Shown here: piece by piece, positions 1-64,000 of the stretch | Numbering within the stretch: position 1 is the first letter of the stretch | Layout: each line of letters opens with the position of its first letter | Origin: a virus | DNA: 64,000 nucleotides | Virus genome (UHGV): UHGV-0125682 | Strand: one strand, 5' to 3' | Notes under the pieces: generated by a model | Seen by the model: only the letters and a program-made list of their open reading frames with translations | Told to the model about the DNA's origin: nothing | Databases searched by the model: none | Made by a program: the position numbers and the translations under genes

Positions 1-58
1 AGCGTTTAGTGACCAGCTGCGACATGTAAAACATAATCTTGCCATTGACGGAAAAACA

Positions 59-1063
59 GTGCTGGATAATGGCGCTGAAGTTAATTATATCACGTCCGGC
101 AGTGACAATTTCGTTACGATAGTAGCACCTGAAGGTAAATTCAGTATTGATGCCAGTGCTGTCAAAGGAGGCAGTTTGGCAGATGCTGCAACCAAATTAC
201 TTAAAGCCTACCGAGAGCATAACGCAGATAAATATAAAGTTGATGTGTTACCAGGCCAGCAGGAAGACCCCGAACCACCACAGACAGACCCCGAGACGAA
301 CCCAGTATCACAACCAGAGAGCCAGGATGTAGGTAAATACCACTATGCACTTCAATCTCGCCCGGCTGGTGTTGGTGCTGTGCCGGATGGAAATAAAGCC
401 GTGCTTGATCGTCCTGACCAGGCTGATCAGTATTACGAATATGCTCGTCACGGTATCATTACGTATGACCGTAAACTGACAGATGAAGAAGTCAGCCAGT
501 ACGAGTTGCTCTATCTTCCTGATGAAGATGAGCTGAAAGATTTTGCAGGCCAATTGGTTGTGTCCAGCATGTCGAAACATATTGATGGCTATGTAGACCT
601 GTTTGGCAGTGACCTGAAAACATTCAAGGCGCAAGTGAAAATTCTTTTCCGCAAAGCGTTTCCAAACGTGGCGTATCCACTTGGTGATGGGGAGAACCTT
701 TTCATTATGGACGTGTATAACGCCCTTCAAAATCATTCAAGCGAAGTAAAAACAGAGCATGTGGTTGAGCCGGAATCACAACCACAACCAGCACCAGAAC
801 AGGAGCCGGAGCCAGAAGAAGCTGGTGAATCAGCAAGTGAAGCTGATCAGGAGGCAGATAAAGCACTGGAGTACCTGAAATCCGTGCCGGAGCAGTTTAC
901 ATCCCGCGATCTGACGGTCATCAGTGCTGAACTTGATCATGTGCAGGAAGCAGCAAACGCTCTAATCAGCGCAGGTCGATACGACGAGAACGAAGCCACT
1001 GTTGGTGCAGCAGTTGACTACCTGATCAACATTCTGGCTGAAATTCAGCAGGGAGGTGCTTAA
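59..1063 (+). CDS. hypothetical protein, acidic Pro/Glu-rich linkers; may be 5'-truncated (frame open to position 2, GTG at 59)
   Basis: Long ORF, stop overlaps next start (TAATG at 1061..1065). Confidence 0.5.
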   Translation: MLDNGAEVNYITSGSDNFVTIVAPEGKFSIDASAVKGGSLADAATKLLKAYREHNADKYKVDVLPGQQEDPEPPQTDPETNPVSQPESQDVGKYHYALQSRPAGVGAVPDGNKAVLDRPDQADQYYEYARHGIITYDRKLTDEEVSQYELLYLPDEDELKDFAGQLVVSSMSKHIDGYVDLFGSDLKTFKAQVKILFRKAFPNVAYPLGDGENLFIMDVYNALQNHSSEVKTEHVVEPESQPQPAPEQEPEPEEAGESASEADQEADKALEYLKSVPEQFTSRDLTVISAELDHVQEAANALISAGRYDENEATVGAAVDYLINILAEIQQGGA

Positions 1064-1431
1064 TGACCATCTCTGTTTTAGACCGCCTGAAATTAGGTAA
1101 AGAGCTATCAGATCTAATGCAGGCGCAGAAAACGGCGCCAGTATTGCAACGCGTCACCATTGGTAAGCAGATTGTTGATGTGATGCTGAAATTGGGCTTG
1201 GGGACTGCCGCGCAACCGGCAGCGGAACCGCAACAACAGACTGATCCTGTTGTAGATGAAGTTCCTAAGATAGTGACTGACTTCCTGGGCGGTGTGTTCA
1301 CAAAGTCCACACAAATGGAATTTATTGATGCGCTGCGTGGGATCTCAAACTATGTTGGCGAGTTCCTTACGTTGGAACAGGCAAAAGAGCAGACCATAAG
1401 CTGGGTGAAAGCCAACGGTTATGCAGGGTAA
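1063..1431 (+). CDS. hypothetical protein (122 aa)
   Basis: ORF coupled to upstream gene; no recognised motif. Confidence 0.5.
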   Translation: MTISVLDRLKLGKELSDLMQAQKTAPVLQRVTIGKQIVDVMLKLGLGTAAQPAAEPQQQTDPVVDEVPKIVTDFLGGVFTKSTQMEFIDALRGISNYVGEFLTLEQAKEQTISWVKANGYAG

Positions 1432-1524
1432 TCAAAGGGGCTGAAATGCCCCTTTCACTTTCCTGTAAGTCCATAAATCACACACTTTTTACACTTCCTG
1501 CTTTCTATGTAAGGGGAGTGTATT

Positions 1525-4500
1525 TTGAACAAGTCAGTTACTTCCGCGCTATCCGAAGCAGCAGACATTAACAGTGTTATTGCGCTGGTTTCTTCATTAG
1601 AGAGGCGAGAAACACGCCAGGGGCGCAGTAGTTACGTAGTCACCAGTAAAGGGGCAGAGGTAAAGACGGCTTTTAAGGTCGTTGATGCCAGCAGTCTGAT
1701 CATTTCGAACAACCTTGACGGTACGATTAATCCGGCCTTCCCGGAAGAACTCCAGCCACGTGACCGTACACGGCTATCAAGCAAACTCCAGGTTAACCGT
1801 ATTGCCTCCAATTTACGCCCGGCACAATTAACGGATTCCGGCATGAGCAGCCACGGAGCGCCGATAGTTGGTCCGGACAACGTTGTTGAATCCGGCAACG
1901 GAAGGAGCATGGGTATCTGGCGTGCCTATGAGCAAGGGCAGGCGGATGAATATCGCCAGTACCTGATCGATCATGCAAAAGAGTTTGGTCTGAATCCTGA
2001 CGACATTTCACAAATGTCTATGCCCGTATTGGTGCGAGAAAGACTCACAGATGTAGACCGCGCACAATTTGCCCGCGATTCAAACATCAGCGATCTGCAA
2101 GAGATGGCTGCAAGTGAAAAAGCGTATGCGGATGCGCAATTTCTCACTGAGAGCGTCATGGCGCTATTTAATCCTTCAGATGATGGAAATCTACTGGCGC
2201 GGTCCAATGATGCGTTTATTCGTGCGTTTTTGCGCGAAATAGGTGATACGGCGACGGCAGGTTTGCTTACTGCCGATGGGCGTCCAACGAAACAACTTAT
2301 CGACCGCATCCAGAATGCAATTTTTGCCAAAGCGTACAAGGATGAAAGGCTTGTTCGGCTGGTGGCGGAAGAGCCAGATCCGGAAATGCGTAACATTCTT
2401 ACCGCATTAAATACGGCAGCCAGCGATTTTGCGCAAATGCAGTCGCTTTCAGGTGATGTTCACCATGACACGGTAACCGGACTGGTAGACGGTATAGAGC
2501 AATTGAATGGTCTGGATAAACAGGCTATTGCCGCGCTACAGGAAGCAATTAACCTTGTTCGTGAAGCAAAAGATAACGGTCAGGCAGTAGAAGAGGTGAT
2601 CGCACAGCGTGGATTGTTTGGAGATAGCACTCCGGAAGCAGAAGCGCTTGCTCTGTTTATTGTTGCCAACAACCGAAGCGCTAAGCGAATGGGGGCAGCT
2701 TTCAAGAAACTGGCGCAAAAAATTAACGATGAACTTATTCACCAGCAACAAGCGTTAGGCGATATGTTCGGCGGCGGAGATGTCGATCTGCGTAGCATTT
2801 TATCTGCCGTTTCTGATGAAATTGAGGCTGAGTATGGCGAAGGTAAAGGGCTTAATTTCGCCATGTTTGAATCGGTTTCAGGAGAGGTCGAACCATACAT
2901 TTCAAAGCTAATTGCTGATGCGACCAGCGTGGAGGACTTGATCCGAATCGTGAAGGTGTCAGAAAAAATTAAGGAGTCCGCAAAAAAAATAAAGCGCAAT
3001 GTATTTTTGGAACTTGGTTTTTATATTCGCAATGTCACCGTTAATGAGATTAAGGAGTGGGCTAAACGTTATGGATACAGCGACGCTGTGTTAACAACGA
3101 TGTTATTGTCTTATCAACGCAGCAATTTTTATGCTAACGCACTGCGTGACGCGATTGAAAAAGGAGATGAAGCTCCTTCGCTCGCAGATGAAAGAAATAT
3201 TGATTGTGATATTGAAACGTTTTGCAACATATCAGAAGAAGGCGTGCCCGCTGAACAATTTATACGTGTTTTACATAATGCAGCAAAACATATTCCTGAT
3301 GACTTTAGTATTGATGAATTGCGCAATGGTTGTCTTGTTTGGTTAGGTAACTATTTAAAATCTCCAGCGTCTATTGCAGAGAAAACAGCTTTAAGATTTA
3401 GAAAGGAAATGAATAAAGCTGGAAGCGCAGAAGAGATGGTGTGCATAATCCAAAATACTTTGAAGTTATTCAAAAAGAGCTTGCATAATATCGACGATAT
3501 TATGGCGGCTGGTAGGAAAATAACAGCCAGTGTCGGAGTTAGCTCTGAACTAACGGCAGAGGAGATCGCTGATGCGTATATTGAGACACTTGTCAGGCTT
3601 AAGGAGATAGTGGAATTAGCAGAGCATTCCTCATATTACGGAATCAAGGAGCGTGTTGACTTTACTATAGAACAAATCAATAAAGTTAGGTCAAATAAGG
3701 AAAAACTCACTGACTACCTTGCTGATGTTTTGCACCAGAATGATCATGGGATTGGATATGATCTGAAAAAAATGCTTGTTTTTAATCTGGACATACCGGA
3801 AGACTTGCAAGCAGAACTATATGAAATAGCTTCATTAACACGTGGACAAAAAGCCTATCCTAATGCGCTTGAAAATGTAGTACATAAAAAAGTCAGAGCC
3901 GCATTTGACATGATTCTTGAATCGTCAAATGTGTCACATGACCAGTCTAAGGAATGGAGTCGTGGGATTGCTATTTCTGATGAAGCAGAGCAGTTAAGTG
4001 GTCACGATAATGAAACTTTCTCCCGTAAAGCATACAGTATTCGCGAGACGATTGAAAAAGCCTATATTATTTCAGGAGGGACTTTATCTACATTAAAAAA
4101 TATTAACCACAAGAACAATGTTCGTGCTTTTGCAAGTCGAAATGGGAATATAACAATTGATGCTAATAGTGATCACGAGCGTGTATTATGGCATGAAATA
4201 GGTCACCATATAGAACATTCAAATCCCCATCTATTGGAGAGGGCCAAAGCCTTCATTAAATCAAAAACTAACGGTAAAGTTTCTTATCATAATATTGGTA
4301 GCCGTGGCAGTGCTGAGTATTTGGTGCGAACCGACCTAAGTCATGGATATATGTCTAAAATTTATATGGAAAATACGGTAAGTTCTGTCAGCGGCAGATT
4401 TATATCAAAGCCACCTGCATTAAGCAATTGCAGGGCGACTGAGATTTTTTCTATGGCCTTGCAGATGTATGCCGATCCGGAGCAGGCGACTAACTCTGTA

Positions 4501-4566
4501 TTAAACAATGACGGCGTGCTGGAATTTTTCTTGGGATGTATGAAGGAGTTGCAAAATGAAGTATAG
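1525..4566 (+). CDS. large polyvalent virion-type protein: ParB-like N-terminal motifs, HExxH metallopeptidase-like motif near C-terminus (P1 DdrB-sized)
   Basis: 1013-aa ORF; N-terminal NPAFPEELQPRDRTRL and GNGRSMGIWRA resemble ParB/Srx nuclease-domain motifs; WHEIGHH at about aa 885; C-terminal half markedly more AT-rich. Confidence 0.65.
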   Translation: MNKSVTSALSEAADINSVIALVSSLERRETRQGRSSYVVTSKGAEVKTAFKVVDASSLIISNNLDGTINPAFPEELQPRDRTRLSSKLQVNRIASNLRPAQLTDSGMSSHGAPIVGPDNVVESGNGRSMGIWRAYEQGQADEYRQYLIDHAKEFGLNPDDISQMSMPVLVRERLTDVDRAQFARDSNISDLQEMAASEKAYADAQFLTESVMALFNPSDDGNLLARSNDAFIRAFLREIGDTATAGLLTADGRPTKQLIDRIQNAIFAKAYKDERLVRLVAEEPDPEMRNILTALNTAASDFAQMQSLSGDVHHDTVTGLVDGIEQLNGLDKQAIAALQEAINLVREAKDNGQAVEEVIAQRGLFGDSTPEAEALALFIVANNRSAKRMGAAFKKLAQKINDELIHQQQALGDMFGGGDVDLRSILSAVSDEIEAEYGEGKGLNFAMFESVSGEVEPYISKLIADATSVEDLIRIVKVSEKIKESAKKIKRNVFLELGFYIRNVTVNEIKEWAKRYGYSDAVLTTMLLSYQRSNFYANALRDAIEKGDEAPSLADERNIDCDIETFCNISEEGVPAEQFIRVLHNAAKHIPDDFSIDELRNGCLVWLGNYLKSPASIAEKTALRFRKEMNKAGSAEEMVCIIQNTLKLFKKSLHNIDDIMAAGRKITASVGVSSELTAEEIADAYIETLVRLKEIVELAEHSSYYGIKERVDFTIEQINKVRSNKEKLTDYLADVLHQNDHGIGYDLKKMLVFNLDIPEDLQAELYEIASLTRGQKAYPNALENVVHKKVRAAFDMILESSNVSHDQSKEWSRGIAISDEAEQLSGHDNETFSRKAYSIRETIEKAYIISGGTLSTLKNINHKNNVRAFASRNGNITIDANSDHERVLWHEIGHHIEHSNPHLLERAKAFIKSKTNGKVSYHNIGSRGSAEYLVRTDLSHGYMSKIYMENTVSSVSGRFISKPPALSNCRATEIFSMALQMYADPEQATNSVLNNDGVLEFFLGCMKELQNEV

Positions 4567-4849
4567 CATTGTGAGTCCCGCTGGGATTAGAGGGATTGTT
4601 GAATGCTCTGATGACGGCACATTGCGTATATTTGAAGGCGATATTTCGGAAGAAAATATTGCGCAAGATTTACGCTTTATCAACACAAATTCCGCAATGG
4701 GGATCGTGAATACCATTCATGCCGATGGGGTGTTTGTTCTGCGGAGCCTGGAAACTGTTGGCTGGGAGGTTGAGTGGCCAGAGGTGGAAGGAGATCCTGA
4801 CGACGAAGACGATACTGGCGAATCATATCAAGACATTGATGTGAATTGA
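4556..4849 (+). CDS. small highly acidic protein (97 aa)
   Basis: ORF overlapping stop of the 1013-aa gene; C-terminus EVEGDPDDEDDTGESYQDIDVN; followed by intrinsic terminator. Confidence 0.5.
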   Translation: MKYSIVSPAGIRGIVECSDDGTLRIFEGDISEENIAQDLRFINTNSAMGIVNTIHADGVFVLRSLETVGWEVEWPEVEGDPDDEDDTGESYQDIDVN

Positions 4850-4862
4850 TATGATTGATAAT

Positions 4863-4885
4863 CCCGCCGTCAGGCGGGTTTTTTT
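4863..4885. terminator. intrinsic terminator between convergent genes
   Basis: cccgccgtcaggcggg hairpin plus T7 run. Confidence 0.7.
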
Positions 4886-5147
4886 AGCGTGGTGTAAGAA
4901 TAAATTCAGGATGCTCTCCAGCAAGCAATAACAGGTACTCAAATTCACCAGCCATAAGGCGTCTCGGTTTATTTCTATCTTCTTTGAATTGCCAAGCCCG
5001 GAGTTGATACCCCATTTTGTGGGCTAACTCCGTTTGCGTTAGCCCCATTCGCTGGCGGATTTCAATTATAGTTTCCGGGGTGTTTGGTGGGAGTTGTTTC
5101 ACAATATGCCCTTTGCCAATGCTGTGATTCGCAACGAAGTATATCAT
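4884..5147 (-). CDS. XRE-family HTH protein (antitoxin-like)
   Basis: MGLTQTELAHKMG helix-turn-helix signature; downstream partner of 5160..5462. Confidence 0.55.
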   Translation of the reverse strand: MIYFVANHSIGKGHIVKQLPPNTPETIIEIRQRMGLTQTELAHKMGYQLRAWQFKEDRNKPRRLMAGEFEYLLLLAGEHPEFILTPR

Positions 5148-5159
5148 CGTTGAATCGAT

Positions 5160-5462
5160 TCACAGAGCTGCGCCGAATAGACCGCAGCATGGCATCCCTT
5201 CATCACAGTACCTGGCCCATTCTTTTTGGCATTCTTCTGTTTGCGCGTATTGGCTTAACGCGTCATCCAGCATATCCCAGGCCTTATAGGAATCCTCTGC
5301 AACGCTAAACAAAGTCCTGCCTTCCCGGCTTAGAATTTGCAGATTGTAAATGTTTTCATTGCTCAGACATGCGCGGCTGATATGCATGTAAACCGACCAT
5401 GCAGGAACTCGATTTTTGATAGCAAGTTGGTGTAATTTGGAATTAATTAAAGAGCTTTTCAT
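5160..5462 (-). CDS. hypothetical protein, upstream partner of the HTH gene (start reassigned to MKSSLIN with GGAGA RBS)
   Basis: ORF with good RBS; toxin-then-HTH-antitoxin gene order. Confidence 0.45.
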   Translation of the reverse strand: MKSSLINSKLHQLAIKNRVPAWSVYMHISRACLSNENIYNLQILSREGRTLFSVAEDSYKAWDMLDDALSQYAQTEECQKEWARYCDEGMPCCGLFGAAL

Positions 5463-5645
5463 GGGATTTCTCCGCAGCAAAGTGGTCAACTTTTTCAATC
5501 TTAATGCGCACAATGTGCATATTCAAGTTTTATTCTTCACTTTGTTACGAGAGGGGCCAGCCAATATTTCTAGTTGAAAAGATCCATCATCAAAAATCAC
5601 ATACTGATTATGCTGCCGCAAACTGAAAACATTTCGCGGTGACTC

Positions 5646-7328
5646 ATGGCAACGAAAGACAAAAACAAAGGCTTTCTGTCGGCATTGAAGAAAGCCTTCA
5701 ACAGTGGCGATGTCACGCCTGCCGATCCGGTCGTTTTTACGAGCGGTCATAGTGTCGTTGCGCGTTCTGGTCTGTCCGCTTTACGTCCGGGGATACTGGG
5801 TGGCAATAGCGATGGCATGACAAGCGCGGCAGATACAGTATCAATTTCGGCAGAACTGCCCGGCGACCGCCTGCAAAAGTACAACATCCTGGAAACGATG
5901 GCTAAAAGCCCGACTATCTCGACGGCTTTAAATATTCACATTGCACATGCGCTTGCGCCTTCAAAAAAAACCGGACAAGCATTCATCCTTTCGCCAAAGG
6001 ATGGTTCCGATGCCGAGGCAGTAAGTAGATGTGAAGAGTTAACCGCTGATTTGGGGACGATGATTAATGACGGACTTCCTTCATGGGCCATGATTATGGC
6101 GATCTTTGGGGTGTCTTATGTCCGACCTTATGCTGAACAGGGCAGGGGGATAACAGGCATTGAGTCCAGTTATTACACTCTGCCACACTTCGTCCAGGAG
6201 TTTTATCGTGGTAGCCAGCTGGTAGGTTTCAGTGGTGATTACATTCTGGATACGCATAGTTTGCGCAGAGTAATAACCGAACCGTGGAATCTGGTTTCCA
6301 TGAAAAATCCCTATTGGACGCCACAGCATAAAGTTATTCCGGTTAGCTACGGCACAAAAGGGTACTCACTGTTAAGTGATCAGGCTGATAAGCCGTTAAT
6401 GGAGACGCAGAATTACGGAACTTCATTCCTGGAATACAGCTATGAACCTTACCTTAATTTATGTGCTTCGCTCGCCGCGCTGAAATCAACGCGAAATAAT
6501 GCAGCCAAAATTGACCGCCTGATTGCTCTTACGACGAACACACTGGACCCGGTTAATGCGGCGAACTATACGCGTGGCGTCAGCCAGGCATTGAAGCGTC
6601 ATAGTGACCTGGTGGCGCAAAGGTCGATTAATGCCAACGCTATTCCGACTGTGCTTAACCATCTGATACCTGTTATGGGAGACGGGAAGAACGGCATCAC
6701 CATTGATACGCAATCCATACCCGCAGATATCAGTGGTATCGAAGACGTTATGTTTCACCTCCGGCAGCTTGCTGCAAGCCTCGGCATTGACGCAACAATG
6801 CTTGGCTGGGCTGATCAGATGAGCGGAGGGCTTGGAGAAGGCGGCTGGCAGCAAACTGCTATCCAGGCTGCATTGCGTGCGAACTGGATCAGACAGGCCG
6901 CCCAGCGAACTATTTATCGGCTTCTGGACATTCACCTCGCTTATAAATACGGCAAGGTTTACACCGAAACAAACCGCCCTTATGACGTGCAATTCAACTC
7001 AATGAACACAGCTATCCAGGAAGAGGAAAACCGAGAACTGGATGCACGCGCCAACTTTGTTGCTGTCATCTCCCAAATTATGGACCAGATCCAGAACAAC
7101 CCGAAACTGGCTGGTAGTGACGCGTTTATGCGTTATCTGTTCACCGAGCAGTTGCACATCGACGATGACACTCTCAACACCATGATCAAAGAGTTTAAGG
7201 CGAATGAATCAGAGCAAAACAGCGAGCATGGTATGTACGAATCCGCGCCGTTGTCGTCCGGTGACGATCCGGAAAACTGGACGCCAGAACAGTTAATAAA
7301 CTTTGCAAAATTTGTGATGAGCAATTAA
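5646..7328 (+). CDS. putative head morphogenesis protein, portal-like by size and position
   Basis: 560-aa ORF followed by coiled-coil protein; assignment by synteny only. Confidence 0.35.
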   Translation: MATKDKNKGFLSALKKAFNSGDVTPADPVVFTSGHSVVARSGLSALRPGILGGNSDGMTSAADTVSISAELPGDRLQKYNILETMAKSPTISTALNIHIAHALAPSKKTGQAFILSPKDGSDAEAVSRCEELTADLGTMINDGLPSWAMIMAIFGVSYVRPYAEQGRGITGIESSYYTLPHFVQEFYRGSQLVGFSGDYILDTHSLRRVITEPWNLVSMKNPYWTPQHKVIPVSYGTKGYSLLSDQADKPLMETQNYGTSFLEYSYEPYLNLCASLAALKSTRNNAAKIDRLIALTTNTLDPVNAANYTRGVSQALKRHSDLVAQRSINANAIPTVLNHLIPVMGDGKNGITIDTQSIPADISGIEDVMFHLRQLAASLGIDATMLGWADQMSGGLGEGGWQQTAIQAALRANWIRQAAQRTIYRLLDIHLAYKYGKVYTETNRPYDVQFNSMNTAIQEEENRELDARANFVAVISQIMDQIQNNPKLAGSDAFMRYLFTEQLHIDDDTLNTMIKEFKANESEQNSEHGMYESAPLSSGDDPENWTPEQLINFAKFVMSN

Positions 7329-7341
7329 CCGGAGGGAAATA

Positions 7342-8340
7342 ATGCAATCACTGAATACTGTTACGGATCGCTTCTCCCTGGTAGAGAAAATCCGCAAACA
7401 CACACCGCAGAACAACCGAAATTACGTCATTCAGTCGGTACGAGACACATTCAACTCGCCAGAAACAAAAGAGCGTATCGCGCTGGGTGAGATGTATGGT
7501 TATTACGGTCATGGTCGCCGGGCGATGCACTATAACAAAACGAAAAGCCTGAACTTGCCGGAAGTCTCTGTTGTGATGGTAGATGGGAAGCCTGTTGTAT
7601 TGGAGAACGTGCCGTCAAACAGGACTATCGACATTTCGATTGACGACAACGGCATTGTTACTCATACGCAGGAAATACTGGATACAGACACCGGGCGTAT
7701 TGTTCAGGGCATGATTAATTCTGGTGCTGGTGGTTGGTCGTGGGCTACATCTGGTCCAGATTCATCGGTATCCCTGGTAAAGTCTTTCCACGGCTTTGAT
7801 TACGTAACTGTGCCTAACTATATCAGCCTCGACAAGAAAAGCCTGATGCTTGAATCAGCAGAAGAGCGCGATGCGGCTATTCATGCAGCACTTATCGAAC
7901 AAGGTTTTACCGATAACGCTGCTACGGATCTGGTTCACCACTTTTCAGCAATGAAAAATCAGCAAGCCATGCTCGAATCTGCACATCGTGAAGCCCTGGA
8001 ATCAGAATTGATGCTCCTTGAAGTGGAAAACATACAGCTTCGAGATAAGCTGCGCGCTCAAACAGCGATGATGGAAAGCCAGGGGGAAAATGCAAAGCAA
8101 TGCCGCCGGATTTTGCGTGACGCTATCCAGGAAATGCCTGTTTTTATCAGCGCAGAACAGCGCCGGGCGCTCTGCCGTATGCAGTCTGAAGATGATGCCC
8201 GCATAGTGGCTGCGATGCTTGAATCTCTTGGGGCAAATGCTACTTATGGCTTACCGGTATCAGGCAAGAAAGAACCAGAGTTATCACCGAAGGAGAACAA
8301 AAACACCACCCCGTTACTCTTCGTTTCCAGAAGGGGGTAA
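7342..8340 (+). CDS. hypothetical protein with C-terminal coiled coil (possible head protease/scaffold)
   Basis: GGAGGG RBS; coiled-coil-rich C-terminal half. Confidence 0.35.
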   Translation: MQSLNTVTDRFSLVEKIRKHTPQNNRNYVIQSVRDTFNSPETKERIALGEMYGYYGHGRRAMHYNKTKSLNLPEVSVVMVDGKPVVLENVPSNRTIDISIDDNGIVTHTQEILDTDTGRIVQGMINSGAGGWSWATSGPDSSVSLVKSFHGFDYVTVPNYISLDKKSLMLESAEERDAAIHAALIEQGFTDNAATDLVHHFSAMKNQQAMLESAHREALESELMLLEVENIQLRDKLRAQTAMMESQGENAKQCRRILRDAIQEMPVFISAEQRRALCRMQSEDDARIVAAMLESLGANATYGLPVSGKKEPELSPKENKNTTPLLFVSRRG

Positions 8341-8351
8341 TCGCCTTGTTA

Positions 8352-8369
8352 AGTTAAATTTCTAACATA
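8352..8369 (+). promoter_or_regulatory. operator-like 17-bp repeat (TTTCTAACA core)
   Basis: aaatttctaacatag upstream of repL-like gene. Confidence 0.55.
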
Positions 8370-8457
8370 GTGTATTTATATACACTGTTGATCCTGGTGG
8401 ATGGGATCGAGTAGGATCGCGGTCACTGCTCCGGTAGCGACTGCCAAAAAAGCAAAA

Positions 8458-8478
8458 GCCGCTGAGAAGCGGCTTTTT
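8458..8478 (+). terminator. intrinsic terminator
   Basis: gccgctgagaagcggc hairpin plus TTTTT. Confidence 0.65.
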
Positions 8479-8540
8479 GGGTGTATAAATCCACTGCCAT
8501 AGATTTATACGGTAGATAGATTTTTTCACGGAACTATCTG

Positions 8541-9503
8541 GTGAGTATTTTAAATTCAGTTTCAGTAACTTTCAACACTTCTGAGTATAAAAACAACACT
8601 GAATACCACAAAAAAATCAAAGGTCATCAGTTGAGTTTTTTTGCTCGTCATAGCGGTCTTCTTTCCCCTTCACATAGCGCCATTATTGCCGAGTTCGCCA
8701 ACCTGGCAGGGTCTACCGATGAATACATGATCCGTCGCTCATATGCTGATATGTCCGAGATTACAGGACGCAGTATTTCTACTGTGCGCCGGGCATTTGC
8801 TGAAGCGACGAAGTGCGGAATGCTTGTTAAGCAACATCAGGTAGCGAATAACAATGCCCAGGTGTGTAACGTATATCGGTTTACGACACAATTTCTCCAC
8901 TTCATTCATGTAGCAATGGAGATAGGGGGTAAGCAGGGCATCAAATTTGCCAACGCCACAAAACTGGTTAAGCAGTTGATTTCAAAGGTTCGTTATTTTT
9001 TTGAAACTGGGAACCCCCTGTTCAAATTGAACAAGTCCCCCCATGTTCAAAATGAACAGCCAATAGAAAATAAGAGTTACTCTATAGCCAAAAGAAGAGA
9101 AAGATCATGCGCGGTTCAGCCAAAGGCTTCACCAGCAGATAGTTCTCAAACGGATAACGGTGTACTGGATAAAAAACCAGTAATCAGGGAAGAACATACC
9201 AACCACTGCCTGGCGGCGGCAAAAGCGAGAGCTGCAAAGCGTCGTTCAGACGAGGGGCACGCAAAACGGCAGGCTCTGTATCGTACCGCTGAAAAGCTGG
9301 CAAAAAAATTTGCATGGATACGTAGTGCCGCTACCGCAGTGAATAAGCCTAAACAATCCAGTGCCCTGGATTTCTCAATGGATTATTCTGGCTCCCAGGG
9401 GTGTGCAACCATTGGTGAAGCCTTTGACCTGATGAAACAGCGTGGCTATCGGTCTGAATTTGACCGTGAGGATTGGTCAATCCCTGCGGGATTTAGGGGA
9501 TGA
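8541..9503 (+). CDS. repL: RepL-like replication initiator
   Basis: HTH-like segment MSEITGRSISTVRRAFAEATKCGML; operator upstream; adjacent to icd/ant module. Confidence 0.5.
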   Translation: MSILNSVSVTFNTSEYKNNTEYHKKIKGHQLSFFARHSGLLSPSHSAIIAEFANLAGSTDEYMIRRSYADMSEITGRSISTVRRAFAEATKCGMLVKQHQVANNNAQVCNVYRFTTQFLHFIHVAMEIGGKQGIKFANATKLVKQLISKVRYFFETGNPLFKLNKSPHVQNEQPIENKSYSIAKRRERSCAVQPKASPADSSQTDNGVLDKKPVIREEHTNHCLAAAKARAAKRRSDEGHAKRQALYRTAEKLAKKFAWIRSAATAVNKPKQSSALDFSMDYSGSQGCATIGEAFDLMKQRGYRSEFDREDWSIPAGFRG

Positions 9504-9556
9504 CCTGTGTGTCTACAAAACATCCCAATGATCGGAAAATGCTCGTTCGATGATTT

Positions 9557-9573
9557 GTGTTAGAAAATTAATT
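9557..9573 (-). promoter_or_regulatory. operator-like repeat
   Basis: tgtgttagaaaattaat, with a second partial copy gtttctaaa at 9578..9586. Confidence 0.55.
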
Positions 9574-9641
9574 TGCTGTTTCTAAATCGGAATGTATGAT
9601 CTGCATCATCGACTGAAGTCATCCATTGCTGAAATTTTTAG

Positions 9642-9670
9642 TTGATCTTCCATGTTTTCAGGCTTATATT
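9642..9670 (+). promoter_or_regulatory. sigma70-like promoter for immI-like module 1
   Basis: TTGATC, 17-nt spacer, TATATT, just downstream of operator. Confidence 0.45.
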
Positions 9671-9916
9671 CATGCCGTCGTAGCAAATTCTGCGACCGGG
9701 TTTGACAGCCTGAATACTTACGCGGACAACCGCACATTTCCGATATTGCGGTATTTTTGTGTCCGTAAAACCACGTTACGCCCGAATTATGGTGGGGCGT
9801 GATGGGGAGGCTTCGGCCTGCTGGTTTCGTAAGTGCCAGTCTGTCAACCCTGTCACGTCCTGCCACCTGTTTGACAGCGGGTCGCAGGTTGTTTATCAAC
9901 TTACGAGGCCGTAACT

Positions 9917-10141
9917 ATGGTTAATGCCAATCCTTGCTCACGCCCAGAATTCATCTGGCGTTTCCACTCCCTGCAAAAACACTGCGATCACTTCGCAATT
10001 GCCGCAACCGAAAAAGAAGCCCGTTCTCTGATCCCTGATCAGTATGGTGTTCTTACTGGTCGTTTCTCTACTTCCCCACAACCAAACACTAATCCCTGGT
10101 ATCGCAATATTACCAATCCCGGAATTGCGGAGGCACACTGA
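9917..10141 (+). CDS. Icd-like small protein (74 aa) preceding antirepressor
   Basis: Paralog of 50316..50531 (shared EFIWRF and CQKH motifs); stop/start overlap with ant-like gene. Confidence 0.5.
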   Translation: MVNANPCSRPEFIWRFHSLQKHCDHFAIAATEKEARSLIPDQYGVLTGRFSTSPQPNTNPWYRNITNPGIAEAH

Positions 10142-10848
10142 TGGAAATCTGCATTCTTGAAAAGCCATCAATGACCAGCATTGAGATCGCGGAGCTGGTG
10201 GGAAGTCGTCACTCTGATGTTAAACGCAGCATCGAAAGACTTGTTGCTAAAGGAGTTATCCAACATACGCCATTGGCTACAGTTGAGAATAATCAATCAC
10301 TTAGCCCTAATAAATACACAAAAGCCTATTTCTTCGAAGGCGAGCAAGGCAAGCGCGATAGTATTGTCGTCGTCGCGCAGCTCTCTCCCGAATTCACCGC
10401 CCGGCTGGTGGACCGCTGGCGCGAACTGGAAGAACAAGTACGCCAGCCGTTGACCGAAATAGAGATGATCGCCGCAATGGCTGCAAATGCAGTTCAGCAG
10501 CAAAAGCGGCTTCATGTTGTTGAGTCAAAGGTTAGTCAGGTGGTAGAAACCGTCGAGCAAATCAAGAAGGGCAACATGCCAGATGGTTACATTGGCTACC
10601 GCCAGCTGGCTGCGAAATGTGGACTGACCGAAGCCAAATGCCGCAACCTGGTTAATGCTTACCGGATTCCCACCGATACACATGAGTTTTTAACTCCAGA
10701 GGGGGTATTGTCGCGTCGTTCCATCGTGGCCTTATCTCCCTTCATGAATGCTTTTAACCGGATGATGTCGGAGGCTGAACACCGAGGAAAACGCTGGTAT
10801 CACCCCAAAATGGGGCAATTCCAGGTGATCGGTTGGGGAGGTGAGTGA
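10141..10848 (+). CDS. antirepressor-like protein (Rha/Ant-type)
   Basis: N-terminal MTSIEIAELVGSRHSDVKRSIERL signature; paralog of 50531..51472. Confidence 0.7.
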   Translation: MEICILEKPSMTSIEIAELVGSRHSDVKRSIERLVAKGVIQHTPLATVENNQSLSPNKYTKAYFFEGEQGKRDSIVVVAQLSPEFTARLVDRWRELEEQVRQPLTEIEMIAAMAANAVQQQKRLHVVESKVSQVVETVEQIKKGNMPDGYIGYRQLAAKCGLTEAKCRNLVNAYRIPTDTHEFLTPEGVLSRRSIVALSPFMNAFNRMMSEAEHRGKRWYHPKMGQFQVIGWGGE

Positions 10849-11045
10849 TGGACATCATGCAGGCGGTAAAAAAAATCAGGGAAGGACAGGCTGAAGTGTG
10901 CCGCCGTAAAGCATGGAGTGTTGGTGTATGGGCCTGGCCTGATAATTACTCTACTACCGGATGGTTTTGTATTAATGGACTCCAGATCCGGGAAGTTGAT
11001 TTATCGACGGCTGATATAGTCGGTAATGATTGGATCGTGACTTGA
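10845..11045 (+). CDS. small protein homologous to C-terminal domain of the second antirepressor
   Basis: VCRRKAWSVGVWAWP and DWIVT match the C-terminus of 50531..51472; ATGA overlap. Confidence 0.5.
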   Translation: MMDIMQAVKKIREGQAEVCRRKAWSVGVWAWPDNYSTTGWFCINGLQIREVDLSTADIVGNDWIVT

Positions 11046-11053
11046 AGCGTGAT

Positions 11054-11078
11054 GCCCCGGCCTGGCCGGGGCTTTTTT
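11054..11078 (+). terminator. intrinsic terminator
   Basis: gccccggcctggccggggc hairpin plus T6. Confidence 0.75.
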
Positions 11079-11563
11079 CATGCCTCATTAGTTGAGGTTG
11101 CTGCGTCTCCGACTGGTAACAGAGCGGTATTGCGTGGTTCGCCAGCAGGCCAGCGATAGCCAGACACTCTTGATGTTGGGAATGCACGAATATTAACCGC
11201 ATCCCCCTGGTTCCCACCCAGGACAAGCAGATCGCCATTGGCGCGGCGTCCGACAACGAAGCCTACGTGCCCACCGCCTACGCGGGTAAATACAACGATA
11301 CATCCGTATGCCGGTGTATCTAATTTCTCGCCCCAATCCAGATAGGATTTTGCCGACTCAAATCTTGTTGAGCGGATGCCTACACGTTCCAGCATTGCAC
11401 CGACAAATGCTGCGCACCACGGCGTTTCATCGTCTTTAATTCCGCCGCGCTTGATGTCGCGCCAGAACTGAACGATTTCAGGGTTGTGTTTAGCGCCTTT
11501 TATTTCAGTCAGGCCAATGTGCTTACGGGCTTCAATTAGCCAGCGAGGTTCAATGTTTGCCAT
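11078..11563 (-). CDS. NlpC/P60-CHAP-like peptidase family protein
   Basis: ETPWCAAFVG and GGHVGFVVG Cys/His segments typical of small phage cell-wall peptidases. Confidence 0.55.
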   Translation of the reverse strand: MANIEPRWLIEARKHIGLTEIKGAKHNPEIVQFWRDIKRGGIKDDETPWCAAFVGAMLERVGIRSTRFESAKSYLDWGEKLDTPAYGCIVVFTRVGGGHVGFVVGRRANGDLLVLGGNQGDAVNIRAFPTSRVSGYRWPAGEPRNTALLPVGDAATSTNEA

Positions 11564-11713
11564 ATTTTTCTCCCGGTCATGGGTTAATAAGTAGGCAAAC
11601 TATGGGGAGTATGTGATTTTGACGGTAGTATCGTCCCCCTGAAAATAACATTCTCCATACCCTCTCAACCGTACCGCATAGCGGAATTTTTACGGTTTAG
11701 AGGGGGAAATCCT

Positions 11714-14700
11714 TTGGACAAATTACTTCATTCAATCAGTGAAGCCTCCAGCTTAGGCGAACTGATTGAAATTGTTAGTCGGTTGCATAAATTACGTGCT
11801 GTTGCGACCTTTGGCGTCAGGAAAGCCGATGGCGTCAGTATTCAGAAAACACGCCGTGCAGCAAACAATGCCGCAGTAAATCTTCTTAATTCCCTTCCGC
11901 CCGGCTTCGATGGGGCGAAATTAACTGACGAACAACGTCAGATTCTTGCTGGGTATACCGGTGAAGGCGGCCTGACAGATGGTGAGGGCAGCCAATACGA
12001 ATACTACACGCCACAGTTTATGGCTGAAGGTATATGGGATCTGTTTGCTGACTACGGTATTGATGGCGGGCACGTACTGGAACCATCAGCGGGCACAGGT
12101 ATTTTCCAGGAGACAAAACGGCAGGGCATGATAATGACCAGCGCCGAACTGTCTCCGATTTCTGGTCGAATAAACCAGCTTTTGCACCCGGAAGACGATG
12201 TGAATATCGGGGCGTTTGAGGCGCTGGCGGCGAAAGATGCAATGTATGACCACGCTGTTGGTAACGTACCGTTTGGTGAAGGGCGTTCCGGCGTTGCCGG
12301 GCTTGATCCGGCATATGCAAACGAGAAGAACGTTGGCAATTACTTTGTGCTGCGCACGATCGACAAGGTTAAGCCAGGTGGGCTTATCGTATTGGTGGTG
12401 CCGAATGGCATGACCGATGGTACGAAATATAAAAAATTGCGCGATAAAGTCAGCCGTAAAGCGGAATTTTTGGGCGCACATCGTATGCCTTCCGGTACGT
12501 TCAGCGAATCTGGAACAGATACCGTGGTGGACGTATGGGTATTGCGTAAACACCCGGAAACCTTCCTGGAGATGATCCCCGACACGGATGATGCAACGCT
12601 CAAATCGGCAAACGTCCTTTGGGATACCTTCCTCAAAGGGAAATGGTTTACAACCGATGGGAAGCGATTTGTTTACGGCGACATGGAACGTACCAGCTTC
12701 CGCAATACCCTGGTGGTGAAAAAAGACGGTCGTGTATCCAATGAGTCGATGAAAACCGCGCTATCTCGTCGCTTTGATAGTCGCATCAATTGGGATTTGC
12801 TCGGCGTAACTACTCAGGCATGGCAGGGCGCGAAAGTGGGCGATAAACGCCTTGTAGGCGGTATCTGGCATGAGTTTGATGGTCTGAAATGGGTTAAGGA
12901 CACGACAACCAAATCCTCCGCGCTTGATGTAAGTCGATATGGTGTTTCGACGTTTGGCGATCTGCAGATCGCGTTCCAGTCAACAAACGGGATTCTGGCT
13001 TTGTCATGGGACCAGATATCGGCGATCGCGTCCGACTATCCATCGGTTGTCAGTGATGAAGTGGCAGCAATGATTCGCTTTGCTGGCAAACAGCGAGAAA
13101 AAGACAGGGAGCGCGTTATGCGCGGTGCGTTGATAGGGCAGTTGATCAACAAGGCACTTGATTTGCGTAACCTGGGGGTGAACGTTGATGACAAACTGGC
13201 AGATGCATCCCGCCTGGCGGCAGCAGAAGTTGCGAAGTATGGACCACCGCACGCGATTAAGCTGAATGGGCTTGCTGAAGCTGGCGCTAAAAACTGGATG
13301 ACGTTCACTGGCAATGTGAAACAGGATGGTTCCACTTCTGACCTTCTGGCAGGGCGACTTGATGTAACGGATGGTGCTGCCGGTATTGACTTTACGCGTC
13401 CTGAACAAGTGATAGCACATCTTTTTAGTGATGTAGCCCTTAATCCTATAACGCTGGGCGACTTTCGTGAGGCGTTTGCTGGTGAACTGCCAGAGGACGA
13501 CGACGCGGTCCTTGAATACCTGGCGAAATTTGATGATATCGCTATTGATGGGTATGGCTGTCTGCTGCCGATGGACCGCGCCACCAGCGGCGATGTTGCA
13601 ACCAAAACAGCACTGCTGGTGGGCTGGCGTGATGCGTCAACAGGTGAGCAGAAAGCGAACTTTGAGCGTCAGTTGGCGAAAATCGAAGAGAAACGCATTT
13701 TCACGCCACTAAATAAAGTCACCGTTAATCTGAATGCCCGCTGGCTGGATCGCCGCTTGATAAAAGAGTTCCTGGCAGAGCAGGGCTATGACGAGTTTAA
13801 GTACACTGAACCTGATCTGAAGGTCGTCGATGGCATTCTGGTATCTCCGGACGATTACGAAGGTAAGGACGGGGTATTTACCGGCTATCAGCTACGAACC
13901 GTAAACGGCAAAAACGGGAATGAGTTCAAGAAGGCCAACAATAAAGACGGCTTCCTGAACCAGTTAGAAAACTACCTGAACGGTGTTAAACCGCGTGGGC
14001 AGAACGCTAACGAGTACCTGGATAAAATTGCTCAACTGGAAGTTAGTTTTAACGACTGGTTACGCACTCACCCGCAGGCTGATCAGATAGCCCGCGAGTA
14101 TAACGACGCATTCAATGGTTTCATTCCGTTCACGCATTCTGACGCACCGCTTGGCCTGGAAGGGCTTAGTGGAAAGCGCATTCCTCTTACTTATCAGAAT
14201 GAAGAAGTTCGGCGCTTGTCAGAAGATGGGCGCGGCATCATGGGATTTGGTACCGGGCTGGGTAAAACCACGACCGCGCTTGCGCTTGAGGCGTATAACT
14301 TCGAAACAGGTCGCACTAAACGCACGTGTATTGTTGTTCCGAAGGCGGTTTATCAGAACTGGTATCACGAGGCACAGAGTTTCTACAGTGCTGATGCCTT
14401 CGCCAATATGATGTTTATCGGTTTGGATGAAGTTCGTGATGACAGCGGAAATATTCTGACCGCGCCGGTGCTTGATGAAAATGGCGAACCACGCCTCGAC
14501 AGTAACGGGCAGCCTCTTACCAGAAATGTTGTGAAAGAGTCCGCCAGCGCCGTTATCGTTCAGCGTATGAACATGATCCCGTCGTCAAATTGGCGAACGG
14601 TCATCATGACAAAAGAACAATTCGCGTCTATCCCGCTACGAGAAAAAACCATCGAGGAGAACTCACAGCAAGCTGTCTTTAATGCTGTGGAAATGGGGCG

Positions 14701-17700
14701 TCTTGACCTGGCGTCCGGTAAACACCGTGATGCGCAGAAGAAGAACAAGATTAAGGATCAGGCCGCGAATACCGGTACAACGAAGAAGCAGAATATCCCG
14801 TACTTTGAGGATATGAACTTCGATAGCGTGATTGCCGACGAGGGGCATAATTACCGCAACTCCTTTAATGCCGGGCGTGAAGCGGGACAACTGGCATATT
14901 TGCCTAACCCGGCAGTATCCAAGATGGCCCGCGACATGGCTGTAAAAGCTGCGTACATGATGAAACGCAACAACGGGCGTGGTGTAGTCATGCTGACGGC
15001 AACTCCGCTGGTGAACAGTCCGATTGATGCCTTCAACATGCTGTCTACTGTCATTCCGCAGGAAGAGTGGATGCGCATGGGTATTGTTACGCCGGATGAT
15101 TTCGTTCGCGTGTTCGGCAAAACAGCCACAGTTCAGGTTCAGAAAATTTCCGGTGAGGTGGAAGAGAAGCAGGGGCTGGTGGGCTTCCAGAACCTTGATG
15201 GTCTGCGTGGTATTTTCCACCGTTGGACCACTCTGAAGACTGCCGCAGATGTCGGAGCGACGGTTAAAATTCCCGATATCATCGAGAACACCTTGCAGAT
15301 CCCGATGACAGGGGAGCAGGAGGCTGCTTATGAAGAGCTTCGTAAGCGTGCTCAGGAGTTAAGTCGCAATGATGAGCTGACAGTCGATGAAAACGGGCAT
15401 ATCACTAACGACAAACCGGATGATTTCATCTTCTCCATCATCCGCGACATGGATAAGGTTGCTATAGATCCGGATCTGTATGCCAGTGCGATTACATTCC
15501 AGTTCCCCGTTGAGCTTGCAGACAAGGTAAAAGCTATTGCTGATGCCCTGCCAAAAGTCGCAGGCGGTAAAGTGGCAGATGATGCAGACGAGGCCGAAGA
15601 AGACGGCGCTGGTGGACTGGTCAGTACGCGTACCAGCAAGGTAGTGAAGACCACCTTTAGTGAACATCCGGCGCATGTTGAAATACGCGCCAGCATTGAA
15701 CTGGAAGCTGAAATACTGAAGGCCATTGCTGCCGCCGGGATTGATCTGCAGCAGGTATCACACCCCATCCCACCGAAGTATGCCGCGCTGATCGAAAACC
15801 TTCGTGAAGGTCTGAAGAACGGTAAACAAATTGTCTTCATTGATGAAAAAGCCCAGCACCAGAAGCTGCGCCGTATTATCGCCAGTGCACTGCAAATGCC
15901 GGAGCAGGAGATAGGCATTATCAATGCGACGACCGTTAGCCAAGCTGGCGGCATCAAGCTGAAGAAGGTGAATAAACCGACTGAACCTACTCCGAATAAA
16001 AACGGTGAATACAAAGAAGGGGCATGGGAAACCTACTACAGCAAACTTGCCCAATATGAGGATTATCTCTCAGCTAAAAATGATGCTGGCCTTGAGGGCA
16101 TGGAAGGTATTGCCGCCGACTATAACGAAGGTCGCACGCGCATCATAATCTGTAACAAGAAGGCTGAAGTAGGTATTAACCTGCACATCGGGACAACCGA
16201 TATCCACCACCTGACACTACCCTGGACACCAGCCAGTATCGACCAACGAAATGGGCGCGGTGCGCGCGTAGGGTCACCGCAAGAGAAGGTCAATGTTCAC
16301 TACTATTGTGGCAAAGGCACATTCGATGACTTCCGTCTGGATACGCTTAAACGTAAGAAAGACTGGATCAAGATGGTGATGACCTCCGACATGTCAGAGA
16401 TCGCCAATGGTGATGCGGATGATGCTGATGAACGCGCCATTATGCTGGCGGCAAACCCGGAAGAACGCCGCGCAATCATGGCTCGCCAGGCGCAAGAGCG
16501 TGAAGAACGTCTGAAACTGAAAGCACAGCGCGAGGCCAACAATGCTCTCGATATCTACCTGAAAGCGGCAAACGCCGCCGGAAAAGATATCGGCATGATG
16601 GAGACAGAACTGAAAAGCGCGATGGAACAGATAGAGTATTACCAGCGAAATCTTGACGACCTGATAAAAGCGGGTACGAACAGGAATGGGCAAAAATACG
16701 CGCTTGAGCAGTTGAGTAGCTACAGAAAACGTGCGCGGGTGCTGCGGTTTGCGATCACCAGGGCAAAAGACGCGGATACCATAATGAAACGCTCTCGTGG
16801 TGATGTGGAGCGCGCTATTAAGTCTGGTGTGCTGGATATCAGTATCGATGTTATTCAGAACCCACAGGAATATATGCGCACTGACAAGAATATCCTGTTG
16901 CATAAAGGTAGTTATTACCGTGCAGTCATTGATGATCGCGAAACAACAGCGATTGTCCGGGTGGAAAAAATTGACGGTGAAAAAGCACAATACCTCTGCC
17001 GTATCGCCTGGCTGGATAGAGCAAGTCGTTACGCTCGAGCACCGGGGTCAATCGTTACATTGCCGTTTGACTCTGTGATTGAAGCGGTAACTTTTGAAGA
17101 GGGGGTAGCTGAATCGCGCGCAACGGCTGCGCGAGGTGTTCAGTGCCACCAGCTATCAACAATACTTACTCGCGATCAGTTCTATGATGCTATTCGCAAT
17201 GGGGTAATGAATGTTATTGCTGGTAAACCTGGTAATGCATGGGGCGGTGGGTCAGCTATTAAATACTGGGCATATCGCACAGATGATGGTCAGATCGCGC
17301 TGTCATCGGCCTATGATGGCGTGATAGGCCAAAAAATCGGGCGAGCATCGGATATAGCACCTGAGCGATGGATATATCCTGATGGCAACGACGAGGCGCT
17401 GAAGCGTGAAGTGGCAAAAATACAAGCCAGTGATAACCCGCTGAATATCGTGGACGGCGAGGGATTCCTCCAGGCATTGTATGGGTATGATTACACCCAG
17501 GGAATGCAGGCATGGGGCGCACAGGCAACGATGGATGATGTTGCCCATGAGTTCGAAAACTGGATGGCTGGGCGTGGTCTGTCAGGTCGTTCGCTTAATA
17601 AAGTCACTTCTGAAGATATTCTTAGCTTGTTCCGCAAACCGTCCGGAGAAGGTCTGGAATCATTCTGGAGGACCGTGCTGGCATACCGTTTATTCCAGGG

Positions 17701-18550
17701 CAGGATGAAAGCCTTTAGCAATATCGATGATATTGAACGGATGTTTAATCAGGTCAAGATCGCGAAAATTAAGGCGAAGATCGAAAAAACACGTTCTGCG
17801 CTGGTGGCCTGGCGCGATGCATTGTTTGAGCAATATAAATCACTCAGTGATGCAGATGGATGGGCGGCATTGGAACAGCTGGCGAATAATGGGGTAGATG
17901 GAGCGAAACTCGCCATTGTTCAGGCTGATAACCCCCTGGAATCACCGGCAGCACAGTGGATTAAGGTGGGGGCTGTCATCAATGCATTTGATGAAAAACA
18001 CATTAGTAAGGACGATTTTGCTGATGCTGTTTCTGTTAATCGCCTGGTAGAAATGGCTACCCGCCGCGCCCGTGAGTTGAAAGACGGCGACTATGTGAAT
18101 GAGTTGCCGGATACGCTCAAATCGGCAACGTGGCAGGACTATGTATCGCTGAAAAACGGCGGGGCCACTGAATCAGAGATCGCGGAAAGGCTTGAGCAGG
18201 CTGAAAGCAAAAGAGAAGAGCAGGCGGCAGTGGCTGAAGCCAGAGCTGATGAAGCGGCGAATGATGACTATATCATTGTGGTTAATGATAAGCCGATTCG
18301 CGCTAAGGCGCGTGTTCGCGGGCGCTGGTGGAGCGTCAGCGAGGACGTTGGCGCGGTTTATCTCATTGCCGACCAACCAGGTTCCTCGACAATACGGAAC
18401 GCCAAAGACGCGATTAAGAAGATTGGCGGACGTTTCTGGAATTTTGAAGCAAACCCGGTTGCTGATGTGAACTTTGACCGTCCTGCATGGATGGTATCTA
18501 CGCGTTACTCGGTAGATGAACTGCGTAAAATAATCGCCGATGCGGCCTAA
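11714..18550 (+). CDS. darB: DarB-like antirestriction protein: N6-adenine methyltransferase fused to DExH helicase
   Basis: 2278 aa; AdoMet motif EPSAGTGIF, NVPF catalytic motif, Walker A GFGTGLGKTT around aa 842, DEGH motif around aa 1040. Confidence 0.8.
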   Translation: MDKLLHSISEASSLGELIEIVSRLHKLRAVATFGVRKADGVSIQKTRRAANNAAVNLLNSLPPGFDGAKLTDEQRQILAGYTGEGGLTDGEGSQYEYYTPQFMAEGIWDLFADYGIDGGHVLEPSAGTGIFQETKRQGMIMTSAELSPISGRINQLLHPEDDVNIGAFEALAAKDAMYDHAVGNVPFGEGRSGVAGLDPAYANEKNVGNYFVLRTIDKVKPGGLIVLVVPNGMTDGTKYKKLRDKVSRKAEFLGAHRMPSGTFSESGTDTVVDVWVLRKHPETFLEMIPDTDDATLKSANVLWDTFLKGKWFTTDGKRFVYGDMERTSFRNTLVVKKDGRVSNESMKTALSRRFDSRINWDLLGVTTQAWQGAKVGDKRLVGGIWHEFDGLKWVKDTTTKSSALDVSRYGVSTFGDLQIAFQSTNGILALSWDQISAIASDYPSVVSDEVAAMIRFAGKQREKDRERVMRGALIGQLINKALDLRNLGVNVDDKLADASRLAAAEVAKYGPPHAIKLNGLAEAGAKNWMTFTGNVKQDGSTSDLLAGRLDVTDGAAGIDFTRPEQVIAHLFSDVALNPITLGDFREAFAGELPEDDDAVLEYLAKFDDIAIDGYGCLLPMDRATSGDVATKTALLVGWRDASTGEQKANFERQLAKIEEKRIFTPLNKVTVNLNARWLDRRLIKEFLAEQGYDEFKYTEPDLKVVDGILVSPDDYEGKDGVFTGYQLRTVNGKNGNEFKKANNKDGFLNQLENYLNGVKPRGQNANEYLDKIAQLEVSFNDWLRTHPQADQIAREYNDAFNGFIPFTHSDAPLGLEGLSGKRIPLTYQNEEVRRLSEDGRGIMGFGTGLGKTTTALALEAYNFETGRTKRTCIVVPKAVYQNWYHEAQSFYSADAFANMMFIGLDEVRDDSGNILTAPVLDENGEPRLDSNGQPLTRNVVKESASAVIVQRMNMIPSSNWRTVIMTKEQFASIPLREKTIEENSQQAVFNAVEMGRLDLASGKHRDAQKKNKIKDQAANTGTTKKQNIPYFEDMNFDSVIADEGHNYRNSFNAGREAGQLAYLPNPAVSKMARDMAVKAAYMMKRNNGRGVVMLTATPLVNSPIDAFNMLSTVIPQEEWMRMGIVTPDDFVRVFGKTATVQVQKISGEVEEKQGLVGFQNLDGLRGIFHRWTTLKTAADVGATVKIPDIIENTLQIPMTGEQEAAYEELRKRAQELSRNDELTVDENGHITNDKPDDFIFSIIRDMDKVAIDPDLYASAITFQFPVELADKVKAIADALPKVAGGKVADDADEAEEDGAGGLVSTRTSKVVKTTFSEHPAHVEIRASIELEAEILKAIAAAGIDLQQVSHPIPPKYAALIENLREGLKNGKQIVFIDEKAQHQKLRRIIASALQMPEQEIGIINATTVSQAGGIKLKKVNKPTEPTPNKNGEYKEGAWETYYSKLAQYEDYLSAKNDAGLEGMEGIAADYNEGRTRIIICNKKAEVGINLHIGTTDIHHLTLPWTPASIDQRNGRGARVGSPQEKVNVHYYCGKGTFDDFRLDTLKRKKDWIKMVMTSDMSEIANGDADDADERAIMLAANPEERRAIMARQAQEREERLKLKAQREANNALDIYLKAANAAGKDIGMMETELKSAMEQIEYYQRNLDDLIKAGTNRNGQKYALEQLSSYRKRARVLRFAITRAKDADTIMKRSRGDVERAIKSGVLDISIDVIQNPQEYMRTDKNILLHKGSYYRAVIDDRETTAIVRVEKIDGEKAQYLCRIAWLDRASRYARAPGSIVTLPFDSVIEAVTFEEGVAESRATAARGVQCHQLSTILTRDQFYDAIRNGVMNVIAGKPGNAWGGGSAIKYWAYRTDDGQIALSSAYDGVIGQKIGRASDIAPERWIYPDGNDEALKREVAKIQASDNPLNIVDGEGFLQALYGYDYTQGMQAWGAQATMDDVAHEFENWMAGRGLSGRSLNKVTSEDILSLFRKPSGEGLESFWRTVLAYRLFQGRMKAFSNIDDIERMFNQVKIAKIKAKIEKTRSALVAWRDALFEQYKSLSDADGWAALEQLANNGVDGAKLAIVQADNPLESPAAQWIKVGAVINAFDEKHISKDDFADAVSVNRLVEMATRRARELKDGDYVNELPDTLKSATWQDYVSLKNGGATESEIAERLEQAESKREEQAAVAEARADEAANDDYIIVVNDKPIRAKARVRGRWWSVSEDVGAVYLIADQPGSSTIRNAKDAIKKIGGRFWNFEANPVADVNFDRPAWMVSTRYSVDELRKIIADAA

Positions 18551-18586
18551 CAGATAAGGAGCGGCCCCAACTGGGGCCGAATTTGA

Positions 18587-19021
18587 ATGACGACATTAAT
18601 TGACACTGTAAAACCGACGGAATCCTACCTTGAGGACATTTTGCCGCAGGCGCTCAATGGCAGGAGTGAAGAGGCGTTTCTGGATGCATATCTGAATGGC
18701 ATGGTGGAAAGGCTGAAACGAGATCCACAGCTTTATCACCTTTATGGGCCGTGGTGGCCTGCGCTTAAAACGTTATTGCTGGAGCGCGGCGACATATCAT
18801 TTGGACAAGTTGTAGATAGTGATGTGGCAGAGATCTACAAAATGAGTCGCCCGGCGCTTACGGTTTTGGCTGGGCATCTGTATTCGAGCGATCGCCTGGA
18901 AAATGACGCGGTATACAATCCTGTTCATGCTCTGGAAGTCGCACCTTATGCCGATGATACAGAGCCATACGTGTACACAAGTTACGACGAGTCTATAGAG
19001 AAATATCGAATTATGGGGTAG
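18587..19021 (+). CDS. hypothetical protein
   Basis: ORF following darB-like gene. Confidence 0.5.
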   Translation: MTTLIDTVKPTESYLEDILPQALNGRSEEAFLDAYLNGMVERLKRDPQLYHLYGPWWPALKTLLLERGDISFGQVVDSDVAEIYKMSRPALTVLAGHLYSSDRLENDAVYNPVHALEVAPYADDTEPYVYTSYDESIEKYRIMG

Positions 19022-19023
19022 CC

Positions 19024-19284
19024 ATGCGAAAGAATCGTAGGTTTACGGTCGAAGACCTAAAGGAATATTCCATATCGAAGGGGTATATCCTTGAGTTCCA
19101 CCGATACAAGAAGGTTTTTACGCTGCGAAAAGCAGAAAACCCTGCGAACTGGAGCTGGATATACTTTCCTCACACCGATGATAAGTTGGTAGAACTTGTT
19201 GATGATTTAACCTATGAAGGTTGGTTGATCGCAATCGACAAGACAATCAAAGAATTATCCGAACAGGATAAAATAACCCTTTAA
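19024..19284 (+). CDS. hypothetical protein
   Basis: ORF, 2-nt gap from upstream gene. Confidence 0.5.
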   Translation: MRKNRRFTVEDLKEYSISKGYILEFHRYKKVFTLRKAENPANWSWIYFPHTDDKLVELVDDLTYEGWLIAIDKTIKELSEQDKITL

Positions 19285-19420
19285 AAATAACAGGTTGGGT
19301 AAATGCCATGCGATTTACCCTCCTTGTTGATTAAGGTCACTCTTTACTCTAAAAGCAAATCCGACCTGTTGCATATAGACCATCCTTGAGTAGTATCTCT
19401 CTTGTTTTACAAATCTAACG

Positions 19421-19915
19421 TTGTTGTTATTATTTCGCATATTTACTATCAATGGGTGTGTTAGAAAAATAGCGCGAAAGAGAAGGCGTCGCAGTGAATA
19501 TTCTGAAACATCCCCACATGCCGCAGCTCTTAGAGAACTGGAGAAAAACCCAGATCTAATCAAAAGGAACCATGAGCATTACGAGCAGGTTCGCGTCCTG
19601 GACTGGATGTATCGCAATATGCGTTATGTGTATGAGCATACTCACGCCACTCCAAACGGTGGCCTGCGAGGCATAAGGACGGCAATAAAAATGGTGGCAG
19701 AGGGCCAAAAGAAGGGATATCCCGATCTTTCTATAGACCTTGCTTGTGGGGGATACCACGGAATGCGCATTGAGATGAAACATGGGAGAAATCGCCTGAC
19801 TCCCGAACAACTCGTCTGGATGACTCGCCTCACAGAAGCCGGTTACTACTGCTTTGAGGCGCGCAGTGCCGCTGAAGCCATAAAAGCTATCACGGAGTAT
19901 GTTTGTCTTGATTAA
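19421..19915 (+). CDS. VRR-NUC domain nuclease (start uncertain)
   Basis: PNGG, GYPDL and GGYHGMRIEMK segments characteristic of VRR-NUC. Confidence 0.6.
   Translation: MLLLFRIFTINGCVRKIARKRRRRSEYSETSPHAAALRELEKNPDLIKRNHEHYEQVRVLDWMYRNMRYVYEHTHATPNGGLRGIRTAIKMVAEGQKKGYPDLSIDLACGGYHGMRIEMKHGRNRLTPEQLVWMTRLTEAGYYCFEARSAAEAIKAITEYVCLD
19456..19470 (-). promoter_or_regulatory. operator-like repeat
   Basis: gtgtgttagaaaaat. Confidence 0.5.
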
Positions 19916-19929
19916 ACGGAGAAATCGTT

Positions 19930-20130
19930 TTGCGGTTACTTAACGTGGCAGAACTTATCCCTGCAGGAACTAATGCTATCGCTCGTCGTCGCTCATGGCA
20001 GCAGGCTCTATGTATTGAGATCTCGAAACGTATCAATGGAAGTTTTGAAGCTCGCAATATTGTTACTGGCGATAAGGTTCACATAACCCCGGAAAGTGCA
20101 AGCGCTGATGATTGGGAGTTTGTACATTGA
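19930..20130 (+). CDS. hypothetical protein
   Basis: ORF. Confidence 0.4.
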   Translation: MRLLNVAELIPAGTNAIARRRSWQQALCIEISKRINGSFEARNIVTGDKVHITPESASADDWEFVH

Positions 20131-20426
20131 GCAAAAAATATTATGTGAGTCTGGCGTTCGCTGACGATGCGGGGAGGACGCGGAGTATCACGTTGAGCAC
20201 ACCGGTTAAGGCTGTGACAGCGCCGTTAATCCGTGAAGCTCTCAGAGAGCTGGAATTGGGTGAAAACTCGGCACTGTTGTCGGTTAGTTGGTTAGGGAAA
20301 ATGTCAGAGAAACAATACGTGGATGGAGTTACCCCAATAACAGTAATGAGGCTACTTTCATTGCTGCAATGGGCCATCGTACCTGTATTTATCGCGTATC
20401 TTATTTATCAGGCTGCAACACAGTAA
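20112..20426 (+). CDS. hypothetical protein with C-terminal hydrophobic helix
   Basis: ORF; followed by terminator. Confidence 0.45.
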   Translation: MGVCTLSKKYYVSLAFADDAGRTRSITLSTPVKAVTAPLIREALRELELGENSALLSVSWLGKMSEKQYVDGVTPITVMRLLSLLQWAIVPVFIAYLIYQAATQ

Positions 20427-20434
20427 TTGCATAA

Positions 20435-20460
20435 AAACCCGCCAATTAGCGGGTTTTTTG
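20435..20460. terminator. intrinsic terminator
   Basis: acccgccaattagcgggt hairpin flanked by A and T runs. Confidence 0.7.
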
Positions 20461-20500
20461 TTTATTGCATCTTCCGATACCGTCATCAAACTAATAAAAT

Positions 20501-20518
20501 ATGTTAGAAAACTAATTT
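20501..20518 (-). promoter_or_regulatory. operator-like repeat
   Basis: atgttagaaaactaattt upstream of 20540 gene. Confidence 0.55.
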
Positions 20519-20539
20519 AACAAAGTAACGGGAACAGCA

Positions 20540-21748
20540 ATGAGTCAACACACTGATACTTCTAATCTGGAAATTATCTCGACAGCAATTGAAACGCTGC
20601 GCACACAAATCGCTCTTATACAGAAACGGAATCCGGGTGATGACCTGTCAAAGCGACTGCACGAGAGTGTCATTGCCACTACAGATAACCTGGTGGCGGA
20701 AATCAACAAGCTGCTTGATGATGGGGCAGTTGATTACAATAAGCTGGTGGATCAGTTTGAGGAATACCAACAAGCCGTTAATGATGGCTTGATCCGTTTT
20801 TCACAAGTCACAGGCGTATCAGCGACAGTTGAAAGCCTGGGTGATGCAGTTAATCAATTTGCCGCGAATATGCGTAATGAGATCGGCAATCTGGAAGCGC
20901 GTCTTGAACAGGCAAATACACTGCGTAAATCTGCCGAAGCCGATTTGAACCGTTACAAAAAAGACTATCCGCCCAGCCTGACAAAGCGGCTGGATGTTGC
21001 GGAGAAGGATAACCGCACGCTGAAAAGAGAGCGCCGGGAACTAAAAGAGCGTTTAACCAAGCTCAATCAGCAATGCATTGATTATCAAGGCGAAGGCGTC
21101 ACACTGCGTAAAAAGTTGGCTACAGCGCAGAGCATTATCGAAACATTAAAGCGAGAGTGCTCACAGCTTGGTCACGATCTGAACCGTGCTTGTGGCATGG
21201 GACAAAGACCAGAGACATTTCCACTTATGTATGACGGAAGGGATGCCATTGCCTACATCCATGAGTATCCGCACGGCCTGGTTGCGGAAACTGGGCAGCG
21301 TGGCGAAGCACTGCTGACGGCTAATTACCATCAACAAATCAGAACCAATCGCCTGTTAACGATGGATGTGATCCCATCGGTATGGGGAACGCCGCTTTAC
21401 TATCGCCTGCCGGGCTTCGAAAAGGACTGGAATACCGACATAGACGAATGTCTCGCAGATAAAATTATGGCGTACCTGGAGACGGATTTTCCGTGCTTAT
21501 ATCGCCGGATTATGGACTCTAAGGATGCGCCAATCGATGAATTAAAAATGCGTCCGGAGACGCTGGAGGCAATCAAGCAGACGGAGTTTGATACTGTATT
21601 CAGTGTGGCCTGCATTCCAAGCTGTTTCCATGAAAGCATTCCGTTCATGCAAGGAGATCGTCGTCAGGAAATCATTGACGCTTGCCGGGTATGGGCGAAC
21701 GAATGGGATAAGAATAATGGGGGTGTAGAAGATCTTTACGGGAAATAA
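20540..21748 (+). CDS. hypothetical protein, N-terminal coiled coil (402 aa)
   Basis: ORF with AGCAATG start context; operator upstream. Confidence 0.55.
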   Translation: MSQHTDTSNLEIISTAIETLRTQIALIQKRNPGDDLSKRLHESVIATTDNLVAEINKLLDDGAVDYNKLVDQFEEYQQAVNDGLIRFSQVTGVSATVESLGDAVNQFAANMRNEIGNLEARLEQANTLRKSAEADLNRYKKDYPPSLTKRLDVAEKDNRTLKRERRELKERLTKLNQQCIDYQGEGVTLRKKLATAQSIIETLKRECSQLGHDLNRACGMGQRPETFPLMYDGRDAIAYIHEYPHGLVAETGQRGEALLTANYHQQIRTNRLLTMDVIPSVWGTPLYYRLPGFEKDWNTDIDECLADKIMAYLETDFPCLYRRIMDSKDAPIDELKMRPETLEAIKQTEFDTVFSVACIPSCFHESIPFMQGDRRQEIIDACRVWANEWDKNNGGVEDLYGK

Positions 21749-21767
21749 TGTGTTAGAAATCTAAAAT
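21748..21767 (-). promoter_or_regulatory. operator-like repeat
   Basis: atgtgttagaaatctaaaat. Confidence 0.5.
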
Positions 21768-21904
21768 CACAATTCGAATGTATTGATTGTGAAGGTAACT
21801 TAACATAGAATTTTCCTTGCTGGTGGGCGGTACCCACGTTTCGCTTGCTGGGCTTGATAGTCACTTATTGGTTATTGTTCGCCCACCAGCATTTAACAAA
21901 TTAA

Positions 21905-21922
21905 AGTGTTAGAAAAGTATAG
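21905..21922 (-). promoter_or_regulatory. operator-like repeat
   Basis: agtgttagaaaagtatag. Confidence 0.5.
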
Positions 21923-22498
21923 TAACGCAAGAGCACGCTTTGGCACCGTGCAGGCCAAAGTTCAGCAGGTTTAGTGCGGAAAGTGGTTTCAGAGAGAGCA
22001 CTTTGCGGAGTAAACGACAATACATGTTGAGCCAAGGAAGGTCTTTTTAAGGTGTTTATTGATGATGGTCCGGCAGAGAGTAACGGTACATGCTGCATCT
22101 AATCATCAATGCACATCTTCAACATTAAGGAGGCATAGGGATTTTTGTGGCGGTTACCTTTTGCCCTGAGTCTCCTTAATGTTGCGGTAATGCACCTATG
22201 CGGATGTGGCCTTGCATTGTGTCTTGAAAGAATGGGGTAAGGCCGGGGATATCCCCAGGGGGAGGCACCCCCGCTGCAACGAACAGCCACAGACGGCAGT
22301 CGAGTGATGGAAACGTGCAAAGACTTTAAACCTCGTTACGGCTGGCGTGGCAAACGCGACAACCGAGACAGAGCGGTGACGGGCGGAGAGAGTGCCGCAT
22401 CAAGAAAGAAGCCGACTTGTGATCCCTTTCAGCGGGCATTTGAAAGTGAATCCAGCTCAGGCAGTCGGCTTCTTTCTTGTGTGAGATGTAGCGTATTT

Positions 22499-22522
22499 GC
22501 CCATCTTCGGGTGGGCTTTTTT
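22499..22522 (+). terminator. intrinsic terminator inside ORF-poor region
   Basis: gcccatcttcgggtgggc hairpin plus T6. Confidence 0.6.
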
Positions 22523-22982
22523 AGGGTTTTCGTCATGGTTAGCGACTTTGCGGCGGTTTATAAACTGACCATTAAAGTAAATGCAAACGATGATCTGATG
22601 ATGGTAGCGGCCTAAGAAGCCAGACGCCACGGGGTATGAGTCGTCCCCCGTCAAAAAATCGACCGCAGAGTGTCCCCGTCTGTGTATTAGGGAACGGGGA
22701 GGCATAACAGGCAAGGGCGCTGGTGTGATTAACCAGATGAATGAGAAGGGTCAGGTCTTTCTGGTCAGCGCCCTTACCTGTTACGTCCCTCCCGCGTAAC
22801 AGCCATTGATTAATGGCTTTCTGGGATAACATCCTACTACGGGTATATCCCGTCATGCTGAAGGCGCTAATCACGCTGGAAGCCAGGGTTGTGCATCCCC
22901 TGTTACCGAATTGCAGCCAGGGCGCGGTGCGCCGAAAAGCATACGGAGGTGGAAGCCCTCGCCGGAGACGTACCCGGCAAGT

Positions 22983-23059
22983 GATGGTGTAGCTCAGTAG
23001 GATAGAGCAGCAGCCTTCTAAGCTGTCGGTCGGTGGTTCGAATCCACCCACCATCGCCA
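22983..23059 (+). tRNA. tRNA-Arg (anticodon UCU)
   Basis: Manual cloverleaf fold: 7-bp acceptor GATGGTG/CACCATC, TTCGAAT T-loop, anticodon loop CTTCTAA, encoded CCA. Confidence 0.85.
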
Positions 23060-23061
23060 AT

Positions 23062-23137
23062 GCCGGTTTAGCTCAGTTGGTAGAGCGCCTGCCTTGTAAG
23101 CAGGATGTCAGCGGTTCGAGTCCGTTAACCGGCACCA
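23062..23137 (+). tRNA. tRNA-Thr (anticodon UGU)
   Basis: Manual fold: acceptor GCCGGTT/AACCGGC, anticodon loop CTTGTAA, T-arm AGCGG-TTCGAGT-CCGTT, CCA. Confidence 0.85.
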
Positions 23138-23146
23138 ACACAACAG

Positions 23147-23220
23147 GTAAGGGTATTTTGCGACGTCGGAGATCGCCGTGCTTGGCAGAGGGTTCGAATC
23201 CCTACGAAGTACCCTTACCG
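23147..23220 (+). ncRNA. tRNA-like element or tRNA pseudogene
   Basis: 10-bp terminal stem GGTAAGGGTA/TACCCTTACC enclosing AGGG-TTCGAAT-CCCT T-arm-like hairpin, but spacing is non-canonical. Confidence 0.3.
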
Positions 23221-23775
23221 TTGTGATGAAGTGCAGCTCTTTGAAGCAACCAGAAGATAAGCATCTGGCTTCACAACATAAACCGCAGGAACGACCAATA
23301 AACGGTAGTCCGTATGGAGAACACCCCGTTGAGGAAGAGGCCTGGCCGGAACCGTAACCGGCACTACAACGTTGAGAACACTGGCGTAACGGGGTCATAT
23401 CCCAATCTATGAATAAATGTTGCGTTGCAGCGTGACAACCAGTGTTCTCAACATTGTGGTGAATGCGCAGGCTGATGCGCGAAAGACATTGCAGCTATTG
23501 CGGAAAAGAGCTGTTCGGCGGGGCAATTAAACGCCCGTGAGAGTCTGAAATAACCGCAAGCCGGAGATCAGCACCGGTCGCCACAATAACGGGAGAGTAG
23601 GGAGCATGGTGCTCAAGCAGTCTTGAAAACCGTCCCATTGCGCACGCGGAACAGTTAAAACAATCCTCCTTAGTGGTTAAGTCAAACATCCCGGCGTTAA
23701 TTGTTAACTGGTTAACGTCACCTGGAGGCACCAGGCACCGCAGCTTTTTTATTCGTTAAATAATGGAGTGAGAGG

Positions 23776-24012
23776 ATGCAGAACAATCCGAACAAATGTC
23801 GAACGCTATGGGTGCGGTTATATATTTATGTCGTCCTCTGTTTGATTGTGTCACTGGTTCTGTATGTTTGGCTTTTGCCAAATATGATCTCATCTGACAG
23901 CACAATACTTGTATTGTTGGGAGTCCTTCTCGCGCTCATTTACCCGGCTTTTGCAGTAGTCTTTTTTCGTGAAAAAACCAGGAAATTGATTAATGAAAAA
24001 AACGTTGATTAG
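23776..24012 (+). CDS. small membrane protein (78 aa)
   Basis: GAGAGG RBS; two hydrophobic helices. Confidence 0.5.
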   Translation: MQNNPNKCRTLWVRLYIYVVLCLIVSLVLYVWLLPNMISSDSTILVLLGVLLALIYPAFAVVFFREKTRKLINEKNVD

Positions 24013-24820
24013 TGCAGCGATTATTTTTGGTTCTTTATGTCTGACCGGATGCGACCGGGTAGAACCAGGCAATGTAGGGATCAAAGTAAATAAGCTGGGG
24101 GATGATAAAGGTGTCGGCGAAGTAGTTGGCGTTGGTCGCTACTGGACAGGCTGGAACACAGAAGTTTATATCTTCCCGACCTTTAAGCAAATGAAGACCT
24201 ATGATGATCCGTTCAGCTTCCAAATGAGCGACGGGACAACAATTGGTTACCACATTGGTGTAGCTTACAAGGTTGATCCGGCAAAAGTCACAACTGTATT
24301 TCAGACCTACCGCAAAGGCGTGGATGACATTACCGACACCGACCTGCGCCAGAAGATTGCCGACGCACTTAACCGACTGGCCAGCAAAATGACCACCGAC
24401 AAATTTATCGACGGTGGCAAGTCTGAACTACTGGATGCAGCTCTTAAAGACATCCAGGAAGAAATGACGCCCATCGGTATTCAGGTAATGAGCCTCTCAT
24501 ATGTGGGCAAGCCGGAGTACCCGCCAACCGTTATCGACAGCATTAATGCCAAAGTCACGGCGAACCAGAAAACTCTGCAACGCGAGCAGGAAGTCAAGCA
24601 ACGCGAAGCAGAAGCCAACATGCTGCGCGCAGAAGCTGCCGGACAGGCCGATGCCATTCGCACAAAAGCCCAGGCTGAAGCTGATGCCATTCGTTTACGC
24701 GGTGAGGCTCTGCGCCAGAACCCCGGCGTTATGGAGTTGGAAGCGATCAACAAATGGAACGGAACGCGACCGCAGTATATGACCAGTAATACCGCTGTTC
24801 CGTTTGTTCCGGTGAAATAA
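23993..24820 (+). CDS. plp: SPFH/band-7 domain lipoprotein (Plp-like)
   Basis: Signal peptide with lipobox LCLTGC; coiled-coil Ala/Glu-rich C-terminus typical of SPFH proteins. Confidence 0.65.
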   Translation: MKKTLISAAIIFGSLCLTGCDRVEPGNVGIKVNKLGDDKGVGEVVGVGRYWTGWNTEVYIFPTFKQMKTYDDPFSFQMSDGTTIGYHIGVAYKVDPAKVTTVFQTYRKGVDDITDTDLRQKIADALNRLASKMTTDKFIDGGKSELLDAALKDIQEEMTPIGIQVMSLSYVGKPEYPPTVIDSINAKVTANQKTLQREQEVKQREAEANMLRAEAAGQADAIRTKAQAEADAIRLRGEALRQNPGVMELEAINKWNGTRPQYMTSNTAVPFVPVK

Positions 24821-24833
24821 CCAAATAGAGAAC

Positions 24834-24965
24834 ATGATGGAATTTTGGACGTTTGCCGACAAGAACCCTTGGTGGACATTTTTATTTCTGCTGGTGGTTG
24901 CATATGGGGTCGAGCAAGCAGCAAAAGCCTTACGCGGTCCTGGCAAAAAGCGTAAGCGGAATTAA
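24834..24965 (+). CDS. small membrane protein (43 aa), not in ORF track
   Basis: ATG ORF with one hydrophobic helix and basic tail. Confidence 0.35.
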   Translation: MMEFWTFADKNPWWTFLFLLVVAYGVEQAAKALRGPGKKRKRN

Positions 24966-24974
24966 CAGTAATCT

Positions 24975-25050
24975 GGCCCTTTAGCTCAGTGGTTAGAGCT
25001 GGCGACTCATAATCGCACGGTCACCGGTTCAAGTCCGGTAGGGGCCACCA
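24975..25050 (+). tRNA. tRNA-Met or tRNA-Ile2 (anticodon CAU)
   Basis: Manual fold: acceptor GGCCCTT/AGGGGCC, anticodon loop CTCATAA, T-arm ACCGG-TTCAAGT-CCGGT, CCA. Confidence 0.8.
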
Positions 25051-25503
25051 TATTTGGTTGTAACACGGCGTATGGCACATGCGTCGTTAGCGGTCTGGTG
25101 ACGTTAAAGGGGTTACCTTTTCCCCAAGCTCAGGCAACAAACCAGGTAGCCGGAATGTGCAAGCCCCGTACATAGCGTCGGACCGAGGACTCACCACCCT
25201 GGCGATTCGGTGTGACAGCCGGAAGAGTACGGCGCACAACAGGAAAAGGCGTTTAATTAACGCGAGCGCCGTTTCCGTTGTGGTAATTGCGGCTATGCGC
25301 TCGTGACGAAGCCATTTTCATTCACTACGTTCTGATAAGTGACGTCGCCAGGAGTGGCTAACCTGGCAGGTGGAGGCACCACCGCCACAACTCCTTTCAA
25401 TTCATCATATAGCCGCTCAGGCTGTACCCCTTAATTAATACGAAGTTTCGACATCTCTATCGGTTTAACCGAGGGATGGTCGCGCGTGTAAAAAGGAGAC
25501 GTT

Positions 25504-26079
25504 ATGTTAACGGCGAACGATAACGCGTATGCAGAAGCAGATCTCATATTGAGTGACTTCATCGGTCAGCGGGAACGCTGGACACAAAAGCGAGAGGAAC
25601 TTTATGCCTCGTTAGTTCGCAAAGGTGTCAACATTGAAACCGCTCAAAGCGGCGATATGACGGTAGTCAGTGTTGGATTACATGGTGTGAGCGTGTCCGC
25701 AGCCAATCATGAGCCATACGTAGCGTTATCAGAGTCGATGGCAAGGCTAATTAAGTTTCTGAAGCAAACAGAAGCCAATAATGTTTTCATCGCCAAAAAG
25801 AACATCAATTTTTCTGCCGCCGTGTTCTGGATGATGAAGGGGCTTGACGCCCGCCGGGCATCATGGCCTAAAGGGAGCTATATGTCGATGTTCCGTGGCA
25901 GTATAGGCAGCAAAGAAAAGCTCGTCGAATTCCTGCCGGAAGAAGCATTCGATATTGTGGAAGGGTGCGATGTGATGATTATGCCTCGGCTGGTAATGAT
26001 GAATGGAGACTTACAGGCACAGACAGACTGGTTCGCCACTGGCGTGGATATTATCGCGACTGACTGGGAGGCATTCTGA
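25504..26079 (+). CDS. hypothetical protein (191 aa)
   Basis: GGAGA RBS; ORF. Confidence 0.5.
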   Translation: MLTANDNAYAEADLILSDFIGQRERWTQKREELYASLVRKGVNIETAQSGDMTVVSVGLHGVSVSAANHEPYVALSESMARLIKFLKQTEANNVFIAKKNINFSAAVFWMMKGLDARRASWPKGSYMSMFRGSIGSKEKLVEFLPEEAFDIVEGCDVMIMPRLVMMNGDLQAQTDWFATGVDIIATDWEAF

Positions 26080-26471
26080 TGTACGAGACCACAAAATTAA
26101 GCATTCACGAAGTATCCAATGTGGAGTGGAATATCGTCACCTGTAAGATTGTATCGTGTAATGCTGCGCGTACTGATGCAGGCCATAAGAGCACGATAAC
26201 AGGCTACATGGTAATGGCTTATAGGGGATTGAGAGTTCGCTTTATCTGGAAAGCTCGGCAATTGACACCATTCAGAGAGCCGTCAATGCCATTAGAGGTA
26301 GAACAGGATTATTTAAGCCTGCCGGAAATAGACGGTGCAACGCTGGTGGATTCTGATGGTCGTAAGGCTGATTTTGAAGTCAGCTTAAAGGTGGCGCAGG
26401 CCGTAATTAATAACTCACGTGGTAAGTGGATCGCTAAGGTAAAACACGGCGTTCGCTTATCTCGCTGGTAG
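26079..26471 (+). CDS. hypothetical protein (130 aa)
   Basis: ATGA start/stop overlap with upstream gene. Confidence 0.5.
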   Translation: MYETTKLSIHEVSNVEWNIVTCKIVSCNAARTDAGHKSTITGYMVMAYRGLRVRFIWKARQLTPFREPSMPLEVEQDYLSLPEIDGATLVDSDGRKADFEVSLKVAQAVINNSRGKWIAKVKHGVRLSRW

Positions 26472-26485
26472 TGTTAGATGAATGG

Positions 26486-26505
26486 AATTAATTTTCTAAT
26501 ATAAC
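26486..26505 (+). promoter_or_regulatory. operator-like repeat (variant TTTTCTAAT) with inverted half-copy at 26471..26480
   Basis: gtgttagatg ... aattaattttctaatataac. Confidence 0.45.
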
Positions 26506-26579
26506 CAACTTTTTGCCAGTCTATACAGAAATAACATTCTCATTATCATCCCCTCGGTCATTTCCTGCCTGGGGGATTA

Positions 26580-26972
26580 ATGGAGCATATCAGCAGCGCA
26601 GAAATTGCGGATATCATGATTAGGGCTGACTGCTATCTGACAGTCACCGAAATCACCACTCTAGCTAAAGAAAAATATCCTCACCTTCATGTTTCACGCG
26701 TAAGTGTAACCAACATCATTCGGCATTTTGTGCGGTCAAGCCGAGCTATTTGTGAGCTTGATGATCGTGTTTACCCACGGAAATACTGGTTGCATGGCCT
26801 GAACGGATATCAGTTCAAGGTGCGCGGGCGCACGCCTGAATACGGTAGCTTACTGGTTAAAAACTGTAGCAGGAAATCAGTCGAACAGGCGCGAAAAGAG
26901 CAACGAGAGCTGGTGGACATGGCGAATAAGCTGTGGAATGCCGCCGTTAAAAAGCGTGGTGTTGCTTTATGA
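26580..26972 (+). CDS. hypothetical protein, possible late-gene activator (Lpa position upstream of pacA)
   Basis: Position only; stop overlaps pacA start. Confidence 0.35.
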   Translation: MEHISSAEIADIMIRADCYLTVTEITTLAKEKYPHLHVSRVSVTNIIRHFVRSSRAICELDDRVYPRKYWLHGLNGYQFKVRGRTPEYGSLLVKNCSRKSVEQARKEQRELVDMANKLWNAAVKKRGVAL

Positions 26973-28333
26973 GTCTGGTTAATTGGGAGGAGCACCGCGC
27001 CCGCTTTATAGCGTTGCGTGAAGAAAAAGGGATCACTGTAAAGGAATACTGTGAGGAGCATGGCCTTAGCTTCAATACAGCCAGAAAGCATCTCAATATG
27101 AAAAAAAATGAGGTGCGGTCGCAGGTAAAGACAACAAAAAAAAGCACCAAATCACCTGAAAAAAAACGGGCGGGAAGAGCAACAAAAAAGCTGGAAGAGG
27201 GTGCAGAAAAAACAAAATTTACAGAAATTGACAATTCGCAGGGCGCAGGTTCTTTCCGAAGTATGCCGAGAAAGAAAACTTCGGATCATGAAAATAATGC
27301 AAATAATAACAATGAGATAAAAGAATCTGTCAGGAGATCATTGCGCGAAAAAATGGCGAAAATGATCCCCGAAGAAGATAAAAGCGCCCCAAAAATTGAG
27401 GGATCTTCAGCAATGATCCCTGGCGGTGCTGTGCAGCGTGCCACATTGCCCACTACGAATGTGGCTCGCGATATGATGAAGAACGGCGCAGAAGAACACC
27501 TGCGGTTAGCAATTCAAATGGCGCAAGAGCGCGCACTTCAGTATCAAAGCATTGTTGATCAGGAGGCCGAACGTCTACAGGCGGAAATAGACGCCTTGGG
27601 CGATAAAGAGCCAGAAGGAATGCACCCTGGGCAGCGCCTTCTCGGTCTAATCAGTGACGCTGCCTACTACATGAATGATTTTATCAGTAGGTTGGCAGCT
27701 ATATATCAGTCCGAACAAAAGCTGCGACAGGGGGATGAAAAGCTTCGTCAGAGCGCTCGCCAGCAAGCATTCAAAGAGGCTGAGGCCAGAGAAAAACTCG
27801 AATTAGCACGCCTACAGGCCGAACAGCGTGGCAAAGAGATTGAATATCGCATTGGCGCTGACGCACGCGCAGCCAGAGTTATCGCCGCCGCTATACGTAT
27901 GCGTGAGCGCGAGGAACTGGATGATATCAGTGTTGCTGAATACATCGAGCGCCAGGGGGTCAGCGTCCCGGCTATCCTCGCGGCGCGCGCGGCGAAAGCT
28001 ATCACTCTTCTCGAACCACCTGTTTCTGACGTCAATGATGTTGATGATGAACAGCTGGACAAAGAGGCAAGGGAGTTTGCAACGCTTCAGGCTAACCATC
28101 CGCAATGGCTGGCAGAGCGCCGGGCGGATGTGGCAACCATTGTTGAAGAATTGGGGTGCGGAGATTACGACCGCAATGGCGAGCGTAAAGCTGGAGAATT
28201 CGAGGCCAACGACGAAGAGCTGGATATTGACCCTTCGGCAACGGCTGAAATTTACGGTGATTATGATGCATCTGATGCAGGGTATGACGCCGGAGATGAT
28301 GATATCGCGATAGAACCGCCGGAGGATGATTAA
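26969..28333 (+). CDS. pacA: terminase small subunit PacA-like
   Basis: Immediately upstream of and overlapping terminase large subunit; N-terminal HTH-like segment; contains GATC cluster. Confidence 0.65.
   Translation: MSLVNWEEHRARFIALREEKGITVKEYCEEHGLSFNTARKHLNMKKNEVRSQVKTTKKSTKSPEKKRAGRATKKLEEGAEKTKFTEIDNSQGAGSFRSMPRKKTSDHENNANNNNEIKESVRRSLREKMAKMIPEEDKSAPKIEGSSAMIPGGAVQRATLPTTNVARDMMKNGAEEHLRLAIQMAQERALQYQSIVDQEAERLQAEIDALGDKEPEGMHPGQRLLGLISDAAYYMNDFISRLAAIYQSEQKLRQGDEKLRQSARQQAFKEAEAREKLELARLQAEQRGKEIEYRIGADARAARVIAAAIRMREREELDDISVAEYIERQGVSVPAILAARAAKAITLLEPPVSDVNDVDDEQLDKEAREFATLQANHPQWLAERRADVATIVEELGCGDYDRNGERKAGEFEANDEELDIDPSATAEIYGDYDASDAGYDAGDDDIAIEPPEDD
27280..27420 (+). promoter_or_regulatory. 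candidate pac site (GATC cluster)
   Basis: Five GATC in 135 bp (27284, 27336, 27364, 27402, 27415), two as TGATCC, inside pacA. Confidence 0.45.
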
Positions 28334-29841
28334 TGGCTGGCGGGCGCAAGATTAAATGCGTCACCAGCGATCCACGCTGGCGCGATATGGTAATCAAATA
28401 CCGCTACAACTTTACCCAAGCTGTTGTCGATATTTTTGGGATGTTCCCCTCCCACCAGCAGCAGCAGATCATTCAGTCAGTGCAGGAAACGGGGAGTAGG
28501 ACTACCGTCACGTCCGGACACGGAACGGGGAAGTCGTCCCTTACCGCGATGTTGCTGTTGATTTTTATGATCCTGTTCCCCGATGCCCGTGTCATCATTG
28601 TTGCTAACAAGATAGGCCAGGTAAAAACAGGCGTATTCAAATACGTTAAACAGTATTGGGCGAATGCAGTTAAGCGTCATGGGTGGTTGCAGACCTATTT
28701 TGTCCTCTCTGACACCATGTTTTATGAGCGCTCCCGTAAGGGGATTTGGGAAGTTCTCTGCAAAGGTTATCGACTCGGCAACGAAGAAGCGCTGGCGGGG
28801 GAACATGCGGCACATTTGCTTCTAATTCTGGATGAAGCATCTGGTATATCTGATAAGGCGATCGGCGTAATGACCGGTGCTCTTACTGAAGAAGATAACC
28901 GGATGTTGATGCTATCCCAGCCAACAAGGCCAAGTGGTTATTTCTACGATTCGCACCATTCTCAAGCAAAAACCCCAGACAACCCGAAAGGGATCTGGAC
29001 AGCAATTGTTCTTAACTCGGAAGAATCACCGTTCGTCACACCACAATTCATCAAGCAGAAGCTTCTGGAATATGGCGGGCGCGATTCTATTGAGTACATG
29101 GTCAAGGTGCTTGGTCAGTTCCCACGAGAAATTAACGGCTATTTGCTTGGTCGTGATGAATGCGATCGCGCAGCTCGCCGCAAGGTGTTGTTGGAGAAAA
29201 ACTGGGGATGGGTGGCAACGGCTGACGTTGGTAATGGGCGAGATAAGTCGGTCCTCAACATCTGCAAGGTATCTGGTCACAGGGATAAGCGGCGCGTTGT
29301 TAACTTTAAGGTAATGGAGATGCCTGGCACTATGGACCCATTGGCCTTTGCTGACTTCATATATAACGAATGTACGCCGGAAAAATACCCGAATATAACA
29401 ATCGCGGTTGATGCCGATGGTTTTGGTTCTGATACGTGTGCGCAGTTGGTGCGTCGTGGTGCGAACCCGGTACGTATTCGGTGGGGAAAACCCATGTTTG
29501 CAAACAAAGACAGGGAGCGATTTGTTAATCAGCGTGCCTACGCAAATATTATCGCGCGAGATGCCATAAAGTCAGGGCGTATGCGGATAGACAGTGACCC
29601 TAAAACGGCAGAGCAAGCGTCAAAAATCCCCTTTTTACTGAATGAAGAAGGGAAAATGGCGATGATGCGCAAAGAGCACATGCGGCAAAAGCTAAACATC
29701 AAATCGCCTGACCGATGGGATACCTACTGCTTCACTATGCTGGTGGACTATGTGCCTGCTAATGAAGATATTGGTGCCGAAATGGCAACTTTTCGGGATC
29801 AGGTTCTGGCGGATATCGAAATGCCGGATCTGGATATATAA
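28333..29841 (+). CDS. pacB: terminase large subunit PacB-like
   Basis: Walker A SGHGTGKSS, Walker B LLLILDEASG, C-terminal acidic nuclease-type residues (AVDADGFGSD). Confidence 0.85.
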   Translation: MAGGRKIKCVTSDPRWRDMVIKYRYNFTQAVVDIFGMFPSHQQQQIIQSVQETGSRTTVTSGHGTGKSSLTAMLLLIFMILFPDARVIIVANKIGQVKTGVFKYVKQYWANAVKRHGWLQTYFVLSDTMFYERSRKGIWEVLCKGYRLGNEEALAGEHAAHLLLILDEASGISDKAIGVMTGALTEEDNRMLMLSQPTRPSGYFYDSHHSQAKTPDNPKGIWTAIVLNSEESPFVTPQFIKQKLLEYGGRDSIEYMVKVLGQFPREINGYLLGRDECDRAARRKVLLEKNWGWVATADVGNGRDKSVLNICKVSGHRDKRRVVNFKVMEMPGTMDPLAFADFIYNECTPEKYPNITIAVDADGFGSDTCAQLVRRGANPVRIRWGKPMFANKDRERFVNQRAYANIIARDAIKSGRMRIDSDPKTAEQASKIPFLLNEEGKMAMMRKEHMRQKLNIKSPDRWDTYCFTMLVDYVPANEDIGAEMATFRDQVLADIEMPDLDI

Positions 29842-29843
29842 AA

Positions 29844-29862
29844 GCCCCGCGATGCGGGGCCG
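29844..29862. terminator. hairpin terminator between convergent genes
   Basis: gccccgcgatgcggggc hairpin; weak T tracts. Confidence 0.5.
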
Positions 29863-29869
29863 GTTGTGA

Positions 29870-30907
29870 TTACCAGAGCTTCGCGGCGTACTGCGTTTGG
29901 GGGAATGTGTATCCGTAACGTTCTTCGATTGCTTTGCCGTATTTTTTACGAGCTTCATTCAGTTTAATGCCGGTCAGGTCGTCTCCAGAGGCCATCATTA
30001 CGTCTAACAATTCCAGATCCATTTTATCCAACCTTGCCATTGCTTCACGTGATGTACGTATCTTACGCTCAATGATATGGCGAATAGCCGGATCGGCATC
30101 CTCCAGCATCTTAGCGGATTTCTGCTTAAGGCTTTCATTGCGAATATCGATGTTCCTTAAGATGTACGACTTCGCAACGTAGCTTGGCTGGTGTTTTTCC
30201 AGGTCACGAACACGATATAAGTTAAAATCGCCGAGAAGGCTGCATGGTACCGATTCGACGCCAGAATAAATTGTAATGCTCCGGCGTTCACCAACATTAT
30301 TGACAACGGGGATCGTTGTCTTCGGTAGTCTTGCGAAAACCAATGCGCCATGTGCGCCAACTCTAAAGCGAGAAAGGGCATTGCTGCCTTCGATGTTTGT
30401 TGTCAGCACAACATCTGTATATGCCTCTTTACGCGCCCGGTAGATCTCGCCTTCAGGCTCAGCTTCAAAGAAGCGCTGTTCTTCTTCAAGAGCACCTACG
30501 ATTTGAGAAAAAACCCTATTTTTCAGGCTTTTCTTTATGATTTTGTCGTATTTTTTTAGCAATTGTTCACGTGTAAATGTACGTGTTGTTGTAGCGCTTT
30601 GCACAACGACATGCGTGCTTTGATTGGTGTCCTCAATGATGAATGGGATCGGAGAATATACAGACTCAACAATGTTCGACGCTTTGCCGTCGGCATCGCG
30701 GCACATGTCAACGAAGGCTTTCCATTCAGCAAGACATTTTTCAGCTTCTTCTAATATGTTTTGGTCATGCGTTAATGCAACATGGCGGAATTCCTCGCCA
30801 GCATAACTGGTATCATGGAAAACAGAGTTTGCGACCACCAGCTCTTTCCACCGTTCAGCGGTTTGCAGGAACCGTTTGTACTCTTTCTCGATCGACTTCT
30901 TACTCAT
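29870..30907 (-). CDS. hypothetical protein in the P1 c1-equivalent position (candidate immunity repressor)
   Basis: Only gene between pacB and the rox-like site; operator copy 14 bp upstream of its start. Confidence 0.4.
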   Translation of the reverse strand: MSKKSIEKEYKRFLQTAERWKELVVANSVFHDTSYAGEEFRHVALTHDQNILEEAEKCLAEWKAFVDMCRDADGKASNIVESVYSPIPFIIEDTNQSTHVVVQSATTTRTFTREQLLKKYDKIIKKSLKNRVFSQIVGALEEEQRFFEAEPEGEIYRARKEAYTDVVLTTNIEGSNALSRFRVGAHGALVFARLPKTTIPVVNNVGERRSITIYSGVESVPCSLLGDFNLYRVRDLEKHQPSYVAKSYILRNIDIRNESLKQKSAKMLEDADPAIRHIIERKIRTSREAMARLDKMDLELLDVMMASGDDLTGIKLNEARKKYGKAIEERYGYTFPQTQYAAKLW

Positions 30908-30920
30908 TATTCCTACTCGA

Positions 30921-30940
30921 TTTAGTTTTCTAACATAAAA
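30921..30940 (+). promoter_or_regulatory. operator-like repeat
   Basis: tttagttttctaacataaaa. Confidence 0.55.
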
Positions 30941-31106
30941 TTACTATGACAAATTTATGTCGAATAACAGGGTGAGTAAAGGATCGAACTGTGATTTTTT
31001 GTCATCAATTTTAGAAAACCAACCGTAGAAACCACACTTCGCAAATTAAAGACCATGAAGGCAACGTGTTACTGGTCATCATCAATCTATGATGGATTAA
31101 AAAAAA

Positions 31107-31138
31107 TCGGCATTTTATAACTTTAAATAATTGGCATT
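31107..31138. other. rox: rox/lox-type recombination site (14-bp arms, 4-bp spacer)
   Basis: TAACTTTAAATAAT-TGGC-ATTATTTAAAGTTA, perfect inverted arms, 164 bp upstream of cre-like gene. Confidence 0.8.
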
Positions 31139-31153
31139 ATTTAAAGTTAGGCT

Positions 31154-31159
31154 ATAATC
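31154..31159 (+). promoter_or_regulatory. possible -10 element for recombinase gene
   Basis: TATAAT directly downstream of the recombination site. Confidence 0.3.
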
Positions 31160-31301
31160 ATGTGTAGATGAACAGTGTTGACATCACTGAAAATACGTGC
31201 CTCGAATCAAAGGCTTGTATTTTGAAAATTAACTTATAGCTACCCTGTCATTTTTATATTTTTCGCGTAGCGTCATCTGTATATAGAGGTCAAATAGTTT
31301 C

Positions 31302-32330
31302 ATGGGCGAATTAATTATCTCTGGCAGTTCCGGTGGTTTTCTGCGCAACATTGGCAAAGAGTACCAGGAAGCCGCAGAAAACTTTATGCGGTTCATGAAT
31401 GACCAGGGAGCTTATGCGCCGAATACTCTGCGCGACCTCCGTTTGGTGTTTCATTCCTGGGCGCGCTGGTGTCACGCTCGCCAGCTTGCCTGGTTTCCGA
31501 TCTCACCAGAAATGGCCCGCGAGTATTTTCTTCAGCTGCATGATGCCGATCTGGCTTCGACCACCATTGATAAGCACTACGCCATGCTGAACATGCTGCT
31601 TTCGCATTGTGGCCTTCCACCACTTTCGGATGATAAAAGTGTTTCTCTGGCTATGCGGCGCATCCGGCGCGAAGCGGCAACTGAAAAAGGCGAACGAACA
31701 GGCCAGGCTATACCGCTGCGGTGGGACGATCTGAAACTGCTCGACGTCCTGTTGTCCAGGTCTGAACGGCTGGTGGCCCTGCGCAACCGGGCTTTTCTCT
31801 TTGTTGCATACAATACGCTGATGCGTATGTCGGAAATCTCGCGTATTCGTGTAGGAGATCTGGACCAAACAGGTGACACTGTCACGCTACATATTTCACA
31901 CACGAAGACAATAACGACCGCCGCCGGGCTTGATAAGGTGCTTTCCCGTCGCACTACCGCTGTGCTGAATGACTGGCTGGATGTTTCCGGGCTTCGCGAA
32001 CATCCTGACGCAGTGCTGTTCCCGCCGATACACCGTAGCAATAAGGCCAGGATCACGATAACGCCCCTTACTGCACCTGCAATGGAGAAAATATTCAGCG
32101 ACGCCTGGGTGTTGCTGAATAAAGGAGATGCTACGCCAAACAAAGGAAGATACCGGACGTGGACCGGGCATAGTGCACGCGTCGGGGCCGCTATCGATAT
32201 GGCTGAAAAGCAGGTCTCTATGGTGGAGATTATGCAGGAAGGAACCTGGAAGAAACCGGAAACACTTATGCGGTATCTGCGCCGTGGCGGCGTGTCTGTG
32301 GGGGCTAATAGCCGCCTGATGGATTTATAA
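31302..32330 (+). CDS. Cre/Dre-like tyrosine site-specific recombinase
   Basis: Alignable with Cre along its length (WFPxxPE, MRRIRRE, AFLxxAYNTLxRxxEIxRIRVxD, SGHSARVGAAxDMA, catalytic Tyr region MRYLR). Confidence 0.9.
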   Translation: MGELIISGSSGGFLRNIGKEYQEAAENFMRFMNDQGAYAPNTLRDLRLVFHSWARWCHARQLAWFPISPEMAREYFLQLHDADLASTTIDKHYAMLNMLLSHCGLPPLSDDKSVSLAMRRIRREAATEKGERTGQAIPLRWDDLKLLDVLLSRSERLVALRNRAFLFVAYNTLMRMSEISRIRVGDLDQTGDTVTLHISHTKTITTAAGLDKVLSRRTTAVLNDWLDVSGLREHPDAVLFPPIHRSNKARITITPLTAPAMEKIFSDAWVLLNKGDATPNKGRYRTWTGHSARVGAAIDMAEKQVSMVEIMQEGTWKKPETLMRYLRRGGVSVGANSRLMDL

Positions 32331-32349
32331 ATTAAATTTCTAACACATC
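32331..32349 (+). promoter_or_regulatory. operator-like repeat
   Basis: attaaatttctaacacatc upstream of 32404 operon. Confidence 0.55.
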
Positions 32350-32403
32350 TTTTTAGATTAACATCTTTGCTGTAAAGTACCCTCGCCTATTTAGGAGGGT
32401 GCT

Positions 32404-32748
32404 TTGCAGAGTCAAATCACGGAATCAAGACGCTTCAAGGTGGATGGTTACACCGTAACCTTCGCCGCTGGTGTTAAGAACAGTCATGCTGTCGTTGTGT
32501 TCGGCATCATGACCGGGCTTGAGGCCGTCCCTGTGTTTACCCTCGAAAAAAACTGGCGAAATCTGGAGGAAGCAGAAAGCTACGTCCGGAAAGTAACCAT
32601 CATTGCCGCCGAAAAACTCCTGGCCCACTATCAGGAAAATTATCGCACTATGGTCGAGAAGATTAATCTCGCTTTCACTCGCCCCACTACCGGCTTTATT
32701 GCACCGGATACTAATGCAGGTCGATATCCTGCAAGGGGGCGTCGGTGA
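32404..32748 (+). CDS. hypothetical protein (114 aa)
   Basis: ORF, first gene of operon. Confidence 0.5.
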   Translation: MQSQITESRRFKVDGYTVTFAAGVKNSHAVVVFGIMTGLEAVPVFTLEKNWRNLEEAESYVRKVTIIAAEKLLAHYQENYRTMVEKINLAFTRPTTGFIAPDTNAGRYPARGRR

Positions 32749-33221
32749 AAACTTATTACCCATCTCTGAATTGTTACCCGTCTTCCTATCCAGAATTATC
32801 CGGGAAGCTGTTAGCTCTATTAGCTAAAGCACCTACGGAATGGTTTAAGCCAGTCGTTATCAATCCACACTTCCTGGATTACGGATCTGTTCGCACTCGT
32901 AACGAACTCAAAAACCTACTGGCGCATGGATTCATTCGACACCGTGCCGGGAAAGGCTATCAGTTAGCGATTGCGCCAGAAGAGGCCGTGCGGCTATTCG
33001 CATATCGTGACAGCCAGACAAAAGCTCGGGTAATAGCTCAAATACTTCTTAACGGCAGCACCTATGCCCGCCAGTTTGGCGGCGACACGTCGCAGTTCTT
33101 GCGGGCGGTGCGATCGCTGGAGGAGCAAGGGGTTATTGAAAGTTCCTGTCTTCCTGTTCCTACCGTTCCACATATCAAACGTCGGGTTTACACCTTCACG
33201 CAGAGAGCTAAAAAACAATGA
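32745..33221 (+). CDS. hypothetical protein (158 aa)
   Basis: Overlapping stop/start. Confidence 0.5.
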   Translation: MKTYYPSLNCYPSSYPELSGKLLALLAKAPTEWFKPVVINPHFLDYGSVRTRNELKNLLAHGFIRHRAGKGYQLAIAPEEAVRLFAYRDSQTKARVIAQILLNGSTYARQFGGDTSQFLRAVRSLEEQGVIESSCLPVPTVPHIKRRVYTFTQRAKKQ

Positions 33222-33712
33222 TTTACGTAAAAGTGAAACGCCTACATCCGGCAGCAAAACTTCCAGCTTATGCCACCTCCGGATCGGCGGCGATGGATTT
33301 TGAGGCTGTTGAAATAAAACCATGCGTCGATAGCAATGGTGCAATTTCCTCAAGCTGGTGGGTGTACACCGGACTGGCTATGGAGATCCCGCCCGGCTGG
33401 TGTCTGAAACTCTATCCGCGCTCCGGATTGGGCTGCAAAAAACATACTCGCTTGGCTAACTGCGTAGGAATTATCGACTCCGATTATCGCGGTGAAATCA
33501 TGGCAAAACTGATTACTGATCCAGGCGGGGAAGTCGTTCGTCTCAAGCCTGGAATGGCTGTCATGCAAGGCATTTTTGAGCGTGTTGAACAAGTCTCACT
33601 AGTCGAGGTTGAGGAACTCAACGAAACGGAGCGTGGTGCTGGTGGCTTTGGTAGCACATCGGAAGGCCACTTTGAAATAAAGCGTTCACCGCTTCAGTAC
33701 GAAAAGTTATAA
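33218..33712 (+). CDS. dut: dUTPase (trimeric dUTP diphosphatase)
   Basis: dUTPase motifs GSAAMD, GIIDSDYRGE, ERGAGGFGSTS. Confidence 0.85.
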   Translation: MIYVKVKRLHPAAKLPAYATSGSAAMDFEAVEIKPCVDSNGAISSSWWVYTGLAMEIPPGWCLKLYPRSGLGCKKHTRLANCVGIIDSDYRGEIMAKLITDPGGEVVRLKPGMAVMQGIFERVEQVSLVEVEELNETERGAGGFGSTSEGHFEIKRSPLQYEKL

Positions 33713-33726
33713 GCAGAGAAAAGACC

Positions 33727-34494
33727 ATGAATAACATGAAAACAATTCAATACCGCTTGCGTAATGGCCTGCTGGTGGCTGTTAACGCCGACATGTCACT
33801 GCCGTTTGACACGATTGAACGCACTATCATGACGTATCTCGGCTTTAATGAAGAGCTGAATGAAGAGCATGGCGTAGCTATATGGAGTGATGCAGAAAGC
33901 GGCGTTCATCGTTACATCACCGCCAGGGGCAAAGACTACTCTCTTGAAGAACTGTTTACCCTTGCACAGTCTTTCGAATGTGTAGCATTAGACCTGTTTA
34001 ATGATCCTGCTATAGCGCAACGACTTATACGCGAGTTTGGGCTATCCGTTACACCAATTATCTTTAAAAATGGCAGCCTGACTGGCACATGGCGCGTAGA
34101 ACGCATCTCAAACTACCTTCCATATAACCGACAGTTAAATGGAGTAATCTCCGGCGTTAATCAGCCCGTAGCGTGTGAAAATGTAAACCTGGTTGTCGCT
34201 GTTTTGGCAACCGCATGTCGTGTTATCGGTTTGGCTAAACAGGCATTTATTCATTTCCCAAATGGTGCAGAAGGTAGCGCAGAGATTATCGCGTGTGATT
34301 TCGAATTTACCTGGATGCTACGCGAATATCTGGACCAAACAGTATTCCGTGCCGAAGAACTGGATATGTATATCACGTCAACGATTCCAGACGATGTGCG
34401 AGCTGAAGCAATCGCTACAGCCAGGGCGAAATGCCGTGCGGCGATTGCAGAACAGGCCAAAGAAGAAGTTAAGGAAGTGGCAGATGGCGACTAA
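33727..34494 (+). CDS. hypothetical protein (255 aa), coupled to terminase paralog
   Basis: Stop overlaps start of downstream gene by 11 nt. Confidence 0.5.
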   Translation: MNNMKTIQYRLRNGLLVAVNADMSLPFDTIERTIMTYLGFNEELNEEHGVAIWSDAESGVHRYITARGKDYSLEELFTLAQSFECVALDLFNDPAIAQRLIREFGLSVTPIIFKNGSLTGTWRVERISNYLPYNRQLNGVISGVNQPVACENVNLVVAVLATACRVIGLAKQAFIHFPNGAEGSAEIIACDFEFTWMLREYLDQTVFRAEELDMYITSTIPDDVRAEAIATARAKCRAAIAEQAKEEVKEVADGD

Positions 34495-35578
34495 GAGCAA
34501 TATTTATAAAGATCCGCGCTGGCTGTCGCTGGTGGAGAAATATAAAGACAATTGGGTACTGGCAGCAAAAGAATTGTTTGATATTGATTTAAGCCACCAG
34601 CAACAACAAATTGTTGAAGCTATACAGCCCAATAATGCAAAAGCTACTGTCACCACTCCGTATGGGATCGGACGACCGCAAGTGCTTGCTGTTATTAGTA
34701 CCCTTTATACGATTATGTATCCTGATTCCCGGACAGTAATTGTTTATCCAAAATCAAATGTTTGCAAAAGAGGAATTGTTGCATATGTGTGGCAATGTTG
34801 GGAGGCATTGCTGAAAAAACAACCTTTTATCATTGAGTATTTTAAGGTCGGTGATAGCGGTCTGATGTTCAATGAATTTTGGGGAATGTGCTTTTGTAAC
34901 TACCGCCTTAACTATGAAGATAGCATTGCAGGTCACTACGCCGACCATCTTTTATTCATTATTGTGGATTCCGCACATATCAGCGATCGGGCATACAGCA
35001 TTGTGTGGGCAAGCATGACTAGTGGTGATTCACGCATATTGCTCACTTCAATTCCGTCACCAGAGGAAATAGGCTTTTTTTATGATTCACATCATGGACG
35101 TGCTTTAGCTGAAGATAATCCGAGTGGTGTATATAAAGCCATTAAGCTGAGTGCGGAGGATTCACCATTTATTACCCAAGAATATCTTGATCATTTTGCC
35201 GAAAGGTATGGCGGGCGAAATAGTGATGACTATCGTCGTATGATTCTTGGTGAGTTCCCTGGTATTAGGGAGGCTGTTCTTGAATCAGATATGCCGAAGA
35301 CAATGCGCTTTTCGATGCCTGATGGTAGTGAATGGACAATGCCATTACGAGTGATAGCCCGGCATCATGCGCAGCACCACGCCAAAAAACATGGCGTCAC
35401 AACATTAGAATGGTTGAAATCGCACACTATTCCACTCTTCACTGCAGATCACAATGCTATCGTTGAGTGGGCAAAAACAATTCCGTGGGAGCATGTCGCT
35501 GAATATGCTCACATGCTAAAACCGCCGAAAGACAGGCACGAAATTAGCTGGCTGACAGCCGAAAAAATCATTGAATGA
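34484..35578 (+). CDS. terminase-large-subunit ATPase-domain paralog with degenerate Walker motifs, no nuclease domain
   Basis: Aligns to PacB residues about 20-260 (SHQQQQI, DSHH, EDNPxG, SPFxT, YGGR) but Walker A reads YGIGRPQ and Walker B reads IIVDSAH; start reassigned to ATG 34484 with AAGGAAG RBS. Confidence 0.7.
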   Translation: MATKSNIYKDPRWLSLVEKYKDNWVLAAKELFDIDLSHQQQQIVEAIQPNNAKATVTTPYGIGRPQVLAVISTLYTIMYPDSRTVIVYPKSNVCKRGIVAYVWQCWEALLKKQPFIIEYFKVGDSGLMFNEFWGMCFCNYRLNYEDSIAGHYADHLLFIIVDSAHISDRAYSIVWASMTSGDSRILLTSIPSPEEIGFFYDSHHGRALAEDNPSGVYKAIKLSAEDSPFITQEYLDHFAERYGGRNSDDYRRMILGEFPGIREAVLESDMPKTMRFSMPDGSEWTMPLRVIARHHAQHHAKKHGVTTLEWLKSHTIPLFTADHNAIVEWAKTIPWEHVAEYAHMLKPPKDRHEISWLTAEKIIE

Positions 35579-35582
35579 TAGT

Positions 35583-35614
35583 AAGAAGCCCGCCTGGTTG
35601 AGCGGGCTTCTTTT
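35583..35614. terminator. intrinsic terminator between convergent genes
   Basis: gaagcccgcctggttgagcgggcttc hairpin plus TTTTC. Confidence 0.7.
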
Positions 35615-35994
35615 CAAATATTGGAACCATATAGTTCACGTAGTTTTTTCGCTACTGAAGATACGGGGATTTCACCAGTTGCAGCCCCCACTGCAAGCTC
35701 CACCAGCACGGGATCATCATATACCTGTATACCGTTACGGCGTAGAAATAGCAGCGCACTGTTTAGCGCGGTACGCTTATTGGCATCATTGAATATATGC
35801 CCTCTCGCCGTAGCCACCAGGTAGGTGGCGGAGACTTCGAAAAGGTCGGTGATCTCTTCGTAGGCAACTCTGGCCTGAACTCTCCCGATAATGGCCTCTG
35901 CCCTACCCGGATCTGACATTCCCGGCAGGCCGCCGTAGCGGCTTATATTCGCATCATGAAGCGCAATAAGTTCTTCCGGTGATATATGCCTCAT
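35614..35994 (-). CDS. doc: Doc toxin (Fic-fold)
   Basis: Near-identical in my recollection to P1 Doc ([22 protein letters not shown]...). Confidence 0.9.
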
Positions 35995-36215
35995 TATCGG
36001 TTAACCAGTTCCTTGTTGGTGGAGTCCAGGGTGTCAAACAGGGATGCAAATTCGGCATCCAGCGCCGCTTTTTTGTAGGCTTCAAAAGTAGCCTTGCTAA
36101 CAATTACTGCTGGCTCACGGCCTCTGCGGGTGATTTCAACCTCTTCCCCGGCTTCAACATTGTTGAGCACTTCAGAAAGGTTGCCGCGCGCGGTACGGAA
36201 GTTAATGGATTGCAT
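35994..36215 (-). CDS. phd: Phd antitoxin
   Basis: [17 protein letters not shown]..., stop/start overlap with doc. Confidence 0.9.
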
Positions 36216-36323
36216 AAACACCTCGTGTGCTCGTTATGTGTACGCAATTATAGGTTTTAATGATGCTGAATACCACTTCTTGGTGCCTTAAATCCTCGAG
36301 ATGCAGTCTTGCAATTGCTGGGA

Positions 36324-36746
36324 TTAAGCAGAATAAGTGGTTGGAATTCTGAGCAGTAATCCAATCTTGGCTATGTGCTCATATGGCAGCTCTCCGGTTT
36401 TACCATCATGTATCGAGGCTATCAGATTCAATTCTTGCGCCGCTTTACGAATTTCAGTTTCTGATGGAACAAGGCGAAAACCGATGTGTAACATTTTGAT
36501 ATAGAAAGGTAATAGTTCGTACTTCACCCGTAACTGTGCTGCCGCATCTTTCAAATCATGGATGATTTCTTGTTTTAAGTCAGAGCGGGGATTCGATAGC
36601 TTTGCTTGGTTAGACAATAACAGATGCGATATTTCCCCCAACTGTTCCTTGAATGAAATGTAAGACTCAACCCCCTTGATGATGAGTCGACCTAGGACAA
36701 AAACGCTTACTCCAGTGACAACAGTGACAAAAGCAGACGAACTCAT
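36324..36746 (-). CDS. hypothetical membrane protein
   Basis: N-terminal transmembrane helix. Confidence 0.45.
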   Translation of the reverse strand: MSSSAFVTVVTGVSVFVLGRLIIKGVESYISFKEQLGEISHLLLSNQAKLSNPRSDLKQEIIHDLKDAAAQLRVKYELLPFYIKMLHIGFRLVPSETEIRKAAQELNLIASIHDGKTGELPYEHIAKIGLLLRIPTTYSA

Positions 36747-36880
36747 TCGCGTACCTAAAAAGAGAATTATAACCTCATCTTATCTTCAAGTGAGTAACCG
36801 CGTCTAATGGGAGGAATCATTTAAATGGCCAGGGCGATATAGATCCAGTCATGCCTCTCTATGGTTTCTCTGAAAACAAA

Positions 36881-37270
36881 TCATATAGCAGGACTATCAT
36901 CAAATTCACCGCCCCTGGCGTCATTGATAATGTGGGTGATCACACCAAAAACAGCATTACTACCCGTGTAACCATCGTCATCTACTGGTAACGCCTCTTT
37001 CTTCCCGGTGCTTAAATCCTCCAGGTGCTGGCGCGGATACTTCCGGTATCTTTTTACGCGATATTCTCCCTCCATAGCGCATATAAGCAGTGAGCCATCA
37101 ACCGGAGTAAGTGAGGAATCAACCACCAGCAAAGCACCTTGCAATATTCCCTCACGGTGATGGCTGTCTGCCGCCCGCATGAAGTAGGTCGCTGAAGGAT
37201 GTCTGATTAGTTGCTGATCAAGAGAAATACGGCTTTCAACATAATCCGCCGCAGGAGAAGGGAAGCCCAT
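36881..37270 (-). CDS. humD: UmuD-like S24 peptidase (HumD-like)
   Basis: LexA/UmuD C-terminal-domain-like sequence; LexA box upstream. Confidence 0.75.
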   Translation of the reverse strand: MGFPSPAADYVESRISLDQQLIRHPSATYFMRAADSHHREGILQGALLVVDSSLTPVDGSLLICAMEGEYRVKRYRKYPRQHLEDLSTGKKEALPVDDDGYTGSNAVFGVITHIINDARGGEFDDSPAI

Positions 37271-37288
37271 AGCGTTTTACCTTAATGA

Positions 37289-37308
37289 TACTGTTTATTC
37301 ATACAGTA
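37289..37308. promoter_or_regulatory. LexA (SOS) box
   Basis: TACTGTTTATTCATACAGTA, CTGT-N8-ACAG, 19 bp upstream of humD start. Confidence 0.8.
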
Positions 37309-37460
37309 TACATTGAAAAGGCATAGTTTGTGAAAGCGGGGTTTGTAAGCAACGCCGCTGGCGGCAAGGTCTACGTTCACCTTGTCTCGCTCTTCCTGGC
37401 TTTTAGCTGCTATATTTCGATCTGACACAAGAAACCTCCAGGAGTTAGTGGATCAGGCAC

Positions 37461-37811
37461 ATGCACAATAACGTTCTCAATGTTAGCCGTTCAATTCAGA
37501 CAATCAGAGACTGCACCAGTGTGGTGGCATCAATCCCATTGCGAAACAGCATAGACGAACTGCAAATTCGTGTATTGAATCCGAATCAGGCTAATAAGCA
37601 ATTGCGCTTTATTTTGACGCTGAAAAGTGAAACAGAGGGGATAAAGCACAGCGTAAAAGTGTTTTCTGAGGCCATTCTGCTTAATGGGAAGCTCCGGCAT
37701 CTGGTAAGGCCAGAACGTCAATATCCTGACGTCCTGGCGCGTGAAAAAGACCTTCTTTCTGAAGTTCAGGATAGGGTGATCGATTTCGTCAAATGCTATC
37801 CCCTGCATTGA
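37461..37811 (+). CDS. hypothetical protein (116 aa), divergent from humD
   Basis: ORF. Confidence 0.45.
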   Translation: MHNNVLNVSRSIQTIRDCTSVVASIPLRNSIDELQIRVLNPNQANKQLRFILTLKSETEGIKHSVKVFSEAILLNGKLRHLVRPERQYPDVLAREKDLLSEVQDRVIDFVKCYPLH

Positions 37812-38080
37812 GGGCAGGTGTTCCCTTCCGCAAAGTAGGGAAAACTGCTATCAAGTTCATCACACCATCTGCGATGGTCGTAGCACCAAAACGCCTCCCA
37901 CGGTGCACGGAAATACTTCATCCACCAGGACACTCGATCAGGTATATCTGCTGGTGGCAGTTCTTCTGGCAATAATTTGCCTGATAATTCCCTTTCCGCC
38001 CGCGACAGCATTTTTTTGAGGCTCGCGTTCTCTTTTTCAAGCTCATCTACGCGCACCTGTAATTCAGCTTTCGTTGGCAT
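37796..38080 (-). CDS. hypothetical protein with C-terminal CxxC
   Basis: Start reassigned to MPTKAEL. Confidence 0.4.
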   Translation of the reverse strand: MPTKAELQVRVDELEKENASLKKMLSRAERELSGKLLPEELPPADIPDRVSWWMKYFRAPWEAFWCYDHRRWCDELDSSFPYFAEGNTCPQCRG

Positions 38081-39569
38081 GGTCCGCCTCATGCTTTTCA
38101 GCCACCAGCGGCAATAAAGCCCTGGCCATCTTATGAACCAATAGTGCATCAATAATGCCAAGCGTATGCCCCGGCTTAATGTTTAATGCCGCCTCAAGGT
38201 GACACCTTTCCAGGCCACTTTTCTCGGCTTGTTTATGATGATCTGGTGTAATAACGTCGCCCAAAACACGGCTAATTCTTTCTCGTAATTGCTGGGTGCC
38301 AGCACACTTGATCGCTGTATCGTGGAGACGGTTAACCAGTTCGCGATAAACATGCGGCTTAATTCGGATACGTTCACCGGTGACGCCCTTTCCTGGTGCT
38401 GGCACCGAACTATCCGGAATATCCGGATAGTTGCCTGCCAGTCTACGCAAAACGGCCTTAACAGCCTCAATACGGTCATCATCGCAATTTTCCAGCGTAT
38501 CTATGCGATCGAGCATGATGATGGCGTTATCAATATCAGGATTGCCGGTCCACTCATTACCGCGATTGGATTCGGCAGCCTGGTTGCCGCGTACTGGTTG
38601 ATTATCGGCTTTACCCAGTCTGTCGTTGCTGCATGAATGCCCTTCCAGCAAGGCCAATGCTTGTCGCATGAAATACGCAATATGTTTGCCGTGGTAATCG
38701 TCTTCATCGATGTGAAAAGCGATACTGCGGATGTATTCAATTGCGTTTTCAATGGCCTCCGGCGTTATCGGCGCTGACATATTTTGATTTTGGAGTGCCA
38801 AGACGCGACTGGCATCCTCAACGTTCTTCACTGCATCTGCGCAGTAGTTATAGCGATTGCATTCCACTAACTTCTGCTTGAGATTTTCAATTGCTTGCGC
38901 GACATCAGCCTGTATTTCCGGAACTGGCGGAACGGCTGTCTGCTGCTCTCGAACGTCATTAGTCGCTATCGGTTCTGCTGCCAGCTGACTGGCATATTTG
39001 TTAATGGTAACGATAAGCTCTTGCTCGGCCTCATCCAGACAATCACCGATACCTCGCCTGTCACCGTCAAAATCATCGAAATCGGCACGAATCTTGGCAA
39101 CCTTCTGGATTGCGGACAACACCTCACTAGGAATTACCGGATAGTTGGTTGACGTTTCCGCGATTTCCCGAAAATTATTGGTTGACGAATTCTTGTTTTC
39201 CCGAAAGTTTCCGGACTGAAGCATGGCTTCGCGGCAATCGTTCCAGCCTGTAGCGTATGCAGCCGCTTTGCTGCTGCCTTCAACTGGCGCATCCTGCCAA
39301 TACATTTCTTCCGGCACTACCTGCACCTGAGGGGTGGCGTAGAGTGGAATTCCTCCCCCTCCACCAGAAAATTCATTGCGAGCGTTATACTCACGACCAT
39401 CTGCGTCATCACGCATCCACGCCACCGGTTCTGCTTCCAGCGATGCCAGCGCGATACGAAACACATTGGCAAGCAGGCTGTCTGAAGATTGGTTATCGTG
39501 CGCCGGGTCGCTCAGGAAGCCTGTGATGAATGATTTAATCTCCGCACGTTCTTTGGTAATAGTGGTCAT
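38064..39569 (-). CDS. hypothetical protein (501 aa)
   Basis: Shares a YRELVNxLxD...GTxQLRER segment with 48042..48656. Confidence 0.5.
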   Translation of the reverse strand: MTTITKERAEIKSFITGFLSDPAHDNQSSDSLLANVFRIALASLEAEPVAWMRDDADGREYNARNEFSGGGGGIPLYATPQVQVVPEEMYWQDAPVEGSSKAAAYATGWNDCREAMLQSGNFRENKNSSTNNFREIAETSTNYPVIPSEVLSAIQKVAKIRADFDDFDGDRRGIGDCLDEAEQELIVTINKYASQLAAEPIATNDVREQQTAVPPVPEIQADVAQAIENLKQKLVECNRYNYCADAVKNVEDASRVLALQNQNMSAPITPEAIENAIEYIRSIAFHIDEDDYHGKHIAYFMRQALALLEGHSCSNDRLGKADNQPVRGNQAAESNRGNEWTGNPDIDNAIIMLDRIDTLENCDDDRIEAVKAVLRRLAGNYPDIPDSSVPAPGKGVTGERIRIKPHVYRELVNRLHDTAIKCAGTQQLRERISRVLGDVITPDHHKQAEKSGLERCHLEAALNIKPGHTLGIIDALLVHKMARALLPLVAEKHEADHANES

Positions 39570-39579
39570 GTGTTACTCC

Positions 39580-39843
39580 TTAACCCGCAGTGCTTTCAAC
39601 TGATGAGGGGAACAAAATCTTTTCATCAAACCCTGCATTCATATCATGAACAGCAACACACCAATCCATCGACGAACGATTATCAAGAGCCTCCATGATT
39701 TCATCCATGCGGCGCAGGTCATACAGGTAAATGCTTTTATCGCCAATGGTGTAAAAGCCAATTTTTTTCGGTGATGGACAGCGATCAAGAACGTCCTGTA
39801 ATTCGTTCAACCATGCCCGTTCTTTTTTTGTTAAAGTTGCCAT
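39580..39843 (-). CDS. hypothetical protein
   Basis: Start reassigned to MATLTKK with AGGAGAG RBS. Confidence 0.45.
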   Translation of the reverse strand: MATLTKKERAWLNELQDVLDRCPSPKKIGFYTIGDKSIYLYDLRRMDEIMEALDNRSSMDWCVAVHDMNAGFDEKILFPSSVESTAG

Positions 39844-40205
39844 ATCACTCTCCTTTAGTGCGCAAATGGTTTTTCCAGCGGTTTTGCGCCGCGCTGGGCT
39901 TTTTGCAAAAACCACAATCCATCATCCCGTAATATTTCATCAACCCCATCCGTCGGTTGCTGAGTCTCACCCACTGCCAGACGCCAGGAGCGTTTCTACG
40001 AACTAACAGAATCTTTGCTTTACGGTTTTTCATCGCTTTGCTCTCCTGCGTCTCTTTGCTGCTCGTCGTGCCGCTGCAATACCGGTATGGCGGCGCTTTG
40101 GTGCCGGGATGATGTTGTCAGCCATCAGGACATACGGCTTTGCAATTAGCGCAGAAGCCCAAAAACGAGTCGGGTACGGTAACAAGCCGATACATGCCAC
40201 ACGCA

Positions 40206-40967
40206 TTACTCACCTCCTTTGATGCGAATGCCTGCAGCGCGGATTGCAGCGATGACTTCAGAAACTTTGTATGCCATTACCGTTTGGTAATCATCGTGAA
40301 AATCTGTTCGATGAAGCATGCTGCTACGTTCCGGGAGCGATATTTCCCGAGCATCCAGTTCCTTAACGCGTTCCTCCAGTTCGTAGACCCTGCATTGTTC
40401 TCTATCATCAATCAGATATAACCCAAGACATTCGCTTTCTACCCAACCGCCAAAATCATGATCGTAACGCTCACATGAAAACTCACCGTCACCGTCCTTT
40501 GTTGGAATGGTGTAACTATCTAATGGGCCACCATATGTCGGCACATTTCCCAATGTTGGATGCTCAATCCACATGAAAAATGCACGTCCGGTTATTGGGC
40601 AAATATCTGGCCGCCATTGGTTACGAACAGCCTTGGTTTCGGATAATTCTTCAGCGTGTTGTTTTACTTCCTCAAGCTCAACTCTCAGCTTCCCTACCGT
40701 TAGCGCAATATCCTCGTTCTCCTGATCGCGGCGTTTTATGTATTGCTGGTTTCTTTCCCGTTCATCCAGAAGCGCCAAGACGGTAGCCGGATTGGCTGCG
40801 GCGATGAATTCAGCATCACGAGATTCGTTTTCACTGAACACCATAGCTATTTGCTCATGGTTTATGCCGTCAGTGGAGTAAATCTCATCGTCGAATTCAA
40901 CAGCCCACTTACCTTTCGTAGCCTTCTCTGCCGCCTCACGCAGTGCCTGATAGTCAATCTTGCTCAC
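40206..40967 (-). CDS. Ead/Ea22-like protein
   Basis: N-terminal MSKIDYQALREAAEKAT signature. Confidence 0.55.
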   Translation of the reverse strand: MSKIDYQALREAAEKATKGKWAVEFDDEIYSTDGINHEQIAMVFSENESRDAEFIAAANPATVLALLDERERNQQYIKRRDQENEDIALTVGKLRVELEEVKQHAEELSETKAVRNQWRPDICPITGRAFFMWIEHPTLGNVPTYGGPLDSYTIPTKDGDGEFSCERYDHDFGGWVESECLGLYLIDDREQCRVYELEERVKELDAREISLPERSSMLHRTDFHDDYQTVMAYKVSEVIAAIRAAGIRIKGGE

Positions 40968-41268
40968 TGGCAGCCTCCTTTGCCGGGATTTCTAACTTTT
41001 GAGTGGTTGTATCAAATTCAAACAACTTAACCACGTCATCAAACAGGACATAATCACCATCAGGATCTTCAGTCATATCTGCGCCACAATCCTGACCGCA
41101 CGAGTCGCAACCATCCATATCAAGCTCGTATCGCTTCAGGTTTGCGATATTTGATAAATTCAGCGCCAGTACAGCCAGGTCATAAACCTCTTCGGCAGTG
41201 ACATCGCTGTTCAGTCCCATTTCATGGCGATATATGATTTTTTCTACCCGTTGTTTTGTGATTGTCAT
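40954..41268 (-). CDS. hypothetical acidic protein
   Basis: ORF. Confidence 0.45.
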   Translation of the reverse strand: MTITKQRVEKIIYRHEMGLNSDVTAEEVYDLAVLALNLSNIANLKRYELDMDGCDSCGQDCGADMTEDPDGDYVLFDDVVKLFEFDTTTQKLEIPAKEAASEQD

Positions 41269-41765
41269 TTTTGCTCACCTCCCTGTTCTTCCAGAAAAAT
41301 ACGCATAGCCTCAAGCATCTCTTCGGTGTCATACGGTGACAACTTGTCACGCAGGATGTGTTCAATGCTGTTAATGAACTTGCGGATTGCTTTGCGTTCA
41401 ATTTCAGCCAGGAAAGCGTCGGTGGCTGACATATTTCCTGTTGCCTTCATGGCCTTCAAAATAACCAGAACGCCATCTCGCCCAACCACCTCAGCGATAA
41501 CCTCAGTGTTGTCGCCAACAACATCGCAGAATGCCTGAACTGCCTTACGAGCCAGCTCATTCTCCACTGCCAGCGCCGCGCACTTGGCCTCAAGAGCGGC
41601 AACCACTTCCTGATGGTCTTTGTACTTAACGTATGAGCCGGAGATGTCATCACCTTCGGTGTTTAGCCATGCGTCATTGCAATTCACTGCGTAGGTTCTG
41701 ATGCTCATGTTGATGCTCTCCCGCCCCTGACAGACGCCAGGCCAGTCAATAAAGTATCCGCACAA
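41265..41765 (-). CDS. hypothetical protein (Ea22-like C-terminal region), start uncertain
   Basis: Overlaps an Ea22-like N-terminal fragment ORF (41705..41890) in another frame. Confidence 0.4.
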   Translation of the reverse strand: MCGYFIDWPGVCQGRESINMSIRTYAVNCNDAWLNTEGDDISGSYVKYKDHQEVVAALEAKCAALAVENELARKAVQAFCDVVGDNTEVIAEVVGRDGVLVILKAMKATGNMSATDAFLAEIERKAIRKFINSIEHILRDKLSPYDTEEMLEAMRIFLEEQGGEQK

Positions 41766-41876
41766 TGCCTACCCTCAGACGTGCGCGCAGGATAAATGCC
41801 GTTATGACCCGGCAAAATATATGCTACCCATTCATCTTGCGTTGCCTGTTCCGCCGCCTCGCGCAGTTCTTGATAG

Positions 41877-42578
41877 TTAATTTTGCTCACTGGTTGCCCC
41901 CTGAATACGCTTAAACTCGATTACCCACACCCAAGGATTAGCGTTCCAACTATCTTCGCCATAAATTGATTTCCATAGGCTACGGAAACATGGGTAATGC
42001 TTATCGCCAATGAGGGTCGATTCTGTTGGTGCGCCCTCAGCCCTTGCATCGCATTCGCTGATATCGTTCAACCGCTCAACGCGCACGTTGGTAATTTCCA
42101 GAAGAATGCGCGATGCCCAGCGCGGCATGTGAATTGATGGACACCACCCGCCATCAAATTTTTCATTCACAGTGTGAGGTTTCCAGTCGGCATCATCGGG
42201 TATCGACCACAAGCCGTAATCACCCGGCTTTTGCTCACAACTGGCCCGATAAATCCTTGCTGCGTTCTTCTCATCGCCACGACAAAGGTTGTCGTTCCAG
42301 TCCACACTGCAACCATCCTCATTGCCTAATATCGCCCACGCCTCACGGACCCATATGCGATCACCAACGTTACCGAACGGGCATAAACCATGTTCAGGTG
42401 CATCCATAACGTGGGTATAGACACCATTGCGTTTCTTTGTCGGTTTACGGATAACCAGGCAGTTATCGGCCCTGACATTTTTTACAGGTCGGCGAGTCTG
42501 CGTCTTCCTTCCTTCGAGGATGGCCCTGACCATCTCATCGTTAAAAATCATCCCGCGTTCTTTCATTTTTTGATCCAC
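41877..42578 (-). CDS. hypothetical prophage protein
   Basis: ORF. Confidence 0.5.
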   Translation of the reverse strand: MDQKMKERGMIFNDEMVRAILEGRKTQTRRPVKNVRADNCLVIRKPTKKRNGVYTHVMDAPEHGLCPFGNVGDRIWVREAWAILGNEDGCSVDWNDNLCRGDEKNAARIYRASCEQKPGDYGLWSIPDDADWKPHTVNEKFDGGWCPSIHMPRWASRILLEITNVRVERLNDISECDARAEGAPTESTLIGDKHYPCFRSLWKSIYGEDSWNANPWVWVIEFKRIQGATSEQN

Positions 42579-42582
42579 CTCA

Positions 42583-43578
42583 TCAGTTATTGAAAGTGAT
42601 CACTCCGCGCTCGATGGCGAAGTCAAAAAGCTGGTTAGCGGCTACGTAAAGGCGTATGCCATGTGCTTTTTCCCATGCCCGGACATCGTTTTCTGCGCTT
42701 CTGGCGCAGTCATCGCAAAGAGGAACAGCCCAGCGGTCGTGTTCGTTTAACGAGCGGGCGCGGTACATGAACGGGTGGTTAACTTTGCCACCGCATCCGA
42801 TGCACGGACGAGAAACCACAAACCGGAGATAAGCCGGGCTTTTACCGAGGACCGCTTTTGGTCGGCGCATATAAAGCAGGCCGGAATCCTCATCTACAGA
42901 CAGGTTGACGATCTGCTCTGCGGTTATGTCCACCAGCTCGCGGGTACTGTGCTCCCAGGTGATATCTGATTCTTTCAGCGTACCGGTAGGGATTTCAGTT
43001 TTTGGCTGACAAAATGCAATGCGACCGGCTTCATCTGGCAGCTCATCTTTCAGATTCCGGCGAATGGCCCAAAAAGTGAGTTCAACCATGCTCAGATCGC
43101 GTTCTGGCGGTAGTTTTAACTCGCTCGCAGCCCAGTTCATAACCCAGTTGGCACGATTCAGGGATAACTGGTCGTCCAGCTTGCTGTACCCCTTCATCAT
43201 GTATTCCGCATCATGCTTCCAGCACAGGCGAACGGCAGAGCCGTTATAGAAATGAGTGGTTAGCTGGTGGCTGCAATCGCGCTTATCGTGCGCCTGGCAA
43301 TCGTGGATATTGGAACTTACCCAATGAACAAGCGAATCTTCACCGCCCAACGCGTTAAATACGCGCTCGCTTTGAAAAAACGGTTTCAGAGACTGGTTGG
43401 CAACCAGCGAATAATTCAGATCCACTACGCCATCTGGCGTGTTTTCAGCCTGTTCACGCGGAAGTGGGGAGATAATGAAACGGCGACCTACGCCAATGTA
43501 GTTACTGGTGGGCTTGTCTACCGGAAAGACAGCCACACCAGCTCCGTTTACGAAATGAGGTGTGATTATTGCACTCAT
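42583..43578 (-). CDS. hypothetical protein with Cys-rich C-terminal domain (DUF968-like)
   Basis: C-terminal CIGCGG...CDDC cysteine cluster. Confidence 0.5.
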   Translation of the reverse strand: MSAIITPHFVNGAGVAVFPVDKPTSNYIGVGRRFIISPLPREQAENTPDGVVDLNYSLVANQSLKPFFQSERVFNALGGEDSLVHWVSSNIHDCQAHDKRDCSHQLTTHFYNGSAVRLCWKHDAEYMMKGYSKLDDQLSLNRANWVMNWAASELKLPPERDLSMVELTFWAIRRNLKDELPDEAGRIAFCQPKTEIPTGTLKESDITWEHSTRELVDITAEQIVNLSVDEDSGLLYMRRPKAVLGKSPAYLRFVVSRPCIGCGGKVNHPFMYRARSLNEHDRWAVPLCDDCARSAENDVRAWEKAHGIRLYVAANQLFDFAIERGVITFNN

Positions 43579-43618
43579 AATGTATACCGACTCTGTTTTG
43601 TTCCGAGCGGTAAAATAA

Positions 43619-43656
43619 TATGTTAGAAAACTAAAATCAATGTTCTAACACATTTT
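43619..43656. promoter_or_regulatory. tandem divergent operator-like repeats
   Basis: atgttagaaaactaaaat and aatgttctaacacatttt, upstream of the leftward operon starting at 43578. Confidence 0.55.
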
Positions 43657-43675
43657 GAGTGCGTAAATGATTTGA

Positions 43676-44368
43676 TCAGACTTTAAGCTGCCCTCCCTTC
43701 ACCTGCATTAGCGTCAGATTTCCGCAAAAAACCGCGCCCGTGTCTATGTAGTGCTGATTCCAGTATGCTTTTGGTCTTCGTACCGGTGTGTGCCCAAAGA
43801 TAAAGCGATCTGCGCCTGTGATTTCTCCACCAATGCCATCTATCGAATCACCGACGCGACTGCGCGACCAGACAACATCAAAAAGCGACACATCCTTACC
43901 GAACTGGTACTCTCCACCTGGATAGTCGGCATGGGCTATAACGATAGTTTCATGCCCGGTGTTCAGCTCAATGATATAGGGAAGACGTCTTACCAGCTCC
44001 ACCAGCGCCCTGGCTAATATTTCCCGATCAGCGTCCAGCATGAAGAACCATTGACCGCCATTCATTAGCCAGTTATTCACATTGCCTGCGGGACTTAACG
44101 CATCGATCATTAATCGCTCGTGGTTTCCCATAACCGACCGAAACCAGGGCATCTGCAATAGCTCCAGGCATTCAACATTTTCGGTGCCGCGATCGATAAG
44201 GTCGCCAACCGATATCAGTAAATCCTGCGCCGGGTCAAAATCCACACGATGGAGTTCATTCATAAGTAGGGTGTAGCAACCGTGCAAATCACCAACAACC
44301 CATATGTTTCTGTAGCCTGAACCATCAATACGGCTATATAAATTCACTTCATGCAGCGCCTGGTTCAT
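43676..44368 (-). CDS. Ser/Thr protein phosphatase (PPP family)
   Basis: Metallophosphatase motifs GDLHG, GDLIDRG, GNHE. Confidence 0.8.
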
Positions 44369-44676
44369 GCGGCAACCTTCTCCCGCAGCCAGATACAAAC
44401 CGGGCCATCTTCAGTGTCATGAATAGAGCCAACAAACCATCCTTCGCCCGCTGGTCGCTCTGGTTCCCAGGCGGCAATATCGGGACCATCTGCGTCCAGA
44501 TTAAAATCATCTTCATCCATACTGCGAATAGTCCACTGAAGATTATTTTCCTTCATCCAGGCGTCAAATTCCTCAGTGGATATATATTCACGACCTGCGC
44601 AAAACTTTTCATACTCCGGATGTGTCCAGCAGCCATATTCATCACGTTCTACCGGCATTTCTTTAATTGTGCTCAC
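44365..44676 (-). CDS. hypothetical protein
   Basis: ORF. Confidence 0.45.
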
Positions 44677-44897
44677 TCTTCATCCTCCAAGTCGGCAACG
44701 GCATCCATCACATCAGAACCGCGAATAAACTCAAAAGCACGGCAAGCCATTTCAAACACCTGTTGTTCTTGCGGATGCGGTGACTCCCAATACTTAAAAC
44801 CAGGTCGATGCTCGTAACCCATCATGGAATAAAAATCGCCAGCAAGTTCAATCGCGGCATCAACAAGTTCGCGATTTGTCATCGTCTGTTCTGTCAT
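44673..44897 (-). CDS. hypothetical protein
   Basis: ORF. Confidence 0.45.
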   Translation of the reverse strand: MTEQTMTNRELVDAAIELAGDFYSMMGYEHRPGFKYWESPHPQEQQVFEMACRAFEFIRGSDVMDAVADLEDEE

Positions 44898-45169
44898 TTT
44901 GTTTTCTCCTGTCTGAACATCACTATCATCAGGTCGCCTTTTGTCGCTATCCTCGCTGTTGTGCCTGGTTCAATGCTGCCAAGTTCAAATGCGTCATAGA
45001 ACGCTTCTAATGCCTTCAGGCGTAGTTCCTGTTTGCGCCGTTTTTTCCACTGTTTCAGGAAAATGGAACCCAGCCATCGCCATGTACGGGACATGATGTA
45101 AAGCCAACCGAGAAGTGCCAGACCGGTATTTAGGGCCGTATCGAGCGTTATCGTGGTGTCGATATTCAC
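44894..45169 (-). CDS. hypothetical membrane protein
   Basis: ORF with hydrophobic helix. Confidence 0.45.
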   Translation of the reverse strand: MNIDTTITLDTALNTGLALLGWLYIMSRTWRWLGSIFLKQWKKRRKQELRLKALEAFYDAFELGSIEPGTTARIATKGDLMIVMFRQEKTK

Positions 45170-45414
45170 TGTGGTGGCTCCTGCTTTTCTGCCTTTAATA
45201 CCATGCGAGAACCATCATCCAGCTCCCAATTAATTTCACCGCCTTCAGCCATGACTAGATGCCAAACGAGTTGTGCGGCCTCGTTGGTTACATCACGACC
45301 GCGATCATTGCCGACACGACGTTTTGTTCCATCCCCTAAGTCACGCATTTTTGCCAACACGATGGTTTTTGATAGCGGTGAAAAACCAAGCTGTAGTCGT
45401 GCGGTATTACTCAC
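45166..45414 (-). CDS. hypothetical protein
   Basis: ORF. Confidence 0.45.
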   Translation of the reverse strand: MSNTARLQLGFSPLSKTIVLAKMRDLGDGTKRRVGNDRGRDVTNEAAQLVWHLVMAEGGEINWELDDGSRMVLKAEKQEPPQ

Positions 45415-46052
45415 TGTTTGCCTCCTTTTCGAAGCTGGTCAGCGAACCTATCAGCTGCATCCGCGCAAGCAGAAGCAACGGAATCAAAAAATGGATCATC
45501 TCCGGTATCGCGCATCGTCAAAGCGAATGCCTCCACCCCTTGTGCCTGTATTTCTACAAGGTATGCCTTAGATGTAGTGCTTTTCGCCTCGCCTAATTCG
45601 TTATGAGCGATGTTCGCTATACATGCGATGTCTATATCTGGATGATTAATTGGGCAATGGCTAAGAATTGCCTCAAGTGCTGCTTTTTTGCTTTGGCATT
45701 CCGCCACCATCGCCCCGCAATTGCTTTCATATTCGGCAATACGCTGTTTAGCAGCCTCCAGCTCAACACGCAGCTTCTCAAGCGTTAGAGCCATCTCCAT
45801 GTTCTCGTCCAGCAGTTCAATCACATCAGGATCGCTATCATCAACTACTGTTATGCGCGATTTTTTGTAATGCTCGTCAGCATAAGTTCGTCCAGTTTTG
45901 AAGCATCCGTCGTCCTCCATGCCGGAACAGGCATAAACAACATGTGATCCAGATATGCGCTGCATTGACATTTCCTCGCCACAAACAGAGCATTTAGGCG
46001 CTGGTTTCGGTGAAAAACGTTCACGTAACGTATGATAGTAAAGCTCGCTCAC
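45411..46052 (-). CDS. Ea22-like protein
   Basis: Shared C-terminal ...ADQLRKGGKQ module and coiled coil. Confidence 0.5.
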   Translation of the reverse strand: MSELYYHTLRERFSPKPAPKCSVCGEEMSMQRISGSHVVYACSGMEDDGCFKTGRTYADEHYKKSRITVVDDSDPDVIELLDENMEMALTLEKLRVELEAAKQRIAEYESNCGAMVAECQSKKAALEAILSHCPINHPDIDIACIANIAHNELGEAKSTTSKAYLVEIQAQGVEAFALTMRDTGDDPFFDSVASACADAADRFADQLRKGGKQ

Positions 46053-46846
46053 TGGCTGCCTCCTTTGCGAAGCTGTTCAGCGATATCTTCGAGAACGCCA
46101 TCAGAGAATGAGCGGTCAAAATCGCCTTCCCGCGCATTAGCCATAAACTCAGTAGAGGTAAGAATCATCCGGGCAATATCCGCGGCGTTCTTCGCAGTAT
46201 CATCAATAAAACCAGCTTCCCAAGCAGCCAGCATTCTGTTCGCCACAAAGTAAGCGCCCTCCTTGCGTGCTTCAGTCTTCACTTCATCCAGGAAAGTGTC
46301 GGTCGCAGGAGTGGTTTTTTGTGGTGATAGGGCGATACGAATTGTTTCAAGAGCTGGATCTATTTCCACTGTTGGCACTTTGATAAAACCAAGCTGCACG
46401 CCATTCATAATGAACGTGCGGCGATCCTCACATATCGCCTTCAGTCTCGCATTCTCCGCAGCCAGCGCCGCGCGATTACCCTCCAGCTCTGCAATGCGCT
46501 GTTTTGCGGTATCAAGTTCAATCGATAATTTTTCCAACTGCTCTTTATGCTTCTTATATTCCTGATATGCGTGCCAGGACTGACCTTTGCGCACACTATC
46601 AGTAATATCAGTAATCTGTTCTGGTGTTAGCGTAGTCAGTGGCTGTGCTGGGAAAATCAGCACTTTCCCGGAATCCCAATCAAAACCAGCGTGAATTGAC
46701 TGAACCTCAACTGAGGGTGTTGAACCAATGCTGCCAGGCGAATGAACAACGATCGTTACATCCATATCGCGACGATGGCTGTGGTTGTTGGACAAAATAC
46801 GATTCACCAACTCAGAAAATTTGGAGAATTTCATGCGGAGCCTCAA
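46049..46846 (-). CDS. Ea22-like protein
   Basis: C-terminal ...AEQLRKGGSQ module. Confidence 0.5.
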   Translation of the reverse strand: MRLRMKFSKFSELVNRILSNNHSHRRDMDVTIVVHSPGSIGSTPSVEVQSIHAGFDWDSGKVLIFPAQPLTTLTPEQITDITDSVRKGQSWHAYQEYKKHKEQLEKLSIELDTAKQRIAELEGNRAALAAENARLKAICEDRRTFIMNGVQLGFIKVPTVEIDPALETIRIALSPQKTTPATDTFLDEVKTEARKEGAYFVANRMLAAWEAGFIDDTAKNAADIARMILTSTEFMANAREGDFDRSFSDGVLEDIAEQLRKGGSQ

Positions 46847-47253
46847 TATGCAAAATAGACCGTTGCCACGCCGTTATAGTGATCAAACGATACGGCGTTT
46901 ACTTCATAGCTGGCAGGGAGCTTCGATCCGAGAACATATCCGGGCCACGTTTTCCATGGAATTTCTCTACTCTCACTATCCCCATATACCGTACATCCAA
47001 GTGAACCTACAGCTTCATTAGAACGCGTGCCGCACGTTATGAATCCCAGATTTTGCTTACTGCTCTTAATGGTGATTGAGTGAACGCTGGCTGATGCATT
47101 AGCAGCACGCTGTGCCTGTTGGTTTGCGATATTCGCAGAGTTCGCAGCAGCTACAGCAGCCGTAGTCGCGGCGGTAGAGGCTACAATAGCTGCTGAAGCA
47201 TGCACTTGTTGGATATTCACCAACAATGCCGCGACAAAAATCATCTTCTTCAC
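46843..47253 (-). CDS. secreted protein with signal peptide
   Basis: N-terminal signal sequence MKKMIFVAALLVNIQQVHA. Confidence 0.5.
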   Translation of the reverse strand: MKKMIFVAALLVNIQQVHASAAIVASTAATTAAVAAANSANIANQQAQRAANASASVHSITIKSSKQNLGFITCGTRSNEAVGSLGCTVYGDSESREIPWKTWPGYVLGSKLPASYEVNAVSFDHYNGVATVYFAY

Positions 47254-47738
47254 TTGTCAGCTCCTTTGCGAATCTGTTCCGCCCATTCTTCAAGGGATTT
47301 CTCCGCATATTCACCGGACAGGCCATCAATCGGGTGCGGTTCATTAGCCAACTCTTCTTTCGCTGACAGAATCATGCGTGTAACGTCGAAAACTTCACGT
47401 AAAGACTTATTGATAAATCCGTGGTTGAAAGCAGCAGCAAGACGGCTTGCGGTATAGTTAATCCCCTCGTTGCGAGCCTCCGCACGAATTTCAGCCAGAA
47501 AAGCATCGGTGGCTGGAGTTTCGCTGTGGTGCAGGGCATCGTTGATAATCATTGCAGCAACTCCGGCCTGCCCTGCATCCGTGACCGACACATGCTCAAG
47601 AGTTACAGCCATTGCATGTTTCAGCCCAGCATTCTCCGCCGCCAGCGCCGAGCGTTCTTTCTCAAGTCGGGAAATTTCCGTTACATACTCAGCGTTACGC
47701 TCTGCCAGTTGTGCTGGCGTTAAACCTTCAGACTTCAT
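47250..47738 (-). CDS. Ea22-like protein
   Basis: C-terminal ...AEQIRKGADK module. Confidence 0.5.
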   Translation of the reverse strand: MKSEGLTPAQLAERNAEYVTEISRLEKERSALAAENAGLKHAMAVTLEHVSVTDAGQAGVAAMIINDALHHSETPATDAFLAEIRAEARNEGINYTASRLAAAFNHGFINKSLREVFDVTRMILSAKEELANEPHPIDGLSGEYAEKSLEEWAEQIRKGADK

Positions 47739-48045
47739 GTACTCTCCTTTCGAAATAAACGTACTGATTAATCATGCTCAAGGGCATTTCGAGTTTTTCT
47801 GCGATCTCACGGCGGGGAACACCACACCGATGAAGCTGCCGTGCCAGTTCTATATCGCCCTGCCGGTATTTGGCTGACGGGTGAAAGTCTCCTTTCAGAA
47901 TCATGCAGATCCGCAGTTGCCGCGCTTTGGTTCTGACAGCACTACCGGTACGCCCGATCAGCCTCCCAATACTCTCGACTGTCATAGTCCCGGCGCACTG
48001 GCGGAGTATCATGATTTCTGCCCTTCCCCATCCCCGCCAGCTCAC
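47728..48045 (-). CDS. hypothetical protein, possible HTH
   Basis: ORF. Confidence 0.4.
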   Translation of the reverse strand: MSWRGWGRAEIMILRQCAGTMTVESIGRLIGRTGSAVRTKARQLRICMILKGDFHPSAKYRQGDIELARQLHRCGVPRREIAEKLEMPLSMINQYVYFERRVHEV

Positions 48046-48656
48046 GCAGAACTCCTTCTAACCAAAAGAACGCCATCTTCAGAAACAACGTTGCAGGACT
48101 TCAGGTAATTCATTGCCTCTTTCGGTAATGGATTCTTTGGATCGGCGTTTGCCAGGGATTTCGATAACCTCATGATAAATTTGATCATTACCTTCTGGCG
48201 GAGCTTGTGCTCATGAGATAAAGACAGGTAATAGGAAATGGTATGGGCTAAACGCTCACGAAGCTGTTCTGTGCCGTGATATACAGCAGCGATATCACGC
48301 AGTGCATTGACCAGTTCCCGGTAAATATGCGGAGCAACCTGGCATTCAATGTTGGTTGGTGACTCATAAATTACAGTCAGCCCCAGCTTTTCAGCCAGCG
48401 CGTGCTCTGCACGAGCACCAATCGATTCCTCCCATCGATTGAGCAAGTAGATCGCATCAGCAGAACGCACCATTGCCAGGCAAATATCCATGTATTCACT
48501 CTGACAAAGGCCACCAGGTAACACAGCTGGATTCAGAACGATATGCCCTTCAGCCATCAGCTCGCTCGCTTTCGCATTAAACGCCGCACGGTTGTAGTCT
48601 GGATAACCAGTCATCGGCCCCGCGATGTAAATTTTCAAAACACGTCTCACCATCAA
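48042..48656 (-). CDS. nucleoside 2-deoxyribosyltransferase-like (DUF1937/DUF4406-type) protein
   Basis: N-terminal KIYIAGPMTGYPDYNRAAF signature. Confidence 0.5.
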   Translation of the reverse strand: MMVRRVLKIYIAGPMTGYPDYNRAAFNAKASELMAEGHIVLNPAVLPGGLCQSEYMDICLAMVRSADAIYLLNRWEESIGARAEHALAEKLGLTVIYESPTNIECQVAPHIYRELVNALRDIAAVYHGTEQLRERLAHTISYYLSLSHEHKLRQKVMIKFIMRLSKSLANADPKNPLPKEAMNYLKSCNVVSEDGVLLVRRSSA

Positions 48657-48845
48657 AATTTCCCCAGCATCGTGACGAAAAACATCAGCACGGCAAAAAG
48701 CTCAATACCTAATTCAAGTAGCGCCAACGCCCCGAAAAAAAACACATAGAACAGGCCAATCTCATTCACAGATGGCTGGTGGATCGCACTTAAAGCTATA
48801 AGCATCATGTCCTCCAAACATTTATCAGTGATGATATTAATGTTT

Positions 48846-48865
48846 TGTGTTAGAAAATCAATTTT
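48846..48865 (-). promoter_or_regulatory. operator-like repeat
   Basis: tgtgttagaaaatcaatttt upstream of ref-like gene. Confidence 0.55.
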
Positions 48866-48925
48866 GAATATCTAACTGCTTTGATCAATCATAGAAAAAT
48901 CGCTGAAAAGTAAGAGGCAGCCATC

Positions 48926-49504
48926 ATGCAGAAACAGAGCTATTGGGAGAAACAGAGACAAAAAGCCATGCAAAAATTGGCTGACCCAGCCTGGCGAGAG
49001 GAACAAAGGGCAAAGCGCCTTCAACAAGCTCAACGCCAGCAGCAGCGAGCGAGAGAAAAAGCCGCATCGCCTGAATATCGGCAAAAGAAAATTGAAAAAG
49101 CAAAGCAATATGAACAGCGGAGAAAAGATAAAGCTGTATCCGCTCCGTCCAAAAAAACACGCACGTCACGCGGCCTGAAAGGCAGATCACTCACAGCCGA
49201 TGAACGCCGGATACAGACCGCTATCGGTGCTCTCCCCTGCATTGCCTGCCATATTCACGGGCAACATAGCCCAGTGGTATCCCTGCACCATATCTTCGGG
49301 AGAACGGCAGAGAACGCGCATAAATATGTCCTCCCTTTGTGTAAATGGCACCACCAGTACGCAGCGCCAGCCGAGGTCAGAGAACAATATCCCTGGCTGG
49401 TCCCTGTTCATGCTGACGGAAAAATAGGCGGAAAAGCAGATTTCATGCGGCACAATGCCGATGAAATGACGTTGTATCAGATGGCGATTGAGTTGATAAA
49501 TTAG
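48926..49504 (+). CDS. ref: Ref-like HNH endonuclease
   Basis: Basic Lys/Arg/Gln-rich N-terminal 80 aa then His/Cys cluster (CIACHIHGQHS, HHIFGR, CKWHH); operator upstream. Confidence 0.6.
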   Translation: MQKQSYWEKQRQKAMQKLADPAWREEQRAKRLQQAQRQQQRAREKAASPEYRQKKIEKAKQYEQRRKDKAVSAPSKKTRTSRGLKGRSLTADERRIQTAIGALPCIACHIHGQHSPVVSLHHIFGRTAENAHKYVLPLCKWHHQYAAPAEVREQYPWLVPVHADGKIGGKADFMRHNADEMTLYQMAIELIN

Positions 49505-49518
49505 TTTTCTAACATTTT
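49499..49518 (+). promoter_or_regulatory. operator-like repeat
   Basis: attagttttctaacatttt. Confidence 0.5.
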
Positions 49519-49835
49519 AAGTTGAATTGAAAAACTCTCCGATGTACATTCACTACCGATTGGCACACCGGTCAACTTTTTGAGACAAACTGTTTAGTTT
49601 TTCGTATTATTGCCTCCGCCATACCTATGGCGGTGCAATATAGGTGGCTGAAAAGCCCCCGTTGACTCACGGTGTTCCAGCCTTTATTGCGCCGCCACCA
49701 GACCGTGGAACAGTCGATGGCGGCTCCGAAAGCAAGGAGTCACAACACTATGAACAACTACAGTCTTTTCCCATCACTCGTCTTCCACCACTCACGCGAT
49801 AATCTGCATTCTTTGCTCGCGCCGGGGGTGTCAAA

Positions 49836-50003
49836 ATGACTGTTCGCTACCTCAACTTTCAAATCAAGAACATTACTGGCGGTTGCTATGACTGGTTTGT
49901 CACTCTCGGAAAAGAAGTGATCACCGGGAAGCTGGATGAAGTGAAAGCTAAAGCAATGGCCTACGCCTGCAAGCAAGTCAGGAAGAAATCCGCCAAAGCA
50001 TAA
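49836..50003 (+). CDS. small hypothetical protein (55 aa), not in ORF track
   Basis: ATG ORF followed by terminator-like hairpin plus T run at about 50112..50132. Confidence 0.35.
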   Translation: MTVRYLNFQIKNITGGCYDWFVTLGKEVITGKLDEVKAKAMAYACKQVRKKSAKA

Positions 50004-50315
50004 AACACTGACTGTTGCGCCCTGGCATTATCGTGGGGTATATTTCTACGGCACCTTAGAAAAACGGGTGCCGGGATTGGAACCCCGGATAATGCAAAAG
50101 GCGACACAGACGCCGAAAGCGTCTTTTTTTGTGTCATGCCATCGCACAGCCATACGTAGCGTTTAGCTCAGAGATCAATGGTAGTGCTGGCTGGGCTGCC
50201 GAAAGGCAGGCCGGTTCCCTTTTGCGCCGGTAGTTCCAACCCAGTCAGTGCTACCGCCATTGAGATTGGAACCTCACGCGGTAGCTCCTTAAATTAGCAA
50301 AAGGAGGCTGCCAAT

Positions 50316-50531
50316 ATGGCTACTATCCCTACCCCAACTCATTCTGAATTTATCTGGCGTTTCTATTCCTGCCAAAAACACCTGTATATCTGCGTCATGG
50401 CTGCTACCGAAGCAGAAGCTCGTTCATACCTTCCTGAAGAACCCTGCATTTTTGCCGCACGCTTCACTCTTGATGCGATGGAGATCCTAAATTACTGGAA
50501 TCTGCCAATGAACTGCGTGGAGGTGCACTGA
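50316..50531 (+). CDS. Icd-like small protein, copy 2
   Basis: Paralog of 9917..10141; AAAGGAGG RBS. Confidence 0.5.
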   Translation: MATIPTPTHSEFIWRFYSCQKHLYICVMAATEAEARSYLPEEPCIFAARFTLDAMEILNYWNLPMNCVEVH

Positions 50532-51472
50532 TGAATCTGTCCATCTCTCAAAAAGCGACAATGACCAGTATTGAGATCGCGGAACTGGTAGGTAAGCGTC
50601 ATGATAATGTGAAGCGTACCATTGAAGTATTAACTAAAGGTGGTGTCATTCAATTTCCTCAAATTGAGGAAATTGAAAATAAACAATCAGTTGGCCCTCG
50701 TCGATTTTCCAAGGCTTACATATTTGAAGGCGAACAAGGAAAACGAGACAGCATCATTGTCGTCGCGCAGCTCTCTCCGGAATTCACCGCCCGGCTGGTG
50801 GACCGCTGGCGCGAACTGGAGAATGCCCGGGTACAGTTAAAATCAAAAGCCGAAATTCTGGCTGAAATGGCGCAAATGCATCTTGAGCATGAACGCCGGA
50901 TCAACGCCGTAAATGCCCAGGTAGCCGAGGTATCAGCACAAGTATCGATGGTCGCTGAAACACTCGAGCAAATAAAGAAAGGCAATATTCCGGAAGGCTA
51001 CATTGGCTACCGCCAGCTGGCGGCGAAATGTGGCCTGACTGAAGCCAAATGTCGCAACCTGGTTAACGCTTTCCGGATTCCCACCGATACGCATGAGTTT
51101 TTAACTCCAGATGGTTTGCTTGCGCGACGCTCCATTGTGGCCCTGGTCCCCTTCCGGAAAGCCTTTAAGCAGGTGATGTCGGAGGCAGAACCACGCAATA
51201 AACGCTGGTATCATCCAAAGATGGGGATGTTTCAGGCAATCCACCATCCTGTGCCTGAAAGCCCAAAGGATAATCTGTCACTACATACCGTCAGAGAGAA
51301 GATCAGGACTGGATACGCAACAGTGTGTCGTCGTTCTTCCTGGCCTGAAGGTATATGGGTGTGGCCCGAAGGTGGATCACGAAAGCACTGTCGCACCATC
51401 CGTGACGGGAAAATCCATGCTATTGATTTAGCTCCAGAGGATGTTATTGCTATGGACTGGATTGTTAGTTAA
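50531..51472 (+). CDS. antirepressor-like protein (Rha/Ant-type) with fused C-terminal domain
   Basis: Paralog of 10141..10848 plus C-terminal region matching 10845..11045. Confidence 0.7.
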   Translation: MNLSISQKATMTSIEIAELVGKRHDNVKRTIEVLTKGGVIQFPQIEEIENKQSVGPRRFSKAYIFEGEQGKRDSIIVVAQLSPEFTARLVDRWRELENARVQLKSKAEILAEMAQMHLEHERRINAVNAQVAEVSAQVSMVAETLEQIKKGNIPEGYIGYRQLAAKCGLTEAKCRNLVNAFRIPTDTHEFLTPDGLLARRSIVALVPFRKAFKQVMSEAEPRNKRWYHPKMGMFQAIHHPVPESPKDNLSLHTVREKIRTGYATVCRRSSWPEGIWVWPEGGSRKHCRTIRDGKIHAIDLAPEDVIAMDWIVS

Positions 51473-51478
51473 ATGCTG

Positions 51479-51499
51479 CATCCCCGGCGACGCCGGGGA
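51479..51499 (+). terminator. hairpin terminator
   Basis: atccccggcgacgccggggat hairpin; weak T tract. Confidence 0.5.
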
Positions 51500-51531
51500 T
51501 TTAACTGCCAAATAATCGGATTATCCGCACG

Positions 51532-51843
51532 ATGAAAAAAATAGATTTCACTTATTCTGCCGCCACACTTGAGCGGCGCTTCACCCTCATTAGAGAGTTG
51601 GAACTGTCAAAAGTCTGGTATCAAATCCTACTGGATGAAGAGTTTTCACTGATGGTTATAGCAGAAAAATTGGCTATGCCTAATGATCGGCACAAGGTCA
51701 TAGCCAGCCTCGATCTGGTGACAAACAGATACTGGGAAACAGAGGAACTACATGAGGCGGGAGTAATTCGTGACCTGATGGAGAATTCCGTTCCCCGCCG
51801 CTATCGTGCAGGGAACGGCATCTCCGTGGTTAAAGGTGTTTAA
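51532..51843 (+). CDS. hypothetical protein
   Basis: ORF. Confidence 0.45.
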   Translation: MKKIDFTYSAATLERRFTLIRELELSKVWYQILLDEEFSLMVIAEKLAMPNDRHKVIASLDLVTNRYWETEELHEAGVIRDLMENSVPRRYRAGNGISVVKGV

Positions 51844-52232
51844 AGCTCACCTGCGCGCTGTTTTTCAAGCACAGATTTAACATTTGGCGCTTTCCCTTTA
51901 AAAGAATGGAAAGTGCCACATTTTTCTGTTTTAACCTCGCGCAGAGCTTCGCCATCGGCGTTCTGCCATTGATGGGATAATGTCATATCACCGCGAGAAG
52001 GAACATCCAGCGAGTACAGCGTGTAAGTTCCCCCCATCTCCGCATACTCCTGGAACACATAGCTCATTACGTCAGATTCAGTTTTTCGGTGTGCGTTATC
52101 AACCTTATTCCCATTCAGAAATATGGCATCTGGATAGATTTTTATATCAAACCTACCGCACTTAACTTGTAAATTTCCGGCGCTCGCGATCAAAGGGAAA
52201 GACGCCAGTAAAGCAATAGCCAATCTTTTCAA
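51840..52232 (-). CDS. secreted protein (signal peptide, ASA cleavage site)
   Basis: MKRLAIALLASFPLIASA signal. Confidence 0.5.
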   Translation of the reverse strand: MKRLAIALLASFPLIASAGNLQVKCGRFDIKIYPDAIFLNGNKVDNAHRKTESDVMSYVFQEYAEMGGTYTLYSLDVPSRGDMTLSHQWQNADGEALREVKTEKCGTFHSFKGKAPNVKSVLEKQRAGEL

Positions 52233-52252
52233 TTCTGCCTCCGCTGCGTAAC

Positions 52253-52876
52253 TTATTGCCCGTATTTTTTACACCATTGCTCTGCCATTTGTTTGGCTAA
52301 AGGCCCGGCTACTGCACTGTATTCTGCTGTTTTACTTTGCACACATGAAGCAGATGTTTTTTTATTTCGCTGCTCGGTTAGTTTGCGCTCATAAGCCATC
52401 ATGCTATCGAACCCGGCAATATCACTTTGGCGAAGCATTCCCTTTTTAACCAAAAATTGCTGCCCCTCGGGCACCAGCGCAAGCATAAAAAGTGGTTGTA
52501 ATAACTCACCTAATCCTTGCTGGCGATACACTTCGAATTGCTGCCATCCCTGACTTAATCTGGAAAGAGTATCTTTGGTTGAATAACCTGTTTTTGTTAT
52601 AGCTTTGTCCGTCAGATATGCTGTATATGCAAAAACGCAAAAGTCAGTTTTACCAATAAACTGAGTTCCAACAGGCCGTAATGGAATGCCCTCTCTCTTG
52701 CAAAAGTCCATAATTGCCGCTTGTGAATGATCCCCACCAGCGTTATTCATAACCTGCTGCCCTGCCCTGAATTGTGCAGGTAACGCAGTTGCATTGGCTG
52801 TATTAACAGATACGCATCCCAACATAGCCGCGAGCGCGGTCCCTAAAACCCTTAACTTCACTACACCGTCCTTCAT
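52253..52876 (-). CDS. secreted protein or lipoprotein
   Basis: Signal peptide with MLGC lipobox-like site. Confidence 0.5.
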   Translation of the reverse strand: MKDGVVKLRVLGTALAAMLGCVSVNTANATALPAQFRAGQQVMNNAGGDHSQAAIMDFCKREGIPLRPVGTQFIGKTDFCVFAYTAYLTDKAITKTGYSTKDTLSRLSQGWQQFEVYRQQGLGELLQPLFMLALVPEGQQFLVKKGMLRQSDIAGFDSMMAYERKLTEQRNKKTSASCVQSKTAEYSAVAGPLAKQMAEQWCKKYGQ

Positions 52877-53092
52877 GTAAACAAAATGAAGTTTTATGTT
52901 ACAAAAACAATCAACTACATCAACATGATTTAGGCCAAATTTCGGTCAAAAAATAAAATCCACAAAAAGTGGTTGACACTATTTTGGAAATCACAAACTG
53001 CACATAATCCATCGCGCTAACGGCTCCCGTTGAAGGTTCTTTTGACGATTAACTTTCAGCCGAAGCGCGGTAGGGAGTCATAACGCCAAAGC

Positions 53093-53117
53093 AGGCCGCC
53101 ATGTGCGGCCTTTTTTT
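53093..53117 (+). terminator. intrinsic terminator with no upstream plus-strand CDS
   Basis: aggccgccatgtgcggcct hairpin plus T7. Confidence 0.6.
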
Positions 53118-53144
53118 GTATCCGTCATCCGTGGAGGAAGGACA

Positions 53145-53798
53145 ATGGAAAAGATCGCAATATTCAGCCTGACCACCAGCAAGCCTCAAATGCTCACTGC
53201 AATACTGAAAGACGGTGCTCTCATTATTAACGAAGTAAAACCCCTTCCCGCGTCAGCATTGGAGCAAAAGCAAAAAATTCCTCCAGCCATAGCAGCCCTG
53301 CGGAAAAGCAAATTTAAGGTACTGGTAGACGAAATTACGCCAACGATCTCCGCTGGCACCGGAGCAAGCCAGGTGACTCTCAAGACCCGTCATGCCGATG
53401 GCAGAGCAGCAATCATCGTCGGGATGGAAAGATACAGAGAGTTAAAACTCCAGAAGCTATTATCCCTGCCGCAAAATAACAAAGGTGCTTTCGAAATCCC
53501 CGACTCTATCGTTGATACCGAATACAACGGTAACGGAGAAGAAGTCTACAGGGTGAACTGGCAGGATATCAGGCCGGAGCATATTCTGATGATCCTGTGT
53601 TGCTACGCGACCGTATACCACAACGTTGCCAGTGCGGATTACGTAGAGCAGATGACCGGTACAGTCGATAAAGAGCAAAAAACAGGCATACTCGCTTCGT
53701 TCCTTTCCATTATTGGGCATGAAAAAGTTAAAGCAGGCACCTCCCAGCCAAAGTCACTGGCTGGGAAAGAAGTTGATGAAGATACCGTGATACTTTGA
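53145..53798 (+). CDS. hypothetical protein (start reassigned to MEKIAIF with GGAGGAAGG RBS)
   Basis: ORF; track start 53103 overlaps the terminator. Confidence 0.55.
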   Translation: MEKIAIFSLTTSKPQMLTAILKDGALIINEVKPLPASALEQKQKIPPAIAALRKSKFKVLVDEITPTISAGTGASQVTLKTRHADGRAAIIVGMERYRELKLQKLLSLPQNNKGAFEIPDSIVDTEYNGNGEEVYRVNWQDIRPEHILMILCCYATVYHNVASADYVEQMTGTVDKEQKTGILASFLSIIGHEKVKAGTSQPKSLAGKEVDEDTVIL

Positions 53799-54126
53799 TC
53801 ACATTAGTAGCTTTGTTAACTCCCTCAATACCAGGTAGAAGAGTAACAAAAATATTGACGCCAGTATTTGAGTGGACAATGAAGCGTTCATAAACAGATC
53901 AATTAGCATTAATAATTCGAAGATAACATCCATGTCATGCACTCCGTTTAATTTTTAATCTAATGCCAGCAAATGAAGCTGGCCCCCGCATAAAGATTAA
54001 TGAAAGTCACTTGTCACCAGTGAGGGGATTTATGAACCACATCCCCCTGAACTGGTGGCCTGTCTGTTTCTCGCATTTCACACCCTGCATACAGTTTCCC
54101 CCAGGTTATGACTGAGGGGCTTTGTT

Positions 54127-54456
54127 ATGGGCTATAGCAGACTCGACGATAGGTACATTGAAGACGATATTTTTCGTGCGCTGTTTCACCAGGAAATGAT
54201 TAAGCGGGTATCGGAGTATCACTCTGATAATTTCCAGTACACGATAAAGATTGATGAAGTATATCGTTCAGACCTTGCAGCCTACAGGGCGTATGGCAAT
54301 GCAGATTTGCGCTGGGTATTCCGGGTGCTGGTGGGCCATGAGTCAGAAATGGAAGAAATGCCCGCCGGGACCACGTTAACTCTTCCTGATGTGGCATGGC
54401 TGAGGAACAAGATCCGTGATTACGCGAGCGCGGAACCGGAGATAGAAAATGCCTGA
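54127..54456 (+). CDS. hypothetical protein
   Basis: ORF, overlaps next gene. Confidence 0.5.
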   Translation: MGYSRLDDRYIEDDIFRALFHQEMIKRVSEYHSDNFQYTIKIDEVYRSDLAAYRAYGNADLRWVFRVLVGHESEMEEMPAGTTLTLPDVAWLRNKIRDYASAEPEIENA

Positions 54457-55639
54457 TTTCCTGAAAAACCAGGACGGGCGCTATATCACTGACGGTCTGT
54501 CCTCTAAGGACTTCACGCGTTTATTCGACCTTATCAGGAAAGAACAAACCCGTAAGCGCCGACAAGCTCACCGGACGCTGACGCCAGGCAGACTTAGGAA
54601 CAAATCCGCCGAAGATATTCTCAAGTTAGGGAAGAAAAAAGGCGGCACGTTCTTTACGCGAGACGATCTGAAAGGCTTCGAAAAGCTACGGAGTAAAACG
54701 CGCGAAAAATATGACAGCAAGACGGCTGGCATCACATACGCCCAGCTGGTGGCATCCAGCCAGGCTATCGATATTAAGCGTGCAAATAACGCCGTGGATG
54801 ACGGATCTGGTATCAAAAGAGCTACACCCGTATCTCTTCGCCACAATGTGATTAATATCCGCGTAGAAGCATCGGATATATCCGTCCACCAGCACCATAT
54901 CGTCCGGATACGCTTTGAAGAATGGGATCAGATGGTTGATGATATCGCAGAAGACGATAAATCAGCTCTCAAAATCACTAAATCACTGTGCGCCGGGCGA
55001 GTGTCTTTCGATTGTGACTGTGGTCGTCATCAATACTGGTATCGTTACATCGCCACTGCGGGTAACTTTGCCCTGGCACCGCCAAAAGAATACGCCTATC
55101 CAAAAGTTCGCAACCCGAAGCTGCAAGGCGTCGCCTGTAAACACGTGATCCACTCAATGACGCGGTTACAGTCCGCCAGTTGGCAAATGAGTATTGCTCG
55201 TGCGCTACAAAAGGCTGCAACGCAAATTGCATTTGGTGACGATCGCCGCCGTACAACCAAACACTTCTCAAAAGAAGACGAGAAGGAGTTTAATCGCAAT
55301 CGTAGCAGTAAAACGAACGTTGACGCTGCCAAGCGAGAATGGAGGCTCTATCAGAAGCGCCAGGCCGCTTTAAGCACAAAACTGGCAAAGGACAACGGCA
55401 AGATTGACAAGCTACGTGACCAACTGACCAAGGCCAGAAAGTTGTCAGACGCACAGAAAAAACGGGCGGCAGCAAAAGAAGCGGCGTTGCAACGTGAGAA
55501 ACAGAAAAACAAGGAGCTTCAGCAACGCCTGGCCGATCAGTTCGCACTGAAGAAGCAGGCGTTCATTGATGCGCTTGTCATGGCTGGAACACCACCAGCA
55601 CAAGCTGAAAAAATGTTCATGGAGTACATAAAAAATTAA
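54449..55639 (+). CDS. hypothetical protein with CxC...CxH (SWIM-like) zinc-finger motif and basic coiled-coil tail
   Basis: FDCDCGRHQYW...GVACKHV. Confidence 0.5.
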   Translation: MPDFLKNQDGRYITDGLSSKDFTRLFDLIRKEQTRKRRQAHRTLTPGRLRNKSAEDILKLGKKKGGTFFTRDDLKGFEKLRSKTREKYDSKTAGITYAQLVASSQAIDIKRANNAVDDGSGIKRATPVSLRHNVINIRVEASDISVHQHHIVRIRFEEWDQMVDDIAEDDKSALKITKSLCAGRVSFDCDCGRHQYWYRYIATAGNFALAPPKEYAYPKVRNPKLQGVACKHVIHSMTRLQSASWQMSIARALQKAATQIAFGDDRRRTTKHFSKEDEKEFNRNRSSKTNVDAAKREWRLYQKRQAALSTKLAKDNGKIDKLRDQLTKARKLSDAQKKRAAAKEAALQREKQKNKELQQRLADQFALKKQAFIDALVMAGTPPAQAEKMFMEYIKN

Positions 55640-55641
55640 CA

Positions 55642-55666
55642 AAGGTGGGTTTATCCCACCTTTTTA
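55642..55666. terminator. bidirectional intrinsic terminator
   Basis: aggtgggtttatcccacct hairpin flanked by A and T runs. Confidence 0.65.
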
Positions 55667-56382
55667 TTAGCATCGCATTTAATTTTTTCAAGTGAATCAG
55701 AAAGCTTTGAGAGAAGCTCCTCAAGTGTTTCCCTGTCATTTGTATCACCCGAACGAAAAGATGAGTTTTTCACGGCGGTAAAAAATTCATAAAAATCATC
55801 CACCGAATTTAAGCTCTCACCTTTCTCTCTATATAATTTAATAATATGAATGATATCGCTATCCACACATTCAATCTGTTTCCTAATTTCTTTAAGCCGT
55901 TTTTCTAATGATTCAAGTTCTTCTTCTTGTTCAATATACTTTTTAACGTCTCTCTGCTTCTTAATGGCTTTCTTAATATCACTGTTAATTGTCCTTATTT
56001 GTTCTTTTTTATTTGCAATTTCATCTATTTTTCTTAATTTAGCATATAATGTGCTTGTCACCAAAGAAATTAACAGGGTTAACAGTGGCGCTAATATTGA
56101 TGCCACAACACCATAAATAAAAGGCAAAACAAAATGAGCTACGAACGATGGTAAAAAAAGATTCCCCAATAATGGGATCTTTTCCCCGACAAACACTATA
56201 GATAATGTATACATAACATCATCTTTTGACTTCAGTAATATAAATATGTCTCGCCAATTAGAAATTAAAAACGAAATAAAAATGTAGGCAAAAACCTTAT
56301 TAAACAACTTATCTTTTACAGCATCTTCTAACAGATTTTGGGTAGAGGAGTTTTCCTTTTCTATTGATGAATCAGCGCTCAT
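55651..56382 (-). CDS. AT-rich membrane-anchored coiled-coil protein
   Basis: About 32 percent GC by eye versus roughly 50 percent for the phage; two transmembrane helices then Lys/Glu-rich coiled coil. Confidence 0.55.
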   Translation of the reverse strand: MSADSSIEKENSSTQNLLEDAVKDKLFNKVFAYIFISFLISNWRDIFILLKSKDDVMYTLSIVFVGEKIPLLGNLFLPSFVAHFVLPFIYGVVASILAPLLTLLISLVTSTLYAKLRKIDEIANKKEQIRTINSDIKKAIKKQRDVKKYIEQEEELESLEKRLKEIRKQIECVDSDIIHIIKLYREKGESLNSVDDFYEFFTAVKNSSFRSGDTNDRETLEELLSKLSDSLEKIKCDANKKVG

Positions 56383-56442
56383 ATAATTACCAAATATTTA
56401 AACATTGATTTTATGTAAAAGCGGTCATCCAGACCGCAAAAC

Positions 56443-56802
56443 TTAAACACCAACCAGACTTTCCAGTGGAATACCAAACTGGGCATGTAAACGACGAATC
56501 ATAGGTAACGTCAAATTTCGTGTCCCATTAAGCACTTCGTAAACACGGTTTGACTTACCAATTGCCGGTTCCAGATCCTTCACGGTCAGCCCTTGCTGTT
56601 CCATACGGAATTTAATGGCCTCAATAGGTGATGGTGGCTCAATTGGGTAATGTTTTTTCTCGTACTCCTCAATGAGAAGACACATGACCTCAAAGAAATC
56701 ACCTTCCGGGGTGTTCATTTCCGGTTCGTTATCGAACATCGGTTCGACCGCACGCAGTGCGGCCTCATAATCTTGTTCTGTACGGATAGGTTTAATGTTC
56801 AT
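56443..56802 (-). CDS. higA: HigA-like antitoxin (HTH)
   Basis: C-terminal HTH (GLTVKDLEPAIGKSNRVYEVLNG); downstream of HigB-like toxin. Confidence 0.75.
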   Translation of the reverse strand: MNIKPIRTEQDYEAALRAVEPMFDNEPEMNTPEGDFFEVMCLLIEEYEKKHYPIEPPSPIEAIKFRMEQQGLTVKDLEPAIGKSNRVYEVLNGTRNLTLPMIRRLHAQFGIPLESLVGV

Positions 56803-56805
56803 GAT

Positions 56806-57108
56806 TTACTCCAGTTCTATTGTATCCGCTTCAATGGCATCGTATTCCTTATGTGTTCCAATAAACTTAACGAACATCCATCCTCGCTGATAAGCAATTG
56901 CGACAATTAACCTGTAATCATTTCCCTTAATATTGAACACCACGCGCCTGTTTTTAAGGATGCTGGCTGTCCGGTACTGTTCTTTGATCTCAGCCGGATT
57001 TTTCCAGTCAGCCTTTGTTGCTTCATCAACCCATGCCTTTAATGGCTGTTCTGCATCGGGATTCTTCGCCCAGAAATCCCTTAGTGTTTTTACCGAAATT
57101 ATTTTCAT
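56806..57108 (-). CDS. higB: HigB-like toxin (RelE/ParE superfamily)
   Basis: FNIKGNDYRLIVAIAY...IGTHKEYD matches HigB family; start reassigned to MKIIS with AAGGAA RBS. Confidence 0.75.
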   Translation of the reverse strand: MKIISVKTLRDFWAKNPDAEQPLKAWVDEATKADWKNPAEIKEQYRTASILKNRRVVFNIKGNDYRLIVAIAYQRGWMFVKFIGTHKEYDAIEADTIELE

Positions 57109-57253
57109 CACAGATTCCTTCTCTCTGAAAGCAGAGTAGTCCCAATATGGGACAATGTAAAGCACTTTAGTCCCATGCTGGGATATGAATTGAAATCACA
57201 ATCTCCAGACAATGCACCCTCGATACCTGATAAATCGACCTTTGAGGATGCTT

Positions 57254-58045
57254 ATGGGCCGTTTTGACGAATGGTTTTCTGACGATGCAAACCTGGCAAG
57301 TAAGGAGTCAGAACATGACAGCACGCAGAGAGAAACGCCAGCGCCGATTGAAGCGAATGCAGGAGGCGCGCCGGAACATGGCAATACCAGTTCGGATTCA
57401 TTCAGCATTCTGGAAGAGCAACCCGCCGCCAAAGCTGATAGCCATGATAATTTTGCTGATAGCAACGGTGGCCTTACTCCAGATGCTGGCGAATCAGATA
57501 TAGCCATACTTCCACCTTCCCTGGCTGGCAGAGAACCAACTCCACAGCTAAAAGCACGCTATAACGGGCATAAAGCCTTTAACGACCAAATCCGCGCAGA
57601 CTGGATGCTGATTATTGAATCCAGCCCAGACGCGTTTCAGGCTCTCTTATATCGACCAGATGTTGGCACATATGGGGTAGTCAGCGACGAAACAGGAGAA
57701 GAGTCATTCACTGAACTGGATAACAACCAGCGCGAACTGACTTACCAGGAACCTGAAATCGTTTATGTGCTGGATAACCCGGACGGGCGTGACTCTTTCC
57801 ATGCGATTGACGCAGACGGTGAGCAGGATGGCTTAACCGATGATGTTCTGATTCTGCGTATTGCAGCAAATAACGTCCCCGTCGGCTCAATTCTTGAATG
57901 GAATGAAGAGATGGTAAACGGCGTAGCCCGCCGCTGGTGGTACGTGCACCGTATTTTTAGCTACGGCACACAGCATGTTGGTTCGCTTTACTACTGCATA
58001 CCAGCCAGGAATTTTGATACGACTCAAAACGGAGTGATCGAATGA
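57254..58045 (+). CDS. hypothetical acidic protein (possible tail/baseplate module)
   Basis: Start reassigned to MGRFDEWF with GAGGA RBS. Confidence 0.45.
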   Translation: MGRFDEWFSDDANLASKESEHDSTQRETPAPIEANAGGAPEHGNTSSDSFSILEEQPAAKADSHDNFADSNGGLTPDAGESDIAILPPSLAGREPTPQLKARYNGHKAFNDQIRADWMLIIESSPDAFQALLYRPDVGTYGVVSDETGEESFTELDNNQRELTYQEPEIVYVLDNPDGRDSFHAIDADGEQDGLTDDVLILRIAANNVPVGSILEWNEEMVNGVARRWWYVHRIFSYGTQHVGSLYYCIPARNFDTTQNGVIE

Positions 58046-58809
58046 CTTCAAATAAAACCCTCCTGGCGCGAACAGGTGAATGGCAAACCTCACGCACAGG
58101 AAAATTCCAGACCACGGGCTTTGAAAACGTGGATAACGCGTTTGCGACGCTAATCAGCAACATTTTTTCTGATATCTTACTGGTGGCCCCCGCGCCGGAA
58201 GAAAAACGCTTTGCGTCATTCTTGAATCGTCCACCAGCAGAGCGTGTCTATGTGGCCCGTTTCGACAATGCGATCGAGTTTCTTAAAGCGGTTCGTCGCG
58301 CAAATGCCGGGCAAGGGAGAAAACCTGAAAACCAGAACATTAACCGGGATGCTCTCCCCCTGGTCAATATCTCACGCACTATGGATATCAATTATATCAA
58401 CGATGATCAGCAGATTGACCGCAAAAAAGTAGCCAGTTTTTGCGAACCGGATACCGGAATGCCTTTAGCAGAACTGGAATACACCCAGGCCATTCTGACG
58501 TATGACGTTACGTTAATGGCAACTGATAAAGCGACCATGAGTCTGATGTGTAATTCGCTGGGCGCACGGCTTCGCCTGATGACAGGTACACAATTTGAAG
58601 CAACCACTCACCTTGTTCGTGTTCCGGTCCCGCTGATTTGCTCGATACAGGATGCCAAAGAAGTCGGCTTTACGGATGTTTCAGCACCAATTGGAGAAGA
58701 GCGTATTTATGCCACACAAGCGCCGATAAGTGTGATTGCAGACGTGATCACAGCATGGGAGTTGGACGCAAAACGTATTATTACCGAAACCTCGATATCT
58801 ATGGGGTGA
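58042..58809 (+). CDS. hypothetical protein (possible baseplate)
   Basis: Overlapping operon. Confidence 0.45.
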   Translation: MTSNKTLLARTGEWQTSRTGKFQTTGFENVDNAFATLISNIFSDILLVAPAPEEKRFASFLNRPPAERVYVARFDNAIEFLKAVRRANAGQGRKPENQNINRDALPLVNISRTMDINYINDDQQIDRKKVASFCEPDTGMPLAELEYTQAILTYDVTLMATDKATMSLMCNSLGARLRLMTGTQFEATTHLVRVPVPLICSIQDAKEVGFTDVSAPIGEERIYATQAPISVIADVITAWELDAKRIITETSISMG

Positions 58810-58812
58810 TAA

Positions 58813-59793
58813 GTGGCCCAGGAGTTACAACAATATTTTCTACAGTCAGTGCTCATTAACGATAACAAAGTGCCACGAGACTGGATTTTTACCGCAGTAT
58901 ATGTAGAAAAAACCAGCCTCAAAGCCCCTTTGCTAAAACTGGAAATTCATGACGCTACCGGCACCGTAATTGATGACTGGAAAGCCAAATACGGTGCATC
59001 GCTGGTGGCTGAAATGGGCGATCCAAACGGTAATGCAGGCACTTTTAAAACAGATTTCTTTGTTACGTCTGCAATGCTGGCTGGTGATGTTGTTACCGTT
59101 ATTGCTGTCAGTGAAGACGTGCGCAGGTTTAAGCTCCCCTCCCCGCGCACAAATTTACATACCAACAAAACACCAGACGCTATATTCAAGGCATATTCCG
59201 GCAAGCTTAAAATTACCAGCAGCGTGCTAAAACGCGCAGTTACATATCATCTGAATGCCGGTGACAAACCGTCAAAAATGCTTTCGGAGATAGCGCGAGA
59301 CAAAGGTGCATTATGTTGGGTATGCCGGGGGGAATTTAACTTTTACACCCTGGATGATCTGATGAAGCAAACGCCATCATTTACCTACGAGGGGAATAAC
59401 CCTAAAGCAGAATACACTTTGTCCAAAATGCGCCTACTCCAACAGGAACATGCGACAACAGCAAAGAATCAATATCGTTTTGTTGGGTATTCCATGACCG
59501 ATGGCTACGTCGAATATGGCGATAGCTCACTCCCAGTGCGTTATATATCCGACTCTGATATGGAAACTCTTCGCAATATGCAGCTGTCTCTCGTCCCCAA
59601 AATGGATATAGAAGTCGCAGGCAATCCTGATATAAAACCGGGGATGGTGATAGAGATTATCGTATACCGCTATGACCAGGAAAACCGCATTGATGAATCA
59701 ATGCCCCGTAAGCTGATAGTAAAAAATGTTGCGCACTTTGAAGACCGCGTAGGCTACACAACACGAATGATATTGGGAGTGCCGAACAAATGA
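58813..59793 (+). CDS. hypothetical protein (possible baseplate hub)
   Basis: Precedes spike-like gene. Confidence 0.45.
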   Translation: MAQELQQYFLQSVLINDNKVPRDWIFTAVYVEKTSLKAPLLKLEIHDATGTVIDDWKAKYGASLVAEMGDPNGNAGTFKTDFFVTSAMLAGDVVTVIAVSEDVRRFKLPSPRTNLHTNKTPDAIFKAYSGKLKITSSVLKRAVTYHLNAGDKPSKMLSEIARDKGALCWVCRGEFNFYTLDDLMKQTPSFTYEGNNPKAEYTLSKMRLLQQEHATTAKNQYRFVGYSMTDGYVEYGDSSLPVRYISDSDMETLRNMQLSLVPKMDIEVAGNPDIKPGMVIEIIVYRYDQENRIDESMPRKLIVKNVAHFEDRVGYTTRMILGVPNK

Positions 59794-60443
59794 AGCGTAG
59801 AGCGCAAATTGTTGGAACTGTGCACCCGGCAGGGCTTATGCGTGCTCAAGTCCGTGTTTTACCTGACTGGAATGGCGTTCCTGATGACGATCTACCCTGG
59901 GCGGAATACCTGTTACCCATCGGAAACGCTTTTGTACCCACAGTCAAAGGTGACCTGGTCTGGGTAGAGTTTCCTTATTTAGATGTTAACGGTCGAATAG
60001 ACACCAGACGCCCAATGATAGTTGGTGCCGCTCAGGATGCACCGGGAGGAATTCCAAACGTTGCACCAGAAGCATCTGGCAAAGGCAACGGCTGGACGCC
60101 GCCGGAAGTAGATGGAGCACCTCCCCGCCCCCAAATCTCAGCAACGAAAGACTTCGTTATTCACCGCAACAATATTCTTGAAGTACGAACTGCTGGTGGC
60201 GGCTATGAAATTGCCAATACGGCAGCAGGCTCAAGGATTGGCATGAATGAGTCCGGGCAGATATATATCATTGGTCCGGCTGATGTAATCGTGAATGCAG
60301 GAGGGAGTGTTAACGTCAAATCAGCCAACAACATCAATGTTAATGGGGAAAATATAGCTGTCACCGCTAACGGGGACATAGCTTTCAAGGCTGGGGGAAC
60401 CTTTCAGGCCACTGCTGGCAACTTCGATTTCAAGAAAGGATAG
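59790..60443 (+). CDS. baseplate central spike-like protein
   Basis: N-terminal OB-fold-like segment (VRVLPDWNG...GDLVWVEF) then Gly/Asn-rich beta-helix repeats. Confidence 0.5.
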   Translation: MKRRAQIVGTVHPAGLMRAQVRVLPDWNGVPDDDLPWAEYLLPIGNAFVPTVKGDLVWVEFPYLDVNGRIDTRRPMIVGAAQDAPGGIPNVAPEASGKGNGWTPPEVDGAPPRPQISATKDFVIHRNNILEVRTAGGGYEIANTAAGSRIGMNESGQIYIIGPADVIVNAGGSVNVKSANNINVNGENIAVTANGDIAFKAGGTFQATAGNFDFKKG

Positions 60444-60457
60444 AAAATGCACCCATT

Positions 60458-60495
60458 TGTGTTAGATAATTAATATGTATTTTCTAACATAAATG
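60458..60495. promoter_or_regulatory. pair of operator-like repeats
   Basis: tgtgttagataattaat and gtattttctaacataaatg upstream of rdgC-dmt. Confidence 0.55.
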
Positions 60496-60502
60496 GTGAG
60501 AC

Positions 60503-61408
60503 ATGAGATCAGTCGCTTTCAAAAATATCTTCATCTATCGTCTTTCACGCGAAGTTAGCTGGGATACTGCAGAAGTAAATGCAGCCCTTAGCAAGTTTGT
60601 GTTTACCCCATGCGGTTCTCAGGATATGACTAAAGCTGGTTGGACCCCCGTTCTTGGTGACAACCTCACCCATGAATACCAGGGTTTTCTTCTGATACAG
60701 CATAAACGAGAGGAAAAAATCCTACCTTCTCAAGTGCTCAAAGAAGAGTTACAGAAAAAAATCCTGACACTTGAAGAAGAGCAAGACAGAAAGCTGAAGA
60801 AGACCGAAAAAGATTCGCTGAAGGATGAAGTGCTTCACTCTCTTCTTCCTCGTGCTTTCACGAGAAAATCAGTCGCTAAAATCCTGATAGACCGAAGCAA
60901 TCATCTGGTTTTTGTCGAGGCCAGCAGTGCTAAAAAAGCAGAGGATCAGCTGGCTTTGTTACGGAAATCGCTTGGCAGCTTGCCAGTGGTCCCCTTCTCT
61001 CCGAAAGACCCATTAGAACTGACCATCACTGGCTGGATTAAAAATGGCTTCCCGAACGGTTTCCGTGCCGGTGAGGAAGCGACTTTAAAAGCATTGCTTG
61101 ATGATGGCGGCGCGGTCCGCTGCAAAAAAGTGGACCTGCTATCCGACGAGATAATGAGTCATATAGAAGCTGGTAAGGTTGCAACCACAGTTGCGGTCAA
61201 CTGGCAAGACCGTGCATTTTTCAGACTGAATGACGATATGAGTATCAAGGCTTTGTCGTTCAGCGACGAATTGTACGACCAGAACGACGGTATTGATCGA
61301 GAGGATGTTGCGCAACGATTTGACGCTGACTTTATCCTATTTACTGCTGAATTATCAGCGATGTTCACCTCGCTAGTGGAGGCCGTTGGTGGTGAAGCAG
61401 AACGTTAA
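60503..61408 (+). CDS. rdgC: RdgC-like recombination-associated protein
   Basis: Closely resembles bacterial RdgC as I recall it ([70 protein letters not shown]). Confidence 0.85.
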
Positions 61409-63680
61409 CCTTCGATATGGTTCAGTTTGCAGTGGAATTGAAGCCGCGAGCATTGCCTGGGAACCGTTGGGTATGCGTCCGGCGTGGTTTGCTGAAATTG
61501 AGCCTTTTCCATCTGCCGTTCTTGCGCACCGCTGGCCTCATGTCGCCAACCTTGGCGATATGACAAAACTTGCCAAAAAAGTCCTGGCTGGGGAAATCGA
61601 ATCCCCTGATGTGCTCGTCGGGGGAACACCTTGTCAGGCATTCAGTATCGCGGGATTACGTGGTGGGCTTGATGATGAGCGCGGCGCGCTAACTTTGAAG
61701 TATGTGGAGCTTGCAAATGCAATTGACGACAAACGGTCTGAGTCCTTCCTCAAACCGACAGTTATCGTCTGGGAAAATGTCCCAGGAGTCCTGTCATCGG
61801 CAGATAACGCCTTCGGATGTTTCCTTGCCGGATTGGCTGGAGAAGATGCACCATTTGAACCAGGTGATCGACCTGAATCAGGAAAAAGTAACGCGTTCTG
61901 GCGGTGGGATGGCAAAACCGGTTGCCATGCTCCAAAGTGGCCGCAGTGTGGTTGTATTTATGGACCGCAGCGAAAGGTGGCCTGGAGAATACTTGATGCC
62001 CAATACTTCGGAGTGGCACAACGACGCCGACGCGTGTTTGTTGTCGCAAGTGCTCGAACAGACCTCGATCCCGCAACGGTACTTTTTGAGTTCGAAGGCG
62101 TGCGCCGGGATATTGCGCCGAGCCGAAAAAAGAAGGAAATCGCTTCCGCCATTATTGCAAATGGCGCTGCAATCAGTGGCGAAAGCCTAAATCCATGCCT
62201 ACACGCTGACATTCCACCCGGTATGAAATCGACGAAAGCCGTAAACGCTTTCAGGATGGCAGCATTTGGGGAATATATTGACGATGAAACCGCATCGACA
62301 GTAAAGGCAAGAGATTTTAAAGATGCCACTGACCTTGCCGTTTTTAGCAGCACAGGAGCAGGTTTTTGGTCAGAAGGGCATGGTACATTGCGGGCACGTG
62401 AGCAAGAAAGCCATGAGCATCTTGTTACATTGGCTTTTCCTGAGCGTATGAGCGGTACACAACATGCTGCAACTAAGAATACTTCACCATCTCTAATGGC
62501 TAAAAATCCAACAGCTGTTTGCTATGAAGTAAGAAACGCAGAAGTAGCTGTCCGCCGTCTTACCCCTGTCGAATGTGAAAGGCTGCAAGGTTTTCCTGAT
62601 GGGCATACGTTGATCCCGACGGAAAAGCGTAAAAAAGTTAATTCAGATGAACTGGCATATCTTCGCAATCACTATCCAGATTTAAGCGAAGAAGAGGCCG
62701 CGATGCTTGCAGCTGACGGACCGCGTTACAAAGCGATCGGCAACAGCATGGCAGTTCCTGTTATGCAATGGATAGGGTGTCGCATTCTTGCGACCGTAGC
62801 GGATAAACAGCAAAAAACAATAAATACCATTACCTACACAAGAAAACTCCGGACTCCGGATGAATATGAACGCCCAATATTCAAATGGGTAGGCGGTAAA
62901 TTCTCAGAGTTGCCTACAGTGCTTGAGCATCTACCACACGGCAAGCGGTTAATAGAACCATTCGTTGGTGGCGGTTCCGTATTTACGAATGCAGGATTTC
63001 GCCACAACCTGCTTAATGATATTAACGGTGACCTGATTAACTTCTATCAGACATTGCAGCGAGAAGGACATTCGCTCGTCACGCTGTCATATAGTTTTTT
63101 CCAAAATTACAACAACGCTGACGCTTACCTCGAAGTGCGTGAGGCATTTAACAGAGGAAAGTATGACCAGCTACATCATGCTGCCGCCTTTTTGTACCTT
63201 AATCGGCACTGTTTTAATGGCGTAACGCGGTACAACCAAAATGGCGAGTTCAACGTGGGGTATGGCAAATACAAAGCGCCCTACTTCCCACATGCAGAGA
63301 TGGAGGCATTTTTGGCTGATGACGTACTCAAAAACACGTCCTTTGTATCAGGTGACTTTGCTGGCGTCATCGAGGCGGCTGGTGAAGGCGATGTGATTTT
63401 TTGCGATCCGCCGTATGAACCGCTGCCGGATACAGAAGGGTTTACCAGTTATTCAGGAAATAGCTTCCGTTTCGACGAACAGAAACGGCTGGTATCTCTA
63501 TTGGTGGAAGCCCACCAGCGCGGCGCTAAGGTAGTGATAACAAATAGTGGTGCGCCAAACATCCGTGAACTATATGAAGGAAACGGGTTTAAAGTACATC
63601 ATATGGCAGCCAGACGGTCGGTGTCCTGCAAGGCGTCAACACGTGTAGTTGCTAACGATATAATTGCAATAATGAAGTAA
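61389..63680 (+). CDS. dmt: Dmt-like bifunctional DNA methyltransferase (C5-cytosine N-terminal, Dam-like N6-adenine C-terminal)
   Basis: PCQ motif GGTPCQAFS and ENV motif; C-terminal KWVGGK and DPPY; GTG start after GGAGG RBS, overlapping rdgC end. Confidence 0.85.
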
Positions 63681-63682
63681 AA

Positions 63683-63712
63683 AACGCCGCAGTAGCGGCG
63701 TTTACTTTTTTA
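63683..63712. terminator. bidirectional intrinsic terminator at phage/host junction
   Basis: acgccgcagtagcggcgt hairpin plus T-rich run. Confidence 0.7.
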
Positions 63713-63728
63713 TGTGGCGAAATACCTA

Positions 63729-64000
63729 TTAACCTAACTTCGCCCAGGTATCACGCAGCCCAACGGTGCGGTTAAATACCGGTTTTTCCGCCGTAGAATG
63801 GCGGCTGTCGAGGCAGAAATAACCTTCACGCTCAAACTGGAATGCTTTACCCGCTACCGCTTCTTTCAGCGACGGTTCAGCAAAACCCTGTTTGATCACC
63901 AGCGATTCCGGGTTAATCACCGACAGGAAATCATCCGCAGCACCTGGGTTCGGCACGCTGAACAGACGATCGTACAGGCGGATTTCAACCGGCAGCGCAT
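63729..64000 (-). CDS. glnS: glutaminyl-tRNA synthetase 3' end (partial, continues past window)
   Basis: C-terminal translation ...[35 protein letters not shown] matches GlnRS as I recall it; frame open to window end. Confidence 0.7.

Follow-up and report, generated by a model that had tools for sequence, protein, structure and literature searches.

A module boundary in DdrB of a D6-type phage-plasmid coincides with a predicted prohead-protease site

Results

The ddrB locus

The window analysed here is the whole 64,000-nucleotide stretch of the virus genome UHGV-0125682. On its plus strand an open reading frame of 1013 codons with a TTG start (1525-4566) lies in the darA operon, 3' of hdf-darA-ddrA and 5' of hxr (Table 1). 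The original prediction had proposed both this reading frame and a Dar-like operon context, and both were confirmed. In RefSeq these coordinates correspond to WP_032323249.1 of the E. coli plasmid pB2C_96, with nucleotides that are 100% identical, and the P1 and D6 operon order is kept, with darA and ddrA upstream and an hxr homologue downstream that shares its first 11 nt with the end of ddrB. The position of the darA fragment agrees with that of darA in D6 and pB2C_96, and the backbone in common with D6-type plasmids comprises holin, lydB, hdf, darA, ddrA, portal and pro. The plasmid has no stand-alone ParB, its partition genes being ParM/ParR. Family searches gave no match for the hypothetical gene downstream of hxr, no HTH was detected in the hxr-like protein and its Pfam search was without a match, and a simple terminator scan did not call the hairpin of the ddrA-ddrB spacer.

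Table 1. Features of the ddrB region, in window coordinates
Feature	Position	Strand	Basis or remark
darA, 3' part (gene begins upstream of the window)	1..1063	+	phrog_1926 'released from the phage upon host infection', E = 8.5e-170
ddrA, 122 aa	1063..1431	+	phrog_1855 'DdrA-like anti-restriction protein', E = 4.8e-50
8-bp GC-rich hairpin in the 93-nt ddrA-ddrB spacer	1434..1455	+	fold of 1428-1475: -14.8 kcal/mol, z = -2.8
Shine-Dalgarno AAGGGGAG	1511..1518	+	6 nt 5' of the ddrB TTG start; sequence read directly
ddrB, 1013 aa	1525..4566	+	full-length P1 DdrB orthologue
DdrB-type ParB-superfamily domain, aa 42-173	1648..2043	+	Pfam PF18763, E = 1e-41, 142.3 bits vs cutoff 27.6
Conserved second part of N-module, aa 174-449	2044..2871	+	identity to relatives
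A-M-F-E↓S-V, aa 446-451, predicted Pro cleavage site E449↓S450	2860..2877	+	on the homology break and seam
Hypervariable all-helical middle region, aa 450-779	2872..3861	+	AF2 model; identity to relatives
Low-GC cassette, 2.7 kb, GC 0.41	2872..5593		swaps out D6-type DNA between the ddrB N-module and the portal-upstream region
C-terminal zincin-like metallopeptidase (MPTase) domain, aa 780-1013 as modelled	3862..4563	+	
HEIGHH, aa 890-895 (H890 E891 H894), predicted active-site helix	4192..4209	+	
hxr-like gene, 97 aa	4556..4849	+	41% identity to P1 Hxr; phrog_2292, E = 2e-39
Intrinsic-terminator-like hairpin at operon end	4863..4885	+	6 GC pairs then T7
Small XRE-family HTH gene	4884..5147 (longest ORF); RefSeq 4884-5048	-	
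Hypothetical gene	5160..5513; RefSeq 5160-5462	-	
Portal gene	5646..7328	+	D6-type homology picks up 52 nt 5' of it
pro, head-processing protease	7342..8340	+	bears four (M/L)(L/M)E↓S motifs; proposed DdrB cutter

In BLASTP searches the protein aligned end to end with P1 DdrB (YP_006491.1, 995 aa; 44% identity over 1036 columns, E = 0), as it did with gp116 of Cronobacter phage JK004 (46% identity), and its N- and C-terminal halves alike matched phrog_2299 (E = 1e-248 and 2e-198). We conclude that the reading frame is almost certainly ddrB of a D6-type, P1-family phage-plasmid of E. coli resembling pB2C_96. Its genomic context is ordinary, ddrB being present in every P1-like phage-plasmid. Full-length collinearity, the DdrB-ParB N-domain, the C-terminal HExxH peptidase domain, the operon position after ddrA and before an overlapping hxr, and the (M/L)FE↓S junction described below are all shared with P1. 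Identity to P1 is about 61-66% for the N-module, drops to about 20% across the helical middle and is about 41% for the peptidase. The view that the domain combination matches no described Dar protein did not hold. The protein is DdrB itself, and the combination is already on record since Iyer, Burroughs, Anand, de Souza and Aravind reported in 2017 that P1 DdrB consists of DdrB-ParB and a C-terminal metallopeptidase and is proteolytically processed (PMC5512222).

The Dar (defence against restriction) system of P1 has six proteins, DdrB among them, which are co-ejected with the DNA and enter the prohead in an Hdf/DarA-dependent order. DdrB acts with DarB and Ulx in the EcoB/EcoK type I restriction branch; both the incorporation order and the connection to EcoB/EcoK come from PMC12810830. 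P1 DdrB is present in virions, where 39 peptides gave 59.5% coverage (PMC9024508). An antirestriction function of the present DdrB is assumed by analogy with this orthologue, at 44% identity. In the polyvalent proteins of phages and conjugative elements, too, a single virion-delivered chain carries several domains, and a zincin peptidase serves as their hub (PMC5512222).

Two modules of DdrB

The predicted ParB-like motifs QPRDR (aa 77-81, nt 1753-1767) and GNGRSMGIWRA (aa 124-134, nt 1894-1926, with GNGR at aa 124-127) both fell within the PF18763 match. This Pfam family carries the name of DdrB ('ddrB-like ParB superfamily domain'). Assignment of the N-domain to the ParB superfamily would follow from the Pfam family and the literature (PF18763; PMC5512222). 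With hhalign, a low-diversity profile of the DdrB N-domain (27 sequences, Neff 2.3) compared with sequences of B. subtilis Spo0J and human sulfiredoxin gave a probability of <1%, no higher than that of shuffled controls. PDB sequence and profile searches returned coiled-coil noise only and found neither ParB nor peptidase. The second part of the N-module is 80-96% identical in amino acid sequence to full-length relatives and ~66% identical to P1.

The AF2 model of aa 451-1013 (pLDDT 92.2) consists of nothing but helices to about aa 800, and the middle region is 17-39% identical to relatives whose N-halves reach 63-91% identity. In the model of the peptidase domain (pLDDT 96.6), strands 80-83 and 96-99 precede a helix, 106-120, bearing H111, E112 and H115 in domain numbering, which correspond to H890, E891 and H894. 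The expected HExxH C-terminus was thus found as HEIGHH within a modelled zincin-like domain. Among 62 homologues H, E, G, H and H of this motif together with E897 are at least 90% conserved, while E931, Y942, Y947 and E973 are invariant; E973 or E931 is the candidate third zinc ligand. The model is significantly similar in structure to solved zincins. A Foldseek search gave no significant match. Compared with the M34-type and related gluzincins (the Pro-Pro endopeptidases PPEP-2/3, anthrax lethal factor, MtfA), the group to which it comes closest, the domain has 11-13% sequence identity and a beta-rich insert that separates the HExxH helix from the putative Glu helix. It matched no Pfam family at E <= 1, and weak Zincin_1 or Reprolysin matches were seen in a few homologues only. 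Since no curated Pfam family matched, we call the domain a zincin-like fold only and do not assign it to M34 or to any named family.

With the C-half alone as query a word-indexed protein search was empty. A full-length search and an exhaustive HMMER search gave a best C-half match of 43% identity, excepting three short fragments at 95-100%, in a clustered protein library where a relative closer than 43% may exist. P0121 was considered as a stand-alone C-half gene and was rejected, the gene being truncated by the contig end.

Module boundary and low-GC cassette

Up to nt 2871 the DNA is 95-98% identical to D6-type plasmids, and beyond this point it is entirely different. In D6 and most PLSDB relatives the match is confined to gene nt 1-1325/1349, and in complete E. 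coli genomes all partial matches stop at window positions 2870-2873. Orf25 of D6, like all the short DdrBs of the D6 type, shares the N-module at the same nucleotide identity, terminates 4-5 codons past the boundary (453-454 aa), and is without the helical region, the peptidase and hxr. In the count for D6-type E. coli plasmids, nine short D6-type forms stand against six long ones, out of 19. At the site of the cassette, D6-type plasmids have either a DUF4145 gene and one ORF, or nothing.

The GC content is 0.494 in the N-half (1525-2871) and 0.391 in the C-half (2872-4563), falling at every codon position (GC1/2/3 of 0.617/0.405/0.459 versus 0.475/0.348/0.349). Over the 64 kb, 1.7-kb windows have a mean GC of 0.478 (sd 0.026), which places the C-half >3 sd low; comparably low GC elsewhere occurs in one island, near 55.6 kb. 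A fall from about nt 2900 had been predicted correctly: by maximum likelihood the composition changes at nt 2962 (log-likelihood ratio 18.4). The homology break at nt 2870-2873 (codon 449/450, nt 2871/2872) is sharper. The compositional seam is the boundary between the two DdrB modules.

The cassette holds the DdrB C-half, the hxr-like gene, the XRE gene and one hypothetical gene, and D6-type homology returns at ~5594. Of 5426 complete E. coli genomes, six contained it; in the six complete plasmids concerned it is 99-100% identical and the flanking sequence is patchy. We regard it as very probable that codon 449/450 is a module boundary followed by a low-GC cassette.

A predicted Pro site at the boundary

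The junction sequence AMFESV is identical to the maturation site of the major capsid protein (MCP) of this same element, and the MCP site aligns with the cleavage E120↓S121 (KAMLE↓SV) determined by Edman for P1 gp23 (PMC9024508). What is new here is that the homology junction falls exactly on a conserved sequence resembling a capsid-protease cleavage site. The strict motif occurred five times in the six reading frames of the 96-kb plasmid, in each case within a real gene (DdrB, MCP, Pro and, twice, one unknown gene). Shuffled sequences contained a mean of 0.24, and none of 2000 reached five; as the motif was defined from two of its five occurrences, and so is partly post hoc, the other three alone give P about 0.005. 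P1, JK004 and a Klebsiella element have it at the corresponding position of both DdrB and Pro. Of 115 DdrB relatives, 113 have M/L at P3, 111 have F at P2, 114 have E/D at P1 and 114 have S/A/G at P1', and the sequence beyond P3' is hypervariable. The residues just after E449↓S450 are disordered in the AF2 model.

A relaxed form of the motif places cleavage of P1 DarA at E68↓A69, in agreement with cryo-EM, in which residues 1-69 are invisible, and with the ~9-kDa N-terminal removal ascribed to Pro. It was not found in Hdf, which is reported to be unprocessed, or in DarB, whose described size is 250 kDa. Since it is consistent with all the processing facts checked (gp23, DarA, Hdf and DarB), the motif could be a working recognition rule for Pro. 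A second relaxed motif in DdrB, MILE↓S (aa 796-800), which precedes the peptidase domain, was not conserved in the relatives inspected and was dropped.

Discussion

Since the junction equals the MCP maturation site, is conserved in 115 relatives and recurs in DarA and Pro, DdrB is probably a polyprotein cut at the seam. That the (M/L)-F-E↓(S/A) boundary is a Pro site at which DdrB is cut between E449 and S450 seems to us somewhat probable on this sequence evidence. Pro would cut the 112-kDa DdrB within the head, releasing a ParB-like fragment of 48.9 kDa and a second one of 63.6 kDa that carries the helices and the zincin, and both would remain in the virion. The conserved N-module (aa 1-449) comprises the DdrB-type ParB-superfamily domain and the conserved second part; the C-module (aa 450-1013) comprises fast-evolving helices followed by a zincin-like metallopeptidase with an intact HExxH. 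The 2.7-kb cassette, which D6 and related plasmids lack, consists of this C-module, the hxr-like gene coupled to it in translation and two small divergent genes. Speculatively, the N-fragment may be a conserved NTP-binding or nucleic-acid-directed core and the C-fragment a variable effector or processing module. If DdrB is such a polyprotein, the short ddrB genes of D6-type plasmids would encode just the mature N-fragment, and (M/L)(F/L)E↓(S/A) would define the Pro degradome of the P1 family, comprising MCP, DarA, Pro and DdrB. This full proposal, of a capsid-delivered polyprotein cut by Pro at the seam, whose zincin fragment and Hxr form an exchangeable or dispensable counter-defence cassette, whose N-fragment is matched by short DdrB, and whose cleavage follows the degradome rule, is tentative and falls a little short of being probable.

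In T4 the prohead protease gp21 cuts after Glu in (L/I)-x-E and trims capsid-targeting sequences from internal proteins. There too, antirestriction cargo enters the prohead and is cut by a maturation protease after hydrophobic-x-Glu, the P1-family sites being (M/L)-(F/L)-E↓. Family searches found no sequence family in common between Pro and gp21. Unlike the removal of a targeting peptide in T4, cleavage of DdrB would part two large modules.

It has been proposed, in contrast, that DdrB is processed by its own metallopeptidase (PMC5512222), with a cut ~700 aa from one end, in which case MFE↓S would be a structural end of the N-domain only. The peptidase motif is intact and conserved, in further polyvalent proteins homologues of the peptidase module are fused to effector domains such as DarA_N and ART (ADP-ribosyltransferase), and a processed P1 DdrB of 76 kDa was given in older work, in the passage of PMC5512222 that cites it. 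This mass fits neither of the fragments of 47.9 and 60.9 kDa that the predicted cut E441↓S442 would release from the 109-kDa P1 DdrB. However, the junction hexapeptide is that of capsid maturation, the motif is present in reported or predicted Pro substrates (MCP, DarA, Pro) and missing from the reportedly unprocessed Hdf and DarB, and natural short DdrBs terminate exactly at the motif. The evidence here points instead to a putative capsid-maturation-protease site at the boundary, and we consider self-processing as the explanation rather unlikely. Self-processing and cleavage by Pro are compatible with each other.

The seam might alternatively reflect faster evolution and amino acid usage of the C-half alone, without horizontal import or recombination. 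The C-half is much more divergent than the N-half in all pairs, with the step at one codon, and it is enriched in K, I, N and Y. Across 25 full-length DdrBs the divergence of the N-half and that of the middle region are correlated (r = 0.8), and in no pair is the middle more conserved than the N-half. Because of this correlation, rate heterogeneity rather than module swapping accounts for a large part of the drop in identity at the boundary. Rate alone nevertheless appears improbable as the whole explanation: GC3 falls as well, from 0.46 to 0.35; the low GC runs past ddrB into the downstream cassette genes; the GC seam is absent from the closest orthologue, in Klebsiella, and from JK004 and is mild in P1, where the C-half has a GC of about 0.47 compared with 0.39 here; and D6-type plasmids depart abruptly into different DNA after near-identity up to the boundary.

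The original prediction saw in the seam a fused module of different origin, and this was right in that a real module junction lies there, but the architecture is ancestral to the P1/D6 group. A novel Dar-like polyvalent protein, created when a ParB-like module was recently fused to an HExxH module unrelated to it, would accord with the real GC seam and homology break and with a C-terminal domain that lacks any Pfam match. This reading is refuted by the end-to-end alignments with P1 DdrB and JK004 gp116; the same collinear architecture, including HExxH, is found in about 25 full-length relatives, and the combination had been published for DdrB, so that we hold a recent fusion to be highly improbable. 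The two-module plan is ancestral, and what differs here is the C-module allele and the cassette that carries it. That the long frame arose as an artefact of annotation or assembly, or is a pseudogene in decay, the 454-aa form being the functional one, is barely conceivable: the short form is commoner among D6-type E. coli plasmids and the long CDS is missing from the PLSDB tables for two plasmids, but the 1013-codon frame was intact on translating two further independently assembled complete plasmids, the cassette is nearly invariant in six, the AF2 models are very confident with the catalytic motif conserved, and P1 has the same long form, detected in virions.

Taken together, the identity as DdrB, the module boundary with its cassette and cleavage at the seam form a combined explanation that we judge likely. 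It turns the seam into a residue-level prediction of DdrB processing, E449↓S450 here and E441↓S442 in P1, and names the prohead protease Pro as the proposed cutting enzyme in place of DdrB's own peptidase. The peptide predicted to begin at S450 is SVSGEVEPYISK, with SVSGGSYNGVAPY... as its P1 counterpart. A recognition rule for Pro might also aid the design of cleavable cargo fusions in P1-based protein delivery. Short and long alleles, parted exactly at the site, occur naturally and are a ready-made deletion series with which the antirestriction contributions of the peptidase half and of Hxr could be dissected.

An antisense ORF at 1971-2396 resembles 'iddB' of P1 (64% identity) and was not counted as evidence of a gene, because the conserved sense frame would itself give such conservation. 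The ddrA-ddrB spacer, 93 nt with a hairpin here, compares with a 12-nt gap in P1.

Identity and setting of the gene

Judged by its sequence, the 1013-aa product of the gene at 1525-4566 is DdrB, a divergent allele of a known protein. It can be aligned end to end with DdrB of phage P1 (995 aa, 44% identity) and with gp116 of Cronobacter phage JK004 (46% identity), its N-half (aa 1-449) and C-half (aa 450-1013) match one and the same PHROG family, and the 97-aa ORF that overlaps its stop codon is a homologue of P1 Hxr. The sequence is 100% identical to the E. coli plasmid pB2C_96, in which the protein has the same coordinates and is annotated as a 'hypothetical protein' (RefSeq WP_032323249.1), and it is part of a D6-type, P1-family phage-plasmid. 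Upstream of ddrB are darA and ddrA, with holin, lydB and hdf just beyond the window edge, while downstream are the hxr-like gene, the portal gene, pro (the prohead protease gene), repL and the gene for a 2278-aa DarB.

P1 DdrB consists of a DdrB-ParB domain and a C-terminal zincin 'MPTase', the Pfam family being named for DdrB, and it is reported to be proteolytically processed (Iyer et al. 2017, PMC5512222). It is non-essential (literature on P1) and is a virion head protein, identified by 39 peptides (59.5% coverage), whose listed role is 'aids DarB addition to capsid' (PMC9024508). It enters the capsid after Hdf/DarA and is tied to the EcoB/EcoK branch (PMC12810830). The original prediction had been right in calling this a Dar-system internal protein (one of the P1 antirestriction proteins carried in the capsid) that has a ParB-like module, a zincin module and a genuine seam, and the ORF and all three of its motifs are present where it had placed them. 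Its further claim that the domain combination is unlike any described Dar protein fails, since the combination is that of DdrB itself.

Positions of the main features (nt of the window, or aa of DdrB or Pro)
Feature	Position	Strand	Remarks
ddrB ORF	1525-4566	+	TTG start, 1013 aa
Ribosome-binding site AAGGGGAG	6 nt upstream of ddrB TTG start	+	read from sequence
QPRDR	aa 77-81 of DdrB		within PF18763 match
GNGRSMGIWRA	aa 124-134 of DdrB		within PF18763 match
HEIGHH	aa 890-895 of DdrB
Cassette	2872-5593		2.7 kb, GC 0.41; homology break on left, homology return on right
hxr-like gene	4556-4849	+	start overlaps ddrB stop
pro	7342-8340	+	four (M/L)(L/M)E↓S motifs at aa 169, 210, 243 and 292 (↓, mapped or predicted cut)

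The 93-nt spacer between ddrA and ddrB contains a stable, GC-rich hairpin of 8 bp (1434-1455, + strand, z = -2.8), whereas the corresponding gap in P1 is only 12 nt. The hairpin could be an attenuator, terminator or processing site that reduces ddrB expression. Within ddrB, an antisense ORF (1971-2396, - strand) resembles P1 'iddB' (64% identity over 98 aa), but since the conserved ddrB sense frame alone would give such conservation, this is weak evidence of a real antisense gene.

The ParB-like and HExxH domains

The 'ddrB-like ParB superfamily domain' of Pfam (PF18763) matches aa 42-173 with E = 1e-41. While this family-level match is unambiguous, membership of the ParB superfamily is an assignment made by the Pfam authors and Iyer et al. 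(PMC5512222); when a 27-sequence profile of the domain was compared by hhalign with Spo0J and sulfiredoxin, the scores were not significant and no better than those of shuffled controls.

No Pfam model matched the HExxH domain, nor did PDB sequence searches with it return a match. An exhaustive HMMER search showed the last ~230 residues to be a module common to 124 cluster representatives, in some of which it is fused to DarA_N or ADP-ribosyltransferase domains. An alignment of 62 homologues shows at least 90% conservation of H890, E891, G893, H894, H895 and E897, and E931, Y942, Y947 and E973 do not vary. The AlphaFold model is all-helical from aa 451 to ~800 and alpha/beta beyond, where the helix with HExxH comes after a small sheet (pLDDT 92.2 for aa 451-1013 and 96.6 for aa 780-1013). 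Since the models are confident and these residues conserved, we take the modelled domain to be a zincin-like fold whose catalytic motif is intact, and place it in no named peptidase family; E973 or E931 would be the third zinc ligand.

An ancestral two-module protein in a compositionally foreign cassette

The seam lies at codon 449/450 (nt 2871/2872). Within ddrB the GC content is 0.494 ahead of nt 2871 and 0.391 past it, the fall being seen at all three codon positions (window mean 0.478, sd 0.026, in 1.7-kb windows). By likelihood, the change point is nt 2962, in agreement with the predicted drop from about nt 2900. Elsewhere in the window, GC falls to the level of the C-half only at ~55600-57300 (0.376-0.41). 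This stretch, among whose genes are one with an HTH, hypothetical genes and HigB/HigA-type toxin-antitoxin pairs, was probably also acquired as an accessory island.

Homology breaks at the seam. In megablast searches, the match of phage D6 and of most PLSDB relatives is confined to nt 1-1325/1349 of the gene, and partial matches in complete E. coli genomes all end at window 2870-2873. In D6, pLD93-1-90kb and pHX138.33gt_1, ddrB is a short form of 453-454 aa with its stop 4-5 codons past the break, followed by a DUF4145 gene and one ORF, or directly by the portal gene. Since similarity to D6-type plasmids returns at ~nt 5594, 52 nt ahead of the portal ATG, the intervening sequence is one cassette, comprising the C-half of DdrB, the hxr-like gene, a strong terminator, a small XRE gene and a hypothetical gene. 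The D6-type N-module was found in 19 of 5426 complete E. coli genomes, six of which have the cassette at 99-100% identity and nine the D6-type short form; in two further plasmids the long frame is intact on translation. The regions around the cassette carry further recombination patches. The cassette-bearing sister plasmids are ~100% identical to the window over most of the region, with sharply divergent patches inside, such as 1251-2500 in pTB423 (90-96% identical; ddrA and the N-half of ddrB) and 5751-6750 in pMTY1586 (74-92%; portal gene), which implies that homologous-recombination mosaicism is pervasive here.

The similarity step at codon 449/450 is nevertheless found throughout the family. 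Compared with the Klebsiella protein, the N-module is 83% and 96% identical in its two parts, the helical middle 38% and the peptidase 60%, and nucleotide identity falls from ~80% to ~55% inside a single 90-nt window. In a comparison of 25 full-length DdrBs, many pairs that share at least 85% identity in the N-half share at most 45% in the middle. The two regions diverge in a correlated way (r = 0.8), and in no pair is the middle the more conserved of the two. This pattern indicates that the C-module evolves much faster everywhere. Since P1, JK004, the Klebsiella element and the present one all have both modules, the architecture is ancestral, and the simplest reading is that the short forms arose from it. 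Low GC is limited to this C-half allele, there being none in Klebsiella variicola (the closest full-length relative) or JK004 and a mild form in P1. Thus, of the predicted 'fused module of different origin', the foreign composition holds for this lineage, in which the C-module is also within a compositionally foreign cassette present or absent as a unit, but the fusion itself is ancestral.

The junction as a candidate protease site

The new point is that the DdrB junction, GLNFAMFE↓SVSGEVEP, resembles a cleavage site of the capsid protease. In the major capsid protein encoded on the same plasmid, GKAMFE↓SVAQSM occupies the position aligned with KAMLE↓SVAAEM of P1 gp23, where maturation cleavage between E120 and S121 was established by Edman sequencing and credited to Pro (PMC9024508). 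The candidate site in P1 DdrB has GISGGLFE before the cut and SVSGGSYNGVAPYTSLLLHR, starting at S442, after it. In all six frames of the entire 96-kb plasmid, the strict motif [AGS][ML][FL]E[SA][VA] occurs five times, always in real genes (DdrB, the capsid protein, Pro and twice in a 244-aa protein), compared with a mean of 0.24 in shuffles, none of 2000 reaching five. Six-frame matches in the P1, JK004 and Klebsiella loci are confined to DdrB, at the same position, and Pro. Of 115 DdrB relatives, 113 have M/L at P3, 111 have F at P2, and 114 each have E/D at P1 and S/A/G at P1', while the sequence past P3' is hypervariable. Residues directly after the site are disordered in the AlphaFold model, and natural short DdrBs end at the candidate cut.

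With a relaxed motif, Pro of P1 and Pro of the present element each have four sites in their C-terminal half, which suggests that Pro may cleave itself at the same kind of site as the capsid protein. The relaxed motif also predicts a cut in DarA, at E68↓A69 in P1 (TDLLE↓AISS, aa 66-69) and at E65↓S66 here (DEAMFE↓SITT, aa 63-66; gene at 1614-3539 of locus L004 of pB2C_96, the site being just upstream of window nt 1). This predicted position matches the invisible N-terminus of P1 DarA (residues 1-69) in a 2026 cryo-EM study, where biochemical work is cited for the removal of ~9 kDa by Pro. The motif scan found no site in Hdf, which is reported to be unprocessed, or in DarB, described as a 250-kDa protein. 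The 244-aa protein (phrog_1053; L010 of pB2C_96, 19310-20044, - strand, beyond the window) adjoins the tail sheath gene, has the motifs NAMLE↓SA and SAMLE↓AV, and could be a scaffold-like protein or a further substrate of Pro.

In the mechanism that we propose, DdrB would be a late product of the dar operon that enters the prohead along the route that depends on Hdf and DarA, as has been shown for P1 and is taken to hold here. Cleavage at E449↓S450 by Pro would follow and divide it into an acidic, ParB-like fragment of 48.9 kDa and one of 63.6 kDa with the helical region and the zincin. Since the virion peptide coverage of P1 DdrB (59.5%) exceeds the share of either half, both fragments presumably stay in the head, and both would leave it along with the DNA. 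The N-fragment would be the conserved core, being the sole part kept in short alleles, while the C-fragment, with Hxr, looks like an accessory that is variable and can be dispensed with. The main evidence against a Pro cut at the seam is a 76-kDa processed form of P1 DdrB, cited in PMC5512222, which fits neither predicted fragment. Autoproteolysis by the zincin of DdrB is a live alternative and could also be an additional step. Cleavage by Pro at the seam is a precise and cheaply testable prediction on DdrB processing, and the junction motif may serve as a recognition rule for the prohead protease of P1.

The hxr-like gene and other observations

The hxr-like gene has a short overlap (11-14 nt) with the ddrB stop in all five long-form loci examined, the others being L002 (7220-7528), L003 (7631-7921), L007 (8035-8322) and L015 (1494-1787), and it is absent from short-form loci. 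Despite the P1 annotation 'possible repressor, Xre homologue', no HTH was found in its product by Pfam or PHROGs, and rather than being a repressor, Hxr may partner the DdrB C-fragment. Coordinates converted from the RefSeq record of the identical plasmid place a cluster of five tRNA genes (Ile, Ser, Thr, Tyr, Asn) and a Tad2-family gene for Thoeris anti-defence at ~22985-24277 and 24730-25305 of the window.

Follow-up and report, generated by a model that had tools for sequence, protein, structure and literature searches.

In a P1/D6-like phage-plasmid, the darA operon ends in an hxr-like gene that accompanies the peptidase-bearing form of DdrB

The 97-codon open reading frame downstream of ddrB described here (ORF97; start codon ATG 4556, stop codon TGA 4849, + strand) is a real and conserved protein-coding gene, more than a chance ORF, and judged by sequence comparison it is almost certainly a divergent orthologue of hxr of phage P1. 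Across the loci compared, hxr goes with the metallopeptidase half of DdrB rather than with its ParB half. The Hxr-like protein may therefore act as a DdrB-specific accessory protein that binds the C-terminal half of DdrB, be it as a chaperone or as an inhibitor of the peptidase; this is the favoured reading, to which a probability of about 45 % is given. New here is the divergent member; the hxr family itself has carried its name since the annotation of the P1 genome and is uncharacterised. Interest in this family arises from its genomic setting, as textbooks present the Dar system of P1 as the model for protection from type I restriction by proteins delivered with the virion, and hxr is a seventh gene beside those of the six Dar proteins described.

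The window, i.e., the whole analysed stretch of 64,000 nucleotides from UHGV virus genome UHGV-0125682, belongs to a P1/D6-like phage-plasmid and carries the darA operon at its left end (Table 1). This anti-restriction and head-protein operon has the full order hdf-darA-ddrA-ddrB-hxr; ORF97 is the last gene in the order darA-ddrA-ddrB-ORF97 seen in the window, and the antirestriction setting assumed in a preliminary description of this DNA is thus borne out. The same description had regarded the 1013-aa protein encoded upstream of ORF97 as polyvalent, rightly so, since it combines a ddrB-ParB domain with a zincin motif (HEIGH, residue 890) in its C-terminal part; it also fits the published meaning of a polyvalent protein (Iyer et al. 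2017, PMC5512222). The 97-aa protein is encoded identically on non-mobilizable Escherichia coli plasmids of ~90 kb such as pTB423. Query positions 1400–2870 (~1.47 kb) are 94.6 % identical to phage D6 and the similarity ends beyond; the DdrB of D6 comprises 454 aa and is ParB-only.

Table 1 Features of the darA operon and its downstream neighbourhood in the window, and small ORFs next to related peptidase genes of Vibrio elements
Feature	Position (nt)	Strand	Length or sequence	Basis and remarks
darA, 3' part	1..1063	+		Pfam DarA_C, E 3.4e-19; frame open from base 2 to left window edge
ddrA	1063..1431	+	122 aa	Position corresponds to D6 and P1 ddrA
ddrB	1525..4566	+	1013 aa	ddrB-ParB, Pfam E 1e-41 (aa 42-173); phrog_2299 over full length; aligned with P1 DdrB
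HEIGH of the C-terminal zincin-like metallopeptidase module of ddrB	4192..4206	+	aa 890-894	HExxH position
Shine-Dalgarno sequence	4542..4547	+	AAGGAG	From sequence; 8 nt upstream of ATG 4556
Start/stop overlap of hxr-like gene with ddrB	4556..4566	+	11 nt, ATGAAGTATAG	From sequence
hxr-like gene (ORF97)	4556..4849	+	97 codons + TGA	Last gene of darA operon; ORF list, tblastn, phrog_2292, codon positions
Compact domain of ORF97	4556..4786	+	aa 1-77	AlphaFold2 model and family alignments
Acidic tail of ORF97, probably disordered	4787..4846	+	aa 78-97, EGDPDDEDDTGESYQDIDVN	Low pLDDT (~53); C-terminal V-N conserved in family
Intrinsic terminator	4863..4885	+	CCCGCC-GTCA-GGCGGG + T7	6 G-C pairs; ends operon
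XRE-type HTH gene	4884..5147	-	87 aa	Profile match
ORF	5160..5513	-	117 aa	ORF list
Portal gene (prt)	5646..7328	+		
Head-processing gene (pro)	7342..8340	+		
repL	8541..9503	+		
Small ORF of VAP7 / BX-1			90 aa	2-nt gap from peptidase gene
Small ORF of Bakedbeans			88 aa	11-nt overlap with peptidase gene
Small ORF of YC and GR28A			130 aa	1-nt gap from peptidase gene
Small ORF of V. alginolyticus plasmid NZ_CP082309			77 aa, pI 4.05	23-nt overlap with peptidase gene

The ATG of ORF97 is placed within the last codons of ddrB, such that the gene runs across the ddrB stop codon TAG (4564–4566), as had been noticed from the sequence beforehand. The Shine-Dalgarno sequence in front of it is made from conserved Lys-Glu codons (…MKE…) at the C-terminus of DdrB, and relatives are arranged alike. 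A start-in-stop overlap is the arrangement expected for translational coupling; given a start inside the last ddrB codons and a ribosome binding site made of DdrB codons, the anatomy of the gene suggests that translation of ORF97 is probably linked to that of DdrB. Its product proved to be the small and strongly acidic protein with an Asp/Glu-rich tail that had been described: the calculated pI is 4.05, 23 D/E face 5 K/R (net charge ~ -18), and residues 76–97 contain 11 D/E and no K/R (net charge -11).

A homologous ORF overlapping ddrB by 11 nt was detected in 84 out of 84 related loci first examined, which were drawn from phage, plasmid and IMG/VR collections and represent 22 distinct sequences, one of them a truncated copy. 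In six more distant loci the homologue again starts by overlapping the upstream stop codon (4–17 nt), and a G+C-rich hairpin, read by eye, lies 3' of the stop codon in most of these. Comparison of the window gene with divergent homologues yielded identities of 44–70 % at codon positions 1 and 2 vs 27–41 % at position 3, as expected for a protein under purifying selection. Differences in the length of the poly-Asp tract across the 84 loci are all in frame. A search of the ORF97 region against Rfam (E up to 1) returned no family match.

Assignment to Hxr is based on direct comparison with P1 as well as on a family profile. Tblastn with the 97-aa protein matches P1 and relatives at 40–42 % identity, the match covering residues 1–65. 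ORF97 aligns with phrog_2292, listed by PHROGs as 'unknown function', at an E of 2e-39 (residues 1–97 on profile positions 1–101 of 105), and P1 Hxr likewise matches this profile over its full length (E 4.3e-58). P1 hxr (gp021, YP_006490.1, 102 aa) shares with ORF97 the position directly after ddrB including the 11-nt stop overlap, and the products of both genes consist of a conserved domain and an acidic tail whose C-terminal tip is hydrophobic. P1 Hxr is likewise strongly acidic, its C-terminal end reading ...DGGDEDDDDDFGDHVDQIVY. Identity between the two proteins is only 40–44 %. In contrast to P1 Hxr, ORF97 falls into a separate subgroup (VLRSLE-xVGWEVEWPEV, C-terminal VN) and is devoid of the 4-residue insert and the poly-Asp run found in P1 Hxr. 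The downstream neighbours differ as well, with the XRE gene and the 117-aa ORF in the window vs isaB and IS1 in P1.

Conserved in the family alignment are the motifs PNSAxGxVNT and VLRSLExxGWxVEWPEV as well as the C-terminal V-N (V-Y in P1), the latter reached via an acidic linker of variable sequence. The P1-like members are all acidic (pI 4.05–4.27), with charge located in both domain and tail. Overall, the family is narrow: when 1.84 billion representative proteins were searched exhaustively with a profile, only 18 had an E up to 1e-3, the weakest of which (P0028) looks like an unrelated repeat protein. Among the members are P0018 (184 aa), a natural tandem duplication of the Hxr domain, and P0027 (E 2e-4), whose locus displays the order lydA-lydB-hdf-darA-ddrA-ddrB-hxr. 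Genomes of GTDB species representatives were scanned with a degenerate pattern (alignment A4), which produced 82 pattern matches and no relatives.

The AlphaFold2 model of ORF97 has a mean pLDDT of 80.8, with block means mostly at ~90 over residues 1–70, dips to 76 at residues 41–50 and to 73 at residues 71–80, and values of ~53 in the tail. Three strands (2–6, 12–17 and 22–28) are followed by two helices (32–39 and 58–67) and a further strand (71–73), and the protein is accordingly predicted to form a β3-α2-β domain with a disordered acidic tail. Of the 23 acidic residues, 11 reside in positions 76–97, mostly modelled at low confidence. The search of the fold against solved structures gave no match, and a sequence search of the PDB revealed nothing below an E of 0.5.

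The genomic distribution of hxr points to one particular part of DdrB. In every homologue neighbourhood examined, down to ~30 % identity, hxr is located directly 3' of a ddrB gene that ends in an HExxH metallopeptidase module; the upstream ddrB of divergent members contains a ParB domain too, where enough sequence is present. Phage D6 has kept hdf, darA, ddrA and the ParB-containing half of DdrB; the peptidase half is missing from it, and so is hxr. An hxr match and a P1-type DdrB C-terminus occur in an identical set of 20 phage records, and among plasmid records hxr was found in 504, the DdrB C-terminus in 514 and the DdrB N-terminus in 609, the surplus of N-terminus plasmids appearing to represent D6-type truncated genes (95–99 % identity). 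In one locus (L028), tail-fibre repeats replace the ParB N-terminus, and the peptidase end is retained together with hxr. Moreover, hxr was present in each relative examined that has the metallopeptidase end of DdrB. By its distribution, hxr is thus connected with the peptidase part of the protein. Adjacent genes can be lost or exchanged as a block, and the joint absence from D6-type elements may, therefore, have come from one deletion or replacement event. In a mirror-tree comparison, pairwise divergence of Hxr correlated about equally with that of the C-terminal (r 0.59) and the N-terminal part of DdrB (r 0.53), favouring neither part.

A role next to the peptidase would relate to the maturation of DdrB, which reportedly is trimmed to ~76 kDa ahead of packaging, its own peptidase being the presumed agent (PMC5512222). 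The Hxr-like protein would bind to the C-terminal metallopeptidase half of DdrB and would either hold the peptidase in check or chaperone DdrB until processing and loading into the procapsid. More speculatively, the acidic tail with its conserved V-N tip could occupy a basic, DNA-binding or active-site groove of DdrB or of another Dar protein. Control of DdrB processing or packaging by Hxr, if true, would help to explain what keeps large polyvalent proteins inactive inside the cell that makes them and how they enter capsids, and a part in DdrB packaging would bear on protein delivery by P1 heads.

Speaking against this accessory role, plaque formation of P1 is unaffected by hxr knock-down (PMC10695390), and the literature searched for hxr, as far as searchable, assigns neither a function nor a phenotype. 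The Dar system has been described as consisting of six proteins, namely Hdf, DarA, DdrA, DdrB, DarB and Ulx (PMC12810830). A further point against the role is that LC-MS/MS identified 27 proteins in P1 virions, Hxr not being one of them (PMC9024508). Digestion with trypsin would divide P1 Hxr into peptides of 4, 22, 41 and 35 residues, and because only one of them is readily detectable, a two-peptide cut-off would probably miss the protein.

Within the Dar system, a comparable pair may be formed by DarB and Ulx. P1 Ulx is listed as aiding DarB localisation (PMC9024508, Table 1) and was found in virions (PMC9024508). It resembles Hxr in being small, in having its gene immediately 3' of one for a large polyvalent Dar protein (darB) and in having an acidic C-terminal tail, and differs from it in size (146 aa), pI (5.3) and spacing (33 nt from darB, without overlap). 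No sequence relationship was found between Ulx and ORF97, and Ulx/DarB is used here as a working analogy for Hxr and DdrB, an in-system precedent in which the gene of a small helper follows that of the large protein it serves. Chaperones of class I type III secretion and nuclease or protease immunity proteins like Im9 are ~100 aa in size, have a pI of 4–5 and mixed α/β folds; their genes abut those of their clients and are co-translated with them, and the proteins are highly client-specific. ORF97 resembles such small acidic cognate partners in size, pI, fold type and gene position.

Members of the Ocr and ArdA families display their charge on a rigid, DNA-shaped surface. ORF97 is like these proteins in being small, phage- or plasmid-encoded, of pI ~4 and placed in an anti-restriction setting, whereas it carries its charge partly on a small α/β domain and partly on a disordered tail. 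Hxr as a DNA-mimicking anti-restriction protein, packaged and injected or made early, that titrates type I/III restriction enzymes or other defence proteins that bind DNA, in the manner of Ocr and ArdA, is considered improbable. The net charge of ORF97, the negative charge conserved in domain and tail of the P1-like members, and the anti-restriction nature of the other products of the operon (PMC12810830) agree with such a function, and the two-domain P0018 would fit dimeric action as in Ocr and ArdA; the absence of Hxr from the P1 virion proteome weighs little against it in view of the bias in trypsin-based detection. However, membership in a known DNA-mimic family was ruled out by sequence and fold searches: Pfam and NCBIfam, which include known mimics, yielded no match, the three sub-threshold chance matches across 13 members scanned were to neither Ocr nor ArdA, and the fold matched that of no solved structure. 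In addition, the tail, modelled at low confidence and variable in sequence and length, accounts for half of the charge, candidate remote homologues are basic in two Vibrio phages (see below), and hxr tracks the peptidase half of DdrB, not the anti-restriction locus, as illustrated by D6 with its hdf, darA and ddrA and without hxr. Hxr is also not among the six Dar proteins described (PMC9024508, PMC12810830). The earlier suggestion of a DNA mimic or chaperone is partly supported: the acidity and the anti-restriction setting stand, and no sequence or fold match to known mimics was found. Should Hxr be a DNA mimic after all, the class would gain a new fold.

Likewise rather unlikely is that Hxr represents an independent structural or ejected component of the Dar system without a specific tie to DdrB, e.g., an acidic internal head protein that offsets the charge of DNA or basic internal proteins while the head is packaged and its content ejected. 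The operon layout, with hxr co-transcribed with genes for head-internal proteins, is consistent with this idea, as are the similarly small packaged proteins Ulx and DdrA (PMC9024508) and the common occurrence of acidic tails in the locus (the C-terminal part of DarA has a pI of 4.3, and Ulx has its acidic tail). Yet Hxr is unreported in purified virions (PMC9024508), with the detection bias mentioned above, and such a function leaves unexplained both the universal overlap with ddrB and why hxr is missing where DdrB has no C-terminal part. Finally, an Xre-like transcriptional repressor, for which the legacy P1 annotation speaks ('possible repressor; homolog of Xre', 28 % identity over ~60–80 residues to an Xre phage repressor), is extremely improbable, and an Xre/HTH identity was ruled out by profile searches and predicted fold, since ORF97, P1 Hxr and 13 diverse members have no HTH_3/HTH profile match (E up to 1), the predicted fold begins with three β-strands and is without helix-turn-helix rather than all-α with five helices, a pI of 4 poorly fits DNA binding, and the true XRE-type HTH gene of the window is the neighbour on the opposite strand. 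The 'Xre homolog' label in records of P1-like phages and plasmids needs correction, whichever of these readings holds.

The reading as an accessory protein of DdrB presents hxr as the constant companion of a peptidase-bearing DdrB, and related peptidase modules of Vibrio phages may have a similar partner. With the C-terminus of DdrB as tblastn query, distant homologues turned up in Ackermannviridae phages of Vibrio, in a V. alginolyticus plasmid and in one Xanthomonas phage, and in every Vibrio case a small ORF (77–130 aa) is located immediately after the peptidase gene (Table 1). In a Foldseek search of the ORF97 model against BFVD, a VAP7 protein annotated as 'tetraspanin-15' had the best TM-score among the matches listed (0.48/0.51; probability 0.82, E 0.3). 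This protein is the 90-aa ORF downstream of the gene for the 1207-aa peptidase protein of VAP7, the BX-1 ORF having been noted before by position. Its AlphaFold model (pLDDT 85.7) contains strands at residues 2–7, 13–18 and 31–33 and helices at 35–45 and 63–72, i.e., the same order of secondary-structure elements as the model of ORF97. The alignment of Hxr with the Vibrio small ORFs by hhalign, for a Vibrio family of which only 4 members were found in the database search, was not significant (P 0.06) and extends from helix 1 through a G-[WY]-x-V motif.

Vibrio small ORFs and Hxr have in common a helix followed by the G-[WY]-x-V motif and the position after a homologous HExxH module. In contrast to Hxr, two of the Vibrio small ORFs are basic (pI 9.6) and without acidic tail, and unlike DdrB, the upstream peptidase proteins in Vibrio are without ParB domain. 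The Vibrio small ORFs are, therefore, regarded as possible remote relatives of Hxr. Should they indeed be related, the role conserved in the domain would concern the peptidase-bearing protein, and the acidity would be an addition of the P1 lineage. A more far-reaching proposal, which is considered unlikely as a whole, would pair Hxr-like β3-α2-β proteins obligatorily with a single clade of zincin-like metallopeptidase modules that terminate phage polyvalent proteins, a clade shared by phage-plasmids of P1-like and Vibrio elements and by Ackermannviridae phages of Vibrio. Under this proposal, self-processing of the polyvalent protein would be controlled by its partner and confined to the capsid or to the time after ejection, the conserved Val-Asn of an acidic tail gained in the P1 lineage would dock into the peptidase site or into the ParB DNA-binding site, and Hxr would be an overlooked seventh Dar component. 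In Xanthomonas phage Rb1, the C-terminal region of the related peptidase protein was tried as a counterpart of Hxr and did not match the Hxr profile; no separate small ORF is present there, and the protein continues for ~160 aa, with a DarB-like ATPase encoded next.

The DdrB protein encoded in the window is mosaic. Along the first ~1.47 kb of the query (positions 1400-2870) the window is 94.6 % identical to phage D6; the match ends there, and the DdrB of D6 ends at 454 aa without the peptidase half. In comparison to P1 DdrB, the ParB part (55-85 % identity) and the peptidase end (45-50 %) are conserved to different degrees, whereas the middle (about aa 480-760) retains only 10-30 % identity.

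Between ddrB/hxr and the portal gene lies a variable slot, which in the window harbours a 117-aa ORF without match to any family and a gene for an 87-aa XRE-type helix-turn-helix (HTH) protein. In the same slot, D6 instead carries a DUF4145 gene and orf23, and P1 isaB, IS1, isaA, ssb and the lysis genes. The HTH protein matches phrog_7950 (transcriptional repressor; E 4e-6) and, weakly, HTH_3, MqsA, HipB and RstR-like proteins. In their order (unknown ORF, then HTH) and sizes, the two genes are reminiscent of a toxin-antitoxin pair or of a small defence pair. In an Enterobacter plasmid (NZ_CP074151), a P1-like phage-plasmid with an Hxr homologue, a gene annotated as Shedu immune nuclease family protein is located between ssb and ddrB; it is another sign that this region collects defence and counter-defence cargo.

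Upstream of hxr in IMGVR_UViG_2645727673_000011 lies a 1348-aa ORF in which a DdrB C-terminus of the P1 type is joined to phage tail-fibre repeats (Pfam Phage_fiber_2, E 1.9e-28). It is either genuinely recombinant or an artefact of chimeric assembly. The Klebsiella pneumoniae plasmid NZ_CP095134 contains a decayed copy of the ddrB-hxr module: ddrB is reduced to a C-terminal remnant of ~200 aa adjoining IS1 copies, and the hxr that follows is truncated to 69 aa and devoid of the tail.

Genes and ORFs in the window and in related loci (L-numbers), with coordinates in the respective stretch
Feature	Element	Coordinates	Strand	Context
DdrB	window	1525-4566	+	
HTH protein, XRE-type, 87 aa	window	4884-5147	-	convergent to hxr-like gene
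ORF, 117 aa	window	5160-5513	-	precedes HTH gene
DdrB	phage D6 (L001)	6127-7491		
Shedu-annotated gene	NZ_CP074151 (L005)	920-1537		
Fusion ORF	IMGVR_UViG_2645727673_000011 (L028)	1965-6011		
Decayed ddrB-hxr	NZ_CP095134 (L004)	4418-5210		
Tandem Hxr	ERZ1749178 NODE_426 (L089)	6001-6555		
Small ORF, 90 aa	Vibrio phage VAP7 (L097)	4510-4782		after DdrB-type peptidase homologue
Small ORF	L100	3497-3763		after DdrB-type peptidase homologue
Small ORF	L098	3431-3823		after DdrB-type peptidase homologue
Small ORF	L102	3904-4137		after DdrB-type peptidase homologue

Among P1-type hxr loci (L012-L085; e.g., L013, L027 and L028), the poly-Asp run of Hxr comprises about 4 to 9 residues. Its length differs between otherwise identical genes, the frame always being kept, as if by repeat slippage. 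The tails have two alternative endings, ...FGDHVDQIVY and ...EEVFSDETVNQLLY. On a metagenome contig (ERZ1749178 NODE_426), the gene following a 997-aa ddrB encodes a 184-aa protein composed of two tandem Hxr domains, the first with a shortened tail; this two-domain protein hints at a possible dimeric action of the Hxr domain.

In Vibrio phages and a Vibrio plasmid, a small ORF sits immediately 3' of peptidase modules that are distantly homologous to that of DdrB. The ORF of VAP7 is labelled 'tetraspanin-15', which looks spurious for a phage protein of 90 aa, and that of the plasmid shares 23 nt with the peptidase gene and encodes 77 aa (pI 4.05).

Follow-up and report, generated by a model that had tools for sequence, protein, structure and literature searches.

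The window, by which we mean the whole 64,000-nt stretch of the virus genome UHGV-0125682 that was analysed, is 97.7-99% identical over most of its length to Escherichia phage D6 (records MF356679 and AY753669), a P1-like plasmid prophage to which D6-like plasmid prophages such as pYU39_89 are related. At 22496-24820 a P1-like segment stands in place of the D6 tRNA region. The genes of interest here include repL, two immI modules, the VRR-NUC/pmgM reading frame (VRR_NUC domain at aa 45-150), pmgS, tRNA genes on the + strand (22983-23137 and 24975-25050), the late-promoter activator gene lpa (Pfam BPP1_LPA at 26580-26972) followed by pacA and pacB, c1, dre, ref (48926-49504, Pfam RecA_dep_nuc) and rdgC(hrdC) with a methyltransferase gene (Pfam RdgC at 60503-61408). 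The first immI module, downstream of the site at 9555, comprises the c4-a1b1 targets (Rfam, 9664-9716), the C4 RNA (9785-9870), icd and a Rha-type antirepressor gene, and the second, downstream of the site at 49497, comprises isrK (50051-50129), a C4 RNA (50174-50261), icd and an antirepressor gene. Spread across 52 kb of the window are 15 copies of a 19-21-bp repeat with the consensus AAATTArTTTTCTAACAyA. Their coordinates are collected in Table 1.

Table 1. Predicted operators and associated features in the window, with position weight matrix (PWM) scores
Feature	Coordinates	Strand	PWM score	Sequence and location	P1 counterpart
repL operator	8350..8370	+	25.5	TAAGTTAAATTTCTAACATAG; 170 bp upstream of repL, 9 bp past pro stop codon; D6 orthologue at D6 22464-22484	OrepL (Op53), by position
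First immI operator	9555..9575	-	31.7		Oc4 (Op51)
VRR-NUC/pmgM operator	19456..19476	-	17.8	lowest score of the 15	O26 (Op82)
pmgS operator	20499..20519	-	31.2	20 bp upstream of pmgS	OpmgRa/b (Op86)
tRNA/tci tandem operator 1	21748..21768	-	26.8	abuts pmgS stop codon	
tRNA/tci tandem operator 2	21904..21924	-	20.5	identical in D6 at 8909-8929	
lpa degenerate partner half-site	26469..26489	-	7.8 (background 99th percentile -9.7)	CATCTAACAC	
lpa operator	26484..26504	+	25.6	75 bp upstream of lpa	Olpa (Op94)
c1	29870..30907	-		345-aa C1-type prophage repressor; proposed motif binder	
c1 operator	30918..30938	+	27.9	10 bp upstream of c1 start codon	Oc1ab (Op99a,b)
Conserved TTTTCTAA(A) island	31011..31018	-	only 3.8	~30 bp upstream of putative c1 -35 hexamer	
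dre-stop operator	32328..32348	+	30.2	overlaps dre recombinase stop codon, 55 bp upstream of orf117-dut-isaA operon	
ppp/pdcB-like bivalent operator	43618..43653	43618-43638 - / 43633-43653 +	28.4, 24.7		
ref operator	48845..48865	-	27.9	60 bp upstream of ref	Oref (Op2a)
ref degenerate partner half-site	48860..48880	+	3.8	ATATCTAACTG; at bivalent offset from ref operator	
ref-stop operator	49497..49517	+	28.7	overlaps ref stop codon	Omat (Op2b), same position
Possible weak site, excluded from family count	52894..52914	-	8.9	TTGATTGTTTTTGTAACATAA; upstream of simB-like gene	
rdgC-dmt bivalent operator	60457..60492	60457-60477 - / 60472-60492 +	27.1, 23.1		Odmt (Op68)

The first-pass annotation had listed 15 sites as a minimum for a family of dispersed operators, and all of them were present. 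The 19-mer that it proposed had nine matches at ≤3 mismatches in the window (0.01 expected), the core TTTCTAACA occurred in 12 exact copies (0.57 expected) and a refined consensus, AATTARTTTTCTAACAYA, gave 13 matches (0.21 expected). In a census of the 9-mers of the window TGTTAGAAA was the most frequent word, Chi-related words aside. A PWM was seeded with the 12 exact cores and iterated with the sites taken as 21-mers, and this matrix scan, which the same annotation had suggested, converged on exactly its 15 sites. They scored 17.8-31.7, the next best match in the window scored 13.0 and nothing else lay above this clear gap; in first-order Markov shuffles a mean of 0.86 matches scored ≥12 and the highest score averaged 12.8. 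The centres of 13-14 of the 15 sites fell in non-coding DNA, which, according to the ORF cut-off chosen, makes up 7-17% of the window (binomial P 5.6e-14 to 1.5e-10). The sites were thus dispersed, almost all intergenic and located before operons, as had been claimed, and the motif was not equally frequent in coding DNA. Its orientation relative to the downstream gene varied among the 15 sites, and genes on the same strand were preceded by the motif in either orientation.

The length of 17 bp given originally did not hold, since the informative span was about 19 bp. The proposed asymmetry was borne out: the information is strongly one-sided, with an invariant TCTAA.A core (the invariant stretch covers 11 bp) and a weaker 5′ tail. 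A weak dyad, TTAr-N4-CTAA, lies inside the motif, and strict asymmetry and binding by a monomer are therefore assumptions. The annotation had also reported pairs at two sites. These were found to be overlapping divergent sites with a constant offset of 15 bp, two of them strong (43618 and 60457) and two further ones decayed (lpa and ref). The lpa half-site is separated from the lpa operator by exactly the bivalent offset and its GTTAG was invariant in an alignment of six relatives, as was the TCTAA of the operator itself. The lpa pair is a full bivalent site in the relative L007 (24412-/24427+), and the ref pair is a full one in L007 (87-/102+) and L008 (5935-/5950+). The pair at 43618..43653, between ppp (a metallophosphoesterase gene) and a DUF968/pdcB-like gene of a leftward early operon as judged from the Pfam domains of the flanking genes, was the same in D6, L007 and L008. 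The offset was identical throughout the window and these three relatives, and its constancy points to a defined protein-protein geometry.

Inspection of individual sites added some qualifications. A site before the VRR-NUC gene was present as described, but the longest VRR-NUC/pmgM reading frame, whose TTG is doubtful as the true start, contains it in its first 56 nt; a promoter-like site (TTTACA-16-TATTAT with TG, 19406-19433) was detected just upstream in the promoter scan. More than 1 kb lies between the tandem sites (21748 and 21904) and the first tRNA, and about 550 bp separate the site at 49497 from the second immI module. The ref operator sits in a divergent region shared with the leftward early operon. 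A sigma-70 consensus scan of the window returned fewer promoter-like sites than were found in shuffled sequences, and a convincing promoter overlapped only some of the operators. Promoter-like sequences were seen at 26522-26549 near the lpa operator and at 60441-60470 (TAGAAA-18-GATAAT), overlapping the rdgC-dmt bivalent operator, which is 10 bp upstream of the rdgC(hrdC)-methyltransferase genes. The c1 operator lies downstream of a conserved promoter-like TTTACT-17-TAAATT (30980-30952). This operator formed a conserved island in an alignment of four relatives and is proposed as an autoregulation site. The island at 31011..31018, invariant in the same alignment, is possibly an auxiliary or decayed site.

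Orthologous sites were found throughout D6, with one more at D6 54200-54220, outside the window; no operators are annotated in the D6 GenBank records. A few operators differ from those of D6 by one or two substitutions, for example AGTTAAATTTCTAACATA at repL in the window and AATTAAATTGCTAACATA in D6. The full motif was kept in relatives whose C1 is 70-100% identical (D6, L007 and L008). The TTTTCTAACA core was kept at the same places in relatives with a C1 44-90% identical, and at 44-51% identity (L012 and L013) the 5′ tail had changed. In a third clade with a C1 of about 30% identity (L010 and L011) a different motif, TTCTAAGGCTT, was found de novo at the same positions, and TCTAA was common to the full-motif/TTTTCTAACA relatives, the TTCTAAGGCTT clade and P1. 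The motif thus co-varies with the C1 clade while its positions stay constant. The dre-stop site was kept in place in L007, L008, L009, L012, L013 and the third clade (L011 18374, L010 8081), the pmgS operator in D6, L007 and L008, and a site directly past the pmgS stop codon was also present in the third clade (L011 26215). The strong site 10 bp from the c1 start codon was kept in every relative examined. One of these is L009, where c1-dre-dut is left as a remnant on a conjugative plasmid that is unrelated; the site near c1 is included in it. Phylogenetic footprints showed the sites upstream of c1 and lpa as conserved islands in otherwise diverging intergenic DNA.

Since the distribution had been said to mirror the C1 regulon of P1, we compared it with the operators annotated in that genome. 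In P1, C1 has 22 binding sites, which are asymmetric 17-bp operators dispersed in the genome (PMC8546580), and we rebuilt the P1 consensus, ATTGCTCTAATAAATTT, from GenBank AF234173, where 20 C1 operators are annotated. The resemblance in layout is almost site for site: about 10 loci match annotated P1 C1 operators in position, and the same genes are preceded by sites (repL, c4-icd-ant, lpa, c1, ref, hrdC-dmt, pmg genes and the tRNA operon), as is the ref stop codon (P1 ref 2077-2637, Omat 2628-2645). The distance from the operator to a1b1 is about 109 bp at the 9555 site and about 115 bp in P1; O26 (Op82) lies upstream of pmgL-pmgM; and the tandem pair, located upstream of the tRNA/tci operon, occupies a region comparable to P1 Obanab (Op72) in the P1 Oban-tRNA arrangement. 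P1 and P7 resemble the window in that a plasmid prophage of about 90 kb encodes a homologous repressor and carries numerous dispersed single sites that are not palindromic; the operators named in them are those of immC and Op2a,b, Op21, Op51, Op53, Op55, Op68, Op72a,b, Op82, Op83, Op86a,b, Op88, Op94 and Op99a-e. Overlapping bivalent operators, in which a site is doubled, occur in both the window and P1.

The sequences of the sites differ from the P1 consensus, as had been asserted. ATTGCTCTAATAAATTT was not matched anywhere in the window at ≤3 mismatches and the D6-type motif had no match in the P1 genome. When operators of the two were aligned on the invariant CTAA, T-CTAA was common to both, so they are different yet not unrelated; the conserved tail is 5′ of the core in the window and 3′ of it in ATTGCTCTAATAAATTT. 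Only some five loci have the motif in the same orientation as their P1 counterpart. The pairs are divergent in the window (TTAG...CTAA, cores 22 bp apart, offset 15 bp) and convergent in P1 (CTAA...TTAG, cores 12 bp apart, offset 11 bp). The c1 region has one strong and one decayed site in the window compared with five operators in P1, and there are two c4/immI modules compared with one. A tblastn search of the window, which covers about 70% of a D6-size genome, gave nothing at E ≤ 0.01 for Coi, Lxc, ImcA or ImcB of P1, and homologues of ImcA/B, KilA, Ant1, Ssb and Ban were not found in the window. Lxc has been reported absent from pYU39_89 (PMC6799933). With no homologue of Coi or Lxc found in the window, the circuit is not a copy of that of P1. 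The CI/Cro repressors of lambda type likewise maintain prophages and are autoregulated, but the operators of lambdoid phages are palindromes grouped at two places next to the repressor gene, whereas the sites described here are asymmetric and genome-wide.

The product of 29870-30907, which the first-pass annotation had put forward as the candidate repressor, is, as judged from its sequence, a diverged homologue of P1 C1. Its identity to D6 C1 is 100%, BLASTP gave 21% identity to P1 C1 over 240 aa (E 2e-8), and both the window and P1 proteins fall in phrog_1678 (E 2.8e-170 and 2.6e-140). Pfam PF27008 (Phage_P7_repressor_C1) is precomputed on C1 relatives at 44-99% identity (P0001-P0010). With the NCBIfam model phage_rep_C1 the score was just 25 bits, the cut-off being 500, so that the protein is not an NCBIfam equivalog. 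It is longer than P1 C1 (345 aa compared with 283 aa), with about 100 C-terminal aa unaligned, and comparison of a C1 model with the PDB revealed no recognisable DNA-binding fold.

Taken with the positions of the sites, these data suggest that the motif is very probably the operator of this C1-type repressor; the identity of the binder, its stoichiometry and the direction of regulation are inferred. By analogy with P1, C1 made by the plasmid prophage would bind each asymmetric site, probably as one C1 per single site and two where divergent sites overlap in a pair, and would thereby shut off early promoters scattered round the genome. Under this repression would come c1 itself, lytic replication (repL), both c4-icd-ant antirepressor modules, lpa and the packaging genes that follow it, ref, rdgC-dmt, the units of pmgM and pmgS, the tRNA operon and two early operons that consist of small genes. 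With repressor and site both unlike those of P1, we predict that the element is heteroimmune towards P1 and P7 but homoimmune with D6, and the immunity specificity distinct from P1 that had been postulated is what we infer as well.

It is improbable that C1 recognises something else and that the sites are bound by another phage regulator, such as an early Cro-like protein, a Rha-type antirepressor or an unrecognised small protein. Any regulator diverging together with the backbone would be compatible with the clade-level co-variation, and C1 is not singled out by it, since further regulators, for example Lpa, diverge between clades too; the lack of a recognisable DNA-binding fold in the PDB comparisons of the C1 model also leaves room for such a protein. 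Against it stand the coincidence of about 10 loci with annotated C1 operators of P1, the retention of the c1-proximal site in all relatives, the L009 plasmid remnant included, and the 9-mer census, in which no motif besides Chi was comparably repeated.

TAACAT and TTAGAA look like -10 and -35 hexamers and weak promoter-like combinations overlap many sites, but we consider it very unlikely that the motif is a promoter element for RNA polymerase (with TAACAT as the -10) or an Lpa box. Its occurrence in both orientations upstream of same-strand genes is impossible for a promoter element, and the 11-bp invariant core exceeds any sigma-70 element. The sites serve early or immunity genes, lpa itself among them, and not late structural operons, and the box extracted from P1 late promoters (AAGTGACTT at -22) is unrelated to the motif and had only chance-level matches in the window (ACAAGTGACTT at ≤2 mismatches, 13 compared with 15.9 expected). 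Sites for host nucleoid proteins (IHF, Fis or H-NS) are often AT-rich and intergenic, as this motif is, yet that such sites or a non-functional dispersed repeat account for the family is hardly credible: no IHF consensus matches across the family, the 11-bp invariant core changes between phage clades that share hosts, the motif is absent from P1, the geometry of the pairs is fixed, and the sites persist as islands where the surrounding intergenic DNA diverges.

The sites are almost certainly, to judge from these comparisons, C1 operators of D6 immunity specificity, in the layout of P1 with a different site sequence. The C1 system of P1 is the textbook case, and what we describe is a heteroimmune version of it, expected and incremental and not surprising, since divergence of a repressor should be accompanied by divergence of its sites. 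E. coli, Salmonella and Shigella commonly carry D6-like plasmid prophages, and PLSDB contains 149 plasmids with this repressor family. Knowledge of the operator would permit prediction of immunity groups, that is, of phage-plasmids excluding or tolerating each other, would aid the annotation of early operons and would provide orthogonal repressor/operator pairs beside P1 C1. The comparison of three clades indicates that a repressor and some 15-20 dispersed sites change together while genomic positions are unmoved.

A tentative and rather doubtful extension is that in the C1 family one module reads the fixed T-CTAA while the flanks set specificity, and that the D6 lineage, with its divergent pairs in place of the convergent ones of P1, has re-engineered cooperative binding. 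The flanks are TGC..T.A.TTT in P1, AAATTA....CA.A in D6 and ..GG.TT in the third clade. Cooperativity in D6 could use the C-terminal extension of about 100 aa absent from P1 C1 and could replace the Coi/Lxc modulators. If this reading is true, the family would form a tractable natural series for the evolution of specificity in a monomeric, structurally uncharacterised repressor fold with the wiring fixed. The weak site at 52894 also has an orthologue in D6, GATTATTTTTATAACATA at D6 72196-72213.

A family of dispersed operator-like sites in the window was confirmed as real. The first-pass annotation had listed fifteen copies of an asymmetric motif, nearly all of them intergenic, and pattern searches of the window with its 19-mer returned 9 matches at ≤3 mismatches (0.01 expected), with TTTCTAACA 12 exact matches (0.57 expected) and with AATTARTTTTCTAACAYA 13 matches at ≤3 mismatches (0.21 expected). 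A weight matrix seeded with the 12 exact cores and iterated until convergence yielded precisely the fifteen listed sites. In the scan with this 21-bp matrix they scored 17.8–31.7 and nothing else stood above the gap, the next scores (13.0, 10.5 and 8.9) lying within the range of Markov shuffles (mean maximum 12.8). TGTTAGAAA was the top 9-mer of the window once Chi-related words were set aside. The site centres were non-coding in 13–14 of 15 cases, compared with 7–17% of the window (P = 5.6e-14 to 1.5e-10), and equal frequency inside coding DNA was not seen. The motif, AAATTArTTTTCTAACAyA, carries information over about 19 bp: TCTAA and the A two bases 3' of it are invariant, the TTT preceding and the C following TCTAA are nearly so, and conservation drops in the 5' tail AAATTA. 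Taken as a whole, the site is asymmetric, as had been described, and contains a weak internal dyad, TTAr-N4-CTAA.

The P1 immC system is the textbook instance of such a dispersed-operator system. Mapping based on the annotation of phage D6, a P1-like plasmid prophage, and on Pfam and Rfam placed the window sites on positions of the C1 operators annotated in P1 (AF234173), so that the proposed mirroring of the P1 C1 regulon was upheld, apart from the loci entered without a counterpart in the table. Motif orientation relative to the gene matched that in P1 for part of the loci only, and was dropped as a guide to homology.

D6-type operator sites and their P1 counterparts (window coordinates unless stated; strand in brackets)
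Site	Location	P1 operator
8350 (+)	upstream of repL	OrepL
9555 (-)	109 bp upstream of c4-a1b1 targets (P1: 115 bp)	Oc4
19456 (-)	at pmgM/VRR-NUC gene	O26
20499 (-)	upstream of pmgS	OpmgR
21748 (-), 21904 (-)	upstream of tRNA/tci operon	Oban
26484 (+)	upstream of lpa-pacAB	Olpa
30918 (+)	10 bp upstream of c1	Oc1ab
32328 (+)	on dre stop codon; early operon	no clear equivalent
43618 (-)/43633 (+)	early operon	no clear equivalent
48845 (-)	upstream of ref	Oref
49497 (+)	on ref stop codon, exact P1 position	Omat
60457 (-)/60472 (+)	upstream of rdgC-dmt	Odmt
D6 54200-54220 (L003 9200-9220), outside the window	strong site AATTTTGGTTTTCTAACACAA, score 25.1; 13 bp before orf52, in the stretch divergent from the major capsid gene	

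The sequence of the sites differs from that of P1, as had been proposed. When we rebuilt that consensus, the 20 operators annotated in AF234173 aligned to ATTGCTCTAATAAATTT, the published consensus of 22 dispersed asymmetric 17-bp sites in P1 (PMC8546580). Aligned on CTAA, the P1 and D6 consensus sequences have T-CTAA in common whereas their flanks differ; ATTGCTCTAATAAATTT had no match in the window at ≤3 mismatches, and the D6 motif had none in P1. The clearest architectural difference from P1 is the geometry of the pairs. Both pairs noticed earlier (43618/43633 and 60457/60472) proved to be divergent: the minus-strand site comes first and the plus-strand site is offset from it by a constant 15 bp, with cores arranged as TTAG...CTAA, 22 bp apart. 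In the bivalent operators of P1 (Obanab, Oc1ab), in contrast, the order is reversed, CTAA...TTAG, and the cores are 12 bp apart. D6 showed the same geometry as the window, as did L007 (four instances) and L008 (two), both relatives with diverging C1, and decayed partners occur at the exact pair offset beside the lpa (26469) and ref (48860) operators.

The product of the candidate repressor gene named at the outset, 29870-30907 (-), is a protein of 345 aa, identical (100%) to C1 of D6 and sharing PHROG phrog_1678 with P1 C1. The window itself corresponds, in reverse complement, to about 64 kb from a close D6 relative (97.7–99% identity), with a rox site at 31118-31149. Identity to P1 C1 is 21% across 240 residues (E 2e-8), about 100 C-terminal residues having no alignment to the P1 protein, and the score is well under the NCBIfam equivalog threshold; precomputed Pfam annotation places PF27008 (Phage_P7_repressor_C1) on C1 relatives at 44–99% identity. 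The AlphaFold model of C1 (pLDDT 79) gave no informative match in comparison with the PDB. Since the repressor has diverged, diverged sites are expected.

This C1 family was found by tblastn on 149 PLSDB plasmids, and the motif changed with the repressor. L007 (C1 80%) and L008 (C1 70%) each had 13–14 matrix matches in 41 kb, at orthologous positions, while the Logan contigs L012 (C1 51%) and L013 (C1 44%) kept the TTTTCTAACA core with a changed 5' tail (e.g. AAATCTATTTTTCTAACAC), AAATTAG becoming AAATCTA or other sequences; such tails may mark further immunity groups in the D6-like lineage. For the third clade, Leclercia L010 and Citrobacter L011 (C1 ~30%), a blind search of intergenic DNA gave TTCTAAGGCTT; it precedes c1, ref and rdgC and directly follows the recombinase, pmgS and pro stop codons, once more at the same locations. 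GTGATCAC was rejected as the operator of this distant clade, being present in few copies, several of them clustered in the pacA region, as does the TGATCA-rich pac site of P1. In alignments upstream of c1 and of lpa the site formed a conserved island. Three repressor clades thus have three motifs, with constant positions and TCTAA in all. A D6-like remnant was also observed at 18556-21038 of S. Typhi pK91 (NZ_CP029871), a conjugative IncFIB resistance plasmid, comprising dre, c1 (68% identity), dut and phd/doc; immunity to D6-like phages might follow, as the operator next to c1 is intact.

C1 is the probable binder because the motif tracks the C1 clade at constant positions and a site adjoins c1 in every relative. 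We disfavour binding by another regulator, against which stand the correspondence of the sites with P1 operators and the persistence of the c1-proximal site even in the c1 remnant of pK91, an unrelated conjugative plasmid. A promoter element or Lpa box was rejected as an explanation on account of the mixed orientations of the sites, the class of genes served and the different sequence of the P1 late box, AAGTGACTT. Nor do host-protein sites or junk repeats fit a pattern that is clade-specific yet constant in position.

The placement of the sites and the homology to P1 are plain; from them we infer that C1 would bind these sites and silence early promoters, namely those for lytic replication, for the antirepressors, for the late activator and for its own gene. 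A conserved TTTACT-17-TAAATT and the ribosome-binding site flank the operator at c1; the rdgC pair overlies a promoter-like TAGAAA-18-GATAAT, and the pmgM operator comes after a strong TTTACA-16-TATTAT. In a consensus sigma-70 scan of the window promoter matches were not enriched and good overlap occurred at some sites only; promoter predictions count here as weak evidence. An TTTTCTAA(A) island at 31011-31018 (-), roughly 30 bp ahead of the putative c1 -35 hexamer, does not vary among four relatives but has a poor matrix score, and may represent an operator that is auxiliary or decayed. No homologues of P1 Coi, Lxc or ImcA/B were found in the window, and modulation of C1 must therefore differ from that in P1. 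Two C4 antisense RNA modules of immI type are present, compared with one in P1, at 9664-9870 (c4-a1b1 and C4 RNA) and 50051-50261 (isrK and C4 RNA); downstream of each lie icd and a Rha/KilA-type antirepressor gene.

The window sites would thus represent a D6-specificity version of the P1-type system with a distinct pair geometry. Operator annotation is absent from both D6 GenBank records, and a full-text search of the accessible literature for the motif or D6 operators returned nothing relevant; there is a real chance that D6 operator sites are already in print.

There are 46 copies of the Chi octamer GCTGGTGG in the window (29 +, 17 -), compared with about 1.6 expected from base composition, and Chi-related words likewise headed the k-mer lists of L010 and L011. 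Window 22496-24820 (plp, upl, tRNAs) is about 93% identical to P1/RCS47 and not to D6, so a P1-derived tRNA segment now follows the two D6-type operators 21748 and 21904. The plus strand carries all of its tRNAs, Arg(TCT), Thr(TGT) and Met/Ile2(CAT), whereas those of D6 are Asn, Thr and Ser(TGA). At 6084-7850 of D6 (MF356679) ARAGORN assigned the tRNAs to the minus strand, in the same orientation as tciA/B, against the plus strand of the feature table, and detected an unannotated tRNA-Met(CAT) at 6084-6159.

Follow-up and report, generated by a model that had tools for sequence, protein, structure and literature searches.

Evidence for an immI-type secondary immunity operon in a D6-like, P1-family plasmid prophage

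Positions 9557–11078 of virus genome UHGV-0125682 very probably form an immI-type secondary immunity operon of a D6-like plasmid prophage of the P1 family. The window (the whole stretch of DNA analysed, 64,000 nucleotides) is about 95% identical in DNA to phage D6 (95.3% over the whole stretch), and the 400-nt leader differs from that of D6 by a single base. The P1/P7-type immI homologue found here is a known, ordinary system, and an earlier note on this DNA was correct in pointing to a P1-like c4, icd, ant arrangement: the region gives Rfam matches, and its leader aligns base by base with the annotated immI regions of P1 and P7. A P1-type antisense immunity operon can be recognised by reading a sequence alone. 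Homologues of c4, icd and the antirepressor gene, together with a second c4/icd region, have already been published for the D6-like plasmid pYU39_89 (PMC6799933).

The orf19-orf18-orf17 segment of Escherichia phage D6 is essentially the same locus. Its GenBank record calls orf17 hypothetical and has no entries for a c4 RNA, an operator or a/b sites; base-level coordinates for C4, a1/b1, a2/b2, the operator and the promoters are supplied in Table 1. Of the 23 D6-like loci retrieved, 21 have the gene order repL, c4, icd, Rha-type protein, small ORF; the remaining two are cut by a contig end or are without a downstream match. A search of genome contigs contributed only 6 further loci. As the earlier note had remarked, the order relative to repL is unlike that of P1: repL (8541–9503) lies upstream of the module, whereas in P1 immI is followed by kilA-repL. 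Downstream are a convergent CHAP-domain gene and darB. Neither kilA nor sim adjoins the module, unlike in P1, and annotation and domain searches of the locus, together with comparison of D6-like loci, placed no kilA downstream. A second, paralogous module (module 2, as opposed to module 1 described here) lies at 50051–51472 in the same window and has different, orthogonal a/b sequences.

Table 1. Features of module 1, with their positions in the window
Feature	Position	Strand	Remarks
D6-type C1 operator candidate, GTGTTAGAAAATTAATTT	9557–9574	+	repeated motif; positional counterpart of P1 Oc4/Op51
Possible operator-overlapping promoter, TTTGCT-17 nt-TATGAT	9572–9600	+	found by eye; counterpart of P1 P2c4/P51a
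Sigma-70 promoter, TTGATC-17 nt-TATATT	9642–9670	+	promoter scan, 9/12 matches; counterpart of P1 P1c4/P51b
a1/b1 leader element, IsrK-like	9664–9758	+	Rfam matches and fold
a1, TTGACAG	9702–9708	+	complement of C4 a'; P1 a1 annotation
b1, ACTTACG	9716–9722	+	complement of C4 b'; duplex −11.5 kcal/mol
Predicted mature C4 antisense RNA, 77 nt	9791–9867	+	ends transferred from annotated P1 c4 RNA
b', UCGUAAGU	9827–9834	+	loop of C4 hairpin 2; specificity determinant
a', CUGUCAA	9841–9847	+	single-stranded joint of C4; 5' arm of the stem in the earlier note
a2, TTGACAG	9871–9877	+	4 nt past the C4 3' end; 3' arm of that stem; P1 a2 annotation
b2, ACTTACGA	9899–9908	+	overlaps icd Shine-Dalgarno GAGG (9905–9908)
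icd-like gene, 74 aa	9917–10141	+	61% identity to P1 Icd; NF033153; phrog_1426
Rha/Roi-family protein, 235 aa, presumed antirepressor	10141–10848	+	start overlaps icd stop (TGATG, 10139–10143)
Third gene, 65 aa, predicted Tad2-like/DUF2829 fold	10848–11045	+	start overlaps preceding stop (TGATG); phrog_7385
Intrinsic terminator	11054–11078	+	8 G-C pairs then T6; operon end

The C4 RNA and its target elements

The Rfam C4 model (RF01695) matches positions 9785–9870 over its full length (1–87 of 87) with 69.6 bits, against a gathering score of 45, a covariance-model scan that the earlier note had put forward as its check. The RNA folds with a minimum free energy of −43.3 kcal/mol (z-score −4.5) in the Rfam topology, leaving a' and b' unpaired. 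In alignment its sequence is that of P1 C4 apart from 5 nt in the b' loop, and the predicted mature RNA shares its two end sequences with the annotated P1 c4 RNA. The immI regions of P1 and P7 have all RNA elements in the same order around an identical C4 scaffold. Spacing is also close: a1 and b1 lie 14 nt apart (start to start) in both P1 and module 1, and a2 and b2 lie 28 nt apart here and 29 nt apart in P1.

Both targets in front of icd are complementary to C4. The a2 complement is exact over 7 nt, and b2 contains an exact 8-nt complement (9899–9906) adjoining the GAGG; b' and its own b2 form an 11-bp duplex (−14.4 kcal/mol) that reaches into the GAGG. With the corresponding targets of P1, P7 and module 2, the b' energies are −4.2, −5.0 and −6.9 kcal/mol. 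From these energies each target would be repressed by its cognate C4 alone, perhaps with some partial cross-talk of P1 and module 1 via the a' that both carry. TTGACAG occurs only twice on the plus strand of the 64-kb window, both times in the module 1 leader, and ACTTACG likewise has no plus-strand site in the window outside these target elements. Module 1 and P1 have the same a', whereas b' reads CGUAAGU in module 1, CACUAAC in P1 and CACAAUC in P7, and b1 and b2 differ likewise.

The earlier note had described a 7-bp stem about 40 nt before the icd start and a copy of its 3' arm farther upstream. The two arms (CTGTCAA at 9841–9847 and TTGACAG at 9871–9877) are exact, and the second ends 39 nt before the ATG at 9917. 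They do not form a plain cis hairpin; they are the two partners of an antisense-target pair, a' and a2. The upstream copy is present and corresponds to a1, one base away from the 9703–9709 given. The b'/b1/b2 set had been passed over.

The arms lie only 23 nt apart on one transcript, and pairing of a' with a2 in cis, within an unprocessed precursor, would fit the co-variation described below equally well. It is nevertheless very unlikely that the complementarity serves solely as a cis-acting leader hairpin or attenuator controlling icd, with no trans-acting small RNA. In whole-leader folds, a check that the earlier note had also proposed, a' does not pair with a2; C4 folds independently in its Rfam topology and a2 sits in a small hairpin of its own. 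A simple stem also leaves unexplained the third copy of the sequence (a1) and the parallel b'/b1/b2 set, and the match of the region to the C4 covariance model spans the full length. According to PMC12197685, the homologous RNA of P1 and P7 is an antisense RNA and determines heteroimmunity. We favour a C4 that would act in trans as an antisense RNA.

Comparison with relatives reveals co-variation of these elements. In 68 of 68 related leaders, comprising 8 allele combinations, each of a1, a2, b1 and b2 is an exact complement of the C4 in the same leader, and highly variable alignment columns are enriched 8.6-fold in the six elements (Fisher p = 1e-7). The elements were extracted by regular expression combined with alignment; the MAFFT alignment misplaced module 2. 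On the same backbone, four further C4 specificity alleles are found among other D6-like plasmids, and P1-like and D6-like plasmids have in common a small combinatorial set of 2 a' and 5 b' alleles. Alleles matched perfectly at three separate sites imply strong selection for new immunity types.

The presence of two paralogous modules in one element could mean that module 1 is a redundant, decaying and non-functional copy of the module at about 50 kb. We find this scarcely credible. The three ORFs of module 1 are intact, and a promoter, ribosome-binding site and terminator are present. Its four target elements are perfectly complementary to its own C4, as they are in the 68 relatives despite frequent allele changes, and complementarity kept through such changes requires selection. 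The a/b sequences of modules 1 and 2 do not cross-pair, as expected for two independent switches.

The P4 CI RNA and the N15 immA RNA are C4-like immunity RNAs: small, processed and in control of an anti-immunity operon. The module 2 query matched P4 cI, and the immA operon of N15 also contains icd (PMC4488713). The gene content and repressor systems of P4 and N15 differ from those of module 1.

Operator, promoters and the a1/b1 leader

The operator repeat reported in the earlier note is real. Allowing up to 3 mismatches, the window contains 9 copies of GTGTTAGAAAATTAATTT, compared with 0.10 expected from shuffled sequences, and all nine copies are intergenic, just upstream of D6 genes that include repL, lpa and ref. 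In D6-like loci the site lies at a constant distance 5' of the leader, where P1-like loci have the P1 operator; the operator type tracks the plasmid backbone and not the C4 allele. By its position, the motif at 9557–9574 would be a binding site of the C1 repressor. The consensus of the P1 C1 operator, ATTGCTCTAATAAATTT, had 0 matches in the window at up to 3 mismatches, and we ruled out a P1-type operator; the sequence here is of the D6 type instead. Neither the full 28-nt stretch at 9560–9587 nor its right half is repeated in the window; only the left 18 nt recur. We also rejected a 7-bp inverted repeat (TTAGAAA/TTTCTAA) as a second half-site, the right half giving approximately 10 of 18 operator matches by hand count.

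The sigma-70-like promoter of the earlier note was recovered at 9642–9670, aligned with the annotated P1 promoter TTGACC/TATAGT. A second promoter may overlap the operator at 9572–9600: the P1 annotation likewise has the −35 element of P2c4/P51a overlapping the 3' end of the operator. The 9572–9600 sequence has a weak −35 element and fell below the threshold of the promoter scanner. The immI regions of P1 and P7 begin with a C1-type operator followed by a second, unregulated promoter, an arrangement that the candidate operator of module 1 would reproduce. The leader is approximately 240 nt long from the 9642–9670 promoter and approximately 310 nt from the weaker, operator-overlapping one, so that the 270 nt estimated in the earlier note holds as an approximation. 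At the other end of the operon, the terminator is common to the operon and the convergent CHAP-domain gene.

Between the promoters and C4, the leader element at 9664–9758 folds into a first hairpin, a hairpin that presents a1, a single-stranded b1, a terminator-like hairpin and a U-run. Rfam RF03163 (c4-a1b1) matches positions 9664–9716 over the full model (1–53 of 53) with 55.9 bits (gathering score 46.7), a further positive outcome of the proposed covariance-model scan. Rfam RF01394 (isrK) matches positions 9677–9758, also over the full model, with 46.5 bits (E 3.9e-9), slightly under its threshold of 50; the isrK match of module 2 reaches 62.5 bits, above that threshold. The a1/b1 leader of P1-type modules thus matches the IsrK model, which joins two usually separate literatures.

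These matches raise the possibility that the a1/b1 leader gives rise to a short, terminated IsrK-like RNA (approximately 9677–9758). By binding a' and b' of C4, this RNA would serve as an anti-antisense activator of icd and of the genes that follow it. The isrK match takes in the terminator stem and U-run, and module 2 has a bona fide isrK match, complete with a strong terminator, immediately before its C4, in a stretch with homologues in many Stx phages; one Stx-phage record (LC710661) annotates isrK and C4 side by side. In Gifsy-1, the short IsrK RNA acts in trans to raise orf45-anrP translation more than 100-fold, and processing of the orf45 region yields an RNA of approximately 80 nt (PMC4825925). 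Gifsy-1 isrK-orf45-anrP, the isrK and C4 pairs of Stx phages and module 2 are alike in having a short terminated leader RNA with target-like sequences, a structured RNA of approximately 80 nt, and a small ORF coupled to an antirepressor-type gene.

For module 1 we nonetheless regard an IsrK-like activator as possible but unlikely. At 46.5 bits its isrK score falls short of the family threshold of 50, and its terminator-like hairpin, with an inner stem of 6 bp, a loop of 12 nt and a broken U-run, is weak and was missed by the terminator scan. The P1 annotation calls a1 and b1 merely "putative" targets, and the orf45 region of Gifsy-1 is only presumed to be a C4 homologue. The logic described for Gifsy-1 is activation by a short RNA, whereas that of C4 is repression. 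An IsrK-like leader RNA would be a layer added to antisense control by C4, not a substitute for it.

Three coupled genes and the proposed switch

The first gene encodes an icd-like protein, as the earlier note had proposed; besides its identity to P1 Icd, the product matches NCBIfam NF033153 (phage_ICD_like) with 40 bits (cutoff 25). The overlapping stop and start codons couple it translationally to the next gene, as in the immI regions of P1 and P7, and the second gene is coupled in the same way to the third.

We propose that transcription would start at the constitutive promoter at 9642–9670, and probably also at the weaker upstream promoter that overlaps the C1-type operator at 9557–9574, where C1 would repress it. 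The transcript would comprise, in order, the a1/b1 leader, C4, the a2/b2 targets and the three translationally coupled genes. C4 would be excised from its own transcript as a 77-nt tRNA-like RNA, as it is in P1, where processing, with RNase P cutting at the 5' end, yields a C4 of 77 nt that acts in trans. The b' element in the hairpin loop and a' in the single-stranded joint would pair with b2 and a2 of the mRNA, and the icd ribosome-binding site would therefore be hidden. In P1, repressed icd translation exerts polarity on ant: without icd translation the downstream genes are unexpressed because of transcriptional polarity. By analogy, the genes downstream of icd would be silent here as well, and with icd and these genes unexpressed the module would be silent in the lysogen. 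If target transcripts came to exceed the C4 pool, Icd would block cell division and the second protein would presumably inactivate the C1 repressor. The a' and b' sequences would set the immunity specificity, module 1 having the a' of P1 with a b' unlike that of P1 or P7. Summaries of the P1 mechanism are given by PMC12197685, PMC8201110 and the feature notes of NC_005856.

An antirepressor role for the 235-aa product of the second gene is presumed from its position and from database annotation, and to that extent the antirepressor gene of the earlier note stands. It is not a homologue of P1 Ant1/2: BLASTP against P1 Ant1 gave E 0.36 and no meaningful alignment. Where P1 and P7 have Ant1/Ant2, module 1 has an unrelated protein of the Rha/Roi family, which matches Pfam PF09669 (Phage_pRha) over the full profile (33.4 bits, residues 11–98, cutoff 29.9) and shares 65% identity with the module 2 protein and 87% with its D6 counterpart. 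In phiP27, which encodes the closest full-length phage homologue, neither C4 nor icd precedes the gene.

There is a real, if minority, chance that this protein is not an antirepressor but a Rha/Roi-type DNA-binding regulator of lytic promoters or host functions, and that the module controls something other than C1 inactivation. It combines the Phage_pRha domain with a winged-helix domain; its N-terminal domain is of the Rha/Roi DNA-binding type and may belong to a transcription factor. In public records the family goes by "Rha family transcriptional regulator" or "DNA-binding protein Roi". A sequence search of the PDB found nothing significant, and no close relative that is solved or experimentally characterised came to light. 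On the other side, in both modules, and in almost every D6-like locus that was retrieved, a Rha-type protein translationally coupled to icd holds precisely the ant position; the best PHROG families are labelled anti-repressor (phrog_63, "anti-repressor Ant", 2e-46), and the D6 authors annotated a putative anti-repressor. These arguments from position and annotation are all non-experimental. We retain the presumed antirepressor as the working assignment.

The third ORF (10848–11045), which the earlier note had passed over, is an addition relative to the immI regions of P1 and P7, and structure modelling predicts that its product adopts a Tad2-like fold. Sequence searches with the ORF returned only 3 and 8 relatives. 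A first model built from 3 sequences (pLDDT 58) was discarded; the model used, built from 6 sequences, has a pLDDT of 90.9. In a PDB search with this model the ten best matches were all Tad2 (probability 1.00, TM 0.72–0.76), with TM below 0.45 for matches after the top ten, and a BFVD search returned Tad2-like/DUF2829 proteins with TM up to 0.81. By sequence, the protein matches Pfam PF11195 over its full length with 15.2 bits (E 0.032), below the cutoff of 25; of its remote homologues, P0009 passes with 37.4 bits and P0005 comes near with 23.9. Against the PDB there was no sequence match, and a profile gave weak AcrIIA7/Tad2-type matches only (E 0.11). At 65 residues, the protein is shorter than the solved Tad2 chains (73–96 residues listed). 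Tad2 itself is a Thoeris anti-defence sponge: it binds the signalling molecule gcADPR and blocks this defence.

A broader reading, which we consider improbable, is that the immI modules of D6-like plasmids go beyond antirepressor switching and are antisense-gated cassettes, from which an induction factor would be released along with a Tad2-like nucleotide-binding protein, and that the a1/b1 leader is an IsrK-type anti-antisense RNA. If this were true, escape from lysogeny would be coupled to neutralising or sensing host Thoeris-type immune signalling. P1 C4 and Salmonella IsrK would then be parts of one three-RNA device of decoy, antisense RNA and target, and the a'/b' alleles of this device would be swapped combinatorially between plasmids to give new immunity specificities.

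The Tad2-like fold is predicted for a previously unannotated gene. In module 1 this gene is separate, whereas in module 2 the Tad2-like domain is fused to the C-terminus of the presumed antirepressor.

C4 RNA and its targets in the module 1 leader

Module 1, the immI-type operon at window positions 9557-11078, is the textbook P1 immI switch. Since c4/icd regions in D6-like plasmids, a second one included, have also been published for pYU39_89 (PMC6799933), this finding was already known. The interpretation in the earlier note is supported with two corrections, one to its "stem" and one to its "antirepressor".

The covariance-model scan that the earlier note had called for was positive: the leader matches Rfam C4 (RF01695; 69.6 bits, threshold 45) at 9785-9870, and also Rfam c4-a1b1 (RF03163; 55.9 bits, threshold 46.7) at 9664-9716. 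Folded alone, C4 adopts the fold of the Rfam model (-43.3 kcal/mol, z-score -4.5) and leaves its pairing elements, b' and a', unpaired. It differs from P1 C4 at 5 bases, all within b'. The resemblance to the P1 c4-icd-ant arrangement holds, as do the exact positions of CTGTCAA (9841-9847) and TTGACAG (9871-9877), but we reject their reading as a simple leader stem: alignment with P1 places a' within C4 and a2 in its target, an antisense-target pair. The upstream TTGACAG is indeed a repeat, located one base from the proposed 9703-9709, at 9702-9708; the + strand of the 64-kb window holds no copy other than these two, both in the module 1 leader. A parallel set of elements, b', b1 and b2, had been missed. 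The GAGG ribosome-binding site reached by b2 lies 8 nt before the icd ATG.

RNase P processing of C4 and Rho-dependent polarity in P1 were reportedly described by Citron, Biere, Hartmann and Schuster. By homology with P1, processing, action in trans and polarity are predicted for module 1: C4 would be cut out of its own transcript, its b' and a' would pair with b2 and a2 to occlude the icd ribosome-binding site, and the coupled downstream genes would go unexpressed, with the a'/b' sequences setting immunity specificity. The P1 mechanism is summarised in PMC12197685, PMC8201110 and the feature notes of the P1 record.

Features of modules 1 and 2 and of the operator set
Feature	Window position	Strand	Basis or remark
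D6-type operator candidate GTGTTAGAAAATTAATTT (18-mer)	9557-9574	+	repeated motif
Promoter TTGATC-17 nt-TATATT	9642-9670	+	aligned with annotated P1c4/P51b promoter of P1
a1 TTGACAG, upstream repeat	9702-9708	+	alignment with annotated P1 record
b1	9716-9722	+	
Mature C4, predicted, 77 nt	9791-9867	+	identity with annotated P1 RNA
b' UCGUAAGU, loop of C4 hairpin 2	9827-9834	+	
a' CTGTCAA, inside C4	9841-9847	+	alignment with annotated P1 record
a2 TTGACAG, four bases past C4 3' end	9871-9877	+	alignment with annotated P1 record
b2, runs into GAGG ribosome-binding site	9899-9906	+	
icd-like gene, 74 aa	9917-10141	+	61% identical to P1 Icd; passes NCBIfam phage_ICD_like
Rha-family protein, 235 aa	10141-10848	+	passes Pfam Phage_pRha; PHROG families labelled anti-repressor
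Third gene, 65 aa (hypothetical orf17 in D6)	10848-11045	+	TGATG coupling to previous gene
Strong terminator, ends operon	11054-11078	+	
CHAP-domain gene, 161 aa	11078-11563	-	Pfam PF05257; putative peptidoglycan hydrolase in D6
Module 2, second paralogous immunity module	50051-51472	+	
Module 2 isrK match	50051-50129	+	62.5 bits
Module 2 C4 match	50174-50261	+	76.7 bits
Module 2 icd-like gene	50316-50531	+	
Module 2 Rha-type protein, 313 aa	50531-51472	+	
Tad2-like domain, fused at C-terminus of 313-aa protein	51281-51469	+	
Further operator-motif RTGTTAGAAAATTAATTT copies	8351-8368, 20501-20518, 26485-26502, 32329-32346	-, +, -, -	intergenic
Further operator-motif RTGTTAGAAAATTAATTT copies	43634-43651, 48847-48864, 49498-49515, 60459-60476	-, +, -, +	intergenic

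Allele combinations and pairing specificity

We gathered 86 loci through the Icd protein, with 68 full-length leaders (30 distinct). The elements, structure and complementarity of the module 1 RNA are accompanied by co-variation: in 68/68 leaders, a1, a2, b1 and b2 show perfect complementarity to the a' or b' of that leader. Eight combinations were seen; a' has two alleles (CTGTCAA, CTGCTAA), and b' has five (CACTAAC, CACAATC, CGTAAGT, CATTCGT, CACAAGT). Highly variable alignment columns make up 18/44 in the six elements and 18/242 elsewhere, an 8.6-fold enrichment (Fisher p = 1e-7). The a sites are interleaved with the b sites, so that switching one allele takes changes at three separate places.

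Module 1 and P1 have the same a' sequence. Cognate b'-b2 pairing is predicted at -14.4 kcal/mol, compared with -4.2 for the P1 target, -5.0 for P7 and -6.9 for module 2. The elements of module 2 (a' GUUCCAA, b' CCUUUUGC; a1/a2 TTGGAAC, b1/b2 GCAAAAGG) are unrelated to those of module 1, and no cross-pairing is predicted between the two modules. CGTAAGT with CTGTCAA, the combination carried by module 1, is also present in other elements of the D6-like and P1-like types. Among D6-like backbones whose icd is ~100% identical there are five different combinations, and specificity alleles are common to D6-like and P1-like backbones (related loci L004-L089).

This combinatorial allele set, the isrK match and the Tad2-like third gene, none of which we found described in the accessible literature, are modest by-products of the analysis.

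Plasmid backbone and operator set

Window 9500-11100 matches the P1-like plasmid prophage of Escherichia phage D6 over its full length at 95.3% identity, and it matches >100 plasmids (~90 kb each) from E. coli and Salmonella at 94-96%. Homology to P1, P7 and other P1-like phages is restricted to the leader and icd start (9657-10028; 86-92% identity). The D6 record lists repL (orf20), an icd homologue (orf19), orf18 ("putative anti-repressor, similar to HK97 Roi") and hypothetical orf17 at this locus; its annotation there includes neither an RNA gene nor an operator nor target sites. As the earlier note recognised, gene order differs from P1, with repL upstream of module 1 and downstream of immI in P1. 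Also unlike P1, module 1 adjoins neither kilA nor sim, has a D6-type operator, a b allele new relative to P1 and P7, a Rha-family protein in place of Ant1/2 and an extra Tad2-like gene, and the window holds a second, paralogous module.

The window and D6 are not colinear throughout: several 2-4 kb stretches that lack any D6 match of 800 bp or more lie at ~45200-47500, 33700-35700 and 38900-42600, and for this reason module 2 sits ~3.5 kb beyond the position expected from D6. Rfam finds three tRNA genes (22983-23134 and 24975-25047 (+)), in the region equivalent to the annotated D6 tRNA cluster.

Both the sigma70-like promoter and the operator repeat proposed for module 1 are present. The operator motif occurs nine times in the window with at most 3 mismatches (0.10 expected). 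Mapped to D6, 9/9 copies are intergenic and just upstream of genes; the eight further copies precede homologues of repL, pmgS, lpa, orf117, pdcB, ref, orf86/85 (which lead to module 2) and hrdC. In P1 the repL, lpa and ref homologues are C1-controlled. The set is a candidate map of the C1 regulon in D6-like plasmids. The P1 C1 operator consensus is absent from the window; read by eye, the motif and the P1 operator have similar 3' halves (AATTAATTT and AATAAATTT, respectively). Among related loci, operator type tracks plasmid backbone irrespective of C4 allele; the distance upstream of the leader anchor is 118-119 nt for the D6 type (in D6-like loci) and 89-90 nt for the P1 type (in P1-like loci).

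IsrK-like leaders and downstream genes

The isrK model aligns full length to 9677-9758 (46.5 bits, under the threshold of 50; E 3.9e-9), taking in a terminator-like stem and U-run. The leaders of both modules share a three-hairpin plan in predicted folds, the module 1 hairpin being a weak terminator. The module 2 isrK region (50038-50129 (+)) scores 22.4 bits against c4-a1b1; many Stx phages carry homologues of its isrK-C4 stretch, and one Stx-phage record (LC710661) annotates isrK and C4 side by side. The Rfam families c4-a1b1 and isrK seem to represent one kind of leader element. IsrK, a short RNA of Gifsy-1, acts in trans to activate translation of the coupled genes downstream (PMC4825925, where P1 is unmentioned). 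From the isrK match, the shared folds and this activation, we therefore suggest that the a1/b1 leader might act as a decoy for C4.

The start of the 235-aa gene lies in the icd stop codon (TGATG). The earlier note called this gene an antirepressor; its position agrees, but the protein belongs to the Rha family and has no similarity to P1 Ant1/2. A PDB sequence search found no solved relative. The closest full-length phage homologue, a phiP27 protein annotated Ant (70% identity), is preceded by neither C4 nor icd. For these reasons the protein is a presumed antirepressor by position only.

The 65-aa product of the third gene was modelled confidently from a 6-sequence alignment (pLDDT 90.9), and the model has a Tad2-like/DUF2829 fold. 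Its best ten PDB matches, with probability 1.00 and TM 0.72-0.76, are all Tad2 Thoeris anti-defence proteins, and viral-library matches are Tad2-like/DUF2829 proteins (TM up to 0.81). The direct Pfam match is under threshold (15.2 bits, threshold 25); one remote homologue passes. The Tad2-like domain of module 2 is 41% identical to the 65-aa protein; for the 120 top-ranking homologues of the 313-aa protein, the precomputed Pfam domain lists lack it. The convergent CHAP-domain gene and the immI operon end at one shared terminator.
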